From: a virus
Virus record (IMG/VR): IMGVR_UViG_3300029822_001076
Strand: one strand, 5' to 3'
Length of the DNA: 64,000 nt
In this document: piece after piece, positions 1 through 64,000 of the stretch
Layout of the letters: the number at the start of each line of letters is the position of its first letter
Numbering within the stretch: the first letter of the stretch is position 1
Notes under the pieces: generated by a model
The model's database searches: none
Told to the model about the DNA's origin: nothing
Seen by the model: only the letters and a program-made list of their open reading frames with translations
Position numbers and translations under genes: made by a program

Positions 1-1254
1 GGCGCGTCCATTCATCCCGCACTGTTACTGACACCGATTATCTTCATAGTTGCTTATTTTATTTCCATCTGGCATTATCTGCGCATCCTTAAACCGGTCA
101 CGACTGAGGTCCGGTCAACCTTCGGTACGATGAACAGCCGGCTTACAGAAGACATCGACGGGATCGAAACTGTAAAAGCCGCAGCCCAGGAAGAAACCGA
201 AATCGAGCTATTCCGTAAAAATACCATCGCTTATCGTGATGCCACCATTAAACAAGGAGATATCGAAGCACGCTTCCTGCCTTTACTCCTGCTCGCCCTG
301 GCGATGGGCTTCGGTTTGCTGCATTCGCTCATCCTGGCACGCCAGGGTCTAATTGAGTTTGGTTCTGTCCTGACTTACTTCAGCGCGCTTTCGATGCTCG
401 GATTTCCAACCAACACTTCGATCCGTTCTTATTCGATGATTTCCTCTGGTCTGGCAGGTGCAAGACGCCTGCTGCAGATTATGAACACTGAAAACAATCT
501 GGACGAAAACAACGATGGTCACGAAGCTGAGATCCACGGGGACATCGAATTCAAAAACGTCAGTTTCGCCTATGACGAAGGCAGTCCAACCCTCAAAAAC
601 CTCAGCTTCAAAGTCAAAGCTGGTCAAACCGTCGCCATTGTTGGTCAAACAGGTTCAGGGAAAACCAGCCTGATACGCCTGATAAACCGCACTTATGATC
701 CTACTCTGGGTCAGGTGCTCGTCGACAATGTCGACCTGCGTGATTGGAAGCTGGACAGCCTGCGCAGCCAGATTTCGATCATTGAGCAAGACATTTTTCT
801 CTTCTCAAAGACAGTAGCCGACAACATCGCCTTTGGGAAACCTGAAGCCGATGAGGATGAAATTCACATCGCCGCAGAAAAAGCCCAGGCTGCCAATTTC
901 ATCAGTGAGCTGAAAGACGGTTACGAAACAGTCATCGGAGAGCGCGGTGCAACTATATCTGGCGGTCAGCGCCAGCGGCTTGCCCTTGCGCGCGCCTTTC
1001 TGACCGACCCACGCATCCTGATCCTCGACGATTCCACCAGCGCTATCGACAGTCAGACCGAAGATGAGATCCAGCGCGCAATCATCACAGCGTCAGCCGG
1101 TCGCACAACTTTTATCATTACCCATCGTTTATCTCAAATTCGCTGGGCTGACCTGATCATTGTCATGCGAAAAGGTCAGATTTCTGATATTGGGACGCAC
1201 GACAAACTGATGGAAACTTCTCCCGCCTACCAGGCTATTTTTAGTGAGGTATAA
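1..1254 (+). CDS. ABC exporter ATP-binding/permease subunit, 5'-truncated by the window edge
   Basis: Frame is open from base 1. Walker A GQTGSGKT, signature ISGGQRQR, Walker B ILILDD and H-loop ITHRL follow hydrophobic TM segments. Confidence 0.9.
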   Translation, partial: GASIHPALLLTPIIFIVAYFISIWHYLRILKPVTTEVRSTFGTMNSRLTEDIDGIETVKAAAQEETEIELFRKNTIAYRDATIKQGDIEARFLPLLLLALAMGFGLLHSLILARQGLIEFGSVLTYFSALSMLGFPTNTSIRSYSMISSGLAGARRLLQIMNTENNLDENNDGHEAEIHGDIEFKNVSFAYDEGSPTLKNLSFKVKAGQTVAIVGQTGSGKTSLIRLINRTYDPTLGQVLVDNVDLRDWKLDSLRSQISIIEQDIFLFSKTVADNIAFGKPEADEDEIHIAAEKAQAANFISELKDGYETVIGERGATISGGQRQRLALARAFLTDPRILILDDSTSAIDSQTEDEIQRAIITASAGRTTFIITHRLSQIRWADLIIVMRKGQISDIGTHDKLMETSPAYQAIFSEV

Positions 1255-1256
1255 AG

Positions 1257-3110
1257 ATGGGCTTTCACAGAGGACTGTCCGCCGAATCTTACGACCGCAC
1301 TTATAGCAACAAGACCTTGCTCAACCGCATTTGGGCATATACAAAGCCATACAAACAGAGCCTTTTTGCAATCTTCCTGATTGTTCTGCTGCAGGCAGGT
1401 GCCGGCGCTCTGCCCCCGGTCTTGGTCTCGATGATCATCGACCAAAATTCGGGAGGAAACGCCCCGTTAACCGCCTTCCTTCCCCTGGTTATCGCGGTAA
1501 TCTTCGTTGAAATTTTAGGTTATATCTTTTACTACATCTTACGCCGCCTGATGGTACGCGTAGTTGGCAAAGTTATTCGTGATCTGACGGTGGATGCGTT
1601 TACGGCATCTGTACGGCAGGATCTGTCTTTCCACGACAAACTTTCTTCTGGACGAATCGTCTCCCGTATCACCACTGACAGCGAAGATTTCGCAGTCCTT
1701 ATTCGTCTGACCACTGATGTCTTGTCCAGCACTGTCCAATCCATCATTGTTGCCTTCATTTTATTCAACACCGAATGGCGCCTGGCTTCCGGATTGATGT
1801 TGTTCGTTCCGCTGGTCGTGATTATCGTAGCCAGTTATCGTAAGCTTGCCCGCAGGGTGACGACGACTGGTATGAGAGCCATGGCGAATGTCAACGCGAC
1901 AATCAAAGAGACTATCAGCGGCATCTCCATCGCGAAAAACTTTCGCCAGGAAGAAGCCATCTACCGGGAATTCCAGGATTCCAACATTACCTCCTATAAA
2001 GTGAACGTGAAACGAGGTTTGGTTCTTTCCATAGTATTCCCTACTATGCGCACCCTTAGCGGTATTTCTATCGCATTGCAGGTTTATTTCGGCGCACTGA
2101 GCGTTGAACAGGGTTTAATCACCGTGGGCGCCTGGTATCTGATCTTACTATCCAGCGACCGTTTCCTCATGCCAATTTTGAGCATCACTTCCTACTGGAA
2201 CCAGGTTCAGACAGGACTCTCCGCTGCCGAACGCATCTTTGCTTTGATCGACAGTGAACATAGCGTTAAACAAACCGATAACCTTCCTGTTTCGGAAATA
2301 AAAGGCAAAATAGACTTCAACCATCTTAAGTTCAGCTACCTTCCCAATATCCCGATTCTCGATGATTTTGACCTCCACATCAAACCAGGGGAAAACATCG
2401 CCATCGTCGGTCATACCGGGGCTGGCAAATCATCGATCGCCCGCCTGGTGTCCCGCTTTTACGAATTCCAGGAAGGCGAACTGCTCATCGACGATATCGA
2501 CATACGCAAATACAACCTCACAGATCTGCGCAACCAGATGGGCATCGTCAACCAGGTCCCCTTCCTCTTCGAAGGCACCATCGAAGAAAACATCCGTTTC
2601 GCCAAACCTGAGGTTACTCGAGAAGAGATTTTATCCCTGGCAAAAACCATCGGAAATGGCGAGTGGCTCGAAACCTTTTCCCAGGGGCTGGATACCCAGG
2701 TTGGTGAGCGCGGAGCCCACATCTCAATGGGTCAGCGGCAGCTTGTCGCCCTGATGCGTGTGCTTGTTCGCCGACCTGCAATTTTCATCCTCGATGAAGC
2801 CACAGCCAGTGTTGACCCTTTCACCGAACAACAAATCCAGGAAGCACTCGGTCTGATCCTCTCTCTTTCTACCAGCATCCTGATCGCCCATCGCCTTTCA
2901 ACTGTAAAATCCGCCGACCGGATCATCGTTCTCGACAATGGCAAAATTCTCGAAGAAGGCACACACGACGACCTCCTGGCGACCAACGGGCACTATGCCG
3001 GTCTCTACAACACCTACTTCCGCCATCAATCTCCCGAATACATCGAGGAAACCGGTGAACTTCTCCAAAAAGGTAAACAAGGTCTTGGTGCTTCCTCAAA
3101 TCCCCTATAA
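1257..3110 (+). CDS. ABC exporter ATP-binding/permease subunit (likely heterodimer partner of the upstream gene)
   Basis: N-terminal TM domain, Walker A GHTGAGKS, signature ISMGQRQ, Walker B FILDEATAS. Confidence 0.92.
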   Translation: MGFHRGLSAESYDRTYSNKTLLNRIWAYTKPYKQSLFAIFLIVLLQAGAGALPPVLVSMIIDQNSGGNAPLTAFLPLVIAVIFVEILGYIFYYILRRLMVRVVGKVIRDLTVDAFTASVRQDLSFHDKLSSGRIVSRITTDSEDFAVLIRLTTDVLSSTVQSIIVAFILFNTEWRLASGLMLFVPLVVIIVASYRKLARRVTTTGMRAMANVNATIKETISGISIAKNFRQEEAIYREFQDSNITSYKVNVKRGLVLSIVFPTMRTLSGISIALQVYFGALSVEQGLITVGAWYLILLSSDRFLMPILSITSYWNQVQTGLSAAERIFALIDSEHSVKQTDNLPVSEIKGKIDFNHLKFSYLPNIPILDDFDLHIKPGENIAIVGHTGAGKSSIARLVSRFYEFQEGELLIDDIDIRKYNLTDLRNQMGIVNQVPFLFEGTIEENIRFAKPEVTREEILSLAKTIGNGEWLETFSQGLDTQVGERGAHISMGQRQLVALMRVLVRRPAIFILDEATASVDPFTEQQIQEALGLILSLSTSILIAHRLSTVKSADRIIVLDNGKILEEGTHDDLLATNGHYAGLYNTYFRHQSPEYIEETGELLQKGKQGLGASSNPL

Positions 3111-3117
3111 TTAAGTT

Positions 3118-4206
3118 ATGAAAAATAACCCAAAAATCGTCGTCGCCATGAGCGGTGGGGTGGATAGCGCTGTCGCGGCACTGTTGCTTCAACGCCAGGG
3201 CTTCACTGTCGAAGCGCTCACGCTGCGCATGTGGCACGCCAACACTACAGAGCAAAGCGGACTGGAATCCGCGAAACACGTCGCCAGTTCGCTTGGTATC
3301 CCGTTTCATGTGATCGACGCCCGCGAAGATTTTCGGCGTGAAGTCGTCCAGGCTTTCCTGCAGAGCCATCTCGACTGTGAAACACCCAACCCCTGCGTTC
3401 TCTGCAACCGGGTGGTCAAGTGGCACAAATTACTCGAATTCGCCGATAAAAACCAGGCACAATTCGTTGCAACCGGTCATTACGCCCAAATACTTCTAAA
3501 CCAAAACGGTCTTTTCGAATTATGGCGCGCCAAAGATGCCTCCAAAGATCAGAGCTACATGCTCAGCCAGCTCACTCAAACCGAACTGAGCCGGACTATC
3601 TTCCCGCTTGGAGAGCTGTCCAAGCAGCAAGTCCGCCAAATTGCCCGGGAGTCGAACCTTGCTGTGTCTCAACGCCAGGACAGCCAGGATCTCTGCTTCG
3701 TAGATCGCGAAAATTATAATAATTTTCTCGAAGAAAACCTTCCCGGAATGACCCAGCCCGGAGAAATCAGAAACATCCAGGGAAAACTGCTCGGTCAACA
3801 CCGCGGACTGGCTCATTACACCATTGGTCAGCGCAAAGGCTTACCGGCTTACACCGAAGCACTGTTCGTTCTCGACAAAAACCCCACCAGCAACACCCTC
3901 GTCGTCGGAACAGCCTCCGAACTGGGCAAAGACGCATTTCACCTCAGCCAGGTCAGCTGGATCAGCGCTTTGACCCCCGACTTCCCTCTACAAGCCACAG
4001 TTAAAATCCGCTATCGCTCAAACCCGGTTGAAGCAACCCTCTTCCCTGACCCCCAGGGAACGCTGAAAGTCCAGCTTAAGCAACCCCTGCGCGATATCAC
4101 TCCCGGGCAAACCGCCGTTTTTTACGCCGGTGAGCAGGTTTTGGGGGGTGGAACCATTGCCAGGACAGCCTCAACATCCAGCTTACATTTCGTACAGAAC
4201 CGCTAA
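3118..4206 (+). CDS. mnmA: tRNA-specific 2-thiouridylase
   Basis: SGGVDS PP-loop, TPNPCVLCN, ATGHY, KDQSY, QDSQDLCF, TPGQ motifs. Confidence 0.95.
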   Translation: MKNNPKIVVAMSGGVDSAVAALLLQRQGFTVEALTLRMWHANTTEQSGLESAKHVASSLGIPFHVIDAREDFRREVVQAFLQSHLDCETPNPCVLCNRVVKWHKLLEFADKNQAQFVATGHYAQILLNQNGLFELWRAKDASKDQSYMLSQLTQTELSRTIFPLGELSKQQVRQIARESNLAVSQRQDSQDLCFVDRENYNNFLEENLPGMTQPGEIRNIQGKLLGQHRGLAHYTIGQRKGLPAYTEALFVLDKNPTSNTLVVGTASELGKDAFHLSQVSWISALTPDFPLQATVKIRYRSNPVEATLFPDPQGTLKVQLKQPLRDITPGQTAVFYAGEQVLGGGTIARTASTSSLHFVQNR

Positions 4207-4281
4207 TAGACTGTTAGAATAGATGGTATGTGAAGCGTCCTCAAAAAACACTTCCGAGAAACAAATAAAAAAGGAGCCACA

Positions 4282-4668
4282 ATGTTAATACCCGAAGAAC
4301 TCAAATATCAAAAAACTGATGAATGGGTGAAGATCGTTGACGGTATCGCCACGATCGGTATCACCGATTTTGCCCAGGATTCTCTCTCAGATGTCGTTTT
4401 TGTCGAATTCGATATCGATGTCGACGACGAGGTCAGCGCCGGCGACAGCATGGCAACCATCGAGTCCGTCAAAGCTGCGGCAGAAGTTGTTTTCCCCGTC
4501 AGCGGCAAGGTGATCGAAATCAACCAGACCCTCATCGATACCCCTGAACTGCTCAACGAAAGCCCCTACGAAGAAGGCTGGCTCGTCAGAGTCCAGGCGG
4601 CTGATGGAACCGAGCTCGAAAATTTGATGGACGCAGCTGCCTACGCGATTGACATTCAGGACCGGTAA
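4282..4668 (+). CDS. gcvH: Glycine cleavage system H protein
   Basis: GITDFAQ, lipoyl-lysine motif IESVKAA, NESPYEEGW. RBS AGGAG upstream. Confidence 0.95.
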   Translation: MLIPEELKYQKTDEWVKIVDGIATIGITDFAQDSLSDVVFVEFDIDVDDEVSAGDSMATIESVKAAAEVVFPVSGKVIEINQTLIDTPELLNESPYEEGWLVRVQAADGTELENLMDAAAYAIDIQDR

Positions 4669-4671
4669 AAC

Positions 4672-6027
4672 ATGTTTACACCCCACACGAAAAATGATGT
4701 GGAGGTGATGCTAAAATCGATTGGTCTCGAAAAAATCGAGGAACTCTTCACCGAGATTCCAGCCGAATTTCGATATCCACATCTCAACCTGCCGCCCCGG
4801 CTTACCGAAATGGAAGCAGCCGGGGAGCTCAGCAGCATCGCCTCTGCAAACGTCACCACGCGCGATTTTCTAAGCTTCCTGGGTGCCGGTGCTTATGACC
4901 ATTACATCCCCGCTGCTGTCGATAACCTGCTCCAGCGTGGAGAATTCTACACCGCCTACACCCCATACCAGCCGGAAATTTCACAGGGTACCCTCCAGGC
5001 AATCTTTGAATTCCAGAGCCTGATCTGTAAACTCACCGGCATGGACGTGAGCAACGCTTCCCACTACGATGGTGCCACCGCTGCTGCCGAAGCCGTAATC
5101 CTCGCCAACAGCCATTTTCGCGGCAAACGCCCGAAAATGCTCATTTCCCGCGCGGTCCATCCTCAATACCGCCAGGTTATCCGCACGTATATGCAGGGCG
5201 ACCCCGACGTCCGGATTGTAGGCGACGATGCCGAAACCGGTATCGACCCTGACATGAAGAACTTTATCTCACAGATCGACAACAACACTGCCCTGGTGAT
5301 GGTCCAGTATCCCGATTTCTTTGGTCGCATTTGCGACTACAGGGAAGTCATCGAAACCGCCCACCAATACGGCGCTTTGGTTGCCATGGTCGTAAACCCC
5401 ACCGCGCTCGGTCTGCTTATACCTCCCGGTGACCTTGGTGCCGATATCGCCCTCGGTGAAGGGCAGCCCCTGGGCATCCCGCTCTCCTACGGTGGACCCT
5501 ACCTGGGCTTCTTCGCCGTCAAAGACGCCCTCTTGCGCAAACTCTCCGGGCGCCTGGTCGGTGAAACCACCGACGTCGACGGGCAGCTTGCCTACGTCCT
5601 CACGCTTACCGCACGCGAACAGCACATCCGCCGTGAGAAAGCCACCTCCAATATTTGCAGCAATCAGGGTCTCATGACGCTCGCTGCCACGATCTACCTT
5701 TCTGTGCTCGGCAAGACCGGCTTCCAGCAAGTGTCCAACCTTTGTTACCAAAAAGCCCATTACACCGCCGACCAATTCAAACAGATCGAAGGCTTTCAAC
5801 TGCTCAATGAAAACACTCCGTTCTTCCACGAATTTGTCATTAAAAGTGAACAACCTGTCGGCGAATTGCTCGATCACCTGCTTGCGCACGAAATTTTTGG
5901 AGGGTACGACCTCGGTCAGCATTATCCTGAACTGGAAAACTGCCTGTTACTCGCCGTAACCGAAAAAATCAGCCGGGAAGATATAGACTACCTTGTTGAC
6001 GTCCTTCAGGAGGTGCATCATGACTGA
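4672..6027 (+). CDS. gcvPA: Glycine dehydrogenase subunit 1
   Basis: FLGAGAY, YTAYTPYQPEISQGTLQ, REQHIRREKATSNICSNQ. Confidence 0.95.
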   Translation: MFTPHTKNDVEVMLKSIGLEKIEELFTEIPAEFRYPHLNLPPRLTEMEAAGELSSIASANVTTRDFLSFLGAGAYDHYIPAAVDNLLQRGEFYTAYTPYQPEISQGTLQAIFEFQSLICKLTGMDVSNASHYDGATAAAEAVILANSHFRGKRPKMLISRAVHPQYRQVIRTYMQGDPDVRIVGDDAETGIDPDMKNFISQIDNNTALVMVQYPDFFGRICDYREVIETAHQYGALVAMVVNPTALGLLIPPGDLGADIALGEGQPLGIPLSYGGPYLGFFAVKDALLRKLSGRLVGETTDVDGQLAYVLTLTAREQHIRREKATSNICSNQGLMTLAATIYLSVLGKTGFQQVSNLCYQKAHYTADQFKQIEGFQLLNENTPFFHEFVIKSEQPVGELLDHLLAHEIFGGYDLGQHYPELENCLLLAVTEKISREDIDYLVDVLQEVHHD

Positions 6028-7498
6028 ACCAACCATTTATGACATCTCTGTCACCGGACGCACAGGCGTCACCTTCCCCGAATCAGACGTGCCCGAATAC
6101 GCGCTGCCGCAGGGCTTTGTGCGCCAAAAATTGCAGCTCCCCGAGGTTTCCGAACTCGAGGTTGTACGTCATTTTACAAGGCTCTCCCAGAAAAACTACG
6201 CCATCGACCTCGGTTTCTACCCGCTCGGTTCATGTACAATGAAATACAACCCCAAAATCAACGAATCCGTCAGCCGGCTGTCCGGTTTCACCGCCACCCA
6301 TCCGCTGCAGCCTGCCAACACCACTCAAGGCAACCTCTATCTCATGTACACCTTGCAGGAGATGCTCAAAGAAATCGCCGGCTTCGACGCGGTCACCCTC
6401 CAGCCCGCAGCCGGAGCTCAAGGCGAACTGGTTGGCACGCTGATTATCCACAAATATCACACTGATCGCGGAGACCACCAGCGCACACGCATGCTCATCC
6501 CCGATTCTGCACACGGCACCAACCCCGCCTCCTCTGCCATGCTCGGCTACGATGTCGTCCCGCTGCCGTCGGACGAGCGCGGCAATGTCGACCTCGAAGC
6601 GCTCAAACGCCTCTGCGACGACCGCCTGGCGGGTTTGATGTTCACCAACCCGAATACGCTTGGTCTCTTCGATGAGAACGTCTGCGAGGTCGTGAAAATC
6701 GTCCACGAAGCCGGTGGTTTGGTTTACGGTGATGGCGCCAACATGAACGCACTGCTTGGCGTTTTCCGCCCCGGCGATGTCGGCATTGACATACTGCACT
6801 TCAACCTGCACAAAACCTTCTCAACCCCGCACGGCGGTGGTGGACCCGGCTCTGGTCCGGTTGCGGTCCAGGCACACCTGGTCGACTATTTGCCCGACCC
6901 CATCGTCGGCATCCTCGAAGAAGGCGACGATGAAACCGCCCCGCTTTACGGTTTTGTTCACCCCGAAAAGTCAATCGGCAGGATCAAAGCTTTCTATGGT
7001 CATTTTGGCATGCACATCCGCGCCTTTACCTATATCGCCATGCTCGGTCAGGAGGGTCTCCGCGATATCGCTGAAAAAGCCGTCCTGAACGCCAATTACC
7101 TGCAGGAAAAACTTAAGGGCTCCTACACCCTGCCTTACGATCGCATTTGTATGCACGAATTTGTGCTCGAAGGCTTTTGGAAGGACGTGCCGGATATTCA
7201 CGCGCTGGATATCGCCAAACGCCTGATGGATTACAATTTCCATCCGCCAACAAACTACTTCCCGCTGATTGTCAAGGAAGCTCTGATGATCGAGCCGACC
7301 GAGACCGAGACCCTCGAAACGCTGGACGCGTTTGTCGAGGCGATGCTCAAGATCGCCGGGGAAGCCCGCACCGATCCGCAGCTGCTGCGCGACGCCCCGC
7401 ACAACACTCCCGTCCGCCGCGCCGATGAATTGAAAGCCGCCAAAGACCTGGTCTTCTGCTGCTACATCGGCGACGACTGGCCTGGAATACAGGAGTAG
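6020..7498 (+). CDS. gcvPB: Glycine dehydrogenase subunit 2
   Basis: YPLGSCTMKYNP and PLP motif HFNLHKTFSTPHGGGGPG. Start set at ATG 6020 after AGGAGG, overlapping the gcvPA stop. Confidence 0.95.
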   Translation: MTEPTIYDISVTGRTGVTFPESDVPEYALPQGFVRQKLQLPEVSELEVVRHFTRLSQKNYAIDLGFYPLGSCTMKYNPKINESVSRLSGFTATHPLQPANTTQGNLYLMYTLQEMLKEIAGFDAVTLQPAAGAQGELVGTLIIHKYHTDRGDHQRTRMLIPDSAHGTNPASSAMLGYDVVPLPSDERGNVDLEALKRLCDDRLAGLMFTNPNTLGLFDENVCEVVKIVHEAGGLVYGDGANMNALLGVFRPGDVGIDILHFNLHKTFSTPHGGGGPGSGPVAVQAHLVDYLPDPIVGILEEGDDETAPLYGFVHPEKSIGRIKAFYGHFGMHIRAFTYIAMLGQEGLRDIAEKAVLNANYLQEKLKGSYTLPYDRICMHEFVLEGFWKDVPDIHALDIAKRLMDYNFHPPTNYFPLIVKEALMIEPTETETLETLDAFVEAMLKIAGEARTDPQLLRDAPHNTPVRRADELKAAKDLVFCCYIGDDWPGIQE

Positions 7499-7515
7499 AC
7501 CTAAAAATCCTGTCA

Positions 7516-7549
7516 AGGCTCAGATTGGAAACTTTCTGAGCCTTTTTTT
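7516..7549 (+). terminator. Rho-independent terminator after gcvPB
   Basis: Stem AGGCTCAGA / TCTGAGCCT followed by a T7 run. Confidence 0.75.
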
Positions 7550-7566
7550 GCTTCTTCCGCCAACTC

Positions 7567-7938
7567 GTCATCGCGAGCCTCTTTTGCGAAGCGATCTCAC
7601 CCTCCGCCAAATCGTCATCGCGAGCGCAGCGCGGCGATCTGCAGTTTTGTCATCCTGAACGAAGTGAAGGATCTTTCTCTTCCTTTTCCTCTCAGCCATC
7701 AGCATTAAGCAATCAGCTGCCCAGTCATCGCGAGCGAAGCGCGGCGATCTGCTGTTTGTCGGAATGAAAAAAAGATTAAAGGCAGACTGCCACGACCCTT
7801 TGCCAAACTTAGCTGCTATTCTCTAACCAGGTTCGCTGGCAAAGGGTCTCGCAGTGACGCTTGTGTCACTCGTCATCGCGAGCGAAGCGCGGCGATCTGC
7901 TTTTTTTTTTTTTTCATCCTGAACGAAGTGAAGGATCT
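7567..7938. repeat. Cluster of REP-like palindromic units
   Basis: GTCATCGCGAG units start at 7567, 7614, 7724 and 7872. (G)TCATCCTGAACGAAGTGAAGGATCT units lie at about 7649 and 7914. An inverted partner CTCGCAGTGAC near 7850 encloses a GACCCTTTGCCA/TGGCAAAGGGTC hairpin. Confidence 0.75.
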
Positions 7939-7974
7939 TTCTTTTTTATTTCCTATCACCTACCCGCTATAAGT

Positions 7975-7980
7975 TATAAT
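7975..7980 (+). promoter_or_regulatory. -10 box of a probably leaderless promoter for the MmeI-like gene
   Basis: TATAAT ends 7 nt before ATG 7987. No Shine-Dalgarno and no consensus -35. Confidence 0.4.
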
Positions 7981-7986
7981 TACCCC

Positions 7987-9108
7987 ATGCTCCCCTGGAA
8001 CGAGATCGAAACCCGAGCCATCGCCTTCCAGCGCAAATGGCGCACCAGCCCCGGCACCGAAAAACAGGATGACATCAAATTCATCCAGGACTTCCTCCAC
8101 GTCTTCGGTGTCGACTGGCAAACCGGCTTCCCCCAACACCAGATCATCCTCCCCAGCGGCAAACCCAACTACATCGACTACCTGCTCCCCGGCAAGATCC
8201 TGATCGAAATGAAATCCAGGGGCGAGTCCCTCGAAGCCGCCCACACCCAGGCAATGAACTACGTCCGTGGGCTCAAACCCGAAGATATCCCCCGGCTCAT
8301 CATGGTTTGTGATTTCTACAAAGTCCAGGTCTTCAACTACGACAAAAAACACCCTTACAAACCTTTCAAAATAACCGAAATGCGCAGACACCTGCGCATC
8401 TTCAGCCGCCTGGCTGGCTTTGATGCCGACCCCGAAGCGCGCACCGAGATCGAGCTAAACACTGATGCCTCCTACAAAATGGCGAAGCTCCACGATGCCC
8501 TCAAAGAAAACGGCTATTCCGGTCACGAGCTTGAGGTCTACCTGGTGCGCCTGCTCTTTTGCCTTTTTGCTGATGATACCGGCGTGTTCGAAAAAGGCGC
8601 CTTCTACAACTACATCAAAGCCTCCAGCTCCGATGGCAACGACCTCGGAGGCAGGCTCTCCATGCTTTTCCATACGCTCAACACGCCTCCCGAAAACCGC
8701 ATGACCACTCTGCCCGAAGTGTTAAAACGCTTCCGCTATATCAACGGTGCCCTCTTTGCCGAACGGCTGCCCATGTCTTTCTTCTCTGCCAAAATGCGCG
8801 CCATCCTGCTCGAGTGCTGCGACTTCGACTGGACCCAAATCAGCCCTGCCATTTTTGGCGCTATGTTCCAGGGCGTCAAAAACCCGCAAGAGCGCCGTGA
8901 GCTGGGCGCACACTACACCTCCGAAGAAAACATCCTCAAGGTCATTCGCCCCCTCTTTCTGGACGAACTACAGGAAGAATTCGAGCGCTCCAAAAGTACC
9001 ATCGCCGAACTGAAAGCCTTCCACCGCAAGCTCGCCTCGCTCACCTTTCTCGAAATGATAATACCGAAATTGATACAATTTAACGATTGCAAAAGAGCGG
9101 TTGCTTAG
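7987..9108 (+). pseudogene. 5' half of an MmeI-like Type IIL restriction-modification enzyme (nuclease, helical spacer, start of MTase), cut by the prophage at 9053
   Basis: MLPWNEIETRA start, nuclease motif IDYLLPGKILIEMKS, PAIFGAMFQG, ELGAHYTSEENILKVI. Ends LTFL-E followed by a phage-derived tail. Confidence 0.9.
9052..9081. other. attL: GA core (9052-9053) plus attP arm containing TTGATACAATTT (9070-9081)
   Basis: Codon usage changes abruptly here. The arm is the exact reverse complement of 59344-59355, and both arms lie 16 bp from the GA core. Confidence 0.9.
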
Positions 9109-9170
9109 GGGGTTCAAAAGTTTTTAGGGGTGTGCAATATGCCCTCTTGGAAAGAGGAGGAGCGATTAAA

Positions 9171-10268
9171 ATGGGATTGCTTGATTTTTTTAGGAAAAAG
9201 AGAAAACTAAAGAAAAATGATGTGTCAATAACTGACCAGATATTGGAAAAAGAAACTTCTTCAATTCCAGACTCTGAAAAACAATATTATCAAGAAGATG
9301 AGTACTATACATCCAAGGTTTTTGAGGGAAGTCCTTTTGAAAAAGATATTATTTCATTAGAAGAGAGAAAAAAGACAAGCATTCCATCACGAAAGGGCCT
9401 TTTTGTTAGTGAAATACTTTTGCTACATTACTGTTCAAAAGGTACTTATCCAAATCCTCAGAATGGCTACCCAGGATTTTGGTGGTTCGCATACGGAATC
9501 AGAGACGTTGGAGCCGCTCTACGAAGTCTTGAAAGTAGAGGATTCATTGAGTTAGGGCCTGCTGGTGCGGCACTTAAGTCTCTTACGATTACACAGCTTA
9601 AAGAAATTCTGAGAGAGCATAATCTAAAACTATCAGGCAAAAAAGATGAACTAGTTTTGAGAGTTTATGATAATGTTTCTGAGACTGAGCTTTTAGATGC
9701 AGGTATTGAAAGAAAGTATATGTTGACAAAGTCTGGCGAAGAAGAACTTTCTGAAAATGAGTATGTGGCATATATGCATAGTCATAGTAAATATACAGAT
9801 TTTACCGTTTGGGATTTAAACTGGATGCTCGGATATGACGACAAGAGTCATTATAAAGAAATAATAGACAGCAAACACAAAGAGATAGAAAACAGGTTAG
9901 AACAGTCCAATAAAAAATTTATGGATGATATAAAATCATACGACCCAAACGGTTATCGAGAACTTCGAAATCAAGATGAGCAAATTAAAGCTATACAAGA
10001 AGCAGACAGAAAATATGCCCAGGACAAAGATTTGATGTGGATAATTAATTTTTGGGAGAGAATCTGGCAAAACGGGGGTCCCATCTTCGAAGGCTCGCAT
10101 TGGATGTTCAGATTGCCAGATTTCTATATTAAAGCTAAACGATATGATGATGCGATTGCCTTATGCGAAAGAATTAAGGTAACTCGACAATCGTACTATC
10201 ATCAAAAAGCAGATAACTATATTAAGAAAATAGAAGAGAAAAAGGCGAAAGAAGAATCCAAGAAGTAA
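9171..10268 (+). CDS. SAP-domain-containing cargo protein of unknown function
   Basis: SAP motif LTITQLKEILREHNLKLSGKKDELVLRV. RBS GAGGAGG before ATG 9171. AT-rich. Confidence 0.65.
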   Translation: MGLLDFFRKKRKLKKNDVSITDQILEKETSSIPDSEKQYYQEDEYYTSKVFEGSPFEKDIISLEERKKTSIPSRKGLFVSEILLLHYCSKGTYPNPQNGYPGFWWFAYGIRDVGAALRSLESRGFIELGPAGAALKSLTITQLKEILREHNLKLSGKKDELVLRVYDNVSETELLDAGIERKYMLTKSGEEELSENEYVAYMHSHSKYTDFTVWDLNWMLGYDDKSHYKEIIDSKHKEIENRLEQSNKKFMDDIKSYDPNGYRELRNQDEQIKAIQEADRKYAQDKDLMWIINFWERIWQNGGPIFEGSHWMFRLPDFYIKAKRYDDAIALCERIKVTRQSYYHQKADNYIKKIEEKKAKEESKK

Positions 10269-10345
10269 TAATGAGATCTTATAAATCGGCAAAAAAGTAG
10301 TCTGTATAAGTTGCTTTGTAAAACTTATTCAAGAAGATAATAACC

Positions 10346-11902
10346 TTAAATCTCCATCCCGTTTCTGAAGATAAAGGTCAGCTTTCCATCTCTTGAAACC
10401 TTGGAATAATCAAGCAGACTTTGCCAGAGAAGCGGGCTGAAAGTTGCCATCTCATCTTCGGATAGTAGAGTCTTTATAAATCGCCCGGCCTGAATGTGCC
10501 GGGTTTTCTTGTCTTCAATCTTTTCATTGATGGCATCATATTTTTTCTTCACACCGTTAAACCGCTCAGTCATCTCATCAAATTCCTGATTGTACTTTTC
10601 CTGATCCAAGGCCACTCGGGCGTTATTTTGAATAGCCTGTTCCATGAGATTTGAGATGGACTCCATTTCTGCATAGAGCTTGTCTCGCTCAATCTCCAGC
10701 TCTTTTGTGCTGTAGGCGACGGTTTCAATGGCCTGAAAGTTTGCTTGAATCTGCTTACGGTCTTTCATCAGAATGTTTACGGCTTTCATAAAGGCTTCTT
10801 TGATCTCATTCTCTGTAAAGTGCGGAGTTTGACATTTTTCCTTAAACTTGCTGTTGCACTGCCAGATCGTACGCTTATATTTGCTGGTGGAATGCCAGAC
10901 CTTAGAACCGTACCAGTCTCCACAGTCCTCGCATTTTAGCTTCCCTGAAAAGATGGATACGCTGTTCTTTGATTTCCTGTAATCATGCTCAAGGAGCGTT
11001 TGAACGAAATCCCAAGTTTCAGGCTCAATGATGGCTTCGTGATTATTCTTCACATAGTACTGAGGGATTTCACCCTCATTTTTCTTTTTCTTCTTGGTCA
11101 GAAAATCGACGGTGAAAGACTTCTGCAAAAGTGCATCACCTTTGTATTTTTCGTTGGTCAGGATTGATTTGACACTTTGTGCGCTCCACTTATCTTTGCC
11201 GCCCGGCGTTTTAATCCCTCGAGCTGTCAGCTCTTTGGCAACTCCGTAGCAAGATCGTCCTTCAAGGAAGAGTGCATATAAAAGCTTCACGCTTTTTGCT
11301 TCTTCGGGATTGATGATGAGATTGCCGTCCTCTCCTCGGTCATAGCCTAAAAAGCGACTAAAAGGCACGGTTACTTTTCCATCTGCAAATCGCTTCCTTT
11401 GTCCCCAGGTGCAGTTTTCAGAAATAGATCTGGATTCTTCCTGGGCAAGAGAAGACATGATCGTGATGAGAAGTTCGCCTTTGGAGTCGAGCGTTTGAAT
11501 GTTTTCCTTCTCGAACCAGACCTCGATGTTTTTCTCTTTGAGCTTCCTAACGGTCGTTAAAGTATCAACGGTATTTCTTGCAAAACGGCTGACCGATTTT
11601 GTGATGATAAGGTCAATCTTTCCGTCTAAGGCATCGTTAATCATAGCCTTAAACTCGACCCGGTCTTTGGTGTTCGTTCCTGTAATGCCCTCATCAGCAT
11701 AAACCCTGACAAATTCCCAGTCTGTTCGATTTTTGATGTAGTTGGTGTAATAGTCGACCTGAGCTTCATAGCTGGTTGCTTGTTCTTCACTGTCGGTAGA
11801 AACACGGGCATAAGCAGCGACTCGTCTTTTCCTCGGAGAGTCAATGGGCATAGCCGTCTTTTTATTTATCTTGGCGGGTATTGTTGTTACTGACTTGACC
11901 AT
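10346..11902 (-). CDS. Large serine recombinase (second of tandem pair)
   Basis: AAYARVSTDSEEQ catalytic motif, ITKSVSRFARN, recombinase domain, Zn-ribbon CEDC...WQC, coiled coil. Confidence 0.93.
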   Translation of the reverse strand: MVKSVTTIPAKINKKTAMPIDSPRKRRVAAYARVSTDSEEQATSYEAQVDYYTNYIKNRTDWEFVRVYADEGITGTNTKDRVEFKAMINDALDGKIDLIITKSVSRFARNTVDTLTTVRKLKEKNIEVWFEKENIQTLDSKGELLITIMSSLAQEESRSISENCTWGQRKRFADGKVTVPFSRFLGYDRGEDGNLIINPEEAKSVKLLYALFLEGRSCYGVAKELTARGIKTPGGKDKWSAQSVKSILTNEKYKGDALLQKSFTVDFLTKKKKKNEGEIPQYYVKNNHEAIIEPETWDFVQTLLEHDYRKSKNSVSIFSGKLKCEDCGDWYGSKVWHSTSKYKRTIWQCNSKFKEKCQTPHFTENEIKEAFMKAVNILMKDRKQIQANFQAIETVAYSTKELEIERDKLYAEMESISNLMEQAIQNNARVALDQEKYNQEFDEMTERFNGVKKKYDAINEKIEDKKTRHIQAGRFIKTLLSEDEMATFSPLLWQSLLDYSKVSRDGKLTFIFRNGMEI

Positions 11903-13647
11903 TTTTTCTCCTTCCTTATTTTCTTCATGCGCTCGCTTGCTTCTTTGCGGTGCTCAGGATCGCTCCAGTATTCTTTCATGCCTTTTAAGGCTTTCTTGCG
12001 ACGTTCCTTGCTCCAGGGCGTGCCCCGTTTCTTTTCTTCGTAGTGCCTTTCTTCGAAGTGGCCGTCACGGAAGTGGAAGGAGACGGTATTATCTGCTATC
12101 TCGCAGTAATCCATCGCCTTATCCATTGCTTCTTCGCTATATTCATCAAGGCCTAAAACATCGCAGACTAAAGCGTTCAAGGTCGATTCCTGAATAGTGT
12201 TTGACGGACACTCACTAATCTTCGTTCGACATCTCAAGTAATATTCTGTTGTGCCGTCTTTTAGAGTTCTCCTTTGTCCACTAAAACTGTTGCCGCATCT
12301 GGCACACCTGATAAATCCTGTATAGGGAGTTGCCGGATTTTTTAAACCGTTGGTATCTTTGCTTCGCTTTATCCTTTTGTATCTTTCTTTGTATTCGGGT
12401 GTCCAGGCATCTTTTCTGGCAGTGGATACGTAGGTGCGATGAATAACCGAACCATCGGCCATAAAAAATTCCAGATGGTCTTTTCCTGTGACATCGATAT
12501 GATCTACTTTTTCAAGAAAGATCTCGTCATCAAATTCATCGATGTCGAGAACCTCGCAGATAATTTTCTTGAGCTGTTCCTCGTTTATATCACCGGTGCC
12601 ACAGGGATTTCCCTGTCCCGCTTTTCTTGTCGCGCATATCCAGCTCCTTAATTTCCCGCTCTTAGTGTTTCTGGTTGAACGTTGAAAACTCCGATTGCAG
12701 TGTTTGCATTTGATTTTCGAGGTTAAAGCGGATGTCTTGATATGCGGATTGGCAAAAGCCCCCAGCTCCCGTTTTCTCTGCCTTATTTCCTGTACCTTGT
12801 TGAAAGTTTCCTCGCTGATGATGGCGGGGTGGGTGTTTCTCGCATAATATTGAGGAAGTTCACCATTGTTGTACTTGGTTTTTCCGTCTTCGATGTAGGT
12901 TTTCTGAAAGAGCGTATTTCCGGTGTAGCGTTCCTGCTTTAAGATTTGGCGAATGCTGTTATTTCCAAAATGGCCGCCCGTATAGGACTTGACGCCCATC
13001 TCTTCGAGCTGCTTTTCTGTCTTTTCCGCTGATATGCCGTTTAAGAAGTTATCGTAAATAAGCCTTACGATCTTTGCTTCTTCCTCAACAATGACAAACT
13101 CTTTGCCCGTCCAGCGGTAGCCGTAAATATGAAAGGAATTCCCGATGCCTTTTTGAAAGTTCTTGCGGATGCCCCATTTCACATTTTCGGAAATGGACCT
13201 GCTTTCCTCTTGGGCAAAGGAAGCAAGAAGCGAAAGCATCAGCTCACCGTCTTCAGATAAGGTATGAATCTTTTCTTTTTGAAAACGCACTTCAATGCCT
13301 AAATCCTTCAGCTCCCTCACTGTCTCCAAAAGGTCGACCGTATTTCTTGCAAAGCGCGAGATGGATTTTGTCAAGATGATGTCGATTTTCCCATCCCGTG
13401 CATCACTTAGCATCCTTTGAAATTCCGGTCTGTCTGTTGTTAACCCTGAGACGGCTTTGTCGGCATAGACTCCTGCATACTCCCAGTCGGCATTTCCCTG
13501 AATAAGCTTGCTGTAATAGCTGATTTGAGCAGAGAGCGAATGGGGCGTTCTGCCTTTCTCGATAGATATCCGAGCATAGGCAGCCACCTTTCTTTTCCTT
13601 GGCGGCTCCATTTTCACGGCGTTCACTTTTTGTATTATTTTCGTCAT
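11887..13647 (-). CDS. Large serine recombinase (first of tandem pair) with two Zn-ribbon regions
   Basis: AAYARISIEKG, ILTKSISRFARN, CKHC and CARC ribbons. Confidence 0.92.
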   Translation of the reverse strand: MTKIIQKVNAVKMEPPRKRKVAAYARISIEKGRTPHSLSAQISYYSKLIQGNADWEYAGVYADKAVSGLTTDRPEFQRMLSDARDGKIDIILTKSISRFARNTVDLLETVRELKDLGIEVRFQKEKIHTLSEDGELMLSLLASFAQEESRSISENVKWGIRKNFQKGIGNSFHIYGYRWTGKEFVIVEEEAKIVRLIYDNFLNGISAEKTEKQLEEMGVKSYTGGHFGNNSIRQILKQERYTGNTLFQKTYIEDGKTKYNNGELPQYYARNTHPAIISEETFNKVQEIRQRKRELGAFANPHIKTSALTSKIKCKHCNRSFQRSTRNTKSGKLRSWICATRKAGQGNPCGTGDINEEQLKKIICEVLDIDEFDDEIFLEKVDHIDVTGKDHLEFFMADGSVIHRTYVSTARKDAWTPEYKERYKRIKRSKDTNGLKNPATPYTGFIRCARCGNSFSGQRRTLKDGTTEYYLRCRTKISECPSNTIQESTLNALVCDVLGLDEYSEEAMDKAMDYCEIADNTVSFHFRDGHFEERHYEEKKRGTPWSKERRKKALKGMKEYWSDPEHRKEASERMKKIRKEKKWSSQ

Positions 13648-13677
13648 GAACTATCACCTCCACTCATATACATCACT

Positions 13678-13854
13678 CTAAAGAGGATAAATAGCAAGTA
13701 ATAAATGGCCGATTATGGGCTGATATAAGTCTTCAAAATGGTGCATTAAATTCCGGCTTTCTTCGGCTGTCAGAAGCCCTTTTTCGTACAGGTTTTCAAC
13801 CAGCAGGAAGGCTTCTTGATACCTTGATTCTCTTTCAAATTGCTCCTTTGTCAT
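13678..13854 (-). CDS. 58-aa SHOCT-like small protein (below the ORF-track cut-off)
   Basis: Read manually as MTKEQFERESRYQEAFLLVENLYEKGLLTAEESRNL... It overlaps the upstream stop (ATGA) in the recombinase operon. Confidence 0.7.
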   Translation of the reverse strand: MTKEQFERESRYQEAFLLVENLYEKGLLTAEESRNLMHHFEDLYQPIIGHLLLAIYPL

Positions 13855-14258
13855 GAAGAACCACCCCCGAAGCGGTCAGCGATATAGCATTCATGGGAGC
13901 AGTACTTTCGGTTTTTATTTCCGTATGAATGAAAGGCCTTCCGGCAATAAGCACAGGTCAGCTCGTAGTAGGCTTTGCGCTTTACCTTCTCCGGATGATC
14001 TTTCCACCAGGAGAGCCTGCATTCATCGGAACAGAAGCTTTTCTGCTTTGCTCCTACGCTCTGCGTGAGCTTCTTTCCGCACTTTTTGCAAAAGAGAACT
14101 TCAATAGCATCTGTAACGCTTCGGTTTCCCGTCAGCCCGTTTCGTCTGCAGTGAGACTTCACGGTGTTGACGGAAAGGCCCAGTTTTTGAGCGATCGCTT
14201 TGTAGCCTGCGCCTTTGTTTCTTAATTTTCCGATGGCTTTTCTCTGGAGGTCATTCAT
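13851..14258 (-). CDS. HTH plus zinc-finger DNA-binding protein
   Basis: GYKAIAQKLGLSVNTVKSHCRR HTH, then CKKC, FCSDEC, CAYC and YCSHEC. Confidence 0.75.
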   Translation of the reverse strand: MNDLQRKAIGKLRNKGAGYKAIAQKLGLSVNTVKSHCRRNGLTGNRSVTDAIEVLFCKKCGKKLTQSVGAKQKSFCSDECRLSWWKDHPEKVKRKAYYELTCAYCRKAFHSYGNKNRKYCSHECYIADRFGGGSS

Positions 14259-14472
14259 AGAAGACCCCCGCTTTTTCTTTCAGCCACTCGGCTGCACAGG
14301 ATTTGCAATAGACGCAGGTTGTATGAAGATCGGTATCTTCTTCTTTCAAAACGTCACTCAGGTTCACCTGGATTTCTTTTCCGCATTTAGGGCAAATGGA
14401 GTAGACGTTTTTATCAGATAGGCGGGTGATAACCTTGCTGTTTTCTGAAAGTGTCAATTTGGTATAAAACAT
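14251..14472 (-). CDS. Small zinc-finger phage protein
   Basis: CPKC...CKSC. RBS GGAGG. Confidence 0.65.
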   Translation of the reverse strand: MFYTKLTLSENSKVITRLSDKNVYSICPKCGKEIQVNLSDVLKEEDTDLHTTCVYCKSCAAEWLKEKAGVFYE

Positions 14473-14507
14473 GATCTGTCCTCCGTTTTTTTGTGATAGG
14501 GAAAACT

Positions 14508-14549
14508 CCCTTCACTTCCCCCTTGGACAGATCCGGTGTTTTTGGGCAA
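14508..14549 (-). promoter_or_regulatory. 42-bp motif copy 1 (TTGCCCAAAA-N9-YTGTCCAAGGGG-N3-GTGAAGGG), putative phage-sigma promoter
   Basis: Same fixed-spacing motif as at 19623-19664 and 29843-29884. Each copy lies just upstream of a gene. Confidence 0.7.
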
Positions 14550-16538
14550 TTAATCTTTCTGATAAAATGAACAAGTGAAGCCATCCGCATCAAGCTTTAA
14601 TCCTTCAGCCCATTCAGGTGTCCGGCTCATCTGCTCACATACAGCCTGTACCGACATGCGGGGATCGGCTTCGATGACGATCTCATCGTGAACATGCATG
14701 ACAATGTCGGAGTATTTAAAGGTCATAAGGGCACTGCATAAGATGTCCCTGGAAATAGCCTGCACGATGTTTTCGACAAGCTTTGCGCCGTAGGTTTCAA
14801 TTCGCTCCCAGCGCTTACCCGTCCCTACGCCTTCGTAAGTGATGGACTCACCGCCGAAGCGGTTTTCTTCAATGCGGGGTTTTGCATAGAAAAGCTCTCG
14901 ACCGGACGGAAGGGTGATAATGAGCATGCCGGACTCATAGCGAAAGCGGATATTTTTTACTTCCTTTTTCCTCGATCGCTCTCTGACAGCAGCCATAGCC
15001 GCCCGGTCAATGTCCTGCCAGAGCATGACAATATTAGGGTTCGTCGCACGCCAGGCACTTACCAAGTTCGGCAGTTCCTCTTCCAAAAGCCCCATCTCAA
15101 GAGCACCCATTGCTTTTAAGGCTCCGACCGAGCCGCCGTAGCCACAGGCGAGTTCCGCTATCTTTCCTTTTTGCCTGAGATGTGCATTCGCACCGTGCTT
15201 TTCTACAGGAACGCCGAACATCTCACTTGCCGACCTACAGTAGATATCACCACCCTCAGAGAAAAGTGCCATCCGCCATGTTTCTTCCGCCAGCCAGGCT
15301 AAAACTCTTGCTTCAATGGCTGAGTAGTCAGCGACAAGAAAGATGCGTCCTTTTTTCGGAATAAAGGCGGTGCGGATCAGTTCCGATAAGACTTGCGGAA
15401 TAGAATCAAAGAGCAGACTTAAGGATTTAAGGTCATCATCCTTGACCAGCTTTCTTGCAAGCTCCAAATCCTCCATCTTGTTTCTTGGGAGGTTTTGAAC
15501 CTGAATGAGCCTTCCTGAAAAGCGGCCGGTGCGGTTGGCTCCATAGAATTGCAAAAGTCCTCTCGCACGGTCGTCACGACAGACGCAGTCACTCATCGCT
15601 TCGTATTTCTTAACGCTGGACTTGGCAAGTTCCTGCCTGGTTTCAAGAACCTCTTTGACATCGCCTGAAGCATCTTTAAGGAGTTCTTTTACTGCCTTTT
15701 TATCTAGAGACTCTGTTGCGATTCCCTTTGATAAAAGCCACTCTTTTAGCTGCAGGACAGAATTGGGATTTTCAAGCCCGGTGATTCTTCTCAGTTTTGC
15801 CATGCTTTCTTCACGCACGGCTTCATTCATCCGGATGGCATTTTTAGCGAGGTCTTTATCCAGCAAAATGCCGAGGTCGTTTATTTCCTGATCTCTGTGA
15901 TAAATTTCCCATTCCTGATCCGGCATGTGAAAACGGGAAAGCTTATCGTGGATGAGAAGTTCCGTTTCCACATCTCGCTTGTTGTAGGATTTGTAAAGTT
16001 CCCATTTTTCCGGATCGTGAGAGGGCAGGTTTCTTGTTCTGCCGCCGTTTGTTCGAGTTGCCTTACAGGGAAGGGAAAAATAGCGGATGAGATCTTTACC
16101 TGTCTTTAGTTTTTGTTTATCCAGTCCTAAAACCTCACCGACCCCTTCCAAAGATAAGGGAAGCCCCAGATAGGCAGACCAGGCCATATCGCAGTACCAG
16201 GACTTAGGAGATAGGTAATGAAGATACTCGGGATCGTGGCCAAAGGGTAGCGGCTTTTCTAATACATAGCCCTCTCTTTTCAGCCATTCCGAGATACAAA
16301 CCCGCTCAAACTGAGCATTAAAAGCCCACTTGATGACATCATCTGAAAGAAGGGCATGGATGAGTCTCTCCGGCACCTTTTCACCCTGAGCGAGGTCAAT
16401 CGTCTTTATCTCTCCTCCGTCGATGGCATAAGAAAGAAGCAGTATTTCAAAGTCCGGCTCCTCGACATACCTGAAAACTCCTGTTTTTCTTAAATCGGCA
16501 GAGGAAAAAGTTTCAATGTCTAAGCATATTGTTTTCAT
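14550..16538 (-). CDS. Phage family A DNA polymerase
   Basis: Exo I LDIETF, motif A DYSAIEAR, motif B KIAELACGYG, motif C VHDE. Confidence 0.93.
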   Translation of the reverse strand: MKTICLDIETFSSADLRKTGVFRYVEEPDFEILLLSYAIDGGEIKTIDLAQGEKVPERLIHALLSDDVIKWAFNAQFERVCISEWLKREGYVLEKPLPFGHDPEYLHYLSPKSWYCDMAWSAYLGLPLSLEGVGEVLGLDKQKLKTGKDLIRYFSLPCKATRTNGGRTRNLPSHDPEKWELYKSYNKRDVETELLIHDKLSRFHMPDQEWEIYHRDQEINDLGILLDKDLAKNAIRMNEAVREESMAKLRRITGLENPNSVLQLKEWLLSKGIATESLDKKAVKELLKDASGDVKEVLETRQELAKSSVKKYEAMSDCVCRDDRARGLLQFYGANRTGRFSGRLIQVQNLPRNKMEDLELARKLVKDDDLKSLSLLFDSIPQVLSELIRTAFIPKKGRIFLVADYSAIEARVLAWLAEETWRMALFSEGGDIYCRSASEMFGVPVEKHGANAHLRQKGKIAELACGYGGSVGALKAMGALEMGLLEEELPNLVSAWRATNPNIVMLWQDIDRAAMAAVRERSRKKEVKNIRFRYESGMLIITLPSGRELFYAKPRIEENRFGGESITYEGVGTGKRWERIETYGAKLVENIVQAISRDILCSALMTFKYSDIVMHVHDEIVIEADPRMSVQAVCEQMSRTPEWAEGLKLDADGFTCSFYQKD

Positions 16539-16552
16539 TTACTCCCTCCATA

Positions 16553-16583
16553 GAGAGAAAGGGCGGAGCCTTTGACCCCGCCC
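16553..16583 (-). terminator. Intrinsic terminator-like hairpin just upstream of the polymerase gene
   Basis: On the minus strand GGGCGGGG-loop-CTCCGCCC is followed by TTTCTCT. Confidence 0.55.
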
Positions 16584-16591
16584 TCCCGTCA

Positions 16592-16735
16592 TCAGTTTTT
16601 CTTTTGCCTTTTTGCCTGTCTCCATACGGCTTGGCAGAATCTGTAGACAAGGTAGAAAGGTAAGAAGGCTAGTGTTCCTGCCAGAAGCGTTGCTGTGAAA
16701 AGCTGATAGAGCTGAGAAAAGTATTCACAAAACAT
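16592..16735 (-). CDS. 47-aa single-pass membrane peptide (below the ORF-track cut-off)
   Basis: MFCEYFSQLYQLFTATLLAGTLAFLPFYLVYRFCQAVWRQAKRQKKN. RBS GGAGG. Confidence 0.55.
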   Translation of the reverse strand: MFCEYFSQLYQLFTATLLAGTLAFLPFYLVYRFCQAVWRQAKRQKKN

Positions 16736-16747
16736 GAGGTATCCTCC

Positions 16748-17308
16748 TTAGCTCAGAAAGTCATCGTCTTCAGCAAAATCAGCAAAGTCGTCTTCTGCGC
16801 TGGTACGGCTTCCCAGGGGTTCTCCGTCACGGATTTTCTGCAGGTTGTTTAAGCCACAGGCGATTCCTCGATTGCCGTTGGAGTTGAATGCGTAGAAGTT
16901 AATGGACGCTCTGCCGTAGACTCCGCTGTAGACTTCAGAGCGGGTCAGGATTGGCTGCACATTGGCATCGACAATACCCGGCTGGGTGGTTGAGTTGGCG
17001 TTGAGAAAGAAGCTGTTTGCATAGGCTTCATCATCCGGACGCTCCGTATCACCGTCACGAAGCGGTGTTTTGATGGATTCAAGCGGCGGAACAGAACGGC
17101 TGTTGCCTTTAAGCTTCGCTTCGCCTTCCTTGTAGGCGGCTTGAATCGCTTTCTTGATGGCTTCAATGGTTTTCTTGTCGCTTTTTGGAATGATGAGAGA
17201 TACCGAGAACTTCGGCACTCCGCCGTTAATGGATTTTGGCTCCCACACATTGGCGTAGGACCAGCGAGTGTCTTTACCTGTAATTACTTTCATTGGATTC
17301 TTAGTCAT
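16748..17308 (-). CDS. DUF2815-type phage single-stranded DNA-binding protein (T7 gp2.5-like)
   Basis: RWSYANVWEP, GVYGRASINFYAFN, acidic C-terminal tail DDFADFAEDDDFLS. Start at ATG 17308. Confidence 0.85.
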   Translation of the reverse strand: MTKNPMKVITGKDTRWSYANVWEPKSINGGVPKFSVSLIIPKSDKKTIEAIKKAIQAAYKEGEAKLKGNSRSVPPLESIKTPLRDGDTERPDDEAYANSFFLNANSTTQPGIVDANVQPILTRSEVYSGVYGRASINFYAFNSNGNRGIACGLNNLQKIRDGEPLGSRTSAEDDFADFAEDDDFLS

Positions 17309-18434
17309 GGATCGTTTCCTCCTTAAAATCATCAAATATGTTTGTCATTTCCGGTCTTTTATCGCTTTCCGGTACAAGCGTCGGTTTGCCCTGAGGCTTA
17401 ATCACGAGATCTCCTAAGAGATCGCTGAACTGTTTCCTGCCGAGTAGTTGAGTCATGGCAGTGATGCCTAAGACCTTCTTTTCATAAGGGTCAAAGCCTG
17501 CCCGCTTAACCGTCTCGGCGACTTTTGCTTCATCGCTGTACTTGCGGTTTGACCTGCCCTCGACGAGCTTAAATCCCGCCCATTTCTTGCCGGATTTGGC
17601 AGCTGTCAAGGCGTAGTCCTTGATGTCCTTGGCCCATGCGGAAAGCTCGTCCAGTTTCCCTAGGACAGATTCGATTTCCACATCCGTCAGGAGCGGTGGC
17701 CTGGCAAAGTCATACCTAGCCAGTTCAAGATTGGCACTTGCTCGTTCTGCACAGGTCGCTTTTACTTTGCAGAACTGACACCAGCTTCCGGCAGCAAAGT
17801 CGCCCTTGCCTTCAAAGGCCAGTGTGGCGATGGGCTTTACAGTTTCTTTGGCCCAGCCGTAGAGTTCTTCTTTTGGCAAGGTAAAGCTTGAGATATTGTC
17901 TCTTCTCGGCTGAAAGACGGTCATTTTGACTTCGTCAAAATCGTAGATGCCGTCAAAAAGTAAGCTTGCCGCCAGACCGTAGAGCATAAGCTGGGGATTT
18001 CGCTCCGCTTCGACCAGCACCCCTGTTCCGTACTTAAAATCCCAGAGATAGAGCGTATCGTCAGCGATGATGATGCAGTCCGCTGTGCCGAAGCCCTCCG
18101 GTACGATGTCGGAGAAGTCGAGCCTTTGCTCAATCAGGACAATCGGATCGGCGGTGGTCTGCTTAATCCCTTCTAAGCACTCCATGATATGGTCGGCATA
18201 GAAGGCTGCCGCATCGTCCATCTCTTTTGAGTAGTAGGAGAGGTTTTCCGTCGGGTCATCCGCTTTCATGCCGAGGGCGGATTTCAGCTTGTATTCCGCA
18301 AGCTCGTGTGCCGCTGAACCTTCCAAGGCATAAGGCGATGCTTCGTCTCGGGCCTTTGCGTTCAGCCTTGCTGAGGGCGGGCAGTGAAGCCACCTGTAGG
18401 AAGAAGAAGCGGATAACATGGCATGTGCTGTCAT
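17301..18434 (-). CDS. DUF2800-type Cas4-like PD-(D/E)xK exonuclease
   Basis: HAMLSASSSYRWLHCPPS, GTADCII...WDFKYG, WCQFC. Confidence 0.85.
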   Translation of the reverse strand: MTAHAMLSASSSYRWLHCPPSARLNAKARDEASPYALEGSAAHELAEYKLKSALGMKADDPTENLSYYSKEMDDAAAFYADHIMECLEGIKQTTADPIVLIEQRLDFSDIVPEGFGTADCIIIADDTLYLWDFKYGTGVLVEAERNPQLMLYGLAASLLFDGIYDFDEVKMTVFQPRRDNISSFTLPKEELYGWAKETVKPIATLAFEGKGDFAAGSWCQFCKVKATCAERASANLELARYDFARPPLLTDVEIESVLGKLDELSAWAKDIKDYALTAAKSGKKWAGFKLVEGRSNRKYSDEAKVAETVKRAGFDPYEKKVLGITAMTQLLGRKQFSDLLGDLVIKPQGKPTLVPESDKRPEMTNIFDDFKEETIHD

Positions 18435-18724
18435 TTCTTTAATCCCTCCACTTCCTTTAGCAAGGCTTCGTAGTGCATGGGTTCTACGGCTGAGAGTTTC
18501 TCTGCACCGAACTTTTCAATCAGTGCCTTAATCTCCTTGGTGAAACCTTCCTGCGACTTTTTGGCGAGAACGGCTCTAACATCGGAGAGACTGAGTCCGG
18601 GTTTTGCAGGCTGTTCCGGAGCCGCAGACTTGTCGCTCTCGAGTGCCGATGCCAATGTGCCAAGGCTATCCGCCAAAGCGTGCATATCATCAACAATGTC
18701 TTTTAGTAATTTGATTCTGCTCAT
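18431..18724 (-). CDS. Conserved phage protein
   Basis: Translationally coupled ORF with a SLSDVRAVLAKKS...LIEKFGAEKLSAV pattern typical upstream of DUF2800 genes. Confidence 0.7.
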   Translation of the reverse strand: MSRIKLLKDIVDDMHALADSLGTLASALESDKSAAPEQPAKPGLSLSDVRAVLAKKSQEGFTKEIKALIEKFGAEKLSAVEPMHYEALLKEVEGLKK

Positions 18725-19470
18725 GAGACACCTCCTTCGAGAAGAAGACGGAATGTCTCACGTCCCTTGGGCGTAATCAGTGTCTGATAGCCTTTCCAGT
18801 CGGTTTTCTCGTTGAAACATTCCTTGATTTCAAAAAGACCGTCATTTTTCTCGGCGTAAGGAAAGAGCGTGCCTTTCGCATCCCTGTAGATGTAGCCGTG
18901 GCTCAGGAGATAGTCGATAAACTCCTTTTGCTTAACACCGAGCGCCTTTGCCGTATTGCGGAAATTGGAGAGCAGGTTTCTGTCGACCAGCTCATCAAAG
19001 TAATCCGCCTTAGGCTGCATGACCGTGTTTTGAACGGTGAGCTGCGAATTCCGGATGGAAAGGGCATCACGTTCTTCTCTTGCTTTTTTGAGTTCCGTTG
19101 CCAGCTGAATTAAGGTGTCCGGATTGAGAAGTACTTCTTCTAGCTTCGCAGGAGTCAAGTAGGCTCCGTGTTTTCGAATATCCGGCAGCACCTCATGGGT
19201 GATCCAGCGTTTGAAGGTTTTCGCTTCAGGTTTTCGGCTGGCCAGAATCAGGTTATATAAGCCGTACTCATTGACACAGTTGGTCATTCCCTGACGACCT
19301 ATGTTGAACATAGACCGTTCATCTTCATCGAGACGTGTGACTGCCTGGCTTGTGTTGGCAATATCCAGTGCATCGCAAATATCCGTTGCGACAAACCAGA
19401 TATCTCCGTCTTTTGTCAGTGTTCGGATTTTTCCGAACTGTTCATGTTCATAGATTTGCATTTGCTCCAT
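18721..19470 (-). CDS. BRO-N / ANT (KilAC) antirepressor
   Basis: FGKIRTL...WFVATDIC, SRKPEAKTFKRWITHEVLPDIRKHG, TLITPKGRETF. Confidence 0.88.
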   Translation of the reverse strand: MEQMQIYEHEQFGKIRTLTKDGDIWFVATDICDALDIANTSQAVTRLDEDERSMFNIGRQGMTNCVNEYGLYNLILASRKPEAKTFKRWITHEVLPDIRKHGAYLTPAKLEEVLLNPDTLIQLATELKKAREERDALSIRNSQLTVQNTVMQPKADYFDELVDRNLLSNFRNTAKALGVKQKEFIDYLLSHGYIYRDAKGTLFPYAEKNDGLFEIKECFNEKTDWKGYQTLITPKGRETFRLLLEGGVS

Positions 19471-19585
19471 ACTTGGCCTCCTTTCTCTTACTCATGAGTT
19501 CTTGTGCTAATCTTTTTGACATGATGCTGATGGTGATAAGTAGACCGATCAGCTGTTTGTCATCCGGGTCTCTTGCTCGTTTCAT
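19448..19585 (-). CDS. 45-aa phage protein
   Basis: RBS AGGAGG before ATG 19585. Lies directly downstream of motif copy 2. Confidence 0.5.
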   Translation of the reverse strand: MKRARDPDDKQLIGLLITISIMSKRLAQELMSKRKEAKYGANANL

Positions 19586-19622
19586 TGGCGTTCCTCCTAT
19601 CCGAAGGGCAGGTATCATTTGT

Positions 19623-19664
19623 CCCTTCACCCTCCCCTTGGACAAGAGGAGGGATTTTGGGCAA
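19623..19664 (-). promoter_or_regulatory. 42-bp motif copy 2
   Basis: TTGCCCAAAA TCCCTCCTC TTGTCCAAGGGG AGG GTGAAGGG on the minus strand. Confidence 0.7.
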
Positions 19665-19691
19665 ACGAAATTGAAAAAAGTTTTTTATGGT

Positions 19692-20231
19692 CTAGAACCA
19701 GTCACTTAATTTCTCAAGCAGGGTTTTGAAAATGACCGATTTTCGGTAGTTCACGGTTTTTCTCGGACAGCCGATTTCAGATGCGATAGCTCGTTCACTA
19801 AGACCGTCCATGAACAGCCGGGTTATTTCCCGGTCACGGGGAGATAAGCTTTGAATTGCAGCTTTGATAGCTTCTTTGAATTCTTTTTCTTCGAGTTTTT
19901 CAGACAAATCTGATTCATCTGCGATCAGGTCGATAAGCGTACTCATATCCTTGTTTTCATCTGCGACTTCCACATTCAGCGAAAGAAATTCTCCTTTTTT
20001 GTGATAGGGGCAGACATCACAGTCAGCTGCACATTTCCATAAGAGGTGTTTGGGGCAGAAGCAGCGACCTGCCCGCTGTTCCTGCTTTCGGATTCGATTG
20101 ATGCTTAGGTTTAATTCCTGATAGATTTCTTCACTGACCGGGATAAGGTCGACGCTATAGGGGTCGTCCGGTTTTCTTAACGGGTAGTAGCGTTGTTTCT
20201 TGGATTGACTCTGATTTACATGGTTTGGCAT
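19692..20231 (-). CDS. Phage sigma-70 region 4 (ECF-like) transcription factor
   Basis: C-terminal LSPRDREITRLFMDGLSERAIASEIGCPRKTVNYRK HTH. Likely start is MPNHV (ATG 20231) after GGAGG. Confidence 0.8.
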   Translation of the reverse strand: MPNHVNQSQSKKQRYYPLRKPDDPYSVDLIPVSEEIYQELNLSINRIRKQEQRAGRCFCPKHLLWKCAADCDVCPYHKKGEFLSLNVEVADENKDMSTLIDLIADESDLSEKLEEKEFKEAIKAAIQSLSPRDREITRLFMDGLSERAIASEIGCPRKTVNYRKSVIFKTLLEKLSDWF

Positions 20232-20233
20232 AA

Positions 20234-20271
20234 AAATTCCTCCGTTGGTTTGCTCCAAGACGGAGGAATTT
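20234..20271 (-). promoter_or_regulatory. 12-bp perfect hairpin sequestering the Shine-Dalgarno of the sigma gene
   Basis: AAATTCCTCCGT / ACGGAGGAATTT with a 14-nt loop. One arm contains the GGAGG RBS. Confidence 0.65.
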
Positions 20272-20581
20272 CTGCTGACTGAAAAAGGCATGTAAAAGTA
20301 GCTACAGTCCTGCGGATTTCTCCGTCTGGGAATGCAGCCTTTTTGCTCATCAGTCGGCTGAATCGTTAATTTTGTTGTTCAATGTGAGACGTGAGCCACC
20401 GTTGATCAGACGATGCATCTCTCATTGATTAGTTCTATTTTCTATTGGCGAGGGTTAAATGTCGCATCTTGAGAAGTTAGTTGAAAAGCCTGTTTTACGG
20501 CTCTTTTCAAGCCTTTTTCTGTAGTTCGAAGAGGGTGATAAAAGAAAAAAGCCCAAAGAGTAGGGCTTTTTTCATAGTGTT

Positions 20582-20600
20582 TCTAACTTCTGAAGTTAGA
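20582..20600. promoter_or_regulatory. Perfect palindrome, candidate repressor operator in the divergent control region
   Basis: TCTAACTTC-T-GAAGTTAGA, with an extra half-site GAAGTTAG at 20473-20480. Confidence 0.5.
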
Positions 20601-20629
20601 GAAATTTTTCATTCGTCATAATAGTGAAT

Positions 20630-20665
20630 AAAGTAATTGCAAAAGTAATTACCAAGAGGTATAAT
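20630..20665 (+). promoter_or_regulatory. Sigma70 promoter of the RM operon with overlapping repeats
   Basis: TTGCAA (20637-42), 17 bp, TATAAT (20660-65). AAAGTAATT occurs twice, and the palindrome GTAATTAC lies at 20645-52. Confidence 0.7.
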
Positions 20666-20699
20666 AGAATCATCTGAAACAGAAAGGACGGATTAAACA

Positions 20700-20909
20700 A
20701 TGCCATCTGACAGGAAAAGTATCGTTCCAATGGATCACTACAATATAACGGCCTTTCTTCGAGGTCAGGCTTCGAAAATTATCACATCTATTTCAGAAGA
20801 AGATACAACGGCTTATGTTTTGAAAAATGGTCAGCCTATCGCAGTAATCATGTCGAACGATCGATATGAAAGGCTACTTAAAGCTGGCATTGACATAAAT
20901 AAAATTTGA
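20700..20909 (+). CDS. Phd/YefM-like antitoxin-fold protein with no cognate toxin
   Basis: YNITAFLRGQASKII...AYVLKNGQPIAVIMSNDRYE pattern. The next gene is hsdM. Confidence 0.7.
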   Translation: MPSDRKSIVPMDHYNITAFLRGQASKIITSISEEDTTAYVLKNGQPIAVIMSNDRYERLLKAGIDINKI

Positions 20910-20923
20910 CGGAGGCGTTTTTA

Positions 20924-23088
20924 ATGGCTCAAACCCATATAACAGAAGTGATGATGGATGATAAACCCATCGATGCATCAAAAGAAATTGCGATGGTGTT
21001 TTCCATTGCAAATACACTGAGGGGTCCATATAAAGCAGATCGTTATAAGGACGTCATTATTCCTATGATCATTCTTAGGAGAATTGAGTGTGCTCTCGAA
21101 AAAACAAAAGAACAGGTAGTCGCTGCTTATAAGAAAAACAAAAAAGCTCCTGTTCGTTACTTATGCAATATATCCGGTTATCCGTTCTACAACACTTCAG
21201 AATTTACACTGAAGAAGCTTTTAGACGAAGCTCCTTCTATCGTGGAGAATATGAATTTTTACATTGACTCTTTCTCGCCGAACATCAAGTCGATATTTGC
21301 CGAACTTGAATTTAAGTCAGAAATAAAGAACTTAGATAAAAACAATCGTCTACTTGGCGTAGTCAAGAAATTCTCTGAACTAGACTTAAATCCTGAAACT
21401 GTAGACGGAATTAAGATGGGTTATATGTTTGAGGAAATCATTAGACGATTTTCAGAAAACGCCGAGGCGGGCGATCACTATACACCTCGAGAGGTTATTC
21501 GGCTATTGACAAGCATTTTGTTAGCTGAAGGTTGTGATGATATTTATCGCCCCGGACGTGAGATTACTGTACTTGATATGGCTTGCGGAACCGGGGGCAT
21601 GCTCTCAACTTCGCACGACTTTATAAAGCGTATGAACCCTGATGCAAATGTTCGCCTTTTTGGTCAGGAAAACAATCCGGAATCTCATGCAATTTGCCTG
21701 GCGGATATGCTTATTAAAAATCAGGATGCTGAAAACATTCGATTTGCGGATACGATGAAGCAGGACTGTTTTGAAGGCACATCCATGCGTTTTGTTATCG
21801 CTAACCCTCCTTTTGGTATAGCTTGGGGCGGAAAGGATGCCGGTGATGGTGTTGAAAAGGCTGTCAGGGCAGAACACAAAAAGGGACAATATGGACGATT
21901 TCCGGCAGGTCTTCCCGCTACAGGAGATATGCAACTTCTTTTTATGCAACATGCGATTAGCAAGATGCAAAAAGGAAAAGGTCGTGGTGCAATCATCTCT
22001 AACGGATCGCCATTGTTTTCCGGAAATACAACAAGCGGTGAAAGTCAGATTAGACGTTGGATGCTGGAAAAAGACTATATAGAAGCCATTATCGGATTAT
22101 CACCGCAACTTTTCTACAACACAGACATTGCTATATACGCTTTTATTCTGTCAAAAAACAAAAGTAAAGAAAGAAAAAACAAGATACAGCTTATTGATGC
22201 TACCGATGTTTGGGAGCCGATGCGACGCTCATTGGGTAAAAAGCGCAGAGAAATTTCCCGTCAACAAATTCGCCTAATTACAGAGGTCTATACAGCTTTT
22301 GCAGAGGGAGAAAAGCATCAATATTCAGAAAAGCGTAAAACTGACTGCATAATCAAGAGCAAGATTTTCGACAGGAATGAGTTCCTATACAAGGAATGGG
22401 CAGCATATCAACCTCTCCAGAGGAGCGGGATTATCAGCGATCATACGATCGAGAAACTTAAAACAAGTGCGTTTTTTACATCCAATGCTCATGTTTACAA
22501 CGAGAGCACATTCATGGAATTGGAACAGACAAATCCGCGTAGCAATAAGGATGAAAAAGCTTATCAGAAGATGCTTCGAGGTAAAAAATTTACTGAAGAT
22601 GTGTTACGCATACTTGAAGAGAATAAATCAGAGGAAACGTATCAGGATTATAAAAATTTGAAACTTTTTTGAAGGAGATTCTTCGTGATGTAGATGGCGT
22701 AACTCCCTCTCGTATCAGCAGTATTGCAACGGAATTATCAGAAATTGATAAGACAGCAGTCATACAGAAGGATCGTAAAGGTAATCCACTTGTTGATCCG
22801 ACTACGAAAGATACTGAAATTATTAAATTAAATCAAAATGTCGAGGAGTATATGAAGGAAGAGGTATTGCCTCATGTCCCCGATGCTATTTGGCGTTATG
22901 AGCATGATCCGAATAAGGCTGAAAGCTCAAGCAACCGAGAAAGGCTAGGAGCAGAATTCCCTTTTACTCGTTATTTTTACGAATATGAGCAACCTCGGCA
23001 GTCTGAAGATGTATTGCAGGAGTTCTTCTTGCTAGAGAATGAGCTATCAAAAAAGATAGAAGATCTTCGAAGGATAATGAAATCATGA
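20924..23088 (+). pseudogene. hsdM: Type I RM methyltransferase subunit split by a single -1 frameshift at about 22652-22672 (ORFs 20924-22672 and 22669-23088)
   Basis: AGDHYTPREV, LDMACGTGG, IANPPFG. The C-terminal EFPFTRYFYEY lies in the -1 frame, and adding one A to the A5 run gives YKKFETFLKEIL. Confidence 0.75.
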
Positions 23089-24404
23089 ATGAAAGTATGA
23101 AAAAAAGTGGAATTGAGTGGATTGGCGAGATTCCGGAAAGTTGGTCCATAAATAAAATAAAGTATCTTGCAATACTAAAAGGTCGAATAGGTTGGCAAGG
23201 ATTGACATCCGAGGAATATCAGGATGATGGTGCTTACTTAATCACAGGTACAGACTTTTTAAATGGAACCATCAATTGGGAAAGTTGTGTGAGGATCCCA
23301 GAAAGCCGTTGGGAAGAAGCTAAGGATATACAAATTGAAAACGGCGACTTGTTAATTACTAAGGACGGAACTGTAGGAAAAGTTGCTATTGTGGAACAAA
23401 TTCCAGGGAAAACTTCTCTAAACAGTGGAGTTCTGCGAATTTCTACCTATCCAGAATATGACAGAAAATTTCTTTTCTGGGTTCTGCAATCTTCTGTTTT
23501 CTGGGGCTGGTTCAATTATAGAAATGCGGGTAATAGCACAATTATTCATCTTTATCAGAAAGATTTTGGAGAATTCAAATATGCATACCCGTCTTTTAGG
23601 ATGCAACAGGAAATTGCAAAACATTTAGATATTAAATGTCTAGAAATCAGTAATGTCATTTCCACTTTAGAGCGACAGATTGAGTTGCTTTTAGAGTATA
23701 AAAAATCTCTCGTCACGGAAACGGTCACTAAAGGCCTAAATCCGGATGCTCTGATGAAAGATAGCGGCATTGAGTGGATTGGAGAGATTCCTGAGCACTG
23801 GGAAGTTAAAAAGATTAAACACATAGCTGCATATATTGGAAGTGGAACTACGCCTGACACAGGAACTACAGAGTATTACGATGGAGCAATTAATTGGATT
23901 CAAAGTGGAGATTTGTATAAGACATCCAAAGTAACGAATACAGAAAAAACTGTTACCGATTTGGCACTTAACGTTTTTGGGACACTAAAAGTTTATAAAC
24001 AACCATTTATAGTATTAGCCATGTATGGGGCATCTGTAGGTAATGTAGCTATTTCTCAAATAGATGCCTGTGTAAATCAAGCATGCTGCGTCATAATTCC
24101 AAATGGATACCAATATATCGACTTCCTTTACTACTGGCTTGTGACTTGTAAACAGGATTTTGATACAAAAGCAATTGGTGGAGGGCAACCAAACATCAGC
24201 CAGCAAATAATAAAAAATCAGTATTATTTGGATGCACCTCGAGAAGAACAACAAGCCATTGCTTCTTTCCTCAATCAACGATGTGCAGAGATTGATTCAA
24301 TTATAAACGACAAACTAAAGCAAATCGAAGTACAGAAAGAATATAAACAATCGCTCATTTATGAATACGTCACCGGGAAGAAGCGTGTAAAGGGGGTTAA
24401 CTAA
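23085..24404 (+). CDS. hsdS: Type I RM specificity subunit
   Basis: Two TRDs separated by duplicated conserved regions MKxSGIEWIGEIPExW and P..QQ.IA..L helices. Confidence 0.92.
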   Translation: MNESMKKSGIEWIGEIPESWSINKIKYLAILKGRIGWQGLTSEEYQDDGAYLITGTDFLNGTINWESCVRIPESRWEEAKDIQIENGDLLITKDGTVGKVAIVEQIPGKTSLNSGVLRISTYPEYDRKFLFWVLQSSVFWGWFNYRNAGNSTIIHLYQKDFGEFKYAYPSFRMQQEIAKHLDIKCLEISNVISTLERQIELLLEYKKSLVTETVTKGLNPDALMKDSGIEWIGEIPEHWEVKKIKHIAAYIGSGTTPDTGTTEYYDGAINWIQSGDLYKTSKVTNTEKTVTDLALNVFGTLKVYKQPFIVLAMYGASVGNVAISQIDACVNQACCVIIPNGYQYIDFLYYWLVTCKQDFDTKAIGGGQPNISQQIIKNQYYLDAPREEQQAIASFLNQRCAEIDSIINDKLKQIEVQKEYKQSLIYEYVTGKKRVKGVN

Positions 24405-24405
24405 T

Positions 24406-27396
24406 ATGCCAATTCGTGCCGATCAATTGAAAGAAAAGGAAGATTATCAGCATCTGATTCTTGAGCGACTTAACGAAGATAATGATTTTAGGATCCGCCC
24501 AAATTCTGCATTTAATTCCGGCTTGGCTATGGATACTGAACTCTTAATAGAGTTCTTGGAATCTACACAGTCAGAGACAATTAATAAACTGCATCGCCTG
24601 TATCAAGAACATACTTATGAAACCATCATTAGTGTGATTAACTCTGAAATCAACAAGTCCAGCAGAGGCCTGATTGATGTGCTTAAACATGGCGTGGAGT
24701 TTGATAATGGCGCAACCATTAAACTGATGTACCGCAAGCCTGACAGTACAATTAATACGGAGGCAGTTGAGCTATATCAGAAGAACATCTTTTCTGTCAT
24801 GGAAGAGGTTTACCATAAGTCCGATGAACGCATTGATCTGGTGATTTTCTTAAATGGCATTGCTATTTTTGCTATTGAGCTGAAATGTAACACAAGTGGT
24901 CAAGACTACAGTGATGCTATCCGCCAATATAAGGATGCAAGAGATCCTGCGACTCGATTATTTAAAGAGCGAGTCGGTGTTCTGGCTGCGTTTGCAATGG
25001 ACTTGAAAGAAGTTTATTACACAACAAAACTTGCTGGTAGAGATACAAATTTCCATCCATTTAATATCGGTAGCGAACTCGGCAAAGGTAATCCTTTAAA
25101 TCCTGATGGCATTAGGGTTTCTTACATGTGGGAAAATATCTGGAAGAAAGATCAGATACTTTATCTAATTGAACGTTTTATCTACATAAAGAAAAAGGAA
25201 GAACGAAATCCGGATACAAAAAAGATAAAACGCAGCAAGTCTCTTATTTTCCCACGCTTTCACCAATTGCGTGCTGTGCAAAAAATAATGGAAAATATAA
25301 AGAAAAATCATACCAGCCGGAACTATCTAATTGAACATTCAGCCGGTAGCGGAAAAACAGAAACAATTTCTTGGCTGGCGCATATTTTGGCAACTTTACA
25401 TGACGATCAAAACAGGAACATTGTTGATACTGTATTAGTAATAACCGATCGTATCGTTGTAGATCGTCAGCTTCAGGAGGCAATCCTGGGTATTGACCAT
25501 AAAAGTGGGCAAGTCAAAGTTATGGATGATGAGGCCGACTCGACTGACTTGGCTGAAGCTCTCGAAGGTAATACCAAGATCATCGTAACAACCATACACA
25601 AGTTTTACTACATTTTAGGTAACGACTTATTGGCTAATCTAAAATACAGAACTTTTGCTGTACTAATTGATGAAGCACATTCCTCCACAGACGGTGCCTT
25701 AATGCAATCAGTTACTCATGTTTTAAGTGATGAAGATGATGATTACACCACTGAAGAAGATAAAATGTTAGAGGAAATCAGGAAAAGTGGTAAGCAGGAT
25801 AATGTAACAATGATTGCTTTCACCGCTACACCTAAACCTGAGACGCTTCAACTATTCGGAACACTTAATAGAGAAGGAAAGAAAGTCGCCTTCGATCTCT
25901 ATTCTATGAAACAGGCCATAGAAGAAGGTTATATTTTGAACGTCCTTGACAACTATATCACTTGGAGGACGTTTTGCCATATTAACAAAGCGATTGATGA
26001 TGATCCTGAGCTTAAGTCAATAACAGCGAAAAGAAAAATGGCCAGGTATATTGATCTTCATGACACTAATATCGCACAAAAAGTAGAGATTATAATCGAG
26101 CATTTCAGAGCTAACATAGCTGGGATGCTTGATGGACAGGCTAAAGCCATGGTTATAACATCCTCCAGAGCAGCTGCTGTCAAATACAAAATTGCTTTTA
26201 ACAAATATATTAATGAACATGGTTATGAGGGCATACAGGCTCTTGTAGCATTTTCCGGGAAAGTAACCTTGAAAGGTAACGAGTACACAGAAGTTGCAAT
26301 GAATAGTGGTATCAAGGAAGAAGAGCTACGTTATGAATTTGACCGGAACTGCTATCAGGTATTAATCGTTGCAAACAAATATCAGACCGGGTTTGACCAG
26401 AAAAAACTTGTTGCGATGTATGTAGACAAAAAGCTTCGCGGGGTAGCCGCCGTACAAACGCTATCTCGGCTTAATCGTATTTATCCGCCTTATGAAAAGT
26501 CGACGTTTGTACTTGATTTCAAAAACGAGTATGAAGATATCAAAGCTGCCTTCAGCCCCTATTATAAGGACACAATTTTATTTGAGACGATTTCCCCATC
26601 CGATGTACGAGAAATGGATGCCGAAATTGAAGCCTATGATATCTTAGATACGGATGATATAGATAAATTCAATGAACTTCTGTACAAGGCAAAAAGGTCG
26701 ACAAGAGATAAAGAGCAAATGTGGTTTTTGCTTGATCGTGCATTGAAAAAGGTCACATCCAATGAAGAGATTCGGCAAAGGGAAATTAAAATTACAATTT
26801 CTCGCTTCTTAAGGGCTTATCGATTCCTAATTCAGGCAACGGTTTATGAAAATATAGAGTTGCATAAACGTTTCAATTTTCTTTCTTACCTAATCAAAGA
26901 GATTAATCCTGGTAGCGGAGGAAATAACTTTGACATTGCGGACAAAATTACGGTAAGTGATTTCCGTCAGCAGGAGATGGAACGGCATGAAGAAGGTAAA
27001 ATCGAGGCAATTCCTGAAATAAAGATAACGAAACCACTGCCAGCCTCCTTGGAAGAAGATCAAAAACGTAAACTATCTGAGTTAATCGAAGAAGTTAATG
27101 CTCGATATGATAAGAACTACGAACCGAATTCTACCTCAAAGGCAGCTTTGCAGATTAAAGATCTTATCCTGAATACACCTGAACTTAGAGCTCGTTTACA
27201 AAAGAGTGCTAAGAGCAATGCTCTATCAGAGTTTGAATTTACGTTCAACGAATGCGTTCAGGATGCCTTGGTAGGTGCATACGACCAAAATGTAGATTTT
27301 TTCACGCTTCTTCTAAATAATGATGAAGTTAGAGCGAAGATTAGCCGAGTCTTTATGGAAGAAATTTATGACTCTCTGCATAACAGCAAGTTGTAA
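24406..27396 (+). CDS. hsdR: Type I RM restriction subunit
   Basis: Nuclease IDLVIF...AIELK, Walker A HSAGSGKT, DEAH box, QTLSRLNR. Confidence 0.93.
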   Translation: MPIRADQLKEKEDYQHLILERLNEDNDFRIRPNSAFNSGLAMDTELLIEFLESTQSETINKLHRLYQEHTYETIISVINSEINKSSRGLIDVLKHGVEFDNGATIKLMYRKPDSTINTEAVELYQKNIFSVMEEVYHKSDERIDLVIFLNGIAIFAIELKCNTSGQDYSDAIRQYKDARDPATRLFKERVGVLAAFAMDLKEVYYTTKLAGRDTNFHPFNIGSELGKGNPLNPDGIRVSYMWENIWKKDQILYLIERFIYIKKKEERNPDTKKIKRSKSLIFPRFHQLRAVQKIMENIKKNHTSRNYLIEHSAGSGKTETISWLAHILATLHDDQNRNIVDTVLVITDRIVVDRQLQEAILGIDHKSGQVKVMDDEADSTDLAEALEGNTKIIVTTIHKFYYILGNDLLANLKYRTFAVLIDEAHSSTDGALMQSVTHVLSDEDDDYTTEEDKMLEEIRKSGKQDNVTMIAFTATPKPETLQLFGTLNREGKKVAFDLYSMKQAIEEGYILNVLDNYITWRTFCHINKAIDDDPELKSITAKRKMARYIDLHDTNIAQKVEIIIEHFRANIAGMLDGQAKAMVITSSRAAAVKYKIAFNKYINEHGYEGIQALVAFSGKVTLKGNEYTEVAMNSGIKEEELRYEFDRNCYQVLIVANKYQTGFDQKKLVAMYVDKKLRGVAAVQTLSRLNRIYPPYEKSTFVLDFKNEYEDIKAAFSPYYKDTILFETISPSDVREMDAEIEAYDILDTDDIDKFNELLYKAKRSTRDKEQMWFLLDRALKKVTSNEEIRQREIKITISRFLRAYRFLIQATVYENIELHKRFNFLSYLIKEINPGSGGNNFDIADKITVSDFRQQEMERHEEGKIEAIPEIKITKPLPASLEEDQKRKLSELIEEVNARYDKNYEPNSTSKAALQIKDLILNTPELRARLQKSAKSNALSEFEFTFNECVQDALVGAYDQNVDFFTLLLNNDEVRAKISRVFMEEIYDSLHNSKL

Positions 27397-27404
27397 CGGC
27401 ATAG

Positions 27405-28940
27405 GTGATGCGGATGGGAAACAGATTTAGCAATCCATTTAGGCGTTATATTAAGGATCTTGATACAGAAGCAACAAGATTTTTAGAAAATTACGGTTGT
27501 GCTGATGCTGCAGAGGTGCCACAGGCTATACCTATAGATACGATTGCCAAAACGAGAATGAGCCTAGAAGTCATTGAAGACGAGTATCTTTCTAGTGACG
27601 GTAGTGTTGATGGTGCCATTGCTTTTAGTGAAGGGACAATAGAGGTTTTTGATTGGATGACCAACGGTATGGTTGGATATCCAATTGGGGCACCCACTAT
27701 TTTTATAGATGCCGGAACAATGAATCTCGGACGACGTAATAACACTTTGGCTCATGAGTGTTATCACTGGTTTGCTCATAGGCAGTATTTTATATATAGG
27801 ATGTCTCACAATGCAGGGGCTGAGTTTGCCTTTCGTTGCGATTCAAAGGTCAGAGAAACTAAGTCGGACGATCCTTTCCTAAAAGATATCGCTAACATGG
27901 AATGGCAGGCCAAGCATATGGCTCCTAAAATTCTCATGCCTAAAATTGCTTTTTTGAAAAAAGCTAAAGAGATATTTAATAGATACAATGCAAGAACGCC
28001 CTATCAGCTACAGCAGGCATATCCTTTTGTCATTCCTGAACTTGCACATTTTTTTGAGGTTTCAGAACAGTCTGTGGTCATACGATTAGAAGAATTAGGC
28101 TACAACAGAGCGGCCGACTATTGGATAAAAGCGTATGAAGGCGTAGCGATTCATGAAAAAATAGATGCTTCATCAAGGTCTGCCAGAAAACATCAATGCC
28201 CTCTGGAAATAAGTGACGCTTTCAAGCTGTATTCTGAGGATGATTTTTTTCGTGAAACAATTAATACAGGTGCTTTTGTTTTTGCGGATGGCTATTTTGT
28301 TCTAAATGAAGAAAAATATGTTATTCAGGATGAGCAAGGCAAAAGAACATTAACAAGTCTTGCAAAGGAACGACCAGCCGAGTGTACATTGAGCATATCT
28401 TCGCTTCTGATTAGCACTACTCCCAGCACCGATGCTAACGGACTTTTGTATCGCTCAGATATTCAATTTACCACTAAGAACAAATTCGAATCTAATACGC
28501 AAAATACTGAGTTGTTTAACAAGGCTCGGCAATTCGAGAATCAGTTTAAACGATCCCAAGATATTGGTACGACTGCCAATGCTGTTTTGTGGTCACATAT
28601 GCAATCGCAGAAATGGAATACCAGCATTTTCCAAGATAAGACTTTGCTAAACCCAATGGCGTATAGTAGAGTGCAGAATCCAACTCATCCATTTAAGATG
28701 CCTCAATTAATTGCTATGGGGGTAGGACTTGCTCTCCCATTAACAGAGATGAATACTATACTCAGCCTAGCCGGCATGGCTTTTAGTGTGACAGATAAAG
28801 CTCAACAAGCGTATCAATTTTTATTCACCGGATTATCCGGATGCACTATCTATGAATGCAATGATTTTCTGGAAAGTGTGGGTGTAGCAACACTTGGCTC
28901 CAAGGAATACACTAAAAACAAATACAACTCTGAGAGGTAA
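27405..28940 (+). CDS. ImmA/IrrE-family metallopeptidase with a probable C-terminal helical/HTH-like domain
   Basis: NTLAHECYHW (HExxH), downstream EWQA, and a C-terminal LIAMGVGLALPL...ILSLAG helical segment. Confidence 0.75.
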   Translation: MMRMGNRFSNPFRRYIKDLDTEATRFLENYGCADAAEVPQAIPIDTIAKTRMSLEVIEDEYLSSDGSVDGAIAFSEGTIEVFDWMTNGMVGYPIGAPTIFIDAGTMNLGRRNNTLAHECYHWFAHRQYFIYRMSHNAGAEFAFRCDSKVRETKSDDPFLKDIANMEWQAKHMAPKILMPKIAFLKKAKEIFNRYNARTPYQLQQAYPFVIPELAHFFEVSEQSVVIRLEELGYNRAADYWIKAYEGVAIHEKIDASSRSARKHQCPLEISDAFKLYSEDDFFRETINTGAFVFADGYFVLNEEKYVIQDEQGKRTLTSLAKERPAECTLSISSLLISTTPSTDANGLLYRSDIQFTTKNKFESNTQNTELFNKARQFENQFKRSQDIGTTANAVLWSHMQSQKWNTSIFQDKTLLNPMAYSRVQNPTHPFKMPQLIAMGVGLALPLTEMNTILSLAGMAFSVTDKAQQAYQFLFTGLSGCTIYECNDFLESVGVATLGSKEYTKNKYNSER

Positions 28941-28942
28941 AG

Positions 28943-29824
28943 ATGATGTCACAAGGTAAAAATATCAATTTATTCCTAATGGATGGCGAGGCCTCCGGCC
29001 GTATCAAGTGTACACTTGCCAATTGGACCGGTATCGCATACAAAATACCGCGCACTATGCTGGATAAAGCAAGAGATATTTCCTATTTGGATCAAACGGG
29101 TGTTTATTTTCTCTTTGGCACAACTGAGGCTGCAGGAGATCCTGTCGTTTACGTTGGCCAAGCAGGAATAAGAAAAAATGGTCGCGGTATACTTTGTCGT
29201 TTGGACGAACATAGGCGTGACAGTGAAATGGACTACTGGACGGAAGCTGTAGCCTTTACCACTTCAAACAATTCTTTCGGTCCTACGGAAATCAGCTATC
29301 TTGAAAATCGTTTCTGTAACATGGCAAAGGAAGCTAAGCGATACTTTGTGAAAAATAGCAATGACCCAAGTCCCGGAAACATCACAGAGGAAAAAGAAAG
29401 CGAGCTGGAAGAGTTTATTGTTTATGCAAAACTTGTAATGGGAGCTCTTGGTTACAAAATCTTTGAGCCTCTGGTAGTGAGAAAACAGCAAATTGAGGCT
29501 ACTGAAAAAACTGATGATCAGCCTTTATTGTTCTTCAAAACACAAAAAGCGGATGCCTCCGGGAAAAGAACATCGGAGGGGTTTGTTGTCATGACCGGAA
29601 GCACCATTTCTTTAACAACAACTAAAAGCTGTCCGGAAAATATCCTTAAATTTAGAGAAAAGTTTGCCGAGAAAATCGATGATCAAGGTAAATTAACTGA
29701 AGACCTGCTCTTTCCAAGCCCTTCAGCGGCTGCAGGTTTCGTTGGTGGTTCCTCTTTAAGCGGAAACATAATGTGGAAAGATGAATCCGGAAAAAGCCTA
29801 AAAGATATTGAAGCTACAGAATAA
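28943..29824 (+). CDS. GIY-YIG nuclease with DUF4357-like C-terminus
   Basis: GVYFLFG...VYVGQA, RLDEH, and C-terminal FPSPSAAAGFVGGSSLSGNIMWKD. Confidence 0.8.
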   Translation: MMSQGKNINLFLMDGEASGRIKCTLANWTGIAYKIPRTMLDKARDISYLDQTGVYFLFGTTEAAGDPVVYVGQAGIRKNGRGILCRLDEHRRDSEMDYWTEAVAFTTSNNSFGPTEISYLENRFCNMAKEAKRYFVKNSNDPSPGNITEEKESELEEFIVYAKLVMGALGYKIFEPLVVRKQQIEATEKTDDQPLLFFKTQKADASGKRTSEGFVVMTGSTISLTTTKSCPENILKFREKFAEKIDDQGKLTEDLLFPSPSAAAGFVGGSSLSGNIMWKDESGKSLKDIEATE

Positions 29825-29842
29825 AGTCATTTTCTAAAAAAA

Positions 29843-29884
29843 TTGCCCAAAACCGCATAACTTGTCCAAGGGGATAGTGAGAGG
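29843..29884 (+). promoter_or_regulatory. 42-bp motif copy 3, upstream of the primase/late operon
   Basis: TTGCCCAAAA CCGCATAAC TTGTCCAAGGGG ATA GTGAGAGG. Confidence 0.7.
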
Positions 29885-29939
29885 ATCATTATCCCTTTTG
29901 TTTTGCTCCTCTCGAGAATAATCGAAAGGAGTTTTTTAT

Positions 29940-30251
29940 ATGAACAAGCTCATTTATGTCTGCTCTCCCTATCGGGGAGATATCGAGACAAACGCTAAAA
30001 ATGCCAGGGAATACTGCCGGAGGATTGTAGCAGAAGGTAATATCCCCATCGCTCCACATCTTCTATTCCCTCAGTTCATGGATGACAACATTGATGCTGA
30101 GCGAGAACGAGCTATGGAGATGAACCTTGAAATCATGCGCCACTCTGATGAAGTCCGTGTTTTTGGCGGCCAGATCAGCATCGGTATGTGGCAAGAGATG
30201 AAAGCGGCGAAGGAACTGGGAGTTCCTGTGGTGCAGGAGGGAAATAAATGA
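29940..30251 (+). CDS. DUF4406-like / nucleoside 2-deoxyribosyltransferase-like small protein
   Basis: IYVCSPYRG...PIAPHL...VFGGQISIGMWQE. Confidence 0.7.
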   Translation: MNKLIYVCSPYRGDIETNAKNAREYCRRIVAEGNIPIAPHLLFPQFMDDNIDAERERAMEMNLEIMRHSDEVRVFGGQISIGMWQEMKAAKELGVPVVQEGNK

Positions 30252-32491
30252 AATTAACCATCTACACATCAGATGCTTGCGGCCAAGCAGCGAATGTCTA
30301 CTACCCCAACAAGGTAGACGTGACGGATGAAAGAAGTTTCAAGAAGGCTGTTTCTTTTGACCATGTGGCGGCAAGCTATAAGAACAACTATCGCAGCAAT
30401 GTCAACTTCATCGAAGCCGACCATATCAGCATGGACTGCGACAACGAGAAAAGCGATGATCCCGAAACTTGGATTTCTCCGGAGGATATTTTAAGTCTTT
30501 TTGACGGAGTGGGTCTTGCCATTGCCACCAGCAGAAATCACTTGAAGGAAAAAGGCAGCAAGTCGGCAAGGCCGAGGTTTCATGTTTACTTTCCCATTCT
30601 CGAAACAAAGAATGCCGACAGCTATTCGGAACTTAAAGAGGAGCTGGCGGATATTTTCCTTTTTTTCGATGCCGGAGCTTTAGGCAGTGCCCGGTTCATG
30701 TTTGGAAATCCCGATGCCGAGGTCGTCTGGCGTGACGGCAGTCAGCTTATCACAGATTTTATCAGAGATGATTTTGCCGAGTGGGACGCGGCACAAAGCG
30801 AGATCCCGGAAGGATCAAGGAACAAGACCATGTCGCATTATGCTGGGCGCATCATCGTAAGGCTCGGAGCGACAGAGGAAGCTTACGAGATGTTCCTTAA
30901 AAAGGCAGATCTGTGCAATCCTCCGCTTCCGGACTCTGAACTTCAAACCATCTGGCAAAGTGCGAAACGATTCGGAAAGAAAGTCTCTGCTCAGGAAGGC
31001 TATATTCCTCCGGAAGAATACGGCAAGGACTTCTCACTCATGCCGCCGGACTTCTCGGATATCGGTCAAGCAAAGGTGCTCACTCGAGAGAAAGGTGAAA
31101 TCCTTGTTTACACCGATGCAACAGACTACATGACCTATAACGGGACGCATTGGGAGGAATCCAAGCAAAAAGCGGTCGGTGTCTGCCAGGACTTTCTGGA
31201 CAAGCAGCTTGAAGAAGCAAAGGCCGCACTTAATAAAGCGACAAAACTTCTCACTGAGTCCGGAGTGCCGCAAGATCTGATTCAGGCAGGCGGCAGGACA
31301 CTTGAAAAAGGCATCCAGTCAGAACAAAAGAAAGCTTTTGATTTATATCGAGTTGCCCTCGCCTATAAGAACTTTGTCATGAAGCGCAGGGACATGAAAT
31401 ATGTCACTTCCGCACTGCAGGCCGCAAAACCCATGCTCCTTAAGATGATTCAGGATTTTGACAGCCAGGATTTTATGCTGAACACACCTGCCGCTGCCTA
31501 TGACCTGACAAAAGGCCTTCAAGGGGCAGTACCGCACAAGCCGGAAGATTACATGACAAAAATCACGCTGTTTTCTCCCGATACGGAAAACGAACAGCTC
31601 TGGCTTGATGCGGTGTCCGGTTTCTTTTGCGGTGATCAGGAACTCATCGAGTATGTTCAACAGATTGTCGGCCTTTCCGCTATTGGCAAGGTCTATATGG
31701 AAGCCTTGATCATTTCCTATGGAGAGGGTTCGAACGGCAAGTCGACCTTTTGGAACTCCATCGCCAAAGTGCTGGGAAACTACAGCGGCACAATCTCGGC
31801 GGATGCCTTAACGGTTGGCTGCCGAAGAAATGTGAAGCCTGAAATCGCAGAGCTGAAGGGAAAAAGGCTTGTCATAGCGGCCGAGCTGGAAGAAGGCATG
31901 CGGCTGAATACATCCGTCATCAAACAGCTTTGTTCTACTGACCTTGTCTCCGGCGAAAAGAAATACAAGGATCCCTTCAAATTTACTCCGACGCATACAC
32001 TTGTCCTTTATACCAATCATCTCCCCAAGGTGGGAGCCAATGACGACGGTACTTGGCGAAGACTCATCGTCATCCCTTTTCAAGCCAAGATCAAAGGCAA
32101 GGCGGATATTAAAAACTACTCGGACTATCTGGTGGAGCATGCGGGCGGGGCGATTCTTTCCTGGATCATTGAGGGAGCGAAAAAAGCCATTGATAAAAGC
32201 TTCAAAATCCCTGTTCCGAAATGTGTGGCCGATGCCATCCATCGTTACCGGGAGAACAATGACTGGCTTTCAAGTTTTCTGGAGGAATGTTGTGAGATAG
32301 AACCATCATACAAAGAGAAATCCGGGGAGTTTTATCAGGAATACCGGGCCTATTGCCTGAGAACCGGAGAATGGACGAGAAGCACGGCCGACTTTTATAC
32401 CGGACTTGAAATCGCCGGCTTTGAACGCAAGAAAACAAAGGGCGGCATGATGATTTTAGGACTTCGTTTGAAGTCAGATTTTATGGACTAA
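30248..32491 (+). CDS. Phage primase-helicase (PriCT plus P4/D5-type SF3 helicase)
   Basis: PRFHVYF, EGSRNKTM (PriCT), Walker A GEGSNGKST, WRRLIVIPF. Confidence 0.9.
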   Translation: MKLTIYTSDACGQAANVYYPNKVDVTDERSFKKAVSFDHVAASYKNNYRSNVNFIEADHISMDCDNEKSDDPETWISPEDILSLFDGVGLAIATSRNHLKEKGSKSARPRFHVYFPILETKNADSYSELKEELADIFLFFDAGALGSARFMFGNPDAEVVWRDGSQLITDFIRDDFAEWDAAQSEIPEGSRNKTMSHYAGRIIVRLGATEEAYEMFLKKADLCNPPLPDSELQTIWQSAKRFGKKVSAQEGYIPPEEYGKDFSLMPPDFSDIGQAKVLTREKGEILVYTDATDYMTYNGTHWEESKQKAVGVCQDFLDKQLEEAKAALNKATKLLTESGVPQDLIQAGGRTLEKGIQSEQKKAFDLYRVALAYKNFVMKRRDMKYVTSALQAAKPMLLKMIQDFDSQDFMLNTPAAAYDLTKGLQGAVPHKPEDYMTKITLFSPDTENEQLWLDAVSGFFCGDQELIEYVQQIVGLSAIGKVYMEALIISYGEGSNGKSTFWNSIAKVLGNYSGTISADALTVGCRRNVKPEIAELKGKRLVIAAELEEGMRLNTSVIKQLCSTDLVSGEKKYKDPFKFTPTHTLVLYTNHLPKVGANDDGTWRRLIVIPFQAKIKGKADIKNYSDYLVEHAGGAILSWIIEGAKKAIDKSFKIPVPKCVADAIHRYRENNDWLSSFLEECCEIEPSYKEKSGEFYQEYRAYCLRTGEWTRSTADFYTGLEIAGFERKKTKGGMMILGLRLKSDFMD

Positions 32492-32500
32492 AAGTCAAAA

Positions 32501-32605
32501 GGTGCAGGTCGGTGAAGGTCAATATATAAAACCCCTTTAGGGTGAAAATTTTAGGAAAAAAATTATATAGAGAAGTTTAATAGATGACTTGCACCGACCT
32601 GCACC
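32501..32605. repeat. Inverted iteron pairs around an AT-rich core, putative replication origin
   Basis: GGTGCAGGTC GGTGAAGGTC (32501-20) and GACTTGCACC GACCTGCACC (32586-605) match at 18/20 as inverted repeats. Confidence 0.6.
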
Positions 32606-32654
32606 ATCTCAGTGAAAAGCCTGATATTACAGCGTTTTAGATGGAGGAAACAAA

Positions 32655-32936
32655 ATGCTTGAAAAACAGATTGAACATAAATTATTGACGGAAACGAGAA
32701 AACGAGCCGGACTTTGCCTGAAATTCATCTCTCCCGGATGGAACGGTGTGCCGGATAGAATCGTTCTTCTCCCCGGAGGAAAAATAGGCTTTGTAGAAGT
32801 CAAGAAATCCGGTGAAAATCCTAGAACCTTACAGCTGCGAAGGCATAAGCAAATCAGGAAATTGGGCTTTCAGGTTTTCATTTTGGATGATCCGGGTGAT
32901 ATTGGAGGGCTGCTTGATGCAATACAAGGCTCATGA
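32655..32936 (+). CDS. VRR-NUC domain nuclease
   Basis: GVPDRIVLLPGGKIGFVEVK...LQLRRH. Confidence 0.88.
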   Translation: MLEKQIEHKLLTETRKRAGLCLKFISPGWNGVPDRIVLLPGGKIGFVEVKKSGENPRTLQLRRHKQIRKLGFQVFILDDPGDIGGLLDAIQGS

Positions 32937-34263
32937 TTATCAGGAATATGCCAAAGAGCAGATCATCAAAAAGAAAGCTTGCGGTCTTTTTTTAGAGCCG
33001 GGACTTGGGAAAACAGTCATCACACTTTCCGCCATTTGGGATCTCATGTTTGACTACTTTGATGTCTCGAAAGTTCTCGTCATCGCCCCGCTTCGTGTAG
33101 CGGAGAATACTTGGACAGAGGAATTGGAGAAATGGGACCATTTGACCTTTCTTCGCATCTCCAAGGTTCTGGGAAGCGAAAAGGAAAGAATCAAAGCGCT
33201 TAAAACTCCTGCCGACATCTATGTGATTAACCGGGAGAATGTTGCCTGGCTTTGTGAACTTGGCGAGTGGGACTTTGACATGATGGTGATTGACGAACTC
33301 TCGAGCTTCAAAAACCCGTCCAGTAAACGGTTCAAAGCCCTCAGAAAGAAGCGTCCCGGCATTGACCGGGTTGTAGGTCTTACAGGGACGCCTTCTACCA
33401 ACGGTTTGATGGATTTGTGGTCGGAGATTTATCTCTTGGATCAAGGGCAGAGACTTGGGAAAACAATCGGAAGCTACCGGGCGGATTTCTTTGTTCCCGA
33501 CCGCATGAACGGCTACATCGTTTATTCTTATAAACCCCGTCCCGGAGCGGAGGAATTTATCTATGGCCTTTTATCCGGTCTCTGCGTCTCCATGAAAAGT
33601 CAAGATTTTCTTGAGATGCCGGAAAGATTGGAGCGGGATGTCAAAGTCAGGCTTCCGGATGCTGCTAGAGAAATCTACAAGGAGATGGAACGAGAAATGG
33701 TGGCCAGCTTAGAAGACAAAACCATTGATGCCGTGAATGCCGCCGTCCTTACCAACAAACTCCTGCAAATGGCATCGGGTGCTGTCTATGACGAGACGGG
33801 CGCAGTCGCAGAACTTCATTCCGCAAAGCTTGATGCCTTGGAGGACTTGATTGAATCCGCCAACGGCAAACCTGTCCTTATCTATTACAACTACAAGCAT
33901 GAACGCATGCGGATAAAAAAGCGTTTTAAAGATGCTGTTGAAATCAAAACACCGGAGGATTTTCAGGCTTGGAACAAAGGCGAGATTCCCATTGCTATGG
34001 CACACCCCGCTTCTATGGGACACGGGCTGAACCTTCAGCATGGCGGTTCTACTGTGATTTGGATGTCTCTACCTTGGTCATTGGAACTTTACCAACAGGC
34101 AAATGCCAGGCTGTGGCGGCAAGGACAAAAAGATACGGTTGTGATTTTCAGGCTTATTGCAGAAGGAACAATCGACCGAGATGTGGCACGTGCCTTGGAA
34201 AAGAAGGATGTCACACAGGAGACCTTAATGCAGGCGGTAAAAGCGAGGGTTTGTCATGAATAG
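32917..34263 (+). CDS. SNF2-family helicase
   Basis: EPGLGKT, VIDELS, LTGTP, QANARLWRQGQ. Start at ATG 32917. Confidence 0.9.
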   Translation: MQYKAHDYQEYAKEQIIKKKACGLFLEPGLGKTVITLSAIWDLMFDYFDVSKVLVIAPLRVAENTWTEELEKWDHLTFLRISKVLGSEKERIKALKTPADIYVINRENVAWLCELGEWDFDMMVIDELSSFKNPSSKRFKALRKKRPGIDRVVGLTGTPSTNGLMDLWSEIYLLDQGQRLGKTIGSYRADFFVPDRMNGYIVYSYKPRPGAEEFIYGLLSGLCVSMKSQDFLEMPERLERDVKVRLPDAAREIYKEMEREMVASLEDKTIDAVNAAVLTNKLLQMASGAVYDETGAVAELHSAKLDALEDLIESANGKPVLIYYNYKHERMRIKKRFKDAVEIKTPEDFQAWNKGEIPIAMAHPASMGHGLNLQHGGSTVIWMSLPWSLELYQQANARLWRQGQKDTVVIFRLIAEGTIDRDVARALEKKDVTQETLMQAVKARVCHE

Positions 34264-34774
34264 CATCAAGAAAGTAAAAGAAATGATTAGAGACTACCCT
34301 GCGAATGCCGCAAGAATGAAAGAGCTTGAACAAGAGATGGAGCACTATATCCCGATTACGGCAAGTGAGGTCTTGGAGATGTTGACCTTCCCCGGCAAGA
34401 CGGGCGATGAAGTTCCGGTGCAAAAAGAACGGTCCAAGAACCGGGTGTTTTATATTGCTACCTCCTACCGAAGGCTTGCCTGGCTGATCAATCACAGGGC
34501 GGAAAAGGAAATGACGGAAGAATATCAAAAGACGGCCAAGGAAGTGGAATTTATCCGCTATGCCATCAGAGCACTCCCCAAGTATTACCGAGACCTCATG
34601 ACCTATGACGTTTTGGAGGGCAAACGCTGGAGCGAAATCTGTGAGCATTTTTCTTTAAGCGGTGTGGAGTTTTCGAGGAAGAAAGAAAGAGCCATCTGCC
34701 GTATGGCTAAGACACTTGAAAAGCAGTACCGATATTTCGGTTTCAGGGAGGAGGATATTTGTGATAGAGATTAA
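34256..34774 (+). CDS. Probable transcriptional activator (ArpU/DUF1492-like)
   Basis: C-terminal ALPKYYRDLM...EGKRWSEICEHF HTH-like pattern. Confidence 0.6.
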   Translation: MNSIKKVKEMIRDYPANAARMKELEQEMEHYIPITASEVLEMLTFPGKTGDEVPVQKERSKNRVFYIATSYRRLAWLINHRAEKEMTEEYQKTAKEVEFIRYAIRALPKYYRDLMTYDVLEGKRWSEICEHFSLSGVEFSRKKERAICRMAKTLEKQYRYFGFREEDICDRD

Positions 34775-35207
34775 GGACATTTTGAACAACTACGATACCT
34801 ATCTCAATGAGCTGCAGGCGGATTTATGTCTGCTTAGGGGCATGCTTCAGCAGGATATGGGCGAACCAGGTGCTTCATTAACTGAGCTTAGCTTCATGTT
34901 GAAGCATTTAAGGTGTTGTTCTGAGTTTACGAATGATGCTGTTATTGATATGCGACTTGAGCATGCTGAGCTTCGCTTGCGTCAATTGTCTCTTGCAGAG
35001 TGGGCAATTCATAGTCGACCGGAAAGACAAAGACTTATCTTGCAGGGTTTGTATGTTGAAGGTAAAAGCTGGCAGGAATTACAAGATGAACTCCATGTCA
35101 GCCAGACAACAATTTCAAGGGAGCGGAACAAAGCCCTGGCATTAATTCAGAATGAATTAGAGACCTGGCCTGAATTTAGGAAATCAATGTTAGAAAGTCG
35201 GAAGTAA
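34761..35207 (+). CDS. Second sigma-r4/HTH-like regulator
   Basis: GTG start after GGAGGAGG. C-terminal LILQGLYVEGKSWQELQDELHVSQTTISRERNKA. Confidence 0.55.
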   Translation: MIEIKDILNNYDTYLNELQADLCLLRGMLQQDMGEPGASLTELSFMLKHLRCCSEFTNDAVIDMRLEHAELRLRQLSLAEWAIHSRPERQRLILQGLYVEGKSWQELQDELHVSQTTISRERNKALALIQNELETWPEFRKSMLESRK

Positions 35208-35311
35208 ATGTGAGTGATTTGTAACTAAGGAGCCTGGTATCCTTAAACTAAGAAAAAATATAGAGACCTGTGGCGACCTGCTGCAGGTTTTTTTATTGCG
35301 GGAGGTGTTTT

Positions 35312-35665
35312 ATGCCAAGGAAACCGAAACGCCCCTGCTCTTACCCCGGCTGCCCGGAGCTTGTTGAAGGAAGATTTTGTAAGAAACATGAGCAGGAGGA
35401 AAACAGGCGCTACGAAAAATATCAGAGAGATCCGGAGACAAGAAGACGGTACGGCAGAGCTTGGAAGAGAATCCGCGATCGCTACATCAAAGCCCATCCT
35501 TTGTGCGAGGAGTGCAAACGAAATGGTAGACTTGTCCCTTCAGAAGAAGTCCATCATATCGTTCCTTTGTCAGAAGGCGGCACGAATAAACAGCATAATT
35601 TGATGGCTCTTTGCAAGTCTTGTCACTCTGGCGTTCACGCAAGACGTGGTGACAGATGGAGCTGA
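35312..35665 (+). CDS. HNH endonuclease (terminase-associated, HK97 gp74-like)
   Basis: PLCEEC...EVHHIVPLSEGGTN...LCKSCHSGVH. Start at ATG 35312 after GGAGG. Confidence 0.9.
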   Translation: MPRKPKRPCSYPGCPELVEGRFCKKHEQEENRRYEKYQRDPETRRRYGRAWKRIRDRYIKAHPLCEECKRNGRLVPSEEVHHIVPLSEGGTNKQHNLMALCKSCHSGVHARRGDRWS

Positions 35666-35760
35666 CCCCTAGGGGGATGTCAATCTCTGCAGAGGATTTG
35701 GCGTGCAACGGGCGGTGGGTCACGCGCGAAAAAAGTTCAATTCAAACGGGGGATTAAACC
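35666..35760. other. Possible cos/packaging site between HNH and small terminase
   Basis: Position typical of HK97-like cos phages, with GC-rich GGGCGGTGGGTCACGCGCG. Cut site not determined. Confidence 0.35.
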
Positions 35761-35793
35761 CCTTTTTTATTTTATACGGAAAGGAGGTGCCTT

Positions 35794-36369
35794 GTGGCAA
35801 GAGACGGAACCTACAGAGGCGGCCGACGTGTAAAGGCCGGCAGCAAGCCGGACCCTCTCGTTGATAAGATTGCCGCTGGAAAAGAAGCAAATATTTTAGA
35901 AACACACGATTTTGATCCGGATGCCCTTTTTGCTCCGGATGAGCCTAAAGGCATCTCGGATTTATATGGTGAAGACATGCCCGAGCCGTCGGACTACCTT
36001 TCCGCAAGGCAAAAGGACGGAAAACCTTTAGGTGCGGACGAGATCTATGAAGAAACCTGGCTCTGGTTAAAAGAAAGACGCTGCGAAAAGCTCGTGAACC
36101 CCAGGCTCATTGAATCTTACGCTCAGGCCTTCGCACGTTTCATTCAATGCGAGGAAGCAATCAGCACCTATGGCCTTTTAGGAAAACATCCGACCACCGG
36201 CGGCGCGATAGCAAGTCCCTTTGTTTCGATGAGCCAGAACTTTCAGAAACAGGCAAATCTCATCTGGTATGAGATTTTTGACATCGTGAAGCAAAACACA
36301 ACGACCGCATTTATCTCCACTCCTCAAGACGACATGATGGAGTGGCTCCTGCGAAAGAAAAAGGAATGA
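35794..36369 (+). CDS. Terminase small subunit (P27-like)
   Basis: MARDGTYRGGRR start, YAQAFARFIQCE, position before the packaging genes. Confidence 0.75.
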   Translation: MARDGTYRGGRRVKAGSKPDPLVDKIAAGKEANILETHDFDPDALFAPDEPKGISDLYGEDMPEPSDYLSARQKDGKPLGADEIYEETWLWLKERRCEKLVNPRLIESYAQAFARFIQCEEAISTYGLLGKHPTTGGAIASPFVSMSQNFQKQANLIWYEIFDIVKQNTTTAFISTPQDDMMEWLLRKKKE

Positions 36370-36439
36370 CCGACGAACTGACTTTCCGAGTAGTTAAGGC
36401 GGGTTCAAATACACATTATCGAAACGGAGGAAAATCAAG

Positions 36440-37564
36440 ATGAAACACTATAAAACAGCGGAGTCCGTGACCAAGGGGCACCCGGACAAGCTTTGTGATT
36501 GTATCGCCGACAGCATACTTGACAGCTACCTGCAAAAAGACCCAGAGTCCCGAGTCGCCGTGGAAGTCATGGCAACGAAGGGGCTTATTTTAGTTGCGGG
36601 AGAAGTAACGAGTACGGCAAAAGTACATATTCGAAAAGTTGTAAAAGACACGCTTCGCTCTGCCGGATATACACCTTCGGAATTTCGCATTAAGGTGCGG
36701 CTTCATAAGCAAAGCCCCGATATCGCCCGTGGCGTAAACCGTTCAGAAGACCTGCTCGGTGCAGGCGATCAGGGAATTGTCTACGGCTATGCGACGGATG
36801 AGACGCCCGACTTTCTTCCTTTGGTCCTGGTGCTGGCAAGAAGGCTCACATCAAGACTCGAAGAAGTACGAGAAAACAACATCGTTTCAGGGTTGAAGCC
36901 CGACGGAAAATGTCTTGTGATCGTGGAGTACGAAGAAGATGAAGCTTCAAGAATCCACTCGGTGGTGCTTTCTACCCAGCACGATGAATCCATCACGACA
37001 AACGATTTGCGAAAAGAAGTCCTAAAACATGTCATCCATCCGGTGCTTAAAAATATTCTTCCCTTTGACGAAGAAGATATCCTTATCAATCCGACGGGAC
37101 GTTTTGTTATAGGCGGGCCTACGGCGGATACAGGTCTTACTGGAAGAAAACTCGCTGTTGATACCTATGGTGGGCTTTCCAAGCACGGCGGTGGAGCTTT
37201 TTCCGGGAAAGACCCTACTAAGGTGGACAGATCTGGTGCCTACATGGCACGGCTCATTGCACGCAGTGTGGTATCTGCAGGATTGGCAAAAGAATGTGAA
37301 GTTTCCATAGCCTATGCCATCGGCAAGCCCGATCCTCTCTACTGGGACATCGACTGCTTCGGTACGGAGAAAAAGGATCTTGAAACCATCAAGGAACAAT
37401 GCGAGACGCTTTTCCCCTTGTCTGTCTTGCCTATGATTCAGTATCTCCGTCTCAGGCGTGGATCATATGCTCCCTTTGCTGTTAAAGGGCACTTCGGTGA
37501 CGGCAGGCTGCCTTGGGAAAATGACCTGGCAGGTCTTTTGCTTCATACGGGGGTGAGTCTATGA
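36440..37564 (+). CDS. metK: S-adenosylmethionine synthetase (phage-borne)
   Basis: ESVTKGHPDKLCD, GAGDQG, GRFVIGGP..DTGLTGRK, GGGAFSGKDPTKVDRSGAY. Confidence 0.93.
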   Translation: MKHYKTAESVTKGHPDKLCDCIADSILDSYLQKDPESRVAVEVMATKGLILVAGEVTSTAKVHIRKVVKDTLRSAGYTPSEFRIKVRLHKQSPDIARGVNRSEDLLGAGDQGIVYGYATDETPDFLPLVLVLARRLTSRLEEVRENNIVSGLKPDGKCLVIVEYEEDEASRIHSVVLSTQHDESITTNDLRKEVLKHVIHPVLKNILPFDEEDILINPTGRFVIGGPTADTGLTGRKLAVDTYGGLSKHGGGAFSGKDPTKVDRSGAYMARLIARSVVSAGLAKECEVSIAYAIGKPDPLYWDIDCFGTEKKDLETIKEQCETLFPLSVLPMIQYLRLRRGSYAPFAVKGHFGDGRLPWENDLAGLLLHTGVSL

Positions 37565-38805
37565 AAATGACAGAACATTTCGAGAAAGTCCCCATCGATA
37601 AACTCGTCCCATATGCGAGGAATGCCAGGACGCACAGCAAGGAGCAAATTCTGCAGCTTAGAAGTTCTATCCGCGAGTTCGGATTCATCAATCCCTGCTT
37701 GATTGACAAGGATTACAACATCTTGGCAGGACATGGCCGGGTTTTAGCCGCCAAAGAAGAAGGTTTGACGGAGCTTCCCTGTGTATTTGTGGAACATCTG
37801 ACCGAAGCGCAAAAGCGCGCCTATATTTTGGCCGACAACAGGCTTGCATTGAATGCCGGCTGGGATGAAGAAATGCTCTCAATAGAACTTTCCGAACTGG
37901 AAGGAGCGGACTTTGACCTGGATCTTTTAGGTTTTACAGACGCCGAGCTTCATAAGCTCTTAGGTGAAATCGAAACGGAAGAAGACGACTTCGACCTGAC
38001 TGCCGCTTTGGAGGAAGCAAGCTTTGTGAAGGCGGGCGATGTCTGGACGGTCGGAAAGCATCGGCTTATTTGCGGTGACGCAACAAAACGTGAAGATGTA
38101 CAAAAGCTCATGGACGGAAAAAAAGCGAACCTTATCCTGACCGATCCGCCCTATGCTGTGAGTTATGAGAGTGCATCCGGTCTATCCATTAAAAACGACA
38201 ATCTTAAAGCGGATGAATTCTATGACTTTCTCCTCAGCTCTTTTAAGAACATGATTGATGTTTCCGAAGCCGGAGCATCCGCTTATGTCTTTCATGCGGA
38301 CACGGAAGGCCTCACTTTTAGAAAAGCTTTTGAAGATGCCGGTTTTCATTTGTCTGGTGTCTGCATCTGGGCAAAAGACTCGCTGGTTCTCGGAAGGTCA
38401 CCTTACCAGTGGTCGCATGAGCCGATTCTCTTTGGCTGGAATAAAAAAGGAAAGCACAAGTGGTATGCGGGCCGTGCGGAAAAGACAGTCTGGCAGTTTG
38501 CCAAGCCTAAGAAAAACGAGAACCATCCGACCTCAAAGCCGATTGACCTTTTAAGCTATCCCATTCAAAACTCTAGCCAGGCAAACAGCATCGTTCTTGA
38601 TTTGTTCGGCGGCAGCGGTTCTACCCTCATTGCCTGCGAACAGACCGACCGTATCTGCTACATGGCGGAGATTGATGACAAGTATGCTTCTGTGATTTTA
38701 AGACGGTATGTGGAGTATAAAAACGGTGATGCAACAGGTGTTTTTGTGGAGCGGGACGGCAAGAAAATCCCCTACGAAAAACTTGTGAAGACCGTCAAAT
38801 CTTAA
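37561..38805 (+). CDS. ParB-N-fused DNA methyltransferase (beta-class N6/N4)
   Basis: ILAGHGRVLAA (ParB-like), LTDPPY, HPTSKP, LDLFGGSGST. Confidence 0.9.
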   Translation: MKMTEHFEKVPIDKLVPYARNARTHSKEQILQLRSSIREFGFINPCLIDKDYNILAGHGRVLAAKEEGLTELPCVFVEHLTEAQKRAYILADNRLALNAGWDEEMLSIELSELEGADFDLDLLGFTDAELHKLLGEIETEEDDFDLTAALEEASFVKAGDVWTVGKHRLICGDATKREDVQKLMDGKKANLILTDPPYAVSYESASGLSIKNDNLKADEFYDFLLSSFKNMIDVSEAGASAYVFHADTEGLTFRKAFEDAGFHLSGVCIWAKDSLVLGRSPYQWSHEPILFGWNKKGKHKWYAGRAEKTVWQFAKPKKNENHPTSKPIDLLSYPIQNSSQANSIVLDLFGGSGSTLIACEQTDRICYMAEIDDKYASVILRRYVEYKNGDATGVFVERDGKKIPYEKLVKTVKS

Positions 38806-38843
38806 CAAACAAGAAGCTGTAAATTTGTCGGATAAATCTTCCA

Positions 38844-38914
38844 AAAACCCTGCAAATAAAGGCTTTTAGGACTTGGCTTATCTTCCTTTTAGAGCGAACA
38901 TGTACCTACAAAAA
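38844..38914 (+). repeat. 71-bp direct repeat copy A (putative promoter cassette)
   Basis: 64/71 identical to 40015-40085. Followed by an RBS and a gene. Confidence 0.8.
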
Positions 38915-38930
38915 GAAGGAGGAAAAAACC

Positions 38931-39581
38931 ATGCAAACAAGATTTTCCCTCGAGGGATACAAAAGAAAAGACCTCGCCAAAGCACTGGCGGAGACACTCG
39001 AAACGGAAGTGAACTACCTTGGCATGCCGTCCATGAGCTACCGCATTGGAAACTCTTTTTTAGAAAAAGACGGCACGATGATTTGGGGCGTTAATTTCTT
39101 GAGAGATGATGTTGAGAGGATTGTCGCAGAACTTGAAGCACAGGGCTTTGAGACTGTAAAAGACGGTTTTACCATTTCCTTTCCGGCCGAGTTCTTTACA
39201 ACAGAAACCATGCAGAAGCTGGACCGGATCTTGGAATCCAAGGGGGCACTCATAAAGAAAGCCTTGAACGCCGACCGCACCACAGCAGAACGAAACATCG
39301 AGACGGTGGACTTTCCCTGGTTTGACCGCATCCTTGGAGCTGACGAAGCAAAAGTCTATACGGAGTTTGTCTCCAAGCTCTGCCAGATGGCGAGAGAACA
39401 GACGAGGGTTCTGGAACGGGAAACCGTGACGGACAACGAGAAGTACAGCTTCCGCTGTTTTCTCTTAAGGCTCGGCTACATCGGTGAGGAATACAAGGAC
39501 GCAAGAAGAATGCTGCTTCAAAACCTGAGCGGTTCTTCCGCTTACCGTCATTCTAAGGAGGAAAGCCGTGAGAACGATTAA
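38931..39581 (+). CDS. Conserved phage protein (often annotated virulence-related / amidoligase-associated)
   Basis: C-terminal NEKYSFRCFLLRLGYIGEEYKDARRMLLQNLSGSSAY. Confidence 0.7.
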   Translation: MQTRFSLEGYKRKDLAKALAETLETEVNYLGMPSMSYRIGNSFLEKDGTMIWGVNFLRDDVERIVAELEAQGFETVKDGFTISFPAEFFTTETMQKLDRILESKGALIKKALNADRTTAERNIETVDFPWFDRILGADEAKVYTEFVSKLCQMAREQTRVLERETVTDNEKYSFRCFLLRLGYIGEEYKDARRMLLQNLSGSSAYRHSKEESREND

Positions 39582-39792
39582 CAAACATGCTCTTGAAGCA
39601 CTAAGGAAATCCTATCCAAGAGGAGCCAGAGTGGAGCTTTTAAAGATGGATGATCCGCAGGCGCCTCCTGTAGGTACGAAAGGCACGGTGATTGCCGTCG
39701 ATGACATCGGAAGCATCCTTGTCCGCTGGGACAACGGCTCGGGACTCAATGTCGTTTATGGTGAGGATTCTGCGAGGAGGATTGATGAATGA
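39568..39792 (+). CDS. DUF4314-like protein
   Basis: YPRGARVELLKMDDPQAPPVGTKGTV..VDDIG...WDNGSGL. Confidence 0.75.
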   Translation: MRTINKHALEALRKSYPRGARVELLKMDDPQAPPVGTKGTVIAVDDIGSILVRWDNGSGLNVVYGEDSARRIDE

Positions 39793-39983
39793 GCTTAAAA
39801 GAGCAAATCATTACTATCCGTGACAGCGGCAAGACCAATATGCTGGACAGCTATATGGTGCAGCGCATCGCTAATGAGATGGACTTTTACGAATTGGTGA
39901 TTTTCATCGAGGAAAACAGAGCCGACTACGGCAGGTTTATTCTTACAGGTGATGAGAAATACTTGTCCAATAGCGACAGGTAA
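39789..39983 (+). CDS. DUF5049-like protein
   Basis: EQIITIRDSGKTNMLD...ELVIFIEE...FILTG. Confidence 0.7.
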   Translation: MSLKEQIITIRDSGKTNMLDSYMVQRIANEMDFYELVIFIEENRADYGRFILTGDEKYLSNSDR

Positions 39984-40014
39984 TCTTGCTGATAATTTGT
40001 GCATAAGTAGGCTT

Positions 40015-40085
40015 AAAACCCTGCAAATAAAGGCTTTTAGGACTTGGCTTTTACCTCTTTTAGAGCGAATATGTACGTACAAAAA
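40015..40085 (+). repeat. 71-bp direct repeat copy B
   Basis: See copy A. Confidence 0.8.
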
Positions 40086-40102
40086 CAAGGGAGGTCAAGG
40101 AT

Positions 40103-40261
40103 ATGACAAACAAGGAATTAAAAAGAAAGAGTTTTTTAGAAGCAACGAAGAGACTTGAAGAAAAGAAGCGTTTAGCGAAGGAAAAAGACCCTGCAAGAGC
40201 CGCTTATGAAGCCGGCGAAATCAGCTGGAACGAATACCTCAAAAGGAGCTGCCAGAAATGA
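40103..40261 (+). CDS. 52-aa basic protein (below the ORF-track cut-off)
   Basis: MTNKELKRKSFLEATKRLEEKKRLAKEKDPARAAYEAGEISWNEYLKRSCQK. RBS GGGAGG. Confidence 0.55.
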   Translation: MTNKELKRKSFLEATKRLEEKKRLAKEKDPARAAYEAGEISWNEYLKRSCQK

Positions 40262-40512
40262 GAGACTTTACAACATTAAGAAAACTTGGCAAGCATAGAG
40301 ACCAGTACTTTTCAGCAGTCGTACGGTGGAATGACCAGGTGTTTTTCGCTGCTCCTGCAAAAAATGGCGGCTACCTAGCAAGAATCTATGAGATGGTCGA
40401 CCTTGAAGATGCTCCGAGCGAGCTTGATGCAAGATTGTCTCTAATAGCGGAACCGGAAGAGCGATTTAAAGACAGCGGTCACGCCATCAAATGGTGCTTT
40501 GAGCACGCCTAG
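40258..40512 (+). CDS. Hypothetical protein
   Basis: ATGA-coupled to the previous ORF and followed by a hairpin with a T-run. Confidence 0.55.
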   Translation: MRDFTTLRKLGKHRDQYFSAVVRWNDQVFFAAPAKNGGYLARIYEMVDLEDAPSELDARLSLIAEPEERFKDSGHAIKWCFEHA

Positions 40513-40605
40513 TTACAACTGAAAAATAAAGTGCATCAGCCCTTAGGGGCTTTTGCTCGTAGTACGGCCTAAGGGGTCGTTTTTTTATTTGGAGAGGAGG
40601 ACGGC

Positions 40606-42207
40606 ATGAGAAAACTTGAAAACTATACACCGACAAAATTCATGCTGCCCACATCCCACTACGATGAGGATATGGCGGATCGTGCTGTGACCTTCATCAA
40701 TCTCCTTAAACATACTAAGGGCGAGTGGTACGGCAAGCCCTTTGATTTGATTGACTGGCAGGAGCAGATTGTCCGCGACCTCTTCGGCATCGTAAAACCT
40801 AACGGCTATCGGCAGTTTAACTTTGCTTATGTTGAGATACCGAAAAAACAAGGCAAGAGTGAGCTTGCCGCTGCCATTGCTTTATACCTGACCTGCGGCG
40901 ACTTTGAATATGGAGGCGAGATTTATGGCTGTGCTGCCGACCGTCAGCAGGCATCCATCGTCTTTGATGTCGCTGTGCAGATGGTGGAACAAAACCCTGC
41001 GCTGAAGGCCAGAATCAAGCCTTTGATATCACAGAAGCGGCTTATTTATAAACCTCTAAACAGTTTTTATCAAGTCTTATCCTCCGAAGCTTATACCAAA
41101 CACGGTCTCAATGTTCACGGAGTTGTTTTTGATGAGCTTCATGCTCAGCCTAACCGCCAGCTCTACGATGTTATGACCAAAGGCTCGGGCGATGCTAGAA
41201 AGCAGCCGCTCTACTTCCTGATCACAACAGCGGGAACGGATAGGCACTCTATCTGCTGGGAAGTTCATCAAAAAGCGGAGGATATCCTTGCAGGGAGAAA
41301 GCGGGATCCGAGCTTTTACCCTGTCATCTTCGGAGCGGATGAGGATGAAGATTGGACAGATGAGAAAGTCTGGAAGAAGGCCAATCCTTCACTTGGTATT
41401 ACCGTTGATATTGAAAAACTTCGACTTGCCTGCAACAGCGCCAAGCAAAACCCTGCTGAGGAGAATATCTTCAGGCAGTTAAGGCTCAATCAATGGGTGA
41501 AGCAGTCTGTCCGTTGGATGCCGATGGAAAAGTGGGATGCCTGCAGCTTCCCGGCCAGCAAAACAGAGCTTCTCGGCCGTGTTTGCTACGCCGGGCTTGA
41601 CCTTTCAAGCACGACCGACTTGACCGCCTTTGTCCTGGTCTTTCCTCCGGAAACAGATGAGGAGCCTTATTTTGTCCTTCCGTATTTTTGGATACCGGAA
41701 GAGAATGTGCCGCTTAGGGTAAGCCGAGACCATGTGCCTTATGATGTCTGGAAAAAAGAAGGCTTTCTTCTTACGACTGAAGGCAATGTTGTGCATTACG
41801 GTTTTATTGAGAAGTTTATTGAAGACTTAGGCATGAAATACAACATTCGTGAAATCGCCTTTGATCGCTGGGGTGCGGTGCAAATGAGCCAGAACTTGGA
41901 AGACATGGGCTTTACCGTAGTTCCCTTCGGGCAAGGATACAAGGACATGAGTCCTCCGACTAAAGAGTTGATGAAGCTGGTCTTGGAAGAAAAACTCGCA
42001 CACGGCGGGCATCCTGTTCTTCGCTGGTGCGTTGATAATATTTTTGTTCGCACTGACCCGGCTGGAAACATCAAGCCGGACAAGGAAAAATCAACCGAGC
42101 GAATTGACGGAGCGGTAGCTCTTATCATGGCCCTTGATCGGGCAATCAGAAATCAAGGGAGTGACTCCGGCTCTGTTTATGACGAGCGAGGGTTGCTACT
42201 CTTTTAG
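40606..42207 (+). CDS. Terminase large subunit
   Basis: Walker A IPKKQGKS, FDELH, ITTAG, GLDLSSTTD, IDGAVALIMA. Confidence 0.95.
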   Translation: MRKLENYTPTKFMLPTSHYDEDMADRAVTFINLLKHTKGEWYGKPFDLIDWQEQIVRDLFGIVKPNGYRQFNFAYVEIPKKQGKSELAAAIALYLTCGDFEYGGEIYGCAADRQQASIVFDVAVQMVEQNPALKARIKPLISQKRLIYKPLNSFYQVLSSEAYTKHGLNVHGVVFDELHAQPNRQLYDVMTKGSGDARKQPLYFLITTAGTDRHSICWEVHQKAEDILAGRKRDPSFYPVIFGADEDEDWTDEKVWKKANPSLGITVDIEKLRLACNSAKQNPAEENIFRQLRLNQWVKQSVRWMPMEKWDACSFPASKTELLGRVCYAGLDLSSTTDLTAFVLVFPPETDEEPYFVLPYFWIPEENVPLRVSRDHVPYDVWKKEGFLLTTEGNVVHYGFIEKFIEDLGMKYNIREIAFDRWGAVQMSQNLEDMGFTVVPFGQGYKDMSPPTKELMKLVLEEKLAHGGHPVLRWCVDNIFVRTDPAGNIKPDKEKSTERIDGAVALIMALDRAIRNQGSDSGSVYDERGLLLF

Positions 42208-42231
42208 AAAAATGCAAGGAGGTGATGTCCT

Positions 42232-43458
42232 CTGGGACTTCTAAAAAATCTATTCAAAAGCCGAGACAAGCCGGAGCTGACAAAACCGTCAGTATTCCGA
42301 TTTTTCTTTGCTCCGTCCTTTTCCGGCAAACAGGTGACGGAGAAAAACGCCATGCAATCGGCGGCGGTTTACGCTTGTGTCAGAGTCATCGCTGAGACCG
42401 TTGCAAGCTTGCCCTTGCACCTTTATCGCTATGTCGATGAAGGTAAAAAGCGGGACACAAGACATCCTTTGTACTTTCTCCTGCACGATGCACCGAATCC
42501 GGAAATGACCTCGTTCATTTTCAGGGAGACCATGATGACGCATCTTTTGCTATGGGGGAACAGCTATTCACAGATACTGAGAAACGGACATGGCGAAATT
42601 ACTGGGTTATATCCCCTTTTGCCGGACAAGATGCAGGTCAGCCGCAACGAGGAGGATGAACTCATCTACCTTTACCAAAGCGGCATGAAGAATATAGCGT
42701 TTCGCAAAGAAGAAATCCTTCATATTCCCGGCCTTGGATTTGACGGCCTGGTCGGCTACTCGCCGATTACAATGGCGAGAAACGCCATCGGCATGGCTAT
42801 GGCAACAGAGGAATTTGGGGCGAGTTTCTTCGCAAACGGAGCCGCACCGGGCGGTATTTTGGAGCATCCGGGGACGCTTAAGGACCCGTCCAAGGTTAGG
42901 GAAAGCTGGAACCAGCTCTTTCAAGGCTCCGGCAATGCAAATAAGGTGGCTGTCCTCGAGGAAGGCATGACCTACAAGCAGATCGGGATTCCACCGAATG
43001 AAGCACAGTTTCTTGAAACAAGAAAGTACCAGACGGAGGAAATCTGTCGTATCTACCGTGTGCCGCCACATCTGGTGGCAGACCTCGACAAAGCGACTTT
43101 TTCCAATATCGAGCATCAGTCTATTAGCTTTGTCGTTCACACCATTAGACCTTGGCTGGTTCGACTCGAGCAGGCGATGAACAAGACACTTCTTTACCCA
43201 TCTGAACGACAAGATTATTTTGTTGAGTTCAATGTGGACGGTCTTCTTCGAGGTGACTATGAAAGCAGGATGCGCGGCTATGCTACAGCCAGACAAAACG
43301 GTTGGATGAGCGCCAACGATATCAGGAGGCTTGAAAACATGAACCTAATATCAAAAGAAGAAGGAGGAGATCTGTACTTGATCAACGGCAACATGACCAA
43401 ACTTGAAGACGCTGGCATCTTTGCCGGCAGGGAGGTGAAAGCAAATGGAAAAACGTAA
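42232..43458 (+). CDS. HK97-family portal protein, apparent CTG start
   Basis: AVYACVRVIAETVASLPL, GLVGYSPI, AQFLETRKYQ. AGGAGG precedes CTG 42232, and an in-frame stop lies at 42223. Confidence 0.9.
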   Translation: MGLLKNLFKSRDKPELTKPSVFRFFFAPSFSGKQVTEKNAMQSAAVYACVRVIAETVASLPLHLYRYVDEGKKRDTRHPLYFLLHDAPNPEMTSFIFRETMMTHLLLWGNSYSQILRNGHGEITGLYPLLPDKMQVSRNEEDELIYLYQSGMKNIAFRKEEILHIPGLGFDGLVGYSPITMARNAIGMAMATEEFGASFFANGAAPGGILEHPGTLKDPSKVRESWNQLFQGSGNANKVAVLEEGMTYKQIGIPPNEAQFLETRKYQTEEICRIYRVPPHLVADLDKATFSNIEHQSISFVVHTIRPWLVRLEQAMNKTLLYPSERQDYFVEFNVDGLLRGDYESRMRGYATARQNGWMSANDIRRLENMNLISKEEGGDLYLINGNMTKLEDAGIFAGREVKANGKT

Positions 43459-44200
43459 GTTCTGGGTCTTTCAACGAGGAGATCCGGAAAAGGGAGAAAC
43501 CGTCCTAAGACTGGACGGACCGATTGCAAAAGAGAGCTGGTTTGGCGATGAGGTCACACCGGCTCTTTTCTTGTCGGAGCTGGAAAGACATCCGGGAGAT
43601 TTAACGGTCTGGATCAACTCTCCGGGCGGCGACGTCTTTGCGGCATCACAGATCTACACCATGCTCATGGACCATCAGGGAAAAATCACGGTCAAAGTAG
43701 AGGGCCTAGCCGCTTCTGCCGCTTCTGTCATTGCGATGGCCGGCGGCGAAGTGTTGATGAGTCCCTCTTCCATGATGATGATCCATAACCCGACGACCAT
43801 TGCCGAGGGCTGGAAAGACGAGATGGAAAGAGCCGTAAACATTCTTGAGGAGGTCAAAGCCTCCATCATCAATGCCTACGAACTCAAGACCGGGCTTTCA
43901 AGGCATAAGATCTCCCAACTGATGGACGACGAGACATGGATGAATGCAAGGAAGGCAAAGGAGCTGGGATTTTGCGACGGTTTTCTTTTCACCGGAGAAG
44001 AAAGCGAACCGGAGGAAGGCATGGCTTATGCCGCCAGAAAAATGGTGGCTCAAGTCCTAAATAAAATCGGCCCTGATGCTGTTTTTAAGAAAGAAGCGGA
44101 GGATACAAAACCCGCAGAAAAAACAGACATCCAAGAACAATCCGAAACAGGCACAAGATACACAGAGCTGGAAAAAAGGCTCGAACTTTTACGTCATTAA
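43445..44200 (+). CDS. ClpP-like head maturation protease
   Basis: WINSPGGDV, AASAASVIAMAG, MIHNP. Confidence 0.92.
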   Translation: MEKRKFWVFQRGDPEKGETVLRLDGPIAKESWFGDEVTPALFLSELERHPGDLTVWINSPGGDVFAASQIYTMLMDHQGKITVKVEGLAASAASVIAMAGGEVLMSPSSMMMIHNPTTIAEGWKDEMERAVNILEEVKASIINAYELKTGLSRHKISQLMDDETWMNARKAKELGFCDGFLFTGEESEPEEGMAYAARKMVAQVLNKIGPDAVFKKEAEDTKPAEKTDIQEQSETGTRYTELEKRLELLRH

Positions 44201-44213
44201 GGAGGACGAAGAA

Positions 44214-45410
44214 ATGAATAAAATTCAGGAACTGAGAAACAAGCGCCTTGAAGTTTGGGAAAAGGCTAAGGCATTTTTGGAAGAGAAGCGAGACGACAAA
44301 GGCATCGTCTCAGCAGAAAACACGGCCGCCTACGAAAAGATGGAACAGGAAGTCGTCGATCTTGGAAAAGAAATCGACCGCCTGGAACGCCAACGGGACA
44401 TGGACATGAAGCTTAACGAGGCGACCAGCCGTCCTGTGGTGACAAACCCTATGCAGGCCAAGGAAGACAAGACCGGCAGGGGCAGTGATGCCTACAAGCG
44501 TGACTTCTGGAATCTTATGAGAAAGAAGAACGCTGTTATTACGAACGCCCTGCAGGTCGGTACGGACTCCGAGGGCGGCTATTTGGCTCCGGATGAGTTT
44601 GAACAGACGCTTGTGGAAGCGTTGGAAGAAGAAAACATCTTCAGAAAAATCGCTCATGTCATTCAGACCTCTTCCGGCGACCGCAAAATCCCCGTTGTTG
44701 CAACAAAAGGCACGGCTAGCTGGGTAGATGAAGAAGCAGCTATCCCGGAATCTGATCCTGCCTTCGGCCAGGTCTCCATCGGTGCTTATAAGCTGGCGAC
44801 CATGCTCAAAGTCTCCGAGGAACTTTTAAACGACTCGGTCTTTGACCTGGAGAGCTACATCGCTAAAGAATTCGGCAGGCGCATGGGTTCTAAAGAAGAG
44901 GAAGCTTTCCTCATCGGCGACGGCACAGGCAAGCCTACAGGTATTTTCCAAACCGTAGGCGGTGGAGAAGTTGGCGTTACGGCTGCGTCGGATAAAGCAG
45001 TGACGGCAGATGAGCTGATCGACCTCTTCTATTCGCTCCGTGCACCGTACAGGAAAAATGCCGTCTTTATTATGAACGATGCGACGGTGAAGTTGATTAG
45101 GAAGCTTAAGGACAATACCGGACAGTATCTCTGGCAGCCGGCTCTTACGGCAGGCACACCGGATACCATTTTGAATCGTCCCGTGTACACGTCAAGCTTT
45201 GCTCCTCTGGCAGAGGGTGGAGCGTTGGCGATTGCTTTCGGCGACTTTTCCTACTACTGGATCGCCGACCGTCAGGGCAGGTCTTTCCAAAGATTGAATG
45301 AGCTCTTTGCCGCAACGGGACAAGTTGGCTTTAAGGCTACACAACGAGTGGACGGAAAGCTAATCCTGCCTGAGAGCGTGAAGCTCTTGCAGATGAAGGC
45401 CGGCGCTTAA
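44214..45410 (+). CDS. HK97-fold major capsid protein
   Basis: Coiled-coil delta domain, EGGYLAP, ASWVDE, FGDFSYYWIADR. Start at ATG 44214. Confidence 0.93.
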   Translation: MNKIQELRNKRLEVWEKAKAFLEEKRDDKGIVSAENTAAYEKMEQEVVDLGKEIDRLERQRDMDMKLNEATSRPVVTNPMQAKEDKTGRGSDAYKRDFWNLMRKKNAVITNALQVGTDSEGGYLAPDEFEQTLVEALEEENIFRKIAHVIQTSSGDRKIPVVATKGTASWVDEEAAIPESDPAFGQVSIGAYKLATMLKVSEELLNDSVFDLESYIAKEFGRRMGSKEEEAFLIGDGTGKPTGIFQTVGGGEVGVTAASDKAVTADELIDLFYSLRAPYRKNAVFIMNDATVKLIRKLKDNTGQYLWQPALTAGTPDTILNRPVYTSSFAPLAEGGALAIAFGDFSYYWIADRQGRSFQRLNELFAATGQVGFKATQRVDGKLILPESVKLLQMKAGA

Positions 45411-45420
45411 GGAGGAAACG

Positions 45421-45738
45421 ATGAACGCAGAGGAGCTTCTTCATCCATTAAAAGAAAATCTGGTTGTGGAGCATGACGCGGATGATCCCCTCATGCTCCG
45501 CTGCCTTTCCTCTGCGATTTCCTATGCAGAGGGATACCAGAAAAAAGGGCCGGATCACTATCAAAGTCATCCGATGACAGAAAGCACGAAGCAGGCCGTG
45601 ATCGTCCTTGCCTCTTTCTTTTATGAAAGCAGGGACGGTTCTACGGCCGGCTTCTTTTCCGATTCTCCCGATGCTGCGAAACAGGTCTGGGAGACAGTGA
45701 AACTTCTGCTTCAAGGTGATAAGGACGTGATCCTATGA
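45421..45738 (+). CDS. Head-tail connector (gp6-like)
   Basis: Size, synteny and LKENLVVEHDADD pattern. Confidence 0.8.
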   Translation: MNAEELLHPLKENLVVEHDADDPLMLRCLSSAISYAEGYQKKGPDHYQSHPMTESTKQAVIVLASFFYESRDGSTAGFFSDSPDAAKQVWETVKLLLQGDKDVIL

Positions 45739-46079
45739 GCATTAAATTGACACATTTTATTGAGCTTTTCCGCGTGGAACAAGGAACGGACGAGGATGGT
45801 TTTCCGGTAGAGCGTGACGAACTTTTAGTAAGCGTCAGAGCCTACCGGGAAGACCGCTATGGCAGTGAAATGTGGAAGAATAGAAGTCTTTTTTCCAAAG
45901 CGACGGTGCTCTTTCGCATCCGCTCCATCCCCGGCATCACACTTGATACCCGGTGTGTGGTGGTGACGGAGGACGGCAGATACAACATCCTCTCCGTCGA
46001 AGATATCCGTCATAAAGGGCTCTACTGGGAGATCTTGGCTGAAAAGGTCGATACGGAAGGGGTGGTCAAAGATGGCTAG
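45735..46079 (+). CDS. Head closure protein
   Basis: Size, synteny and beta-rich pattern. Confidence 0.75.
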   Translation: MSIKLTHFIELFRVEQGTDEDGFPVERDELLVSVRAYREDRYGSEMWKNRSLFSKATVLFRIRSIPGITLDTRCVVVTEDGRYNILSVEDIRHKGLYWEILAEKVDTEGVVKDG

Positions 46080-46503
46080 GTGTGAAATCAAGATGCCGGA
46101 TGAGTTTTTGGACAAACTCTCAAAGCTCGGCGACCGCTTTGACCAGGCAGCCCCTAAGATTTTACAAAGCGGCGGCAAGGTTGTGCTTTCGCAGATGAAG
46201 GCAAACCTTGAAGGCAGGATCGGTAAAGATACCAAGTACCCTTCCCGCTCTAAGGGCGACCTTGTCAGAAGTCTCGGCATTACACCGGCCTTGCAGGATA
46301 GAAACGGCGAGTGGAATATCCGGGTGGGTGTCGGAGATTCCAAAGACCGTGAGGGTGTGCCGAATGCACTGAAAGCCCAGGTCTTGGAGTACGGAAAGTC
46401 CGGTCAGAAGGCAAAGCCCTGGATGAAGCCTGCCAGACGAAAGGCAAGAAAGCCTGCTATCCATGCGATGGAAGAGACGCTGAAAAGGGAGCTTGACATA
46501 TGA
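46072..46503 (+). CDS. HK97 gp10-like tail component
   Basis: LEYGKSGQKAKPWMKPA motif. Confidence 0.8.
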   Translation: MARCEIKMPDEFLDKLSKLGDRFDQAAPKILQSGGKVVLSQMKANLEGRIGKDTKYPSRSKGDLVRSLGITPALQDRNGEWNIRVGVGDSKDREGVPNALKAQVLEYGKSGQKAKPWMKPARRKARKPAIHAMEETLKRELDI

Positions 46504-46835
46504 GTGCATTAGCGGAACTGAAAAGAATAGCAGAAGAGTTAGGACTTCCGTCAGGAGCCGTTTCTTTTGAAAAGAAGGCACCGGAAACCTACCTCGTCTT
46601 TACACCGCTTTATGATGACTTGTTACTCTATGCCGACAACAGACCGTTAGTGGAGACGGAGGAAGTCCGCATCTCACTATTCAGCAAGGAAAACTATCTT
46701 CTTTGGAAAAGACGGTTGACGGACATCTTGCTGGAGCAGGACTTCATCATCACGGAGCGGAGGTTTTTAGAACTTGAAGAAGACACAGGATACTACCATT
46801 ACAGCCTGGACGTGGCGAAAGAATACGTCAGATAA
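46500..46835 (+). CDS. Tail terminator-like protein
   Basis: Synteny before the major tail protein. Confidence 0.65.
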   Translation: MSALAELKRIAEELGLPSGAVSFEKKAPETYLVFTPLYDDLLLYADNRPLVETEEVRISLFSKENYLLWKRRLTDILLEQDFIITERRFLELEEDTGYYHYSLDVAKEYVR

Positions 46836-46848
46836 GGAGGAATGAACT

Positions 46849-47442
46849 ATGGCAACGATAGGCCTGGACAAATTATATTATGCAAAAATTACCGAAGACG
46901 CATCCGGTGAGGAAACCTATGATGCGCCCGTACAGCTGGCGAAAGCCATCACGGCGGAACTGTCGGTGGAACTTGCCGAAGCGATCCTTTATGCCGATGA
47001 CGGTGCATCGGAAATTGTAAAAGAGTTCAAAAGCGGAACGCTGTCGCTCGGTGTAGACGACATCGGCAGTACGGCGGCATCGGATTTAACAGGTGCCGTG
47101 ATTGATACGAATAATGTGCTGATCTCCTCGTCGGAAGACGGCGGACTGCCTGTCGCTATTGGATTTAGGGCAAAGAAATCAAACGGCAAATACCGTTATT
47201 TCTGGCTTTACCGGGTGAAATTCGGAATTCCGGCGACGAACCTTGAAACGAAGGGCGACTCCATCACCTTCTCTACACCAACCATTGAAGGCACCATCAT
47301 GCGGCGAAACAAGCCGGATGCGGAAGGAAGACATCCTTGGAAGGCGGAAGTGACCGAGGGCGATGCAGGCGTGGCTCAAGAAGTCATCACTGGTTGGTAT
47401 GACAACGTTTATGAACCAGTCTTTACACCGGTTGCACCATAA
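46849..47442 (+). CDS. Major tail protein (phi13-like)
   Basis: MATIGLDKLYYAKI, LYADDG, VAIGFRAKKSNG. Confidence 0.88.
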   Translation: MATIGLDKLYYAKITEDASGEETYDAPVQLAKAITAELSVELAEAILYADDGASEIVKEFKSGTLSLGVDDIGSTAASDLTGAVIDTNNVLISSSEDGGLPVAIGFRAKKSNGKYRYFWLYRVKFGIPATNLETKGDSITFSTPTIEGTIMRRNKPDAEGRHPWKAEVTEGDAGVAQEVITGWYDNVYEPVFTPVAP

Positions 47443-47454
47443 GGAGGTTGGCGT

Positions 47455-47838
47455 ATGTATCAAGAATATATGACGAAGATTAAAGTCGGCGAGAAAGAAT
47501 ATGAGCTTCTCTTAACGACTAAAGCGACCAAGGAAATCGCCGGGCGCTATGGCGGTCTTGAAAATCTCGGCGACAAGCTCATGAAAGCGGAGAACTTTGA
47601 GATGGCTCTGGGTGAGATCATTTGGCTGATTACACTTCTTGCGAACCAGCCGATCTTAATTCACAACTTAAAACATAAGGATGATAAACAAGAGCTTTTA
47701 ACCGAAGAGGAAGTGGAGCTTTTGACTTCTCCGATGGATTTGGCGGAATACAAGGACGCCATTACGGACGCACTTTTAAAGGCGACCAAACGGAACATCG
47801 AAAGTGAGACTGACTCAAAAAACGCAGTGGCCGGGTAA
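47455..47838 (+). CDS. Tail assembly chaperone gpG
   Basis: Synteny. Ends just after the slippery site A AAA AAC (47817-47823). Confidence 0.8.
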   Translation: MYQEYMTKIKVGEKEYELLLTTKATKEIAGRYGGLENLGDKLMKAENFEMALGEIIWLITLLANQPILIHNLKHKDDKQELLTEEEVELLTSPMDLAEYKDAITDALLKATKRNIESETDSKNAVAG

Positions 47839-48026
47839 GTGACGGAGAGTTATTTACCAGGCTTTTATATTTCGGGCTGAGCTGGCTTCACTTGTCGCAG
47901 GATGAGGTCTGGCTCATGCCCTTTTCTTTGCTCTTAGACCTAATGGAATGCCATAGACAATATGAAGGAATAGTAAGGCCCAAGCGAGAGTTTTCCATTG
48001 ATGAGGTGATCCCAAGCGGGATTTAA
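47817..48026 (+). CDS. -1 frameshift extension gpT of the tail assembly chaperone (gpGT)
   Basis: The -1 frame stays open as KRSGRVSDGELFTRLLYFG...DEVIPSGI until TAA 48024-26. Confidence 0.75.
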   Translation, partial: KKRSGRVSDGELFTRLLYFGLSWLHLSQDEVWLMPFSLLLDLMECHRQYEGIVRPKREFSIDEVIPSGI

Positions 48027-48108
48027 AAAGTATTCACTGTGCAGGACGGCATCTACCCCGAGGGAAGGTGCTTTTTTCTTGCTCTTTTTCGGGAAGGAGG
48101 TGGCATAG

Positions 48109-50619
48109 ATGGCAGATAAATTCGGTTTAAAGATTGGTCTTGAAGGCGAACGGGAGTTTAAAAAAGCCCTCGCCGACATCAATCGCTCGTTTCGAGTCCT
48201 CGGCTCGGAGATGAAGCTTGTTGAGTCGCAATTCGGAAAGAACGACCAGTCTTTGGAAGGCTCTGCAGCAAAACAGCGGCTTTTGAATAAAGAGATTGAT
48301 GCGCAAAAGGACAAAATCAATACCTTAAAAGCCGCACTTGAGAATGCAGCCACCTCCTTCGGAGAAAATGACCGCAGAACCGATAACTGGCGGATAAAAC
48401 TGAACGAAGCGGAAGCCGCCTTAAACGATATGGAGCGAGAACTCGACGAGTCGGCGGAAAGTGCTGATGAGTTGGGTGATGAACTGCAAGAATCTGGCAA
48501 GGCTGCAGAATCTTCCGAAGGTAAGTTCAAAAAGCTCGGTTCGGTATTAAAAGGTGTCGGAGCAGCGATGGGGACAGTCGCTGTAGCCGCCGGAGCTGCG
48601 GCTATCAAGCTCGGAAAAGAAGTCGTGAAAGAGTTCGGTGAGCTGGAGCAAAACCTCGGCGGATCGGAAGCCGTGTTTGGAAAGTATGCCGCGTCCATTC
48701 AAAAGACCGGTGAAGATGCATATAAGAACATGGGCGTTTCGCAAAGTCAGTATCTGGCAACGGCAAACGTCATGGGCGCTCTTTTTCAAGGCTCTGGCAT
48801 CGAACAGCAAAAGAGTCTGGAATTGACCGAAAAGGCTATGCAAAGAGCGGCCGACATGGCATCCGTCATGGGAATTGACATGCAGATGGCTCTAGACTCC
48901 GTAGCAGGTGCAGCCAAGGGCAACTTTACCATGATGGATAACCTCGGTGTGGCGATGAATGCGACCAACATCGAGGCCTACGCACTGGCAAAAGGTCTGG
49001 ACTTTACCTGGGCTAAAGCGACACAGGCGGAAAAAGCCGAGATGGCCATGCAGATGTTCTTTGAGAACACGGAGCAGTATGCCGGAAACTTTGCCAGGGA
49101 ATCGACCGAAACAGTAACGGGTGCACTAGGTCTATTGCAGGCATCCGTTCATTCCTTTGTCGGCGGCTTGGGAAACGCCAATGCCGATATGACGAACCTG
49201 ACGGCAAATGTTGTTGATGCCTTTGGCGCTGTTGTAGAAAACATCGTTCCTGTTTTGGAAAATGTCATCACGGCAATCCCTATTGCTGTGGGCGGCATTA
49301 TTGAAGCCATCGGCGAGCTTCTGCCGACACTTCTTGAAACAGCAACATCGCTATTTACGCAGGTTTTGGAAACACTCCTGTCTCTTTTGCCTGAGCTGAT
49401 CCCCTTTGCGGTGGAAGCCCTTATGACGATTGTGACGGCTCTGATTGAAAACCTGCCGCTCTTAGTAGAAGCGGCAACGACGCTGGTCACGGCTCTGGTG
49501 GAAGGGATCGGCCTTGCCCTGCCGACTTTGATTCCTGCCGCTGTACAGGCGATTGTGACGATTGTTCAGGGCTTAATCGAGAATCTGCCCTTGCTCCTTG
49601 ATGCGGCTTTACAGTTGATCATGGGGCTTGCTGAGGGTCTGATTACGGCCATCCCTGTGCTGATAGAAGCCCTCCCTCAGATTATTGAAGCAATTATCAG
49701 TTTCCTGTTAGGGGCAATTCCGCAAATTATTGAGACAGGCATTGAGCTTTTGACGGCACTGATCGAGGCCTTGCCTGACATTATTGAGCAGATAGTGACG
49801 GCGATTCCGCAGATTATCGATGCCTTGATCACGGCGATACTCGGTTCAATCCCACAGATCATTCAAGCGGGAATTGATCTTTTGGTGGCCCTCATACGGG
49901 CACTGCCCCAGATTATTACGACCATTGTCAAAGCGATCCCTCAGATTATAGCTGCCATTGTGAACGCCTTTGCCGGAAATATCGACAAAATCATTATGGC
50001 TGGTGTTGAACTCTTTGTTGCTCTCATTAAAAATCTACCGACCATTATTGTTGAGATCGTCAAGGCTGTGCCGCAGATTGTTACAGGGATTGTCCAAGCC
50101 TTCGGCTCATTGATGTACAAGATTGTGGAAGTCGGCGGCAACATCGTCAAAGGCCTCTGGCAAGGAATCAAGAGCCTTGCTTCTTGGCTCTGGGATAAGG
50201 TGACGGGTTGGATTTCCGGTATCTGGGACGGGATCAAGAACTTCTTCGGCATCTCCTCGCCGTCCAAGGAAATGGCCTGGATTGGTGAGATGCTGGTTAA
50301 GGGTCTGGCAGGTTCAATTGAAACATCCGGTGATGAAGCTGTGTCGGCTAGTGAACGGCTTGTCCGTGACATAGGCGATGTGATGAATAGCTTGGGTGAA
50401 GATATGGAAACAGCAATCCCCACAGACTTTCACTTAAATGCCAAGAGTACTGTTCTTCCCGCAGGCGATACAAGCGCTTTCTCTGAACAAAGAATGCCGC
50501 TTATACACATTGAGCAGATGTTTGTCAGAAGCGAGGACGATATCCGGAAAGTTTCGCAGGAGCTGTATAACCTCATCGAAGCGGGTTCAAGAGCACAAGG
50601 CCGCTTCTCGCCGGCTTAA
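48109..50619 (+). CDS. Tape measure protein
   Basis: MADKFGLKIGLEGE start, coiled coils, (A/L)PQII repeats. Confidence 0.92.
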   Translation: MADKFGLKIGLEGEREFKKALADINRSFRVLGSEMKLVESQFGKNDQSLEGSAAKQRLLNKEIDAQKDKINTLKAALENAATSFGENDRRTDNWRIKLNEAEAALNDMERELDESAESADELGDELQESGKAAESSEGKFKKLGSVLKGVGAAMGTVAVAAGAAAIKLGKEVVKEFGELEQNLGGSEAVFGKYAASIQKTGEDAYKNMGVSQSQYLATANVMGALFQGSGIEQQKSLELTEKAMQRAADMASVMGIDMQMALDSVAGAAKGNFTMMDNLGVAMNATNIEAYALAKGLDFTWAKATQAEKAEMAMQMFFENTEQYAGNFARESTETVTGALGLLQASVHSFVGGLGNANADMTNLTANVVDAFGAVVENIVPVLENVITAIPIAVGGIIEAIGELLPTLLETATSLFTQVLETLLSLLPELIPFAVEALMTIVTALIENLPLLVEAATTLVTALVEGIGLALPTLIPAAVQAIVTIVQGLIENLPLLLDAALQLIMGLAEGLITAIPVLIEALPQIIEAIISFLLGAIPQIIETGIELLTALIEALPDIIEQIVTAIPQIIDALITAILGSIPQIIQAGIDLLVALIRALPQIITTIVKAIPQIIAAIVNAFAGNIDKIIMAGVELFVALIKNLPTIIVEIVKAVPQIVTGIVQAFGSLMYKIVEVGGNIVKGLWQGIKSLASWLWDKVTGWISGIWDGIKNFFGISSPSKEMAWIGEMLVKGLAGSIETSGDEAVSASERLVRDIGDVMNSLGEDMETAIPTDFHLNAKSTVLPAGDTSAFSEQRMPLIHIEQMFVRSEDDIRKVSQELYNLIEAGSRAQGRFSPA

Positions 50620-50627
50620 AGGAAGAG

Positions 50628-51413
50628 GTGATGATTGTGGGATTTATCTATGACGACGTTTCATCAAAAGATATGGGTGTGAAAGCAAGGCTTACCTCAT
50701 GGCAGGTATCGGGCACACTTAGGAACTACTCCGCCGCTATTCCCGGAAAATATGGTGTGGCGGACTTTGGAGCAGATATGGATGCAAGGGAGATCCCTGT
50801 TTCCTGCTCTATTTTTCCTAAACTGCGTTTTTCAGACTTGGTGGAAACCTTGGACGGGATTGCTCTTTGGCTTTCTCCTGTGAACGGCTTAAAGCAGTTG
50901 ATATTTGATGATGTGCCGGATCGCTATTTCATGGCCAGATTAAAAGACAAAGTGGACTGTGAACGGATTATCCGGGCTGCAGGCGTGTTTGAACTCTCTT
51001 TCTATTGTCCTGATCCCTTTGCATATGCTTTGGAAGATGAGGTCTTTACTATTATGACGACAGGGCAATCCGCAGTAACACGAAGCCTTGGAAACATCGA
51101 ATCGAGACCTGTTTATTATCTAAAAGGAAGTCTGACGAAGGGTGCGGAAAATTATATCTCCATTTCCGTGGGTGGCATAGAGATGAAGATTGTAAACGCT
51201 GAGCTTTCTACAGGAGAGATACTTGCCATCGATACAGAGAAAATGACGGCCTATGTGGAGGATGGAAACGGCTTTGTACTGAGAAACGCCCTGCCTTACT
51301 TGCAGGAGCTGAACTTCCCGGAGCTTGCTGTCGGAGAAAACAGCATCCTGATTGAAGCAGTAAACGGGACATTTTCAGAACTTGAAATAAAGGCAAGAAG
51401 CCGCTGGAGGTGA
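50628..51413 (+). CDS. Distal tail (Dit) protein
   Basis: Synteny after TMP, LIFDDVPDRYF...FYCPDPFAY. Confidence 0.8.
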   Translation: MMIVGFIYDDVSSKDMGVKARLTSWQVSGTLRNYSAAIPGKYGVADFGADMDAREIPVSCSIFPKLRFSDLVETLDGIALWLSPVNGLKQLIFDDVPDRYFMARLKDKVDCERIIRAAGVFELSFYCPDPFAYALEDEVFTIMTTGQSAVTRSLGNIESRPVYYLKGSLTKGAENYISISVGGIEMKIVNAELSTGEILAIDTEKMTAYVEDGNGFVLRNALPYLQELNFPELAVGENSILIEAVNGTFSELEIKARSRWR

Positions 51414-51419
51414 TGAAGC

Positions 51420-53942
51420 ATGGCTCTTAAAATACATATCCAAACACAGGAGGATTTCACAGGCGAGTTTCCTCTTGAGTTTGCAAAGTCCGGTCTTTGG
51501 CGTTTTAACGAAAATGATATCGATGATCAGGGTTATCTTTTAGATTCCTCTGAAAACAATCGCAAAATGGAAGTCATTAATCGGGCCGGTACAACAGCGG
51601 GACTTCGAGCGGGGGCTATGGGCAACTATGTGCAGATAAACCTACATGATCCGGGAACGGAAAAGAGCTATCTGAAAGTCTCAAACGACGGCAGCATCTT
51701 TCAGAACATAGGCGATACAATTCTGGTTGGTGGTTGGATTAAGCCTACGATCTACTCCATTGGGAACACGTACTGTCCGCTCTTTAACACCCGATCCGGT
51801 CCCGGACATCCGATCTTTTATCTTTCCTTCTTTCAGGGAAGACCCCGCATTATGCTCTATAACGAATCGGGATCACTCATCTTGGACAGGACGACTTCTC
51901 CCTCTTTTTCTTTCGTGAATGGAGGAGTTTACTTTATCGCTTGTCTCATACGGCCAAACGCCAAGACGGCGCAGTACATCATAGGTGACAGGTCGGACGG
52001 CAAGTGCTGGATATCAGCGGTATATTCCTTTACAGGCGAGCTGAACCGCTCCTCAAAAGCCGATATTGTCCTTGGTATGCACGCCGGAAGCTACTGGTAT
52101 GCAGGCGGTTTTGACGATTGGTTTTTGGATACCGATTCAGAGCTTACGATGGATGATTTGGAAGAACTGTTTCGCTCCTCCTATTTTGCAAACGGCGGAG
52201 ACAAGGTATCCTCTGTGGATGCCTTGTCTGAACCCGGCAAAGTACTTTTAAAGAAAACGGAAGGTTCATATCCTTTATCAGGGGAACTGTTGACAAAGGC
52301 AAAGCCCCTGTCCCTTTCAGGCACGGGCAGGATTGCTATTACGAAGGAATACGAAGCAGGGGTAACAGATATCTCCTTAGTGGAGTATAGGACAAGCTCC
52401 GATTTAAATACATGGGGTGCTTGGACAGCTCTTCCGGAAGACGGAAAAATCGAAACCTCAGCTGATTACATCCGCTTTCGCATTACTCTTGCTACAACAG
52501 ACCAGACAAAGACACCCAAGCTTGTCGATATCCGGATCTACGATATTCCGAAAGCACCTTATGAAAAGATGGGCTATGCCCGGCCGGTGCTTTTAACAGC
52601 TGCTGGAGCTTGGGAAGCAGTCTTAGAAAATGCTTACGACATTGTTGTTATTAGTGAAGTGAATGGTGAAGATACTCTGCACTTTAAACTGCCTTTTAGG
52701 GATCAAAAGCGTAGCTACTTAGAAAACGAGAAGAAGATTCAGATCGTAGACGACATTTATAAAATTCGCACCATCAATGATATCAAGGATTCTACAGGAA
52801 ATACTGTGACGGAAGTCTATGCCGAAGCGGAGTTTTATGATCTGACATTCAGTGTCCGAAAAGAAGAAAAAAGCTTTGATGCGGAGACGGCGGAAACAGC
52901 GATGGCCTATGCCCTTGAGGGTACGGACTGGAGTGCGGGTACGGTGAATGTCAAGACAAAGCGTACTTGGGTTTCTTCAGAGAAAAACGCCCTCTCCATC
53001 CTTCGTGCCGTCGCAAGCCTTCACGGTGGAGACCTGGTCTTTGACTGTCCTAACAGACTCGTTCATCTCTACACGGTGAGCGGCAGGGACAGCGGTGCGC
53101 TTTTTGCCTATAAGAAGAACATGAAGAGCATTGAACGGGTGGTCGATACGAGAAACCTAATAACGCGCCTGTATGCAATAGGAGCAGATGGCATGACTTT
53201 CTCCGACATCAACAATGGAAAGCCTTATTTGGAGGATTTTTCCTACTCGAATGATGTACGCATCTCCACACTTGACTGTTCTTCCTTTACCAATCCCTAC
53301 CAGATGAAGGAGTTCACAGCGATGCGGCTTAGTCAGTATGCCAAACCGAAAATCTCTTATGTCCTCCATGCGATGGACTTATCTGTCCTTACGGGCTTTT
53401 CACATGAAGCCTGGTCACTGGGAGACTATGTGCTTGTGGAAGACAAGGAGCTGGGGATCTCTGTTACGACAAGGATTGTGAGGAGAGAATATAACCTGCA
53501 GGAACCTTGGAATACAGTGTTGGAGCTTTCTACGACTTTGAAAAACCTCGGCTCCTCCGTTGAAAGGCTGGAGACCATAGCGGACACTTTGGAAGGAGCA
53601 GGCGCTTTTGGCGGCGGAAACATCAGCGATATGGTGCCTTTTAACCATCTTAAAAACTCGAGAGCGGACGACGGCATGGCGTATTGGCTGAACTCCGGAT
53701 TTGAAGCAGTGGCCGAGACAGGCGGCACGGGGACGGCTGCTTTCAAGGCGGAAGGCGCAGCAGGTCTTACTAAATCAATGGCGCAGACCGTCTATCCGTC
53801 AAACAGGCAAAGCTACACGCTTTCTCTTGCCATCGCTTCGGAAAATCTGGAAAAACTCTCGGACAATTCCCAGGTCGGTGTGGAAGTGGAAATAGAGTAT
53901 GAGGACGGGACTGTCGAGACACGATTTATTGACCTTTACTAA
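51420..53942 (+). CDS. Tail spike / baseplate hub with N-terminal LamG/ConA-like lectin region
   Basis: LWRFNE...GGWIKP...GFDDW (LamG-like), then a prophage tail endopeptidase-like region (ITRLYAIG). Confidence 0.7.
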   Translation: MALKIHIQTQEDFTGEFPLEFAKSGLWRFNENDIDDQGYLLDSSENNRKMEVINRAGTTAGLRAGAMGNYVQINLHDPGTEKSYLKVSNDGSIFQNIGDTILVGGWIKPTIYSIGNTYCPLFNTRSGPGHPIFYLSFFQGRPRIMLYNESGSLILDRTTSPSFSFVNGGVYFIACLIRPNAKTAQYIIGDRSDGKCWISAVYSFTGELNRSSKADIVLGMHAGSYWYAGGFDDWFLDTDSELTMDDLEELFRSSYFANGGDKVSSVDALSEPGKVLLKKTEGSYPLSGELLTKAKPLSLSGTGRIAITKEYEAGVTDISLVEYRTSSDLNTWGAWTALPEDGKIETSADYIRFRITLATTDQTKTPKLVDIRIYDIPKAPYEKMGYARPVLLTAAGAWEAVLENAYDIVVISEVNGEDTLHFKLPFRDQKRSYLENEKKIQIVDDIYKIRTINDIKDSTGNTVTEVYAEAEFYDLTFSVRKEEKSFDAETAETAMAYALEGTDWSAGTVNVKTKRTWVSSEKNALSILRAVASLHGGDLVFDCPNRLVHLYTVSGRDSGALFAYKKNMKSIERVVDTRNLITRLYAIGADGMTFSDINNGKPYLEDFSYSNDVRISTLDCSSFTNPYQMKEFTAMRLSQYAKPKISYVLHAMDLSVLTGFSHEAWSLGDYVLVEDKELGISVTTRIVRREYNLQEPWNTVLELSTTLKNLGSSVERLETIADTLEGAGAFGGGNISDMVPFNHLKNSRADDGMAYWLNSGFEAVAETGGTGTAAFKAEGAAGLTKSMAQTVYPSNRQSYTLSLAIASENLEKLSDNSQVGVEVEIEYEDGTVETRFIDLY

Positions 53943-53956
53943 GGAGGGATGTAGAG

Positions 53957-54154
53957 ATGGCGTATTTTAGAAAAGTGAAAGATACCGTTGCGCCTAAAGG
54001 CTACATGTCACGGCTGAAATCCATCACGGTGCGCATCTTTATCTCCGACTGCACCGGGAGGATATTGGTGACGGACATTCTCCTGCAAGGTGGATCTGCC
54101 GCTACAGGCTGGGTGCCGCATCCTTCTGAGATTCGTTATTCTCTGGACGGGTGA
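53957..54154 (+). CDS. Small tail-associated protein
   Basis: RBS GGAGG, VTDILLQGGSAATGWVPHPSE. Confidence 0.6.
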   Translation: MAYFRKVKDTVAPKGYMSRLKSITVRIFISDCTGRILVTDILLQGGSAATGWVPHPSEIRYSLDG

Positions 54155-54158
54155 TGCT

Positions 54159-54731
54159 ATGAAGAAGTTTTATAGGCTTTCTGAGACCATCAATAAAAAA
54201 GAAGATGAGCGGGTTGTATCGGTGACGATAAAGCCGCTTTTAACAGATATGTCAGGCACCGTTTGGATCACAGACCTCATGCTGCAGGAGGGCGATCGGG
54301 TGACGGGCTTTCATCCGCATACGGAAACCATGCTTCAAAAAGAGCGTGAGGGTGAAACTATAAAAGAACCTGTCTGGTATAACGGCATCGTCCGTGGGAA
54401 GGAAACGCTGATTCTTTTTAATCTAGGAAAGACCTCAACAGGTCTTGATCTGAAGCTTTATCCAAAATCGAATATGGAAGGCATAACCATTTCGCAAGCG
54501 GCAGGCGGACAAAGAGCCTATTTCCCGGATGCCCTTCAAAAGGATGACGAGCTAAGTTTCTCCGCATCGGAGAGAAGCACAACAAAAAATGGACAGCCCT
54601 TTCAAAAAGAAGGCTTTTATTCTTACAGTGCGGCTTGGGACTCCAAGCACAATGTAGAACTCCCTCAAGGGAAATCTGCCAGAGTGTTGTTTACCTTGCA
54701 GGAAATGGATGAAGGGGGTGAGCTGTTTTGA
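54159..54731 (+). CDS. Tail-associated protein
   Basis: Start at ATG 54159. ITDLMLQEG pattern resembles the preceding ORF. Confidence 0.6.
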   Translation: MKKFYRLSETINKKEDERVVSVTIKPLLTDMSGTVWITDLMLQEGDRVTGFHPHTETMLQKEREGETIKEPVWYNGIVRGKETLILFNLGKTSTGLDLKLYPKSNMEGITISQAAGGQRAYFPDALQKDDELSFSASERSTTKNGQPFQKEGFYSYSAAWDSKHNVELPQGKSARVLFTLQEMDEGGELF

Positions 54732-57193
54732 TTAACCCATTGAAAAATAAAGAGATCATGGTCTGGACCTTTATGGGAAATGCCAGGATGTATGAAGCTT
54801 TAAGCAAATATGGAGACCGCATCAGTCAGATCGGTCTTTTTTCTTTTAAGGTAAGGGCGACTGGCGAAATCTACGAATCAGGAGTCTCCATCTCGAACAT
54901 GATGCCTTATATTCAGCAGTGGCCGCATATCCGCTGGCTTTTAACGGTGGCAAATGACGGCTACAATCCTATCTTTAAAGCAATACGGGAGAATACAAAC
55001 GGCGCACAGGATATGTTCTTATCCGAACTTATCCGCATCATGCAAAAATACCCCTGGTGCGATGGAGTGGATATTGACCTTGAAGGTGGTGGAGATTATT
55101 CCACAGCGGCGAAGTCCACAGCAATGTTTCAGAATATCCATCATGCCGTGAAAAGTTATGATGCAAGAAAACGCATCAACATCTGCCTTCCCGGCATGAC
55201 CAGCGTGAACGGCTCGGTCGGCGGAGAGAACTGGTGCGTTTATGCTGACCTTGCTCCTTACTGCGATACGGCATCCATTATGAGTTACGGCATGGCTTGG
55301 GCGGGTTCTGCTCCGGGGCCGGTGTCTCCAAGGGATTGGCTGGAAGGTATCTACGACTATGCCGTATCCGTGATGCCGGCGTCAAAGATTTACTTCGGTA
55401 TGCCGGCTTACGGCTGGAACTGGCAGATTTACGACACGCCGGAGAACCTGGGCAAATATTACCGAGGAGTTTCACACACTTATTACGGAGCAAAGAACTG
55501 GATGACGGGCTACTATCAGTTCAAAGAAACAGCACCTGCATCTCCTCAGATTCCTATCATCGCTTATTGGGATGATTACGATAAAGGGCCGTTTGCCCTT
55601 CCGCATGTCTACGACTACATGGAAGGACAAGACGCAGAGCATTACAGCTATCCTTTGATGGGTGAGGTTTATAAGCGAAGGCGTTATCTCACCTCTTACG
55701 GGAAAACACAAAAGACAAACTTTGGCGGTGTTGTTGTCGATAGAAATGCGCAGCCGGACTCCTATTCCGGCATTGTCTCCATATCAGAATACATGGTTAC
55801 GCTAGGCGATAATGGTGAAGTTTTATATGAGTTTGATATATCGGAAGCTGGCACATACGATCTGGTCGTAAAGCTTGGCTTTCCTTTATGGGATAAGAAC
55901 AGTGCTTATCTTTCGCTTGACGGCACAAGTATCCTCATCGAGGAAAACAGGCTTTGGTGGCCATACTGGCGGTCGACTTTTTGGAAGTGTGCATGGAAGG
56001 AAGTCTCTCTTTCTGCCGGGACACATACACTCGCCGTGTCGGTTGCCGCCAAAGGCGTACAGTTTTATGGTTTTAAAGTCTGTCAGTCTTTCAGCGAGGA
56101 AACGTCCGTTAGTGAAGCAAGCTACACCTTGTCTCCGAGGAAATTTAAAGACATTAACGGCGTGATGGTGGGACCGAGGGAGGGCTTTAAACTCACCTTT
56201 GAAATGCTCCGAAGAAAAGCGGACTCCGCTCTTATCTGGTATGAGGACTTTAGAGACAGAATCATTTTGCCTGAAAGTTACTGGGCTGTTCTTTCCGGAG
56301 AATGGGAGGTCTGGCAAAAGGACGACTTTGAGAAAAACCGTCCCTATTCACAGCTTGAAGGCTATGGAGAGCTTGCGCTGAATTATGAGGGATTTCAAGA
56401 TCTGCATTTACGGGCGCAGCTCATTTTCCCTGAAAGCTTTACCGGGAGAGCCGGGATTTTCTTAGGTAATCTTTTCTGTTGTCTCAACTACGGAACGCAG
56501 GCAGTGGAGCTTTATCAGGGAGATGTTTTATTAGGAAGCTATGAGACCTCGTTTCAAAAAACACCTGGTGCTGATATACGTGTTTCACCCAATATTTATA
56601 CGATTGAGATGAGGAAGCGTGGTACGAGTGTCAGGGTGTATTCGGGTGCTTCAAACAGACTGCGTTTTCAAAGAACGGTGACGGATACATCAGGCTTTGC
56701 AGGCATAAGGGCGGATAATAAAGTACACTGTCAGCTTTTTCGTGTGGGAGATAGTTATACCTATGAACCTTACGAGCGCTTTGATGTGGTGCTGCCGGAC
56801 GAAAGCCTGGCAAGCTTTGGACGAATACAGAGAACAGGGGTCTTATGGGATGAGGAGTTTCAAGTCTTTACTGTCACTTCTGACATTGAGGAACATGAGA
56901 CAAGGACCGAAAACATCTCTCTTGATTACGAGTTCTTTCATTCAAAACTTCTACCGCTGGTCTGCGGTAATGACTATCAAGTGACGGTGATTCCAAAAGA
57001 CATAAATGTCTGGATATCTCGGATTTTCTTAGGTGATTCAGACGGCTTTTCCATCCTTTATTACCAGGATGTGGATTCGCTCATCTATTGGGCTAATGAA
57101 GCCGCCTATCACTGGAAGGTCAGAGGGATGTGTATGTGGTCGCTCGGCCAAGAGGATTTGAGGCTCTGGGACTGGTTGCCCAAGCAAGTGTAG
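54728..57193 (+). CDS. Glycoside hydrolase family 18 tail-associated protein with carbohydrate-binding regions
   Basis: Catalytic DGVDIDLEG, IMSYG, GMPAYG, WSLGQED. Confidence 0.85.
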   Translation: MINPLKNKEIMVWTFMGNARMYEALSKYGDRISQIGLFSFKVRATGEIYESGVSISNMMPYIQQWPHIRWLLTVANDGYNPIFKAIRENTNGAQDMFLSELIRIMQKYPWCDGVDIDLEGGGDYSTAAKSTAMFQNIHHAVKSYDARKRINICLPGMTSVNGSVGGENWCVYADLAPYCDTASIMSYGMAWAGSAPGPVSPRDWLEGIYDYAVSVMPASKIYFGMPAYGWNWQIYDTPENLGKYYRGVSHTYYGAKNWMTGYYQFKETAPASPQIPIIAYWDDYDKGPFALPHVYDYMEGQDAEHYSYPLMGEVYKRRRYLTSYGKTQKTNFGGVVVDRNAQPDSYSGIVSISEYMVTLGDNGEVLYEFDISEAGTYDLVVKLGFPLWDKNSAYLSLDGTSILIEENRLWWPYWRSTFWKCAWKEVSLSAGTHTLAVSVAAKGVQFYGFKVCQSFSEETSVSEASYTLSPRKFKDINGVMVGPREGFKLTFEMLRRKADSALIWYEDFRDRIILPESYWAVLSGEWEVWQKDDFEKNRPYSQLEGYGELALNYEGFQDLHLRAQLIFPESFTGRAGIFLGNLFCCLNYGTQAVELYQGDVLLGSYETSFQKTPGADIRVSPNIYTIEMRKRGTSVRVYSGASNRLRFQRTVTDTSGFAGIRADNKVHCQLFRVGDSYTYEPYERFDVVLPDESLASFGRIQRTGVLWDEEFQVFTVTSDIEEHETRTENISLDYEFFHSKLLPLVCGNDYQVTVIPKDINVWISRIFLGDSDGFSILYYQDVDSLIYWANEAAYHWKVRGMCMWSLGQEDLRLWDWLPKQV

Positions 57194-57271
57194 CTCGTAT
57201 CAAGTAATTCATTTTTGACGGAAGTGTCTGCCAAAGGGCGGACATTTTTTATTTGGAAGGAGGATTTCAAC

Positions 57272-57688
57272 ATGAAACAAATCTGGTCTGCCATTCAGGC
57301 AGCATTCACGGCTGTAGGAGGTTTTCTCGGTTGGTACTTGGGAGGTCTGGACGGATTTCTCTATGCACTCATTGTTTTTGTCGCAGCAGACTACATCACA
57401 GGAGTGCTCTGTGCCATTTACGACAAAAACCTCTCAAGTGAAGTCGGCTTCAAGGGCATCGCCAAGAAGGTGCTCATTTTTGTTCTTGTAGGCATCGGGA
57501 ACATTATCGATGTTTCTATCTTAAAACAAGGCAGTGCCATCAGGACGGCGGTCATCTTTTTCTATCTCTCAAATGAAGGTATTTCCATTTTGGAAAACTC
57601 TGCGCATCTGGGGCTTCCGATACCTAAGGCCTTGAAAAATGTGCTGGAAACAATTTCAAAGGAGGACGAGGGCGATGAATCTCAATAA
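57272..57688 (+). CDS. Holin (TcdE / phage holin 4-like)
   Basis: TM helices, DYITGVL, GIAKK, NEGISILEN...GLPIP. Start at ATG 57272. Confidence 0.88.
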   Translation: MKQIWSAIQAAFTAVGGFLGWYLGGLDGFLYALIVFVAADYITGVLCAIYDKNLSSEVGFKGIAKKVLIFVLVGIGNIIDVSILKQGSAIRTAVIFFYLSNEGISILENSAHLGLPIPKALKNVLETISKEDEGDESQ

Positions 57689-58799
57689 GCTGATTTTTAC
57701 AGAAAACGCCTGCTACAAAGCAGGAAGGAAAATAAAAGTAAAAGGCATCATGGTGCATTCGACTGGAGCAAACAATCCTTATTTAAAACGCTATGTCGGT
57801 CCGGATGACGGGAAACTGGGAAAGAATCAGTACAACAATCATTGGAATCAGCCGATGGATCGAGCAGTCTGCGTGCATGGATTTATCGGGAAGCTTCAGA
57901 ACGGCTCCATTGCCACCTATCAGACGCTTCCTTGGGATCACAGAGGATGGCATGCAGGCGGTGCGGCAAACAACACGCATACCAGCTTTGAAATTTGCGA
58001 GGACGGATTAAATGACCGCTCGTATTTTGAGAAAGTCTATAAGGAAGCGATAGAACTTTGTGCGTATCTCTGTAAGCTCTATGCACTTAATCCGCTGGCG
58101 GACGGAGTCATCATCGGGCACTACGAAGGGCATCAAAGAGGGATCGCATCCAATCACGGTGATCCAAGGCACTGGTTCTCAAAGTTCGGAAAAAGCATGG
58201 ACACTTTCCGTCAGGATGTGCAAAAGTTGATGAGTGGAAGTTCAGTCACTCCGACACCGAGTGATGATCCTCCGGCAAAGCTTGAGGCAGGCTATTACCG
58301 GGTGCGTAAATCTTGGCAGGATAAAAAGAGCCAGATTGGAGCCTATAAGGTGCTTGCCAATGCCAAGAGAAAGGCTGATGAAAACAGCGGCTACTTTGTC
58401 TTTGATGATGAAGGAACTGCCATTTATCCGGAAAAGTCTGCTGCTGAATATGGAACTTATACGGTAGTCAGCGGCGACAGTCTTTGGCGGATTGCCGCCA
58501 GACTTTTAGGCGATGGAAGAAGGTATCCGGAAATCAAGAAATTAAATGGACTGACATCTGATGTTATTCATGCCGGACAAAAACTCAAGATACCGGGAGT
58601 AGCACCAGATGTCACAGCGATAAAAGTTGGAGACACTGTTAGGGTGACGGCATCTAACTATGCCACCGGCCAAACGGTGCCTAATTGGGTGAAGGAAAGA
58701 ACTCACAAGGTCTCACAGGTGGAAAAAGATAAAGTGCTCCTCGGTTGGCCGGATGGTATTGCGTCGTGGCTGCCGATTGATGGAGTGAAGAAAATTTGA
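57675..58799 (+). CDS. Endolysin: N-acetylmuramoyl-L-alanine amidase with LysM
   Basis: MVHSTG, GWHAG, FEICE, NHGDP, LysM YTVVSGDSLWRIA. Start at ATG 57675. Confidence 0.9.
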   Translation: MNLNKLIFTENACYKAGRKIKVKGIMVHSTGANNPYLKRYVGPDDGKLGKNQYNNHWNQPMDRAVCVHGFIGKLQNGSIATYQTLPWDHRGWHAGGAANNTHTSFEICEDGLNDRSYFEKVYKEAIELCAYLCKLYALNPLADGVIIGHYEGHQRGIASNHGDPRHWFSKFGKSMDTFRQDVQKLMSGSSVTPTPSDDPPAKLEAGYYRVRKSWQDKKSQIGAYKVLANAKRKADENSGYFVFDDEGTAIYPEKSAAEYGTYTVVSGDSLWRIAARLLGDGRRYPEIKKLNGLTSDVIHAGQKLKIPGVAPDVTAIKVGDTVRVTASNYATGQTVPNWVKERTHKVSQVEKDKVLLGWPDGIASWLPIDGVKKI

Positions 58800-58899
58800 A
58801 CTTAGTGAAAAAACCCTGATTGATGATTGATATGCATGGACTCCTTGTTTGTCTTATACTGCTGACAACTGGATATTAATGAGCAGAGGGTAAAACAAA

Positions 58900-59073
58900 A
58901 TGAGAACCATAACAATCAAAGTTACGAATGAGGAATATGCCCATCTTGAAAGCATGGTAGGAAATGATCTTCAGCCGGATCAGACACTAGAAGAGTTTGT
59001 GCTAGAAGTGTTAGCAGATAGTTTGCCGTATCTTAGAAGAAACCATTGGCCGAAATATAGGCTGCAAGACTAA
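58900..59073 (+). CDS. 57-aa protein with ribbon-helix-helix-like N-terminus (below the ORF-track cut-off)
   Basis: MRTITIKVTNEEYAHLESMV..., read manually. Confidence 0.5.
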   Translation: MRTITIKVTNEEYAHLESMVGNDLQPDQTLEEFVLEVLADSLPYLRRNHWPKYRLQD

Positions 59074-59099
59074 CGACAGACCATCACGATAATAGGTTT

Positions 59100-59143
59100 T
59101 GCCCCACGGTCTAAGTTGAACTTAGGTCGTGGGGCTATTTTTG
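59100..59143 (+). terminator. Strong intrinsic terminator near the right prophage end
   Basis: GCCCCACGGTCTAAG / CTTAGGTCGTGGGGC stem (two G-U pairs), then TATTTTT. Confidence 0.75.
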
Positions 59144-59343
59144 TTTCTTGAACCTTTTAACGATTGCCATACTTTTTAACGATTCGTCTTCCGTTTTGTG
59201 GTAGGGGGTGCAAAATTCCGAACTTAAATAAAACAATTATCTGAAACAGGTGAAAAATCGCTTCAGTTTTACAAAAGTTGACAGGCGTAAATCTGCTGAA
59301 ATCCCGCTATTTCAAGGCGTTTCAGCCGTTTTTAGGCATTTGA

Positions 59344-59373
59344 AAATTGTATCAAAATGAGTAAGAACATAGA
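59344..59373. other. attR: attP arm containing AAATTGTATCAA (59344-55) plus GA core (59372-73)
   Basis: Mirror of attL. Sequence resumes as GAC CCT GCC TGT GGC (DPACG). Confidence 0.9.
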
Positions 59374-61000
59374 CCCTGCCTGTGGCTGCGGCAATTTCCT
59401 GATCGTCACCTACCAAAAGCTGCGCCAGCTCGAGTTTGAAGTTCTGAAACTGCTCAGCGAATCCGGGCAGATGGTCCTCTTCGACGACCCCACCAAGGTC
59501 ACCGTCGACCAGTTTTTTGGCATCGAAATCGAAGACTTCCCCTGCGAGATCGCCAAGGTCTCCATGCTTCTTACCAAACACCTCATGGACCAGGAGATCA
59601 GCCATTATTTTGGCGGCAATTTTATCGACTACCCCATCCGCGACAACGCCAGCATCAGCAACGCCAACGCCCTGCGCATGGGTTGGAACGAAGTCATCCC
59701 CGCCCACCGTCTCAATTACATCATGGGCAACCCACCCTTCAACGGCGCCCGAACCATGAGCACAGAGCAGAAATCAGATCTCCAGCACGTTTTTGGCGAT
59801 GTGAAAAATGTTGGCAATCTCGATTTTGTCACCCCCTGGTACAAGAAATCAGCAGATATGATGGATATCAACCCAGATATCCAAACCGCACTCGTCTCCA
59901 CCAACTCGATCGTGCAAGGCGATCAAGCCGGTATCCTCGGTGAATATATGTTTGGTCGCGATTTCGAGATCAACTTTGCCTACCGCACCTTCAGATGGTC
60001 CAACGCTGCCAAAGGCAAAGCTGCGGTCCATTGTGTCATAATCGGATTCAGCAAAAGCGGTCATTCAAAGCAATCAAAGAAAATCTATAACGGAAACGAA
60101 GAAAATGTCGTCTCACAGATAAATCAATATCTTATCGACGCACCAAAGATAATTATCCGAAGCCGTTCTAAACCAATCTGCGACGTTCCTGAAATTGGCA
60201 TTGGCAACAAGCCTATTGATGGTGGCAACTATCTGTTTTCAAAAGCAGAGATGGATGAATTTATCGAGCAAGAACCTGGCTCTGTTAATTACTTTCGACC
60301 GTGGTATGGCGCTGATGAATTCATTAATCGAAGACCTCGTTATTGCCTATATCTGAAACATGCTTTTCCATCTGACCTCAAAAAGATGCCTCTTGTAATG
60401 AAGAGAATTGAAAATGTCAGGCAATTCAGGCTGAAAAGTGTAAGCCCGGGTACTGTGAAACTTGCTGAAACACCGACAAAATTTCATGTAGAAAATGAAC
60501 CAACTTCCACATATTTAGTTCTTCCAGAAACCTCATCAGAAAATAGAGCGTACATACCAATGGGGTTTTTGGAGCCAGAAGCCTTGTGTTCAAATGCAGT
60601 ACGGATTTTACCAAATGCAACACTCTTTCATTTTGGCATTTTAACCTCCTCTACCCATATGGCATGGATGCGCACGGTTGCCGGTCGGTTGAAAAGTGAT
60701 TATCGCTATTCAAAAGACATCGTCTACAACAACTTCCCCTGGCCCGACCCCACCCCCGAACAAAAAGTAAAGATCGAACAAACCGCCCGGGCGATCCTCG
60801 CCGCCCGTGAGCGCTACCCCAAAGCCAGCCTCGCCGACCTCTACGACGAGCTTACCATGCCCCCCGACCTGCGCAAAGCCCACCAGGCAAACGACAAAGC
60901 CGTATGGGAAGCCTACGCCAAACCCTGGCACCCCCTCCCCTCCGAACCCGCCTGCGTAGCGTATTTGATGGAGCTGTATCAAAAAGCAACAAAGTTGTAG
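59372..61000 (+). pseudogene. 3' half of the MmeI-like Type IIL RM gene (MTase motifs I-IV, TRD, C-terminus)
   Basis: DPACGCGNFL, FFGIEI, IMGNPPF, RLKSDYRYS, VYNNFPWP, LADLYD...DLRKAH. Confidence 0.9.
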
Positions 61001-61166
61001 TTCATCGATTATGGCATAAATAATCATGAAGTGGAACCTAGCTGAGCATTCAAGCGAATTTGTAGTAGCCAAGAATAGAACTGAAATGTTAATCAAATCC
61101 GAAATTGTTTAATCTTGTTATTGAAAGTGTAATGATACGTAGACAATTTTGAGAACTGGAATCAAT

Positions 61167-62662
61167 ATGAAAAGAATAATCGACCTTTCTTATGATGAAG
61201 CAAAAACCCATTTTCTCAAAGGAAGCAGTTATTTTAATAACGACCTGCCCCCTTACCTGAGTTTTGTCCAATTCTGAAAGATGTTGAAACCGAATTATGT
61301 GGTAAAAACTATCCTGAATTCCAATCTATAAAACCTAGCAAGTTGCCAAATGTAAACTACAAATTCTTAACTAACAAAGATGGCAAATTTGCTTGGAGAC
61401 CGCTCGAACTCATTCATCCCGCAGTTTATGTTTCACTGGTAAATTTAATTACACGACCTGAAAACTGGGAAATGATTAAAGATAAACTGTCAAAAAAAGA
61501 TGGTGCAATTTATTGCTGCAGTATTCCTGTCAAATCTGATCATGACAAGGAGAAAGATGTAGCATCTCAAATTAAGAGTTGGTGGTTGAATGTTGAACAA
61601 CAGTCTTTAGCTTATTCCTTGGAGTATAGCCATCTCCTTTGCACCGATGTTGTGGACTGTTATGGCTCTCTTTATACACATGCTATCTCTTGGGCAATAC
61701 ATGGTATTCCCGAATCGAAAAAATGTAAAGATGACAAATCTTTACTGGGAAATCAAATTGATAGTCATATCCGAGCTGGGAGGTATGGACAAACCAATGG
61801 CATACCCCAAGGATCAGTCTTGATGGATTTGCTAGCAGAAATTGTTTTGAGCTTTGTAGATGATAAGATAAACCAAGCCTTATGCAAGTTTACGAATTTT
61901 CGCGTACTTCGTTATCGGGATGATTACAGAATATTCACCAACAATGATGAGATTGCGGAAGAAGTATTGAAAGTTATCAGCAGAGAGTTATCAGAAGTGG
62001 GGATGAAATTAGTAATGTCAAAAACTATACTTTACAGGAATGTTGTGGAAGGATCAATCAAAAAAGATAAGATGGAAGGTATTAGTTTACCGGACTTAGG
62101 GGAGTCCAATGCAAAGACAATACAAAAACAACTCCTCAGGCTGCATTCATTCGGACAAAAATTTCCGAATAGTGGTGCTCTCAGGCGCTTGGTAAGCGAC
62201 TTCAAGAATAATATGAGTAAACAACATGAAAAGCCAGAGGACCTTGAGGTCCAAGTAGCAATTGCAACAGATATCGGCTTTGTATCTCCTTCGACTTTCC
62301 CCGCAATAGCTGATATTTTAAGTCGCTTGATAAATTTAGCACCGGGATCAGAAAGACTTGTTCTTTGTAGTAAAGTTCGTGAAAAAATGAAACATGTACC
62401 TTACAATGGATACTCAGAAATGTGGCTTCAGCGAATATTACATCCTTTAGGTGTACCTTTCGAAACTGAAGATTCGTTATGCAAAATTGTAAACGGGGAG
62501 AAGTTGGATTTATGGGAGAACAAATGGATCGCGGGGCAGGATCTAAGGAAGGCATTACTCCCATCAAAAATTGTAAATTTCGATCTGTTAGCGTCCTTAT
62601 CACCAGTGATGGATCCCGAAGAAACTACAATATTTACAGAAAAGGCAATGTTGTACTCATAG
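61167..62662 (+). pseudogene. Abi/UG-class (defence-type) reverse transcriptase with a 1-nt frameshift at about 61266
   Basis: N-terminus MKRIIDLSYDEAKTHFLKGSSYFNNDLPPYLSF (ATG 61167) stops at 61277. The -1 frame continues PILKDV...NKDGKFAWRP, GIPQGS, catalytic YRDD. Confidence 0.75.
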
Positions 62663-62718
62663 TAAACCGAAAATAATCACATTGACATGCTGAATGCTTA
62701 CTGTTTACGAATAACTCC

Positions 62719-62753
62719 ATGACAAAGGTTCTTATGATTACTATAATAATCAT
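62719..62753 (+). promoter_or_regulatory. Sigma70 promoter with operator-like inverted repeat
   Basis: ATGACA, 17 bp, TATAAT. ATGATTA / TAATCAT flank the -10 box. Confidence 0.55.
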
Positions 62754-62803
62754 TAATTCCTTATGTCTGTGAAATAATTCTAATTAATCAAAAGGAGCGT
62801 ATT

Positions 62804-63295
62804 ATGGCTTTACTTGCAGAAGAAATTGTTGAAGAATGGTTGAATAGAAACGGATACTTTACCATTCGGGGCATTGAACTCGGACACTATGAAATTGATC
62901 TTCTGGCGATTGGTTTCAAAAATGATGAAATCAAATGTCGTCACATTGAAGTGCAGGCATCCCGAAGACCTATCGGATATATATGCGGAATTCCGATAAA
63001 GAAAACAAGTTCTGAGGTGGTATGCTCGGGTGTAGATGCCTGGGTGAAGAAAAAGTTCCTTCTTGCTAAAAAAGAAAGCTTACGCAACCAGCTTTATCCC
63101 GGTAAATGGGATTTTGAATTGGTAGTTAATCAGGTTAGGCATGAGGGAGAATTAAAGATAATCGAAGAACATGGCATTATGGTTCACCGTCTGGAAAACA
63201 TTATTGCAGAATTATCCTCAATGAAGACCATCGTCAATCGCGCATCGGGCTCCGATCTGGTTGATTTGGTTTTATTCGGAAAAACGGTGATGTAG
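62804..63295 (+). CDS. Small PD-(D/E)xK restriction-endonuclease-fold protein
   Basis: AEEIVEEWL..NGY (helix E), EIDLLA, HIEVQ. RBS AGGAG. Confidence 0.7.
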   Translation: MALLAEEIVEEWLNRNGYFTIRGIELGHYEIDLLAIGFKNDEIKCRHIEVQASRRPIGYICGIPIKKTSSEVVCSGVDAWVKKKFLLAKKESLRNQLYPGKWDFELVVNQVRHEGELKIIEEHGIMVHRLENIIAELSSMKTIVNRASGSDLVDLVLFGKTVM

Positions 63296-63434
63296 TTGAA
63301 GGCATGATGCCTGCAAGGCACGATATCGCGGTTTGCCCCGTGAATTTAACGTAAGCAGTTCAATCAGACAACACCAACGGGAAACGATTGAAGGCTTTTT
63401 GCCCCGGTCGCCGCTCCCCGCTGTCTGCATCCAG

Positions 63435-63474
63435 CCCTCTCCCAGGAGAGGGTACGCGCAGCGGGGGTGAGGGA
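63435..63474. repeat. REP-like hairpin next to the IS end
   Basis: CCCTCTCC-CA-GGAGAGGG stem followed by GGGGGTGAGGG. Confidence 0.45.
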
Positions 63475-64000
63475 TGGACTGGTGCGGAAAAGTGGACACT
63501 AAAGTTGTCTATGTTGGTGTTCAAATTCCAATGGGCTTAGGTAGCCCAGCGACGAATGCATTCTGCTGCGATTGTACCAGCTTTCAATCCACCAAAATAT
63601 TTTTGACCTTGCCTCTTTTCTGCTCTCAAAGCGATAATACACCAGCTCAGTTTTCAAAGTGCTGAAAAAACTTTCCATGGCGGCATTGTCATAGCAATTA
63701 CCTGTGCCACTCATACTGATTTGACAACCAGCCTTTTCTAATTCATCTAAATAATCGTCGGACGTATACTGACTGCCTCTGTCCGAATGGTGCAACAAGC
63801 CTTTGCCAGGATTGCGTCTCTTAAGTGCCATCTGCAAAGCACTGATAACCAAAGCTCGATCAATGCTTGCAGACATACCCCAGCCAACAATGTTTCTCGA
63901 GTAAAGGTCCAAAACCGCTGCCAAATAGTACCAACCCTCTTTCGTGCCGATATAGGTGATGTCCGTCACCCATTTCTGATTGGGAGCGCTGGCTTTGAAG
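63475..64000 (-). mobile_element. IS3-family insertion sequence, right end (continues beyond the window)
   Basis: Terminal TGGACTGGTGCGGAAAAGTGGACAC resembles IS3-type inverted repeats and overlaps the transposase stop. Confidence 0.8.
63499..64000 (-). CDS. IS3-family DDE transposase (OrfB), partial
   Basis: TDITYI, HHSDRGSQY, DNAAMESFFSTLKTE. Confidence 0.92.
   Translation of the reverse strand, partial: FKASAPNQKWVTDITYIGTKEGWYYLAAVLDLYSRNIVGWGMSASIDRALVISALQMALKRRNPGKGLLHHSDRGSQYTSDDYLDELEKAGCQISMSGTGNCYDNAAMESFFSTLKTELVYYRFESRKEARSKIFWWIESWYNRSRMHSSLGYLSPLEFEHQHRQL

What the first reader, a model, noticed from the sequence alone, without database searches (positions are those of the whole stretch)
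7987..61000. Prophage splits an MmeI-type restriction-modification gene inside its SAM-binding codon, a potentially reversible defence switch
Seen: the left half ends ...TTT CTC GA| (9053) and the right half begins |C CCT GCC TGT GGC TGC GGC AAT (59374). Deleting 9054-59373 recreates CTC GAC CCT, giving LTFLDPACGCGNFL in frame. The result is one 897-aa ORF (355 + 542 codons) with no other stop or frameshift in either half. Established: Type IIL enzymes such as MmeI fuse nuclease, gamma-class m6A MTase and TRD in one chain. Serine-integrase excision is precise, and gene-restoring excision is known (active lysogeny, e.g. comK and skin elements). Inference: integration disarms a host defence enzyme and excision re-arms it. 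Because both halves are still intact, the insertion is either recent or the switch is maintained by selection.
Basis: partly seen in the sequence, partly recalled or inferred. Interest (0 to 1): 0.9.

Follow-up and report, generated by a model that had tools for sequence, protein, structure and literature searches.

The report
Prophage splits MmeI restriction gene
A complete 50-kb prophage sits exactly in the cofactor-binding codon of an MmeI-type restriction enzyme gene, put there by a pair of serine integrases from a widespread family that lands at the same Asp-Pro codon of many DNA methylase genes; a regulated "defence switch" is not shown.

Summary
Window 7987-9053 and 59374-61000 are the two halves of one 897-aa MmeI-type restriction-modification gene. 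They are separated by a 50,320-bp siphovirus prophage, and the crossover falls on the GA of the Asp codon of motif I (LTFL|DPACGCG).

Both unrecombined sites exist in public data. An uninterrupted allele (attB) lies in an Anaerolineaceae-like MAG. A phage contig that joins the right end to the left end (attP) lies in IMG/VR. Each overlaps the window's junctions by exactly 2 bp.

The integrase is a tandem pair of large serine recombinases, not a single gene. At least 22 of 80 related loci abut a DNA methylase fragment that ends at the same Asp codon: 12 Type I hsdM, 9 Type III-like mod and 1 MmeI. One pair that is 100% and 99.8% identical sits in hsdM in one genome and in mod in another.

The event is therefore ordinary site-specific lysogeny by a methylase-targeting integrase family. 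It silences the host enzyme, while the phage brings its own Type I system. Precise reversal is possible, but nothing shows a regulated switch.

The closest published precedent is streptococcal ICEs with serine-integrase triplets in hsdM. This scan has noted the same phenomenon on other DNA (e1-2003414, e1-982662).

The parts
7987..9053 (+). 5' half of the MmeI-type gene (355 codons plus GA of codon 356): PD-ExK nuclease domain, helical spacer and methylase motif X (GAHYT). In the lysogen the frame runs on for 18 phage-encoded codons to a stop at 9108.
9052..9053 (.). GA crossover dinucleotide at attL.
   Evidence: The matches to the empty site L022 overlap by 2 bp, as do the matches to the attP contig L031.
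9054..9078 (.). P' arm of attL: 16 nt followed by TTGATACAA (9070-9078). It is the inverted copy of the motif at attR.
   Evidence: The same layout occurs in 8 reconstructed attP sites.
9054..59373 (.). The integrated prophage, 50,320 bp counting one copy of GA.
   Evidence: Homology to the related phage records G002, L031 and L032 stops exactly at both ends. PHROGs and Pfam give a full set of siphovirus modules.
10346..11902 (-). LSR-B, a large serine recombinase of 518 aa, the one nearer attL.
   Evidence: Resolvase + Recombinase + Zn_ribbon_recom. It is 54% identical to its counterpart in the G043 element that also splits an MmeI gene. The nearest solved catalytic domain is a conjugative transposon recombinase, 3G13.
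11887..13647 (-). LSR-A, a large serine recombinase of 586 aa with two zinc-ribbon stretches. Its gene overlaps the LSR-B gene by 16 nt.
   Evidence: An LSR-A homologue lies directly upstream of LSR-B in nearly all of 80 related loci.
13851..14258 (-). Small helix-turn-helix protein next to the integrase pair.
   Evidence: HTH_38. Its role was not tested.
14550..16538 (-). Phage family A DNA polymerase. An exonuclease lies at 17301-18434.
20906..27396 (+). Phage-borne Type I restriction-modification system: hsdM 20906-22672 (plus a 139-aa ORF matching the C-terminal end of HsdM at 22669-23088), hsdS 23085-24404 and hsdR 24406-27396.
   Evidence: GC is low, 37-41%. The region is absent from the related phages in G001, G002 and G044.
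27405..29824 (+). Further cargo: an M78/IrrE-like peptidase (27405-28940) and a PDC-S14 candidate defence protein with DUF4357 (28943-29824).
37561..38805 (+). Phage ParB-fused DNA methyltransferase.
   Evidence: phrog_498. Its DPPY motif is at nt 38143.
40606..57193 (+). Packaging and virion genes: terminase large subunit 40606-42207, portal 42334-43458, major head protein 44076-45410, tape measure 48109-50619, and minor tail proteins 51420-53942 and 54728-57193.
57639..58799 (+). Endolysin (amidase_2 + LysM).
59101..59145 (+). Strong intrinsic terminator after the lysis gene. No promoter-like site lies between it and the right gene half.
59347..59373 (.). P arm of attR: TTGTATCAA (59347-59355), 16 nt, then GA (59372-59373).
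59374..61000 (+). 3' half of the MmeI-type gene (last base of codon 356, 541 codons and the stop): motif I onward, NPPF, target recognition domain and C-terminal domain.
   Evidence: It is 100% identical to the uninterrupted allele over 1609 nt.

Best explanation
A temperate siphovirus of 50.3 kb integrated by serine-recombinase attP x attB recombination into a chromosomal MmeI-type (Type IIL/IIG) restriction-modification gene. The host flank looks like Anaerolineaceae. The crossover is at the GA of the Asp356 codon, the first residue of methylase motif I.

The phage encodes two co-oriented large serine recombinases beside attL. Its attP is an imperfect palindrome: TTGTATCAA, 16 nt, GA, 16 nt, TTGATACAA. 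This integrase pair belongs to a widespread Bacillota family. The family's attB is the Asp-Pro codon pair of conserved DNA methyltransferase motifs: DPxCGxG in gamma-class enzymes (HsdM, MmeI) and DPPY/F-NTG in beta-class Mod-like enzymes.

In the lysogen the nuclease, spacer and motif X lie on one fragment. Motif I, motif IV and the recognition domain lie on another fragment, behind a phage terminator. Restriction and modification by this single-chain enzyme are therefore inferred to be off. The prophage meanwhile supplies its own Type I system and other defence cargo. Excision or curing would restore the gene exactly.

Shown: the junctions, the attB and attP forms, the integrase genes, the family-wide target pattern and the intact halves. 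Inferred: which recombinase does what, loss of MmeI activity, and any fitness effect.
For: The junctions are exact and the joined ORF is open. The empty site L022 overlaps the junctions by 2 bp and has the same upstream gcvPB gene. An attP contig, L031, from a 94-97% identical phage was found with an exact 30-mer and is collinear with both prophage ends. The related phage G002 loses homology exactly at 59373.

Both recombinases have the full domain set. Orthologous pairs occur in the G043 element, which splits another MmeI gene at the same codon. The right arms of four elements inserted in MmeI genes share TTGTATCAA at a fixed distance from GA.

22 of 80 related loci abut a methylase 5' fragment that ends at the Asp codon. 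Pfam shows that the breaks fall at N6_Mtase profile position 51|52. attR sides continue as DPCCGSGG..NPPF or DPPYNTG. Identical integrases sit in hsdM and in mod.

The phage modules are complete. There is a terminator and no promoter ahead of the right half. Words from a 62-nt stretch centred on attR occur in 14 runs of 4 studies dated 2014-2025, and a 6.9-kb contig spans attL.
Against: No experiment or read-level data here show integrase activity, loss of methylation or excision in this strain. The attP contig comes from a relative, not from the identical phage. No recombination directionality factor was identified.

It is unexplained how one integrase pair recognises such different sequences. 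The B arms are not conserved, and the shared degenerate motif is expected about 1.7 times per 64 kb by chance. In 58 of the 80 related loci no junction was located, so the target rule holds for a subset only. The host-like flank and the phage's nearest relatives belong to different phyla, which is unusual.
Confidence: 0.85

Rival explanations
1. Regulated defence switch (active lysogeny). The prophage is kept because the host gains from turning the MmeI enzyme off and on through reversible excision without lysis.
For: Excision would be exact. Both halves are intact. The lysogen junction words appear in samples spanning 2014-2025.
Against: Site choice is a family-wide property of the integrases across three methylase classes and many hosts. 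The phage looks fully lytic-competent rather than domesticated. Empty alleles exist. In the likely source run only the lysogen form is assembled across attL. No condition-dependent excision is known.
Confidence: 0.1
2. Counter-defence by integration. The integrase family has been selected to land in methylase genes because switching off the resident restriction system benefits the element. The benefit could be its own unmodified DNA, its own Type I system or incoming kin.
For: The targets are restriction-system methylases whose loss also abolishes restriction: single-chain MmeI, HsdM and Mod. This phage installs a replacement Type I system whose hsdM reads DMACGTG, so it lacks the GAYCC core.
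Against: Integration happens after the incoming DNA has already survived restriction. Progeny from an MmeI-off lysogen would be unmodified when they meet MmeI-positive hosts, which are the only hosts with this attB. No fitness data exist.
Confidence: 0.3
3. Neutral landing pad. Methylase motifs are simply very conserved, dispensable and horizontally widespread DNA. They make a convenient attB, and gene inactivation is a side effect.
For: This is the same logic as other serine-integrase targets inside non-essential conserved genes, such as rumA, mutT and hsdM (PMC4701971). The crossover sits in the most conserved codons of the gene. The same element family is seen in very different hosts.
Against: It does not explain why methylase motifs of two unrelated kinds (motif I and motif IV) are used by one integrase pair while other equally conserved genes are not.
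Confidence: 0.45
4. Assembly chimera. The phage and the flanks do not belong together.
For: The flank looks like Anaerolineaceae (Chloroflexota). The phage's closest relatives are in Bacillota isolates. The window probably comes from a metagenome.
Against: A chimera would not place both halves of one gene on either side of a phage at the integrase's own 2-bp core, with attB and attP forms matching to the base. An independent contig assembly spans attL at even depth. Words from a stretch centred on attR recur in four studies.
Confidence: 0.02

Closest known systems
Streptococcal ICEs with a triplet of serine integrases inserted in hsdM (Ambroset et al. 2016, PMC4701971)
   Same: Several co-oriented large serine recombinase genes lie at one end of the element. 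Insertion is site-specific inside a restriction-system methylase gene and disrupts it, leaving 2-8 bp repeats.
   Different: Here the element is a tailed phage, not a conjugative element. It has two recombinases, not three. The target is an MmeI-type single-chain enzyme. The paper does not report the exact codon, use of several methylase classes by one integrase set, or any effect on the target gene.
Active-lysogeny and intervening elements: Listeria phi10403S in comK, B. subtilis SPbeta in spsM (serine integrase SprA) and skin in sigK (from general knowledge)
   Same: A prophage or prophage-like element interrupts an ORF, and precise excision rebuilds it. SPbeta and skin use large serine recombinases.
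   Different: Those cases have a demonstrated, developmentally or environmentally timed excision that serves the host. Here no timing, no host benefit and no excision without lysis is shown. The site is shared by a whole integrase family across unrelated hosts.
TnpX and TndX of Tn4451 and Tn5397, and other clostridial large serine recombinases
   Same: These are large serine recombinases of Bacillota mobile elements with a 2-bp crossover (PMC3158075 states a 2-bp target for TnpX; that it is GA comes from memory). The nearest solved catalytic domain to LSR-B is a conjugative transposon recombinase, 3G13.
   Different: They are single recombinases with other targets, and no methylase-motif preference is described for them.
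CcrA/CcrB of SCCmec (from general knowledge)
   Same: A pair of paralogous large serine recombinases is encoded side by side and acts on one element.
   Different: Their target is the 3' end of rlmH, not a DNA methylase motif. They are only remote sequence relatives. A division of labour between LSR-A and LSR-B was not tested here.
MmeI (PDB 5HR4)
   Same: The uninterrupted allele aligns end to end with MmeI (E 1e-259), including ...LTFFDPACGCGNFL... at the insertion point.
   Different: The recognition sequence of this orthologue is unknown, and in this window the gene is split.

Membership tests
MmeI-family Type IIL/IIG restriction-modification enzyme | Domain order MmeI_N, helical spacer, gamma-class methylase, TRD, C-terminal domain in one chain. 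| tested here: met
   The Pfam hits on the two halves add up to the full order. The intact allele P0003 carries all of them and matches the PADLOC REase_MTase_IIG model over its whole length.
MmeI-family Type IIL/IIG restriction-modification enzyme | Catalytic motifs: D-X9-ExK nuclease, methylase motif X, motif I and NPPF. | tested here: met
   All are present in the joined reading. The alignment to MmeI 5HR4 is end to end, E 1e-259.
MmeI-family Type IIL/IIG restriction-modification enzyme | Cuts about 20/18 nt from an asymmetric site and methylates one strand. | not testable with these tools
   This needs the expressed enzyme or a methylome.
Large serine recombinase (serine integrase) | Resolvase catalytic domain with the nucleophilic Ser, plus Recombinase and zinc-ribbon domains. 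| tested here: met
   Both ORFs have the domains. The ...YAR(V/I)S... segment is conserved.
Large serine recombinase (serine integrase) | A 2-bp crossover with no longer duplication, and an attP that is an imperfect inverted repeat of about 50 bp. | tested here: met
   GA overlaps at both junctions. Palindromic arms are seen in 8 reconstructed attP sites.
Large serine recombinase (serine integrase) | A recombination directionality factor that enables excision. | not tested
   No candidate was identified. These proteins have no common sequence signature.
Active lysogeny / phage regulatory switch | Precise excision rebuilds the interrupted gene. | tested here: met
   Met in silico only.
Active lysogeny / phage regulatory switch | Excision without lysis at a defined time, followed by re-integration or maintenance, with a host benefit. 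| not testable with these tools
   Only assembled contigs were available. The source-like run shows the lysogen form alone.
Active lysogeny / phage regulatory switch | The arrangement is specific to one host gene and its regulation. | tested here: not met
   The same integrase family uses the homologous codon in hsdM, mod and other MmeI genes of many hosts.
Multi-serine-integrase elements targeting hsdM (streptococcal ICE type) | Several tandem, co-oriented serine integrase genes at the element's end next to a disrupted methylase gene. | tested here: met
   Two genes lie 1.3 kb from attL. The pair is conserved in related loci.
Multi-serine-integrase elements targeting hsdM (streptococcal ICE type) | A conjugation module (relaxase, coupling protein, VirB4). 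| tested here: not met
   The element carries phage packaging, head, tail and lysis genes instead. No conjugation gene was seen among the ORFs scanned.

The most novel reading that the evidence does not exclude
These paired serine integrases have evolved to read a DNA signature shared by the Asp-Pro catalytic or cofactor motifs of DNA methyltransferases (motif I of HsdM and MmeI, motif IV of Mod). This gives their phages and islands a landing pad that travels with restriction systems across phyla. Integration acts as counter-defence: it switches off the resident restriction enzyme while the element installs its own, and excision re-arms the host enzyme.
Probability: 0.3. Interest if true: 0.8.

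Novelty: new variant of a known kind. Interest (0 to 1): 0.62.

Why it matters
If these integrases systematically land in restriction-system methylase genes, lysogeny by such elements reshapes a cell's immunity in one step: the resident system goes off and the element's cargo system comes on. That would change which other phages and plasmids can enter.

It would also mean that many 'truncated' or 'orphan' methylase genes in Bacillota genome and metagenome annotations are really occupied attachment sites.

For recombinase engineering, an integrase pair that accepts attB sites as different as hsdM motif I and mod motif IV, yet still avoids the rest of the genome, is an unusual specificity problem worth solving.

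The apparent presence of a Bacillota-type phage in an Anaerolineaceae chromosome, if confirmed, would show how a target carried by mobile restriction genes can widen where an element can settle.

Tried and rejected
1. G001 and G002 as kin of the window. They share only phage modules. G002 has a different integrase module and a different flank, although its homology ends exactly at 59373.

2. Read-level test for attB and attP. Only Logan contigs were on offer. X1 has one contig across attL and no variant. In X10 and X13 contigs end exactly at 9053. One 750-nt X13 contig leaves the window at 9053, but its sequence was not shown. The result is inconclusive for excision.

3. The idea that a cluster of 11 substitutions in the LSR-A zinc ribbon (residues 315-337; window versus L032, L033 and L031) sets the target class. 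Rejected: the patch does not follow the class across the family, and L041 and L042 have the same proteins but different classes.

4. A shared degenerate attB motif, GAYCCNNNNTNYNNNNNNGG, as sufficient for targeting. It is expected 1.7 times per 64 kb by chance, so it is not sufficient.

5. Expression of the right half from a phage promoter. No promoter-like site was found, and a strong terminator lies upstream.

6. Looser searches for junctions in the other 58 related loci gave nothing convincing.

7. Literature searches for MmeI with prophage, active lysogeny with restriction-modification, and serine integrases with methylase genes. They returned only the streptococcal hsdM precedent.

8. Complex prediction and structure prediction were not used, because no claim here rests on them.
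Full report
**Observation**

The window reads ...CTCACCTTTCTCGA|AATGATAATACC... at 9053/9054 and ...AAGAACATAGA|CCCTGCCTGTGGC... at 59373/59374.
- The left piece (7987-9053) translates without stops into 355 residues that hit MmeI_N and MmeI_hel.
- The right piece (from 59375) gives 541 residues that hit MmeI_Mtase from profile position 26, then MmeI_TRD and MmeI_C.
- Joined in a script, the two pieces give 2694 nt: 897 codons and a stop, reading ...KLASLTFLDPACGCGNFL....
- The joined reading keeps the nuclease motif D-X9-ExK at residue 64, motif X (GAHYT) at 307, motif I at 356 and NPPF at 475.

**The empty and the circular forms exist**

A protein search with the right half returned a 912-aa protein (P0003). 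It is 100% identical over that half and reads straight through the junction.
- Its contig (L022, an NCBI MAG labelled Chloroflexi bacterium) has the same upstream gcvPB gene.
- L022 matches window 6065-9053 at 98.4% and window 59372-60980 at 100%.
- The two matches overlap by exactly two bases, GA. That is attB.

An exact 30-mer built from the prophage's right end, GA and left end was found once in IMG/VR (L031).
- L031 matches window 57489-59373 (96.9%), then 9052-9135, then 10345-20252 (94.4%).
- The two matches again overlap by 2 bp. That is attP, in a close relative of this phage.

A further related phage record (G002, 97% identical over the tail and lysis genes) loses homology exactly at 59373 and continues into a different flank. 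The ends of the element and the crossover dinucleotide are therefore fixed to the base.

**The insert**

The 50,320 bp between the halves carry:
- terminase, portal, major head protein, tape measure, minor tail proteins and an amidase-LysM endolysin;
- a family A DNA polymerase, an exonuclease, a D5-type primase, an SNF2 helicase and a ParB-fused methylase;
- a low-GC block (about 20.2-29.8 kb; GC) with a complete Type I hsdM-hsdS-hsdR set, an M78 peptidase and a PDC-S14 candidate defence gene. This block is missing from the closest related phages.

Next to attL, on the minus strand, lie two overlapping large serine recombinase genes: LSR-A (586 aa) and LSR-B (518 aa). They are 41% identical to each other, and each has Resolvase, Recombinase and zinc-ribbon domains.

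A 16-bp-stem terminator follows the lysis gene. No promoter-like site lies between it and the right gene half. That half is therefore probably silent.

**The same codon is hit again and again**

Among the homologues of the right half were several proteins of about 555-565 aa. Their homology starts exactly at DPACG, after a short unrelated N-terminus.
- Their DNA shows TTGTATCAA at a fixed distance before GA, as in the window.
- In one of them (genome G043) the left half of the MmeI gene lies about 95 kb away and ends at the same residue.
- The G043 attL has the mirror motif TTGATACAA 16 nt after GA. An orthologous LSR-A/LSR-B pair (44% and 54% identity) sits beside it.

A scan of one genome per species with an LSR-B alignment gave 80 loci, almost all with LSR-A directly upstream. 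I searched downstream of LSR-B for the arm motif and for methylase fragments.
- 22 loci showed the element abutting a host ORF that stops just before an Asp codon: 12 HsdM-type (...VY|D), 9 Type III Mod-like (...KCIYI|D) and 1 MmeI (...KFL|D).
- Pfam confirms HsdM_N plus N6_Mtase positions 2-51 on the attL side and N6_Mtase positions 52-311 on the attR side. It also confirms TypeIII_RM_meth and N6_N4_Mtase for the beta-class cases.
- In six genomes the attR was found with the pattern TTGTATCAA-N16-GAYCC. It continues as DPCCGSGG...NPPF, DPTCGSAG...NPPY, DPACGTSG...NPPF, DPPYNTG... or DPPFNTG....
- The elements range from 16 to about 95 kb in size.
- In the other 58 loci I could not locate a junction, and eleven of them have under 1 kb of sequence downstream. 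The rule therefore holds for a sizeable subset, not demonstrably for all.

**One integrase pair, several methylase classes**

- The window's pair is 96% (LSR-A) and 98% (LSR-B) identical to the pairs in Anaerosphaera multitolerans and in a Clostridia MAG. Both of those sit in a Mod-type gene.
- L041 (in hsdM) and L042 (in a Mod-type gene) have 99.8% and 100% identical proteins.
- The reconstructed attP sites are strongly conserved palindromes. The attB sites share little beyond GAYCC and a few codon-imposed positions.
- A degenerate motif common to both target kinds is expected about 1.7 times per 64 kb by chance. It cannot explain the specificity.
- A hypervariable patch in the LSR-A zinc ribbon looked promising but does not follow the target class.

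How the target is recognised remains unexplained.

**What this means for the finding**

The split gene is the product of ordinary serine-integrase lysogeny, carried out by an integrase family specialised on DNA methylase motif DNA.
- MmeI-type enzymes carry nuclease, methylase and recognition functions in one chain. Separating motif X from motif I should therefore abolish both restriction and modification together. This is an inference.
- Exact reversal is possible, since the attB and attP forms exist.
- The insertion looks recent. There are 0 differences in 1609 nt on the right. The 31 differences on the left are 18 synonymous and 11 non-synonymous codons, so they look like older allelic variation.
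- Nothing indicates a regulated switch. The phage is not domesticated, and empty alleles exist.
- In the source-like run the only contig across attL is the lysogen form. In two wastewater runs contigs merely end at 9053, which shows heterogeneity but not excision.
- All 3 sampled words of a 62-nt stretch centred on attR occur in 14 runs of 4 studies from 2014 to 2025. The words are few, so this is weak evidence, but it speaks for a stable, widespread lysogen.

**Why methylase genes**

Two readings remain open.
- Landing pad: the motifs are conserved, dispensable and spread by horizontal transfer.
- Counter-defence: the resident system is switched off while the element brings its own. Suggestively, the phage's own hsdM reads DMACGTG at motif I, so it lacks the GAYCC core.

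I rate the neutral reading somewhat higher. The data cannot decide between them.

**Comparison with what is known**

- The closest published case is the streptococcal ICEs with a triplet of serine integrases that insert site-specifically in hsdM, mutT or traG. That paper notes that the consequences for the target genes were never studied (PMC4701971).
- My searches of the held library found nothing on MmeI genes as phage attachment sites. They also found nothing on one integrase set using several methylase classes. That is not proof of absence.
- Two earlier notes of this scan describe the same phenomenon on other DNA: hsdM split at one codon, and a small cassette in the cofactor motif of an MmeI-type gene. 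I reached the pattern independently before reading them, and it agrees with both.

**An oddity**

- The flank (ABC transporters, mnmA, gcvH, gcvPA, gcvPB) has its named relatives in Anaerolineaceae MAGs at 73-84% identity (Pfam; weak support).
- The phage is 95% identical over 9.9 kb to a prophage of an Anaerosphaera multitolerans isolate. It is 84.7% identical over its head genes to a deposited Anaerosphaera phage.
- A chimera cannot produce two base-exact junctions inside one gene. The integration is therefore real, and the phylum mismatch deserves a direct check.

**Verdict**

The 'defence switch' is not supported as stated. This is a new variant of a known kind of element, and its family-level target rule is more interesting than the single case.

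Noticed in passing
window 1-7500 versus 9054-59373: The host-like flank has its named relatives in Anaerolineaceae (Chloroflexota) MAGs. The prophage's closest relatives are in Bacillota: 95% over 9.9 kb in an Anaerosphaera multitolerans isolate, and 84.7% to a deposited Anaerosphaera phage. This is a possible cross-phylum occurrence of one phage lineage.
   Followed up: partly
window 20217-29840: A low-GC cargo block (Type I RM, M78 peptidase, PDC-S14) is absent from the otherwise 91-96% identical phages in G001, G002 and G044. The hsdM in this block reads VLDMACGTGGML at motif I, so it lacks the GAYCC core used by this integrase family.
   Followed up: partly
window 22669-23088: A separate 139-aa ORF matches the last 110 positions of a Type I methylase model. 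The phage HsdM may therefore be split into two ORFs, either by a frameshift or as a natural two-part form.
   Followed up: no
window 61343-62662 and 63499-63969: Directly downstream of the MmeI gene lies an AbiP2-type defence reverse transcriptase (E 1e-161), followed by an IS-type rve integrase fragment. The empty-site contig L022 has different genes there, and the last six residues of the MmeI protein differ.
   Followed up: partly
window 7536-7940: The intergenic stretch upstream of the MmeI gene has 5- to 30-fold higher contig depth than its surroundings in all four runs laid, with many joints and loose ends. Short repeated matches to it also appear in L022. It is probably a multi-copy small repeat.
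   Followed up: no
L014:511-1310 (flank of virus record G002): The flank beyond the end of the related phage holds an ORF that reads by eye like an Erm-type rRNA methyltransferase. No tool was run on it.
   Followed up: no
LSR-A residues 315-337 (window about 12637-12705, minus strand): Eleven of the 24 differences between the window's LSR-A and that of L032 fall in one 23-residue stretch of the first zinc ribbon. L033 and L031 share the alternative version. The patch does not track the target class.
   Followed up: yes
run X13, loose end before window 9052: Contigs carry the same P' arm joined to another flank. Read in frame, it ends ...IKLI|D, which is probably yet another methylase gene occupied by a related phage in that wastewater sample.
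   Followed up: no
L063, and L122 (G049:C1:1373503): L063 carries the attP form of the element whose attR lies in L027. L122 shows a window-like right arm followed by GACCC, but the frame stops after four codons. It may be a secondary site or a remnant.
   Followed up: no
L023/L030 (G043), about 95 kb between the MmeI halves: This very large insert holds McrBC, a RES-domain gene and a second truncated recombinase near attR. It may be nested or composite elements.
   Followed up: no

Follow-up and report, generated by a model that had tools for sequence, protein, structure and literature searches.

A Heliusvirales prophage whose paired serine recombinases probably target degenerate Asp-Pro sites in DNA methyltransferase genes

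A prophage of about 50.3 kb splits a restriction-modification (RM) gene in the viral record IMGVR_UViG_3300029822_001076, of which a stretch of 64,000 nucleotides (the window) was analysed. The best overall explanation, with a probability of about 0.8, is that a Heliusvirales phage carrying a module of two large serine recombinases (LSRs) entered one of a class of degenerate Asp-Pro sites in methyltransferase (MTase) genes. The insertion was a conservative serine-recombinase exchange between a 58-bp attP and a host site that has GA alone in common with it. In this reading the module is aimed at no single attB but at sites whose shared feature is a GA with YCC after it (Asp-Pro), preceded by a hydrophobic residue. 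This context is motif I in the gamma-class N6-adenine MTases (hsdM, MmeI) and motif IV (DPPY) in the beta-class N6/N4 MTases (type III Mod-like). Since GA is non-palindromic and always occupies codon positions 1 and 2, the element has a fixed orientation relative to its target gene.

The attachment sites

The prophage lies at 9054–59371, which is 50,318 bp between the two GA copies; it and its attachment sites are given without strand. The left site, attL (9042–9081), consists of the B arm CACCTTTCTC (9042–9051), GA (9052–9053) and the P' arm (9054–9081), itself made of AATGATAATACCGAAA (9054–9069) and the 12-mer TTGATACAATTT (9070–9081). The right site, attR (59344–59385), has a P arm made of the 12-mer AAATTGTATCAA (59344–59355) and AATGAGTAAGAACATA (59356–59371), followed by GA (59372–59373) and the B' arm CCCTGCCTGTGG (59374–59385). 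The 12-bp arms are perfect reverse complements, each 16 nt from GA, and the chance of such a match at a fixed position is about 4^-12. The reconstructed attP of 58 bp thus has two 12-bp inverted terminal motifs, 16-nt inner arms and a central GA. An earlier note on this DNA had claimed this perfect inverted repeat, and the letters of the window agree with it. The same attP occurs, 58/58, in an independent viral contig (IMGVR_UViG_2706795020_000001, or L025, 3885–3942), with a P' arm identical to that of attL and with flanks colinear with window 57489–59373 on one side and 9052–9135 plus 10345–20252 on the other.

The reconstructed attB is intact in contig JAAZEY010000148.1 (L215) of the metagenome-assembled genome GCA_012512005.1. 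Positions 1–2984 of this contig correspond to window 6065–9053 at 98.4%, and positions 2983–4591 to window 59372–60980 at 100%; the two alignments overlap by exactly 2 nt, GA. Outside GA, the arms of attB and attP match at 0–4/16 positions, which is the level of chance, so the claim that the two sites have only GA in common holds. Some public metagenome contigs also track the flank to 9053 and then run into CCCTGCCTGTGG, the empty site. Such contigs occur in runs X12 and X13 alongside short contigs that cross attL with less than 31 nt of flank, and long contigs bridge attL in runs X1 and X3. Empty and occupied sites are found together in two metagenomes; coexisting attB, attP and attL contigs are compatible with excision and also with mixed populations. 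Serine integrases integrate in one direction and depend on a recombination directionality factor for excision; no such factor was identified. All four att sites are independently supported, and their geometry is that of a large serine recombinase, with inverted arms, a 2-bp non-palindromic crossover and no further target duplication.

The interrupted gene

The broken gene, judged from five domains spread over its two halves, is an MmeI-family type IIL RM gene. Its N-terminal 355 codons (7987–9051, + strand; Pfam MmeI_N and MmeI_hel) code for the nuclease and helicase-spacer part and end in ...KLASLTFL. The start, MLPWNEIET, agrees with that of an intact homologue (P0001), and contig L215, with its empty site, is colinear over this stretch. 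The C-terminal 542 codons (59372–61000, + strand; MmeI_Mtase, MmeI_TRD and MmeI_C) begin at the Asp of motif I (DPACGCGNF), are 100% identical to P0001 and match the N6_Mtase profile from column 52 onward. At 912 aa, P0001 has the same five MmeI domains as the two window halves combined. The split falls at LTFL|DPACG, with the host GA forming the first two bases of the Asp codon in motif I (FLDPACG), and it separates the nuclease and helicase-spacer half from the MTase and target-recognition (TRD) half. From the position of the break, it is plausible that the insertion knocks out the RM gene, an outcome that the earlier note took as guaranteed.

The prophage and its recombinases

G+C content in the window is lower inside the prophage than outside it. 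Matches to PHROGs across the element include terminase, portal, major head, tape measure, tail, endolysin, primase/helicase and exonuclease, and the packaging, head, tail and lysis module occupies 40606–58799 (+ strand). A prophage in genome G001 is 97% identical over 20 kb to window 34003–54000, which takes in 40606–54000 of this module. Compared with GenBank PV036460.1, a record classed as Ca. Heliusvirales, TerL is 93% and LSR1 95% identical. DNA_pol_A, a helicase/primase, a ParB-MTase and a SAM synthetase are all carried by the prophage (Pfam, PHROGs). The SAM synthetase and the ParB-N6_N4 DNA methyltransferase (36440–38805, + strand; Pfam) are typical Heliusvirales genes, listed as common in that group (PMC11283538). 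TerL homology and part of the marker gene set place the prophage in the candidate order Heliusvirales; the markers considered were DNA polymerase I, helicase, MTase, SAM synthetase and “invertase,” out of the nine used in PMC11283538. Judged by its genes, this is a complete temperate phage of siphovirus type that belongs to the Heliusvirales lineage. The phage also brings its own type I RM genes, hsdM, hsdS and hsdR (20906–27396, + strand; HsdM_N and N6_Mtase; Methylase_S; HSDR_N, ResIII and SWI2_SNF2), and motif I of this hsdM reads VLDMACGTGG, without the Pro. Between attL and the recombinases is a variable cargo slot, which in the window holds a SAP-domain ORF (9087–10268, + strand; Pfam SAP); in L025, and in metagenome contigs diverging at about 9136–9140, other DNA takes the place of this stretch.

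Two adjacent genes on the minus strand have the domains of large serine recombinases, each with a resolvase domain bearing the serine nucleophile, a Recombinase domain and a zinc ribbon (Pfam Resolvase, Recombinase, Zn_ribbon_recom). LSR1, the att-proximal one (10346–11902; 518 aa), has the catalytic motif AAYARVS, and LSR2 (11887–13647; 586 aa) has AAYARIS. The genes overlap by 16 nt, lie in the order LSR2 then LSR1 and are transcribed towards attL. The two proteins are 41% identical, and the closest solved chain is 3g13, the catalytic domain of a conjugative-transposon recombinase. Homologues of LSR1 were found at about 160 loci (57–98% identity), and in nearly every locus with enough upstream DNA a homologue of LSR2 lies directly upstream, which points to a tandem recombinase module kept as a unit at the element end. 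By analogy, the two recombinases would act jointly, as proposed for Φ1207.3 and shown for CcrAB.

Insertion sites of the same module

The earlier note had proposed tabulating the insertion sites of homologous recombinases; the tabulation came out positive, with targets that are overwhelmingly DNA MTase genes, entered at one exact codon. Besides the window's own flank, 18 distinct flanks adjoin the exact 30-nt P arm in viral, metagenome and genome contigs, 19 in all; the Anaerosphaera copy in this set has one mismatch in the arm. MTase genes account for 14 of these 19 flanks; the junction contigs come partly from similar habitats (digesters, wastewater) and may not all be independent events. 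The background rate is at most about 15 MTase-family matches per genome of about 2–3 Mb. Because the recombinase genes sit at the other end of the prophage, outside the metagenome junctions, it is the identical arms that suggest the same integrase made them. All eight N6_N4_Mtase matches (DPPY, type III-like) begin at column 7 of the Pfam profile, and all six N6_Mtase matches (hsdM-like and MmeI; five plus the window) at column 52. At the LSR-proximal end, N-terminal MTase halves ending hydrophobic|Asp make up 20–22 of 29 distinct flanks, and the HsdM fragments there stop at N6_Mtase columns 45–51. Genome G045 has an hsdM whose two halves are separated by 53.7 kb, with the split at column 50/51. 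Four more MmeI-family genes are broken at the codon that is split in the window (FLD|PACG); they are truncated and begin with an arm-encoded leader (..CIK-x5-|DPACG), which was checked at the DNA level in two of them.

Motif I is a target, as the earlier note had it, and is entered in both MmeI and hsdM, but the note's attB turns out to be one member of a degenerate class in which DPPY, motif IV of the N6_N4/type III-like MTases, is the most frequent target joined to the identical P arm and a minority of sites lie outside MTases. For example, Anaerosphaera multitolerans carries LSR1 and LSR2 homologues of 98% and 96% identity with the same inner arms, the insertion point being KCIYI|DPPYNTG in a type III mod gene. 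Elements whose LSR1 is at least 90% identical to that of the window occupy MmeI (window), type III mod (L027, L111), hsdM (L029), another N6 MTase-like gene (L109) and an unknown target (L108). About a quarter of the sites are not in MTases; these include an Oxidored_FMN gene, a recurrent ..DSRYATG site, an LRR gene and unknowns. The host labels are Anaerolineaceae (Chloroflexota), Anaerosphaera, Murdochiella, Christensenellales and Clostridia. The window flanks are Chloroflexota-like, and near-identical modules occur in Bacillota.

It could be argued that this is a single-site integrase with one attB of about 40 bp, the MmeI motif I sequence, and that different integrases account for the other locations. 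LSRs are mostly site-specific (PMC10083194), the window junctions are precise, and another MmeI homologue (L221) has nearly the same attB' sequence as the window. Yet five or more unrelated classes of B' sequence adjoin an identical 30-nt P arm, and a type III mod gene is occupied by LSR pairs that have these arms and are 96–98% identical to those of the window, which makes a single site very improbable.

The opposite view, promiscuous and near-random insertion at GA, would have the MTase excess arise from favoured restriction-less lysogens rather than from enzyme preference. It would accommodate the weak DNA conservation among targets, with free wobble positions, and the non-MTase sites; serine recombinases targeting GA are known in clostridia and streptococci (PMC4260502). 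However, selection for knock-out would tolerate insertion anywhere in the gene, whereas within each family every C-terminal half (14 of 14 overall) begins at a single profile column, the one at which the N-terminal halves stop. In addition, CC at +2/+3 and GG at +17/+18 stand out in the B' logo, and some non-MTase sites have these positions in common with the MTase sites. Near-random insertion is thus an unlikely account. The window's own attB fits this logo weakly, and the B arms of type III sites match the attP inner half-sites at 8–9/16 positions; the DPPY site may be the best or ancestral attB, with the motif I sites secondary.

A further reading divides the labour, either with a shared attP and an attB class for each recombinase (e.g., DPPY vs DPxCG) or with one enzyme as integrase and the other serving excision or rearrangement. 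The two target classes with unrelated B arms, the catalytic serine kept in both LSRs, the faster divergence of LSR2 (36–53% identity) than of LSR1 (57–63%) and the naming of the recombinase gene as a DNA invertase in the Heliusvirales paper (PMC11283538) would all suit it. Set against this, sub-clades with both genes are seen in hsdM only (L031, L114, L127), Φ1207.3 has a tandem pair but a single comEC site, and the prophage yielded neither an invertible segment nor a second pair of repeats. Such a division has a modest chance of being right, and a paired module aimed at one degenerate class of sites is the preferred reading.

Comparison with known systems

There are precedents both for tandem serine recombinases that cross over at GA (Φ1207.3) and for insertion into hsdM by serine recombinases (streptococcal ICEs). 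No description of motif-level targeting across several MTase classes was found in the literature. LSR1 is 53% identical to recombinases of S. suis and S. dysgalactiae phages, which we take to be of the Φ1207.3/Φm46.1 type. CcrA and CcrB of SCCmec have their target within the methyltransferase gene rlmH, a single fixed attB at the 3' end of this rRNA MTase gene, without gene knock-out and without a phage. SPβ in spsM and A118/φ10403S in comK are LSR prophages in non-essential genes that excision can restore; each has one dedicated attB, and none is aimed at RM genes. The comK insertion is discussed in PMC4701971. As in the window, two adjacent large serine recombinases serve one element in the Ccr system, a comparison drawn in PMC4260502.

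The closest likeness is to Φ1207.3/Φ10394.4 and Φm46.1 (PMC4260502, PMC4288039), temperate siphoviruses of the same broad lineage with two overlapping serine recombinase genes at one end and their own methylation genes aboard. Like the window phage, Φ1207.3 integrates at a GA dinucleotide within coding sequence and has GA at both junctions. Phages of this type are reported to use one gene each, either comEC or, at its 3' end, the RNA methyltransferase gene rum, whereas the one arm set of the window phage meets DNA MTases of several non-orthologous classes at a motif for catalysis or SAM binding. The triplet serine integrases of streptococcal ICEs (hsdM, mutT, traG; Ambroset et al. 2016, PMC4701971) are likewise multiple adjacent recombinases; hsdM is disrupted with 2–8 bp repeats, the orientation relative to the target gene is fixed, and secondary sites are noted. 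They differ in being triplets on conjugative elements with targets treated gene by gene as site-specific, and the searched passages of that paper mention no pattern at the level of a motif across classes of MTase.

Durrant et al. [quoted passage not shown] DUF4368 is present in 63% of their multi-targeting clade (TndX/TnpX-like); a Pfam search found it absent from LSR1 and LSR2 and present in L035, an unrelated target LSR. The motifs of that clade are given as DNA logos, in contrast to a protein motif of one enzyme class.

Significance for phage and host

Since restriction by types I, IIL and III depends on the MTase polypeptide, insertion at these sites would remove restriction, and the phage would benefit from a landing site that is non-essential and widely distributed as well as from the loss of host restriction. 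A broader and tentative proposal, rather less probable than its converse, is that Heliusvirales-type paired recombinases evolved to use hydrophobic-Asp-Pro DNA (motifs I and IV) as a portable attB, one that would offer a landing site in distantly related hosts, turn off type I, IIL or III restriction and allow the gene to be restored on excision. A large survey found LSR targets not to be enriched in defence genes, multi-targeting LSRs being excluded from that test (PMC10083194).

If the main reading is right, a serine-recombinase system would be aimed at a short protein-motif-encoding sequence of non-orthologous enzymes instead of one long attB, which bears on how LSR specificity is encoded and on the use of LSRs in genome engineering. 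The earlier note's suggestion of a ready integrase/att pair does not carry over, because target promiscuity and the pairing of the recombinases mean that this is no clean pair. The finding would also correct the “DNA invertase” labelling of these recombinase genes. In anaerobic communities of the gut and of digesters, few temperate phage lineages are as prevalent as the Heliusvirales. Two published, unexplained features of theirs, a broad host range and a close association with methylation and RM genes, would gain a concrete mechanism. The window phage breaks a resident type IIL system and brings its own type I system, which suggests that lysogeny by these phages may rewrite host restriction.

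The prophage and its attachment sites

The 50,318 bp between the two GA copies are a complete temperate phage, whose genes encode terminase, portal, major head, tape measure and tail proteins, a family A polymerase, a primase/helicase, an exonuclease and an endolysin. A type I hsdMSR set of its own, a ParB-N6_N4 DNA methyltransferase (MTase), and a SAM synthetase are encoded there as well. Its TerL (93%) and first large serine recombinase, LSR1 (95%), match those of GenBank PV036460.1, “Anaerosphaera phage IMGVR 8818211,” classed as Ca. Heliusvirales. The interrupted gene is an MmeI-family type IIL restriction-modification gene, with the Pfam domains MmeI_N and MmeI_hel upstream of the break and MmeI_Mtase, MmeI_TRD, and MmeI_C downstream, where the general N6_Mtase profile picks up again at column 52. 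The identities of both target gene and phage are firmly established.

Read directly in the window, the left junction (attL, 9042-9081) runs ...CTC ACC TTT CTC, GA (9052-9053), AATGATAATACCGAAA TTGATACAATTT, and the right one (attR, 59344-59385) runs AAATTGTATCAA AATGAGTAAGAACATA, GA (59372-59373), CCC TGC CTG TGG..., both exactly as the earlier note had written them. The outer halves, when joined, encode in frame ...L T F L D P A C G..., and the inner halves form a 58-bp site whose 12-bp ends are perfect inverted repeats of each other, each 16 nt from the GA. A search of viral contigs for both 12-mers at this spacing matched two contigs. [quoted passage not shown] The C-terminal half of the interrupted gene, used as a protein query, recovered an uninterrupted 912-aa MmeI-family protein with 100% identity across the query. 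Its contig, JAAZEY010000148.1 (GCA_012512005.1), aligns to 6065-9053 and to 59372-60980, and the overlap of the two alignments is exactly GA.

The attL junction is also present in 14 public metagenome runs from at least five studies. Among the contigs of four runs that were compared, the empty site was found in X12 and X13, where contigs track the flank up to 9053 and continue with CCCTGCCTGTGG, and attL is bridged by long contigs in X1 and X3; the contigs that cross attL in X12 and X13 have less than 31 nt to one side of it and were not counted as bridging, which leaves X1 and X3. The attP, the attB, and the public runs therefore define a 2-bp GA crossover in a site of large serine recombinase geometry, and integration is a conservative attP x attB exchange at the GA.

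Over 9051-9140, one contig of run X13 joins the phage-side P' arm to another left partner (...AGTAAACAAAGTATA, then GA), and several X13 contigs part from the window at about 9136-9140, which indicates other junctions or phage variants with the same arm in one sample. Two other comparisons were set aside. The 52.6-kb IMG/VR genome G002 shares structural genes, but its attP core differs and its far end stops short of attL. The nearest genome compared, G001, has no MmeI homologue, no GcvPA, and one stray copy of the 12-mer; its prophages are related but their integration modules differ, so it neither supplies an empty site nor is a relative of the host.

Beyond the interrupted gene, the window (60980-62662) and the empty-site contig (4591-6800) diverge about 20 nt ahead of the window's stop codon. 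The C-terminus of the uninterrupted homologue extends 15 residues further, and an ABC-ATPase-like gene comes next; downstream in the window is a reverse transcriptase gene (RVT_1). This is a variable defence-island junction that has no connection with the prophage.

Insertion sites of related phages

The LSR-proximal ends of relatives gave 29 distinct flanks. Eleven end in ..[KN][CM]IYI followed by D, the run-up to the DPPY motif (motif IV) of N6/N4 MTases, and one of these, in Anaerosphaera multitolerans, additionally has a TypeIII_RM_meth domain. Seven are N-terminal halves of HsdM, with HsdM_N and an N6_Mtase match that stops at columns 45-51. A further flank is a weak N6_Mtase match, another is the window's own MmeI, and two (L109 and L161) are MTase-like on the motif alone; the others comprise two recombinase genes, one LRR gene, and four unclear cases. 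On the opposite side, the window's exact 30-nt P arm occurs on 5 viral and 18 metagenome contigs, which together with Anaerosphaera and the window yield 19 distinct flanks. Eight start with DPPYNTG.., with N6_N4_Mtase beginning at profile column 7 in 8/8 (one also has the EcoP15I C-terminal domain), and five start with DP[AC][CV]G.., with N6_Mtase beginning at column 52 in 5/5, as it does in the window. Five of the 19 are non-MTase: an Oxidored_FMN gene, a recurrent ..DSRYATG.. site, and three unknowns.

In A. multitolerans, KCIYI and DPPYNTG are split with both halves in one genome; the inner arms are the same as in the window, LSR1 is 98% and the second recombinase, LSR2, 96% identical, and the flank has 30% G+C. 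In genome G045, the hsdM halves lie 53.7 kb apart, split at column 50/51, with the attB GGCACCTTGTAC GA TCCTTGCTGCGG. Four truncated MmeI homologues, 59-63% identical to the window's gene, start ..CIK-x5- and then DPACG, the CIK being the translated conserved 12-mer; two of them were verified at the DNA level, one from a Christensenellales MAG with a recombinase gene at a distance of 2.6 kb and one on an ENA contig whose host-side B' arm is nearly that of the window. PV036460.1, itself a published reference sequence, has a P' arm at its end, followed by host DNA encoding ..AGKVDCIYI and then D. As background, each of five genomes of about 2-3 Mb has 1-8 matches to N6_Mtase and 4-7 to N6_N4_Mtase; such genes are well under 1% of all genes there, compared to about 70-75% of the junctions. 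The elements thus target several MTase classes at exact profile columns, which supports and widens the inference in the earlier note that DNA encoding motif I of MTases is targeted; its remark that the integrase and sites stand ready for engineering is weakened.

Outside the MTases, the relative at L068 (7677-8217) is inserted in an N-acetylmuramoyl-L-alanine amidase gene exactly before DPGHGG (Amidase_3 from profile column 4), likewise an Asp-Pro-x-x-Gly context. A recurrent non-MTase site, GA followed by TTCCCGTTATGCGACAGG, encodes the last 16 residues ..DSRYATGELVMGWVKE* of a gene (G002, which is L014 1-1600, and L193, L194, L201, L203, and L205) and is used by two different attP variants; the gene gave no plasmid match and no informative ORF. 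In G002, this site adjoins a gene for a putative Erm-type rRNA adenine methyltransferase, judged by its N-terminal sequence. In a sister group of about 20 loci, mostly Lachnospiraceae (including L035, L037, L038, L040, L041, L054, L061, L075, L079, L102, L129, L136, L149, and L174), the LSR-proximal arm ends ...TACATA GA, and the flank is a 5'-truncated serine recombinase gene whose reading frame resumes at DDGxSG, after YI, or at DEGISG; its Pfam Resolvase match begins only at column 39. The target of these elements seems to be the catalytic domain of another element's recombinase gene, sometimes one of LSR1 type.

The P arm at 59357-59373 contains an ATG (ATG AGT AAG AAC ATA GA) with the Asp codon in frame, so every MTase insertion with this arm creates an ORF MSKNI-DP.... 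The ATG has no clear ribosome-binding site ahead of it and is absent from other attP variants; gene finders nevertheless call such arm-initiated truncated MTases (P0050, P0054, P0057, and P0064).

Recombinases and site recognition

LSR1 (10346-11902) and LSR2 (11887-13647), both on the minus strand, overlap by 16 nt and are 41% identical to each other, each with Resolvase, Recombinase, and zinc-ribbon domains and the catalytic AYAR[VI]S. LSR1 homologues were found at 160 loci in the genomes and viral contigs searched, with an LSR2 homologue directly upstream in nearly all loci that have sufficient upstream DNA. The pair is conserved, LSR1 (57-63% identity) more so than LSR2 (36-53%), and the two recombinases probably cooperate. 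A second function for one of them was looked for as invertible segments or a second repeat pair, and the prophage has only its terminal inverted repeat and unrelated repeats. The 12-mer AAATTGTATCAA is retained at the element end over the full range of homologues, and the inner 16 nt vary.

The informative positions in the 19 B' arms are CC at +2/+3, T at +8, C at +15, and GG at +17/+18; wobble positions are free to vary, and CC and/or GG also occur in several non-MTase sites. The enzymes appear to read a degenerate Asp-Pro context. Overall, the B arms show little conservation. At type III-like sites they agree with the inner attP half-sites in 8-9 of 16 positions, and the B arms of hsdM and MmeI, like every B' arm, match at chance level; the DPPY site is therefore likely to be the best or ancestral attB, and motif I sites, including that of the window, secondary ones.

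Could the pattern simply reflect selection for loss of restriction? As the sole cause, this is ruled out because the break would not then be fixed at one profile column. The benefit to the phage may be a portable, dispensable landing site combined with restriction loss. In types I, III, and IIL, restriction requires the MTase polypeptide, so breaking the MTase gene should not bring self-restriction. The MTases that the phage itself encodes fit the target logo poorly: motif I of its hsdM (21580-21620) reads VLDMACGTGG, with Met for Pro and so no CC at +2/+3, and its ParB-MTase (38143), with LILTDPPYAVS, has neither the C15/GG17-18 positions nor the TAYATT left arm. On simple scoring, no other site in the window matched the B' logo.

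Relation to known systems

Φ1207.3 and Φ10394.4 likewise carry a pair of overlapping serine recombinase genes, and their site is a GA dinucleotide in comEC; Φm46.1 has a tandem pair too, with its own site at the 3' end of rum (PMC4260502, PMC4288039). Triplet serine integrases are carried by streptococcal ICEs that disrupt hsdM, mutT, or traG (PMC4701971). Durrant et al. defined multi-targeting LSRs, in which DUF4368, absent here, is frequent; LSR targets were not enriched in defence genes in their test, which left out the multi-targeting clade (PMC10083194). Enzyme class, gene pairing, GA core, and the use of hsdM as a target therefore all have precedents, and literature searches on MTase-motif targeting by serine recombinases turned up gene-level reports only. 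What is apparently undescribed is the use of one arm set and recombinase pair at exact profile columns of at least three non-orthologous DNA MTase classes.

MTase-motif insertion as an integration habit of Heliusvirales likewise appears to be undescribed. The paper defining the group reports that these phages have a wide range of hosts and often carry MTase and SAM synthetase genes, names the recombinase “DNA invertase,” and nowhere mentions integrase, recombinase, or integration site (PMC11283538), and where the phages integrate is not covered in two later preprints. In the annotation of PV036460.1, the LSR2 homologue is a “DNA invertase” and the LSR1 homologue a “hypothetical protein.” This “complete genome” of a Heliusvirales reference phage includes, within 53978-54159 (L217 about 10006-10160), about 125 nt of host DNA beyond the P' arm, encoding ..LEYLYAGKVDCIYI and then D.

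Host range

The labelled relatives of the left-flank GcvPA (70-82% identity) come from Anaerolineaceae MAGs, and the contig with the empty site bears the label Chloroflexi. For the phage, the nearest relatives are from Bacillota: A. multitolerans (94.6% nucleotide identity over 7.5 kb) and G001, which lacks gcvPA (97% over 20 kb). Taken at face value, one phage lineage has integrated in two phyla, with the MAG labels as the weak link. The housekeeping genes of the flanks (1-9051 and 59374-64000) are Anaerolineaceae-like (Chloroflexota), and the closest phage relatives, at 94-97% over 7-20 kb, are from Bacillota; the reported hosts of Heliusvirales are 93% Firmicutes. If the MAG labels hold, a Chloroflexota lysogen would widen the host range of the Heliusvirales.
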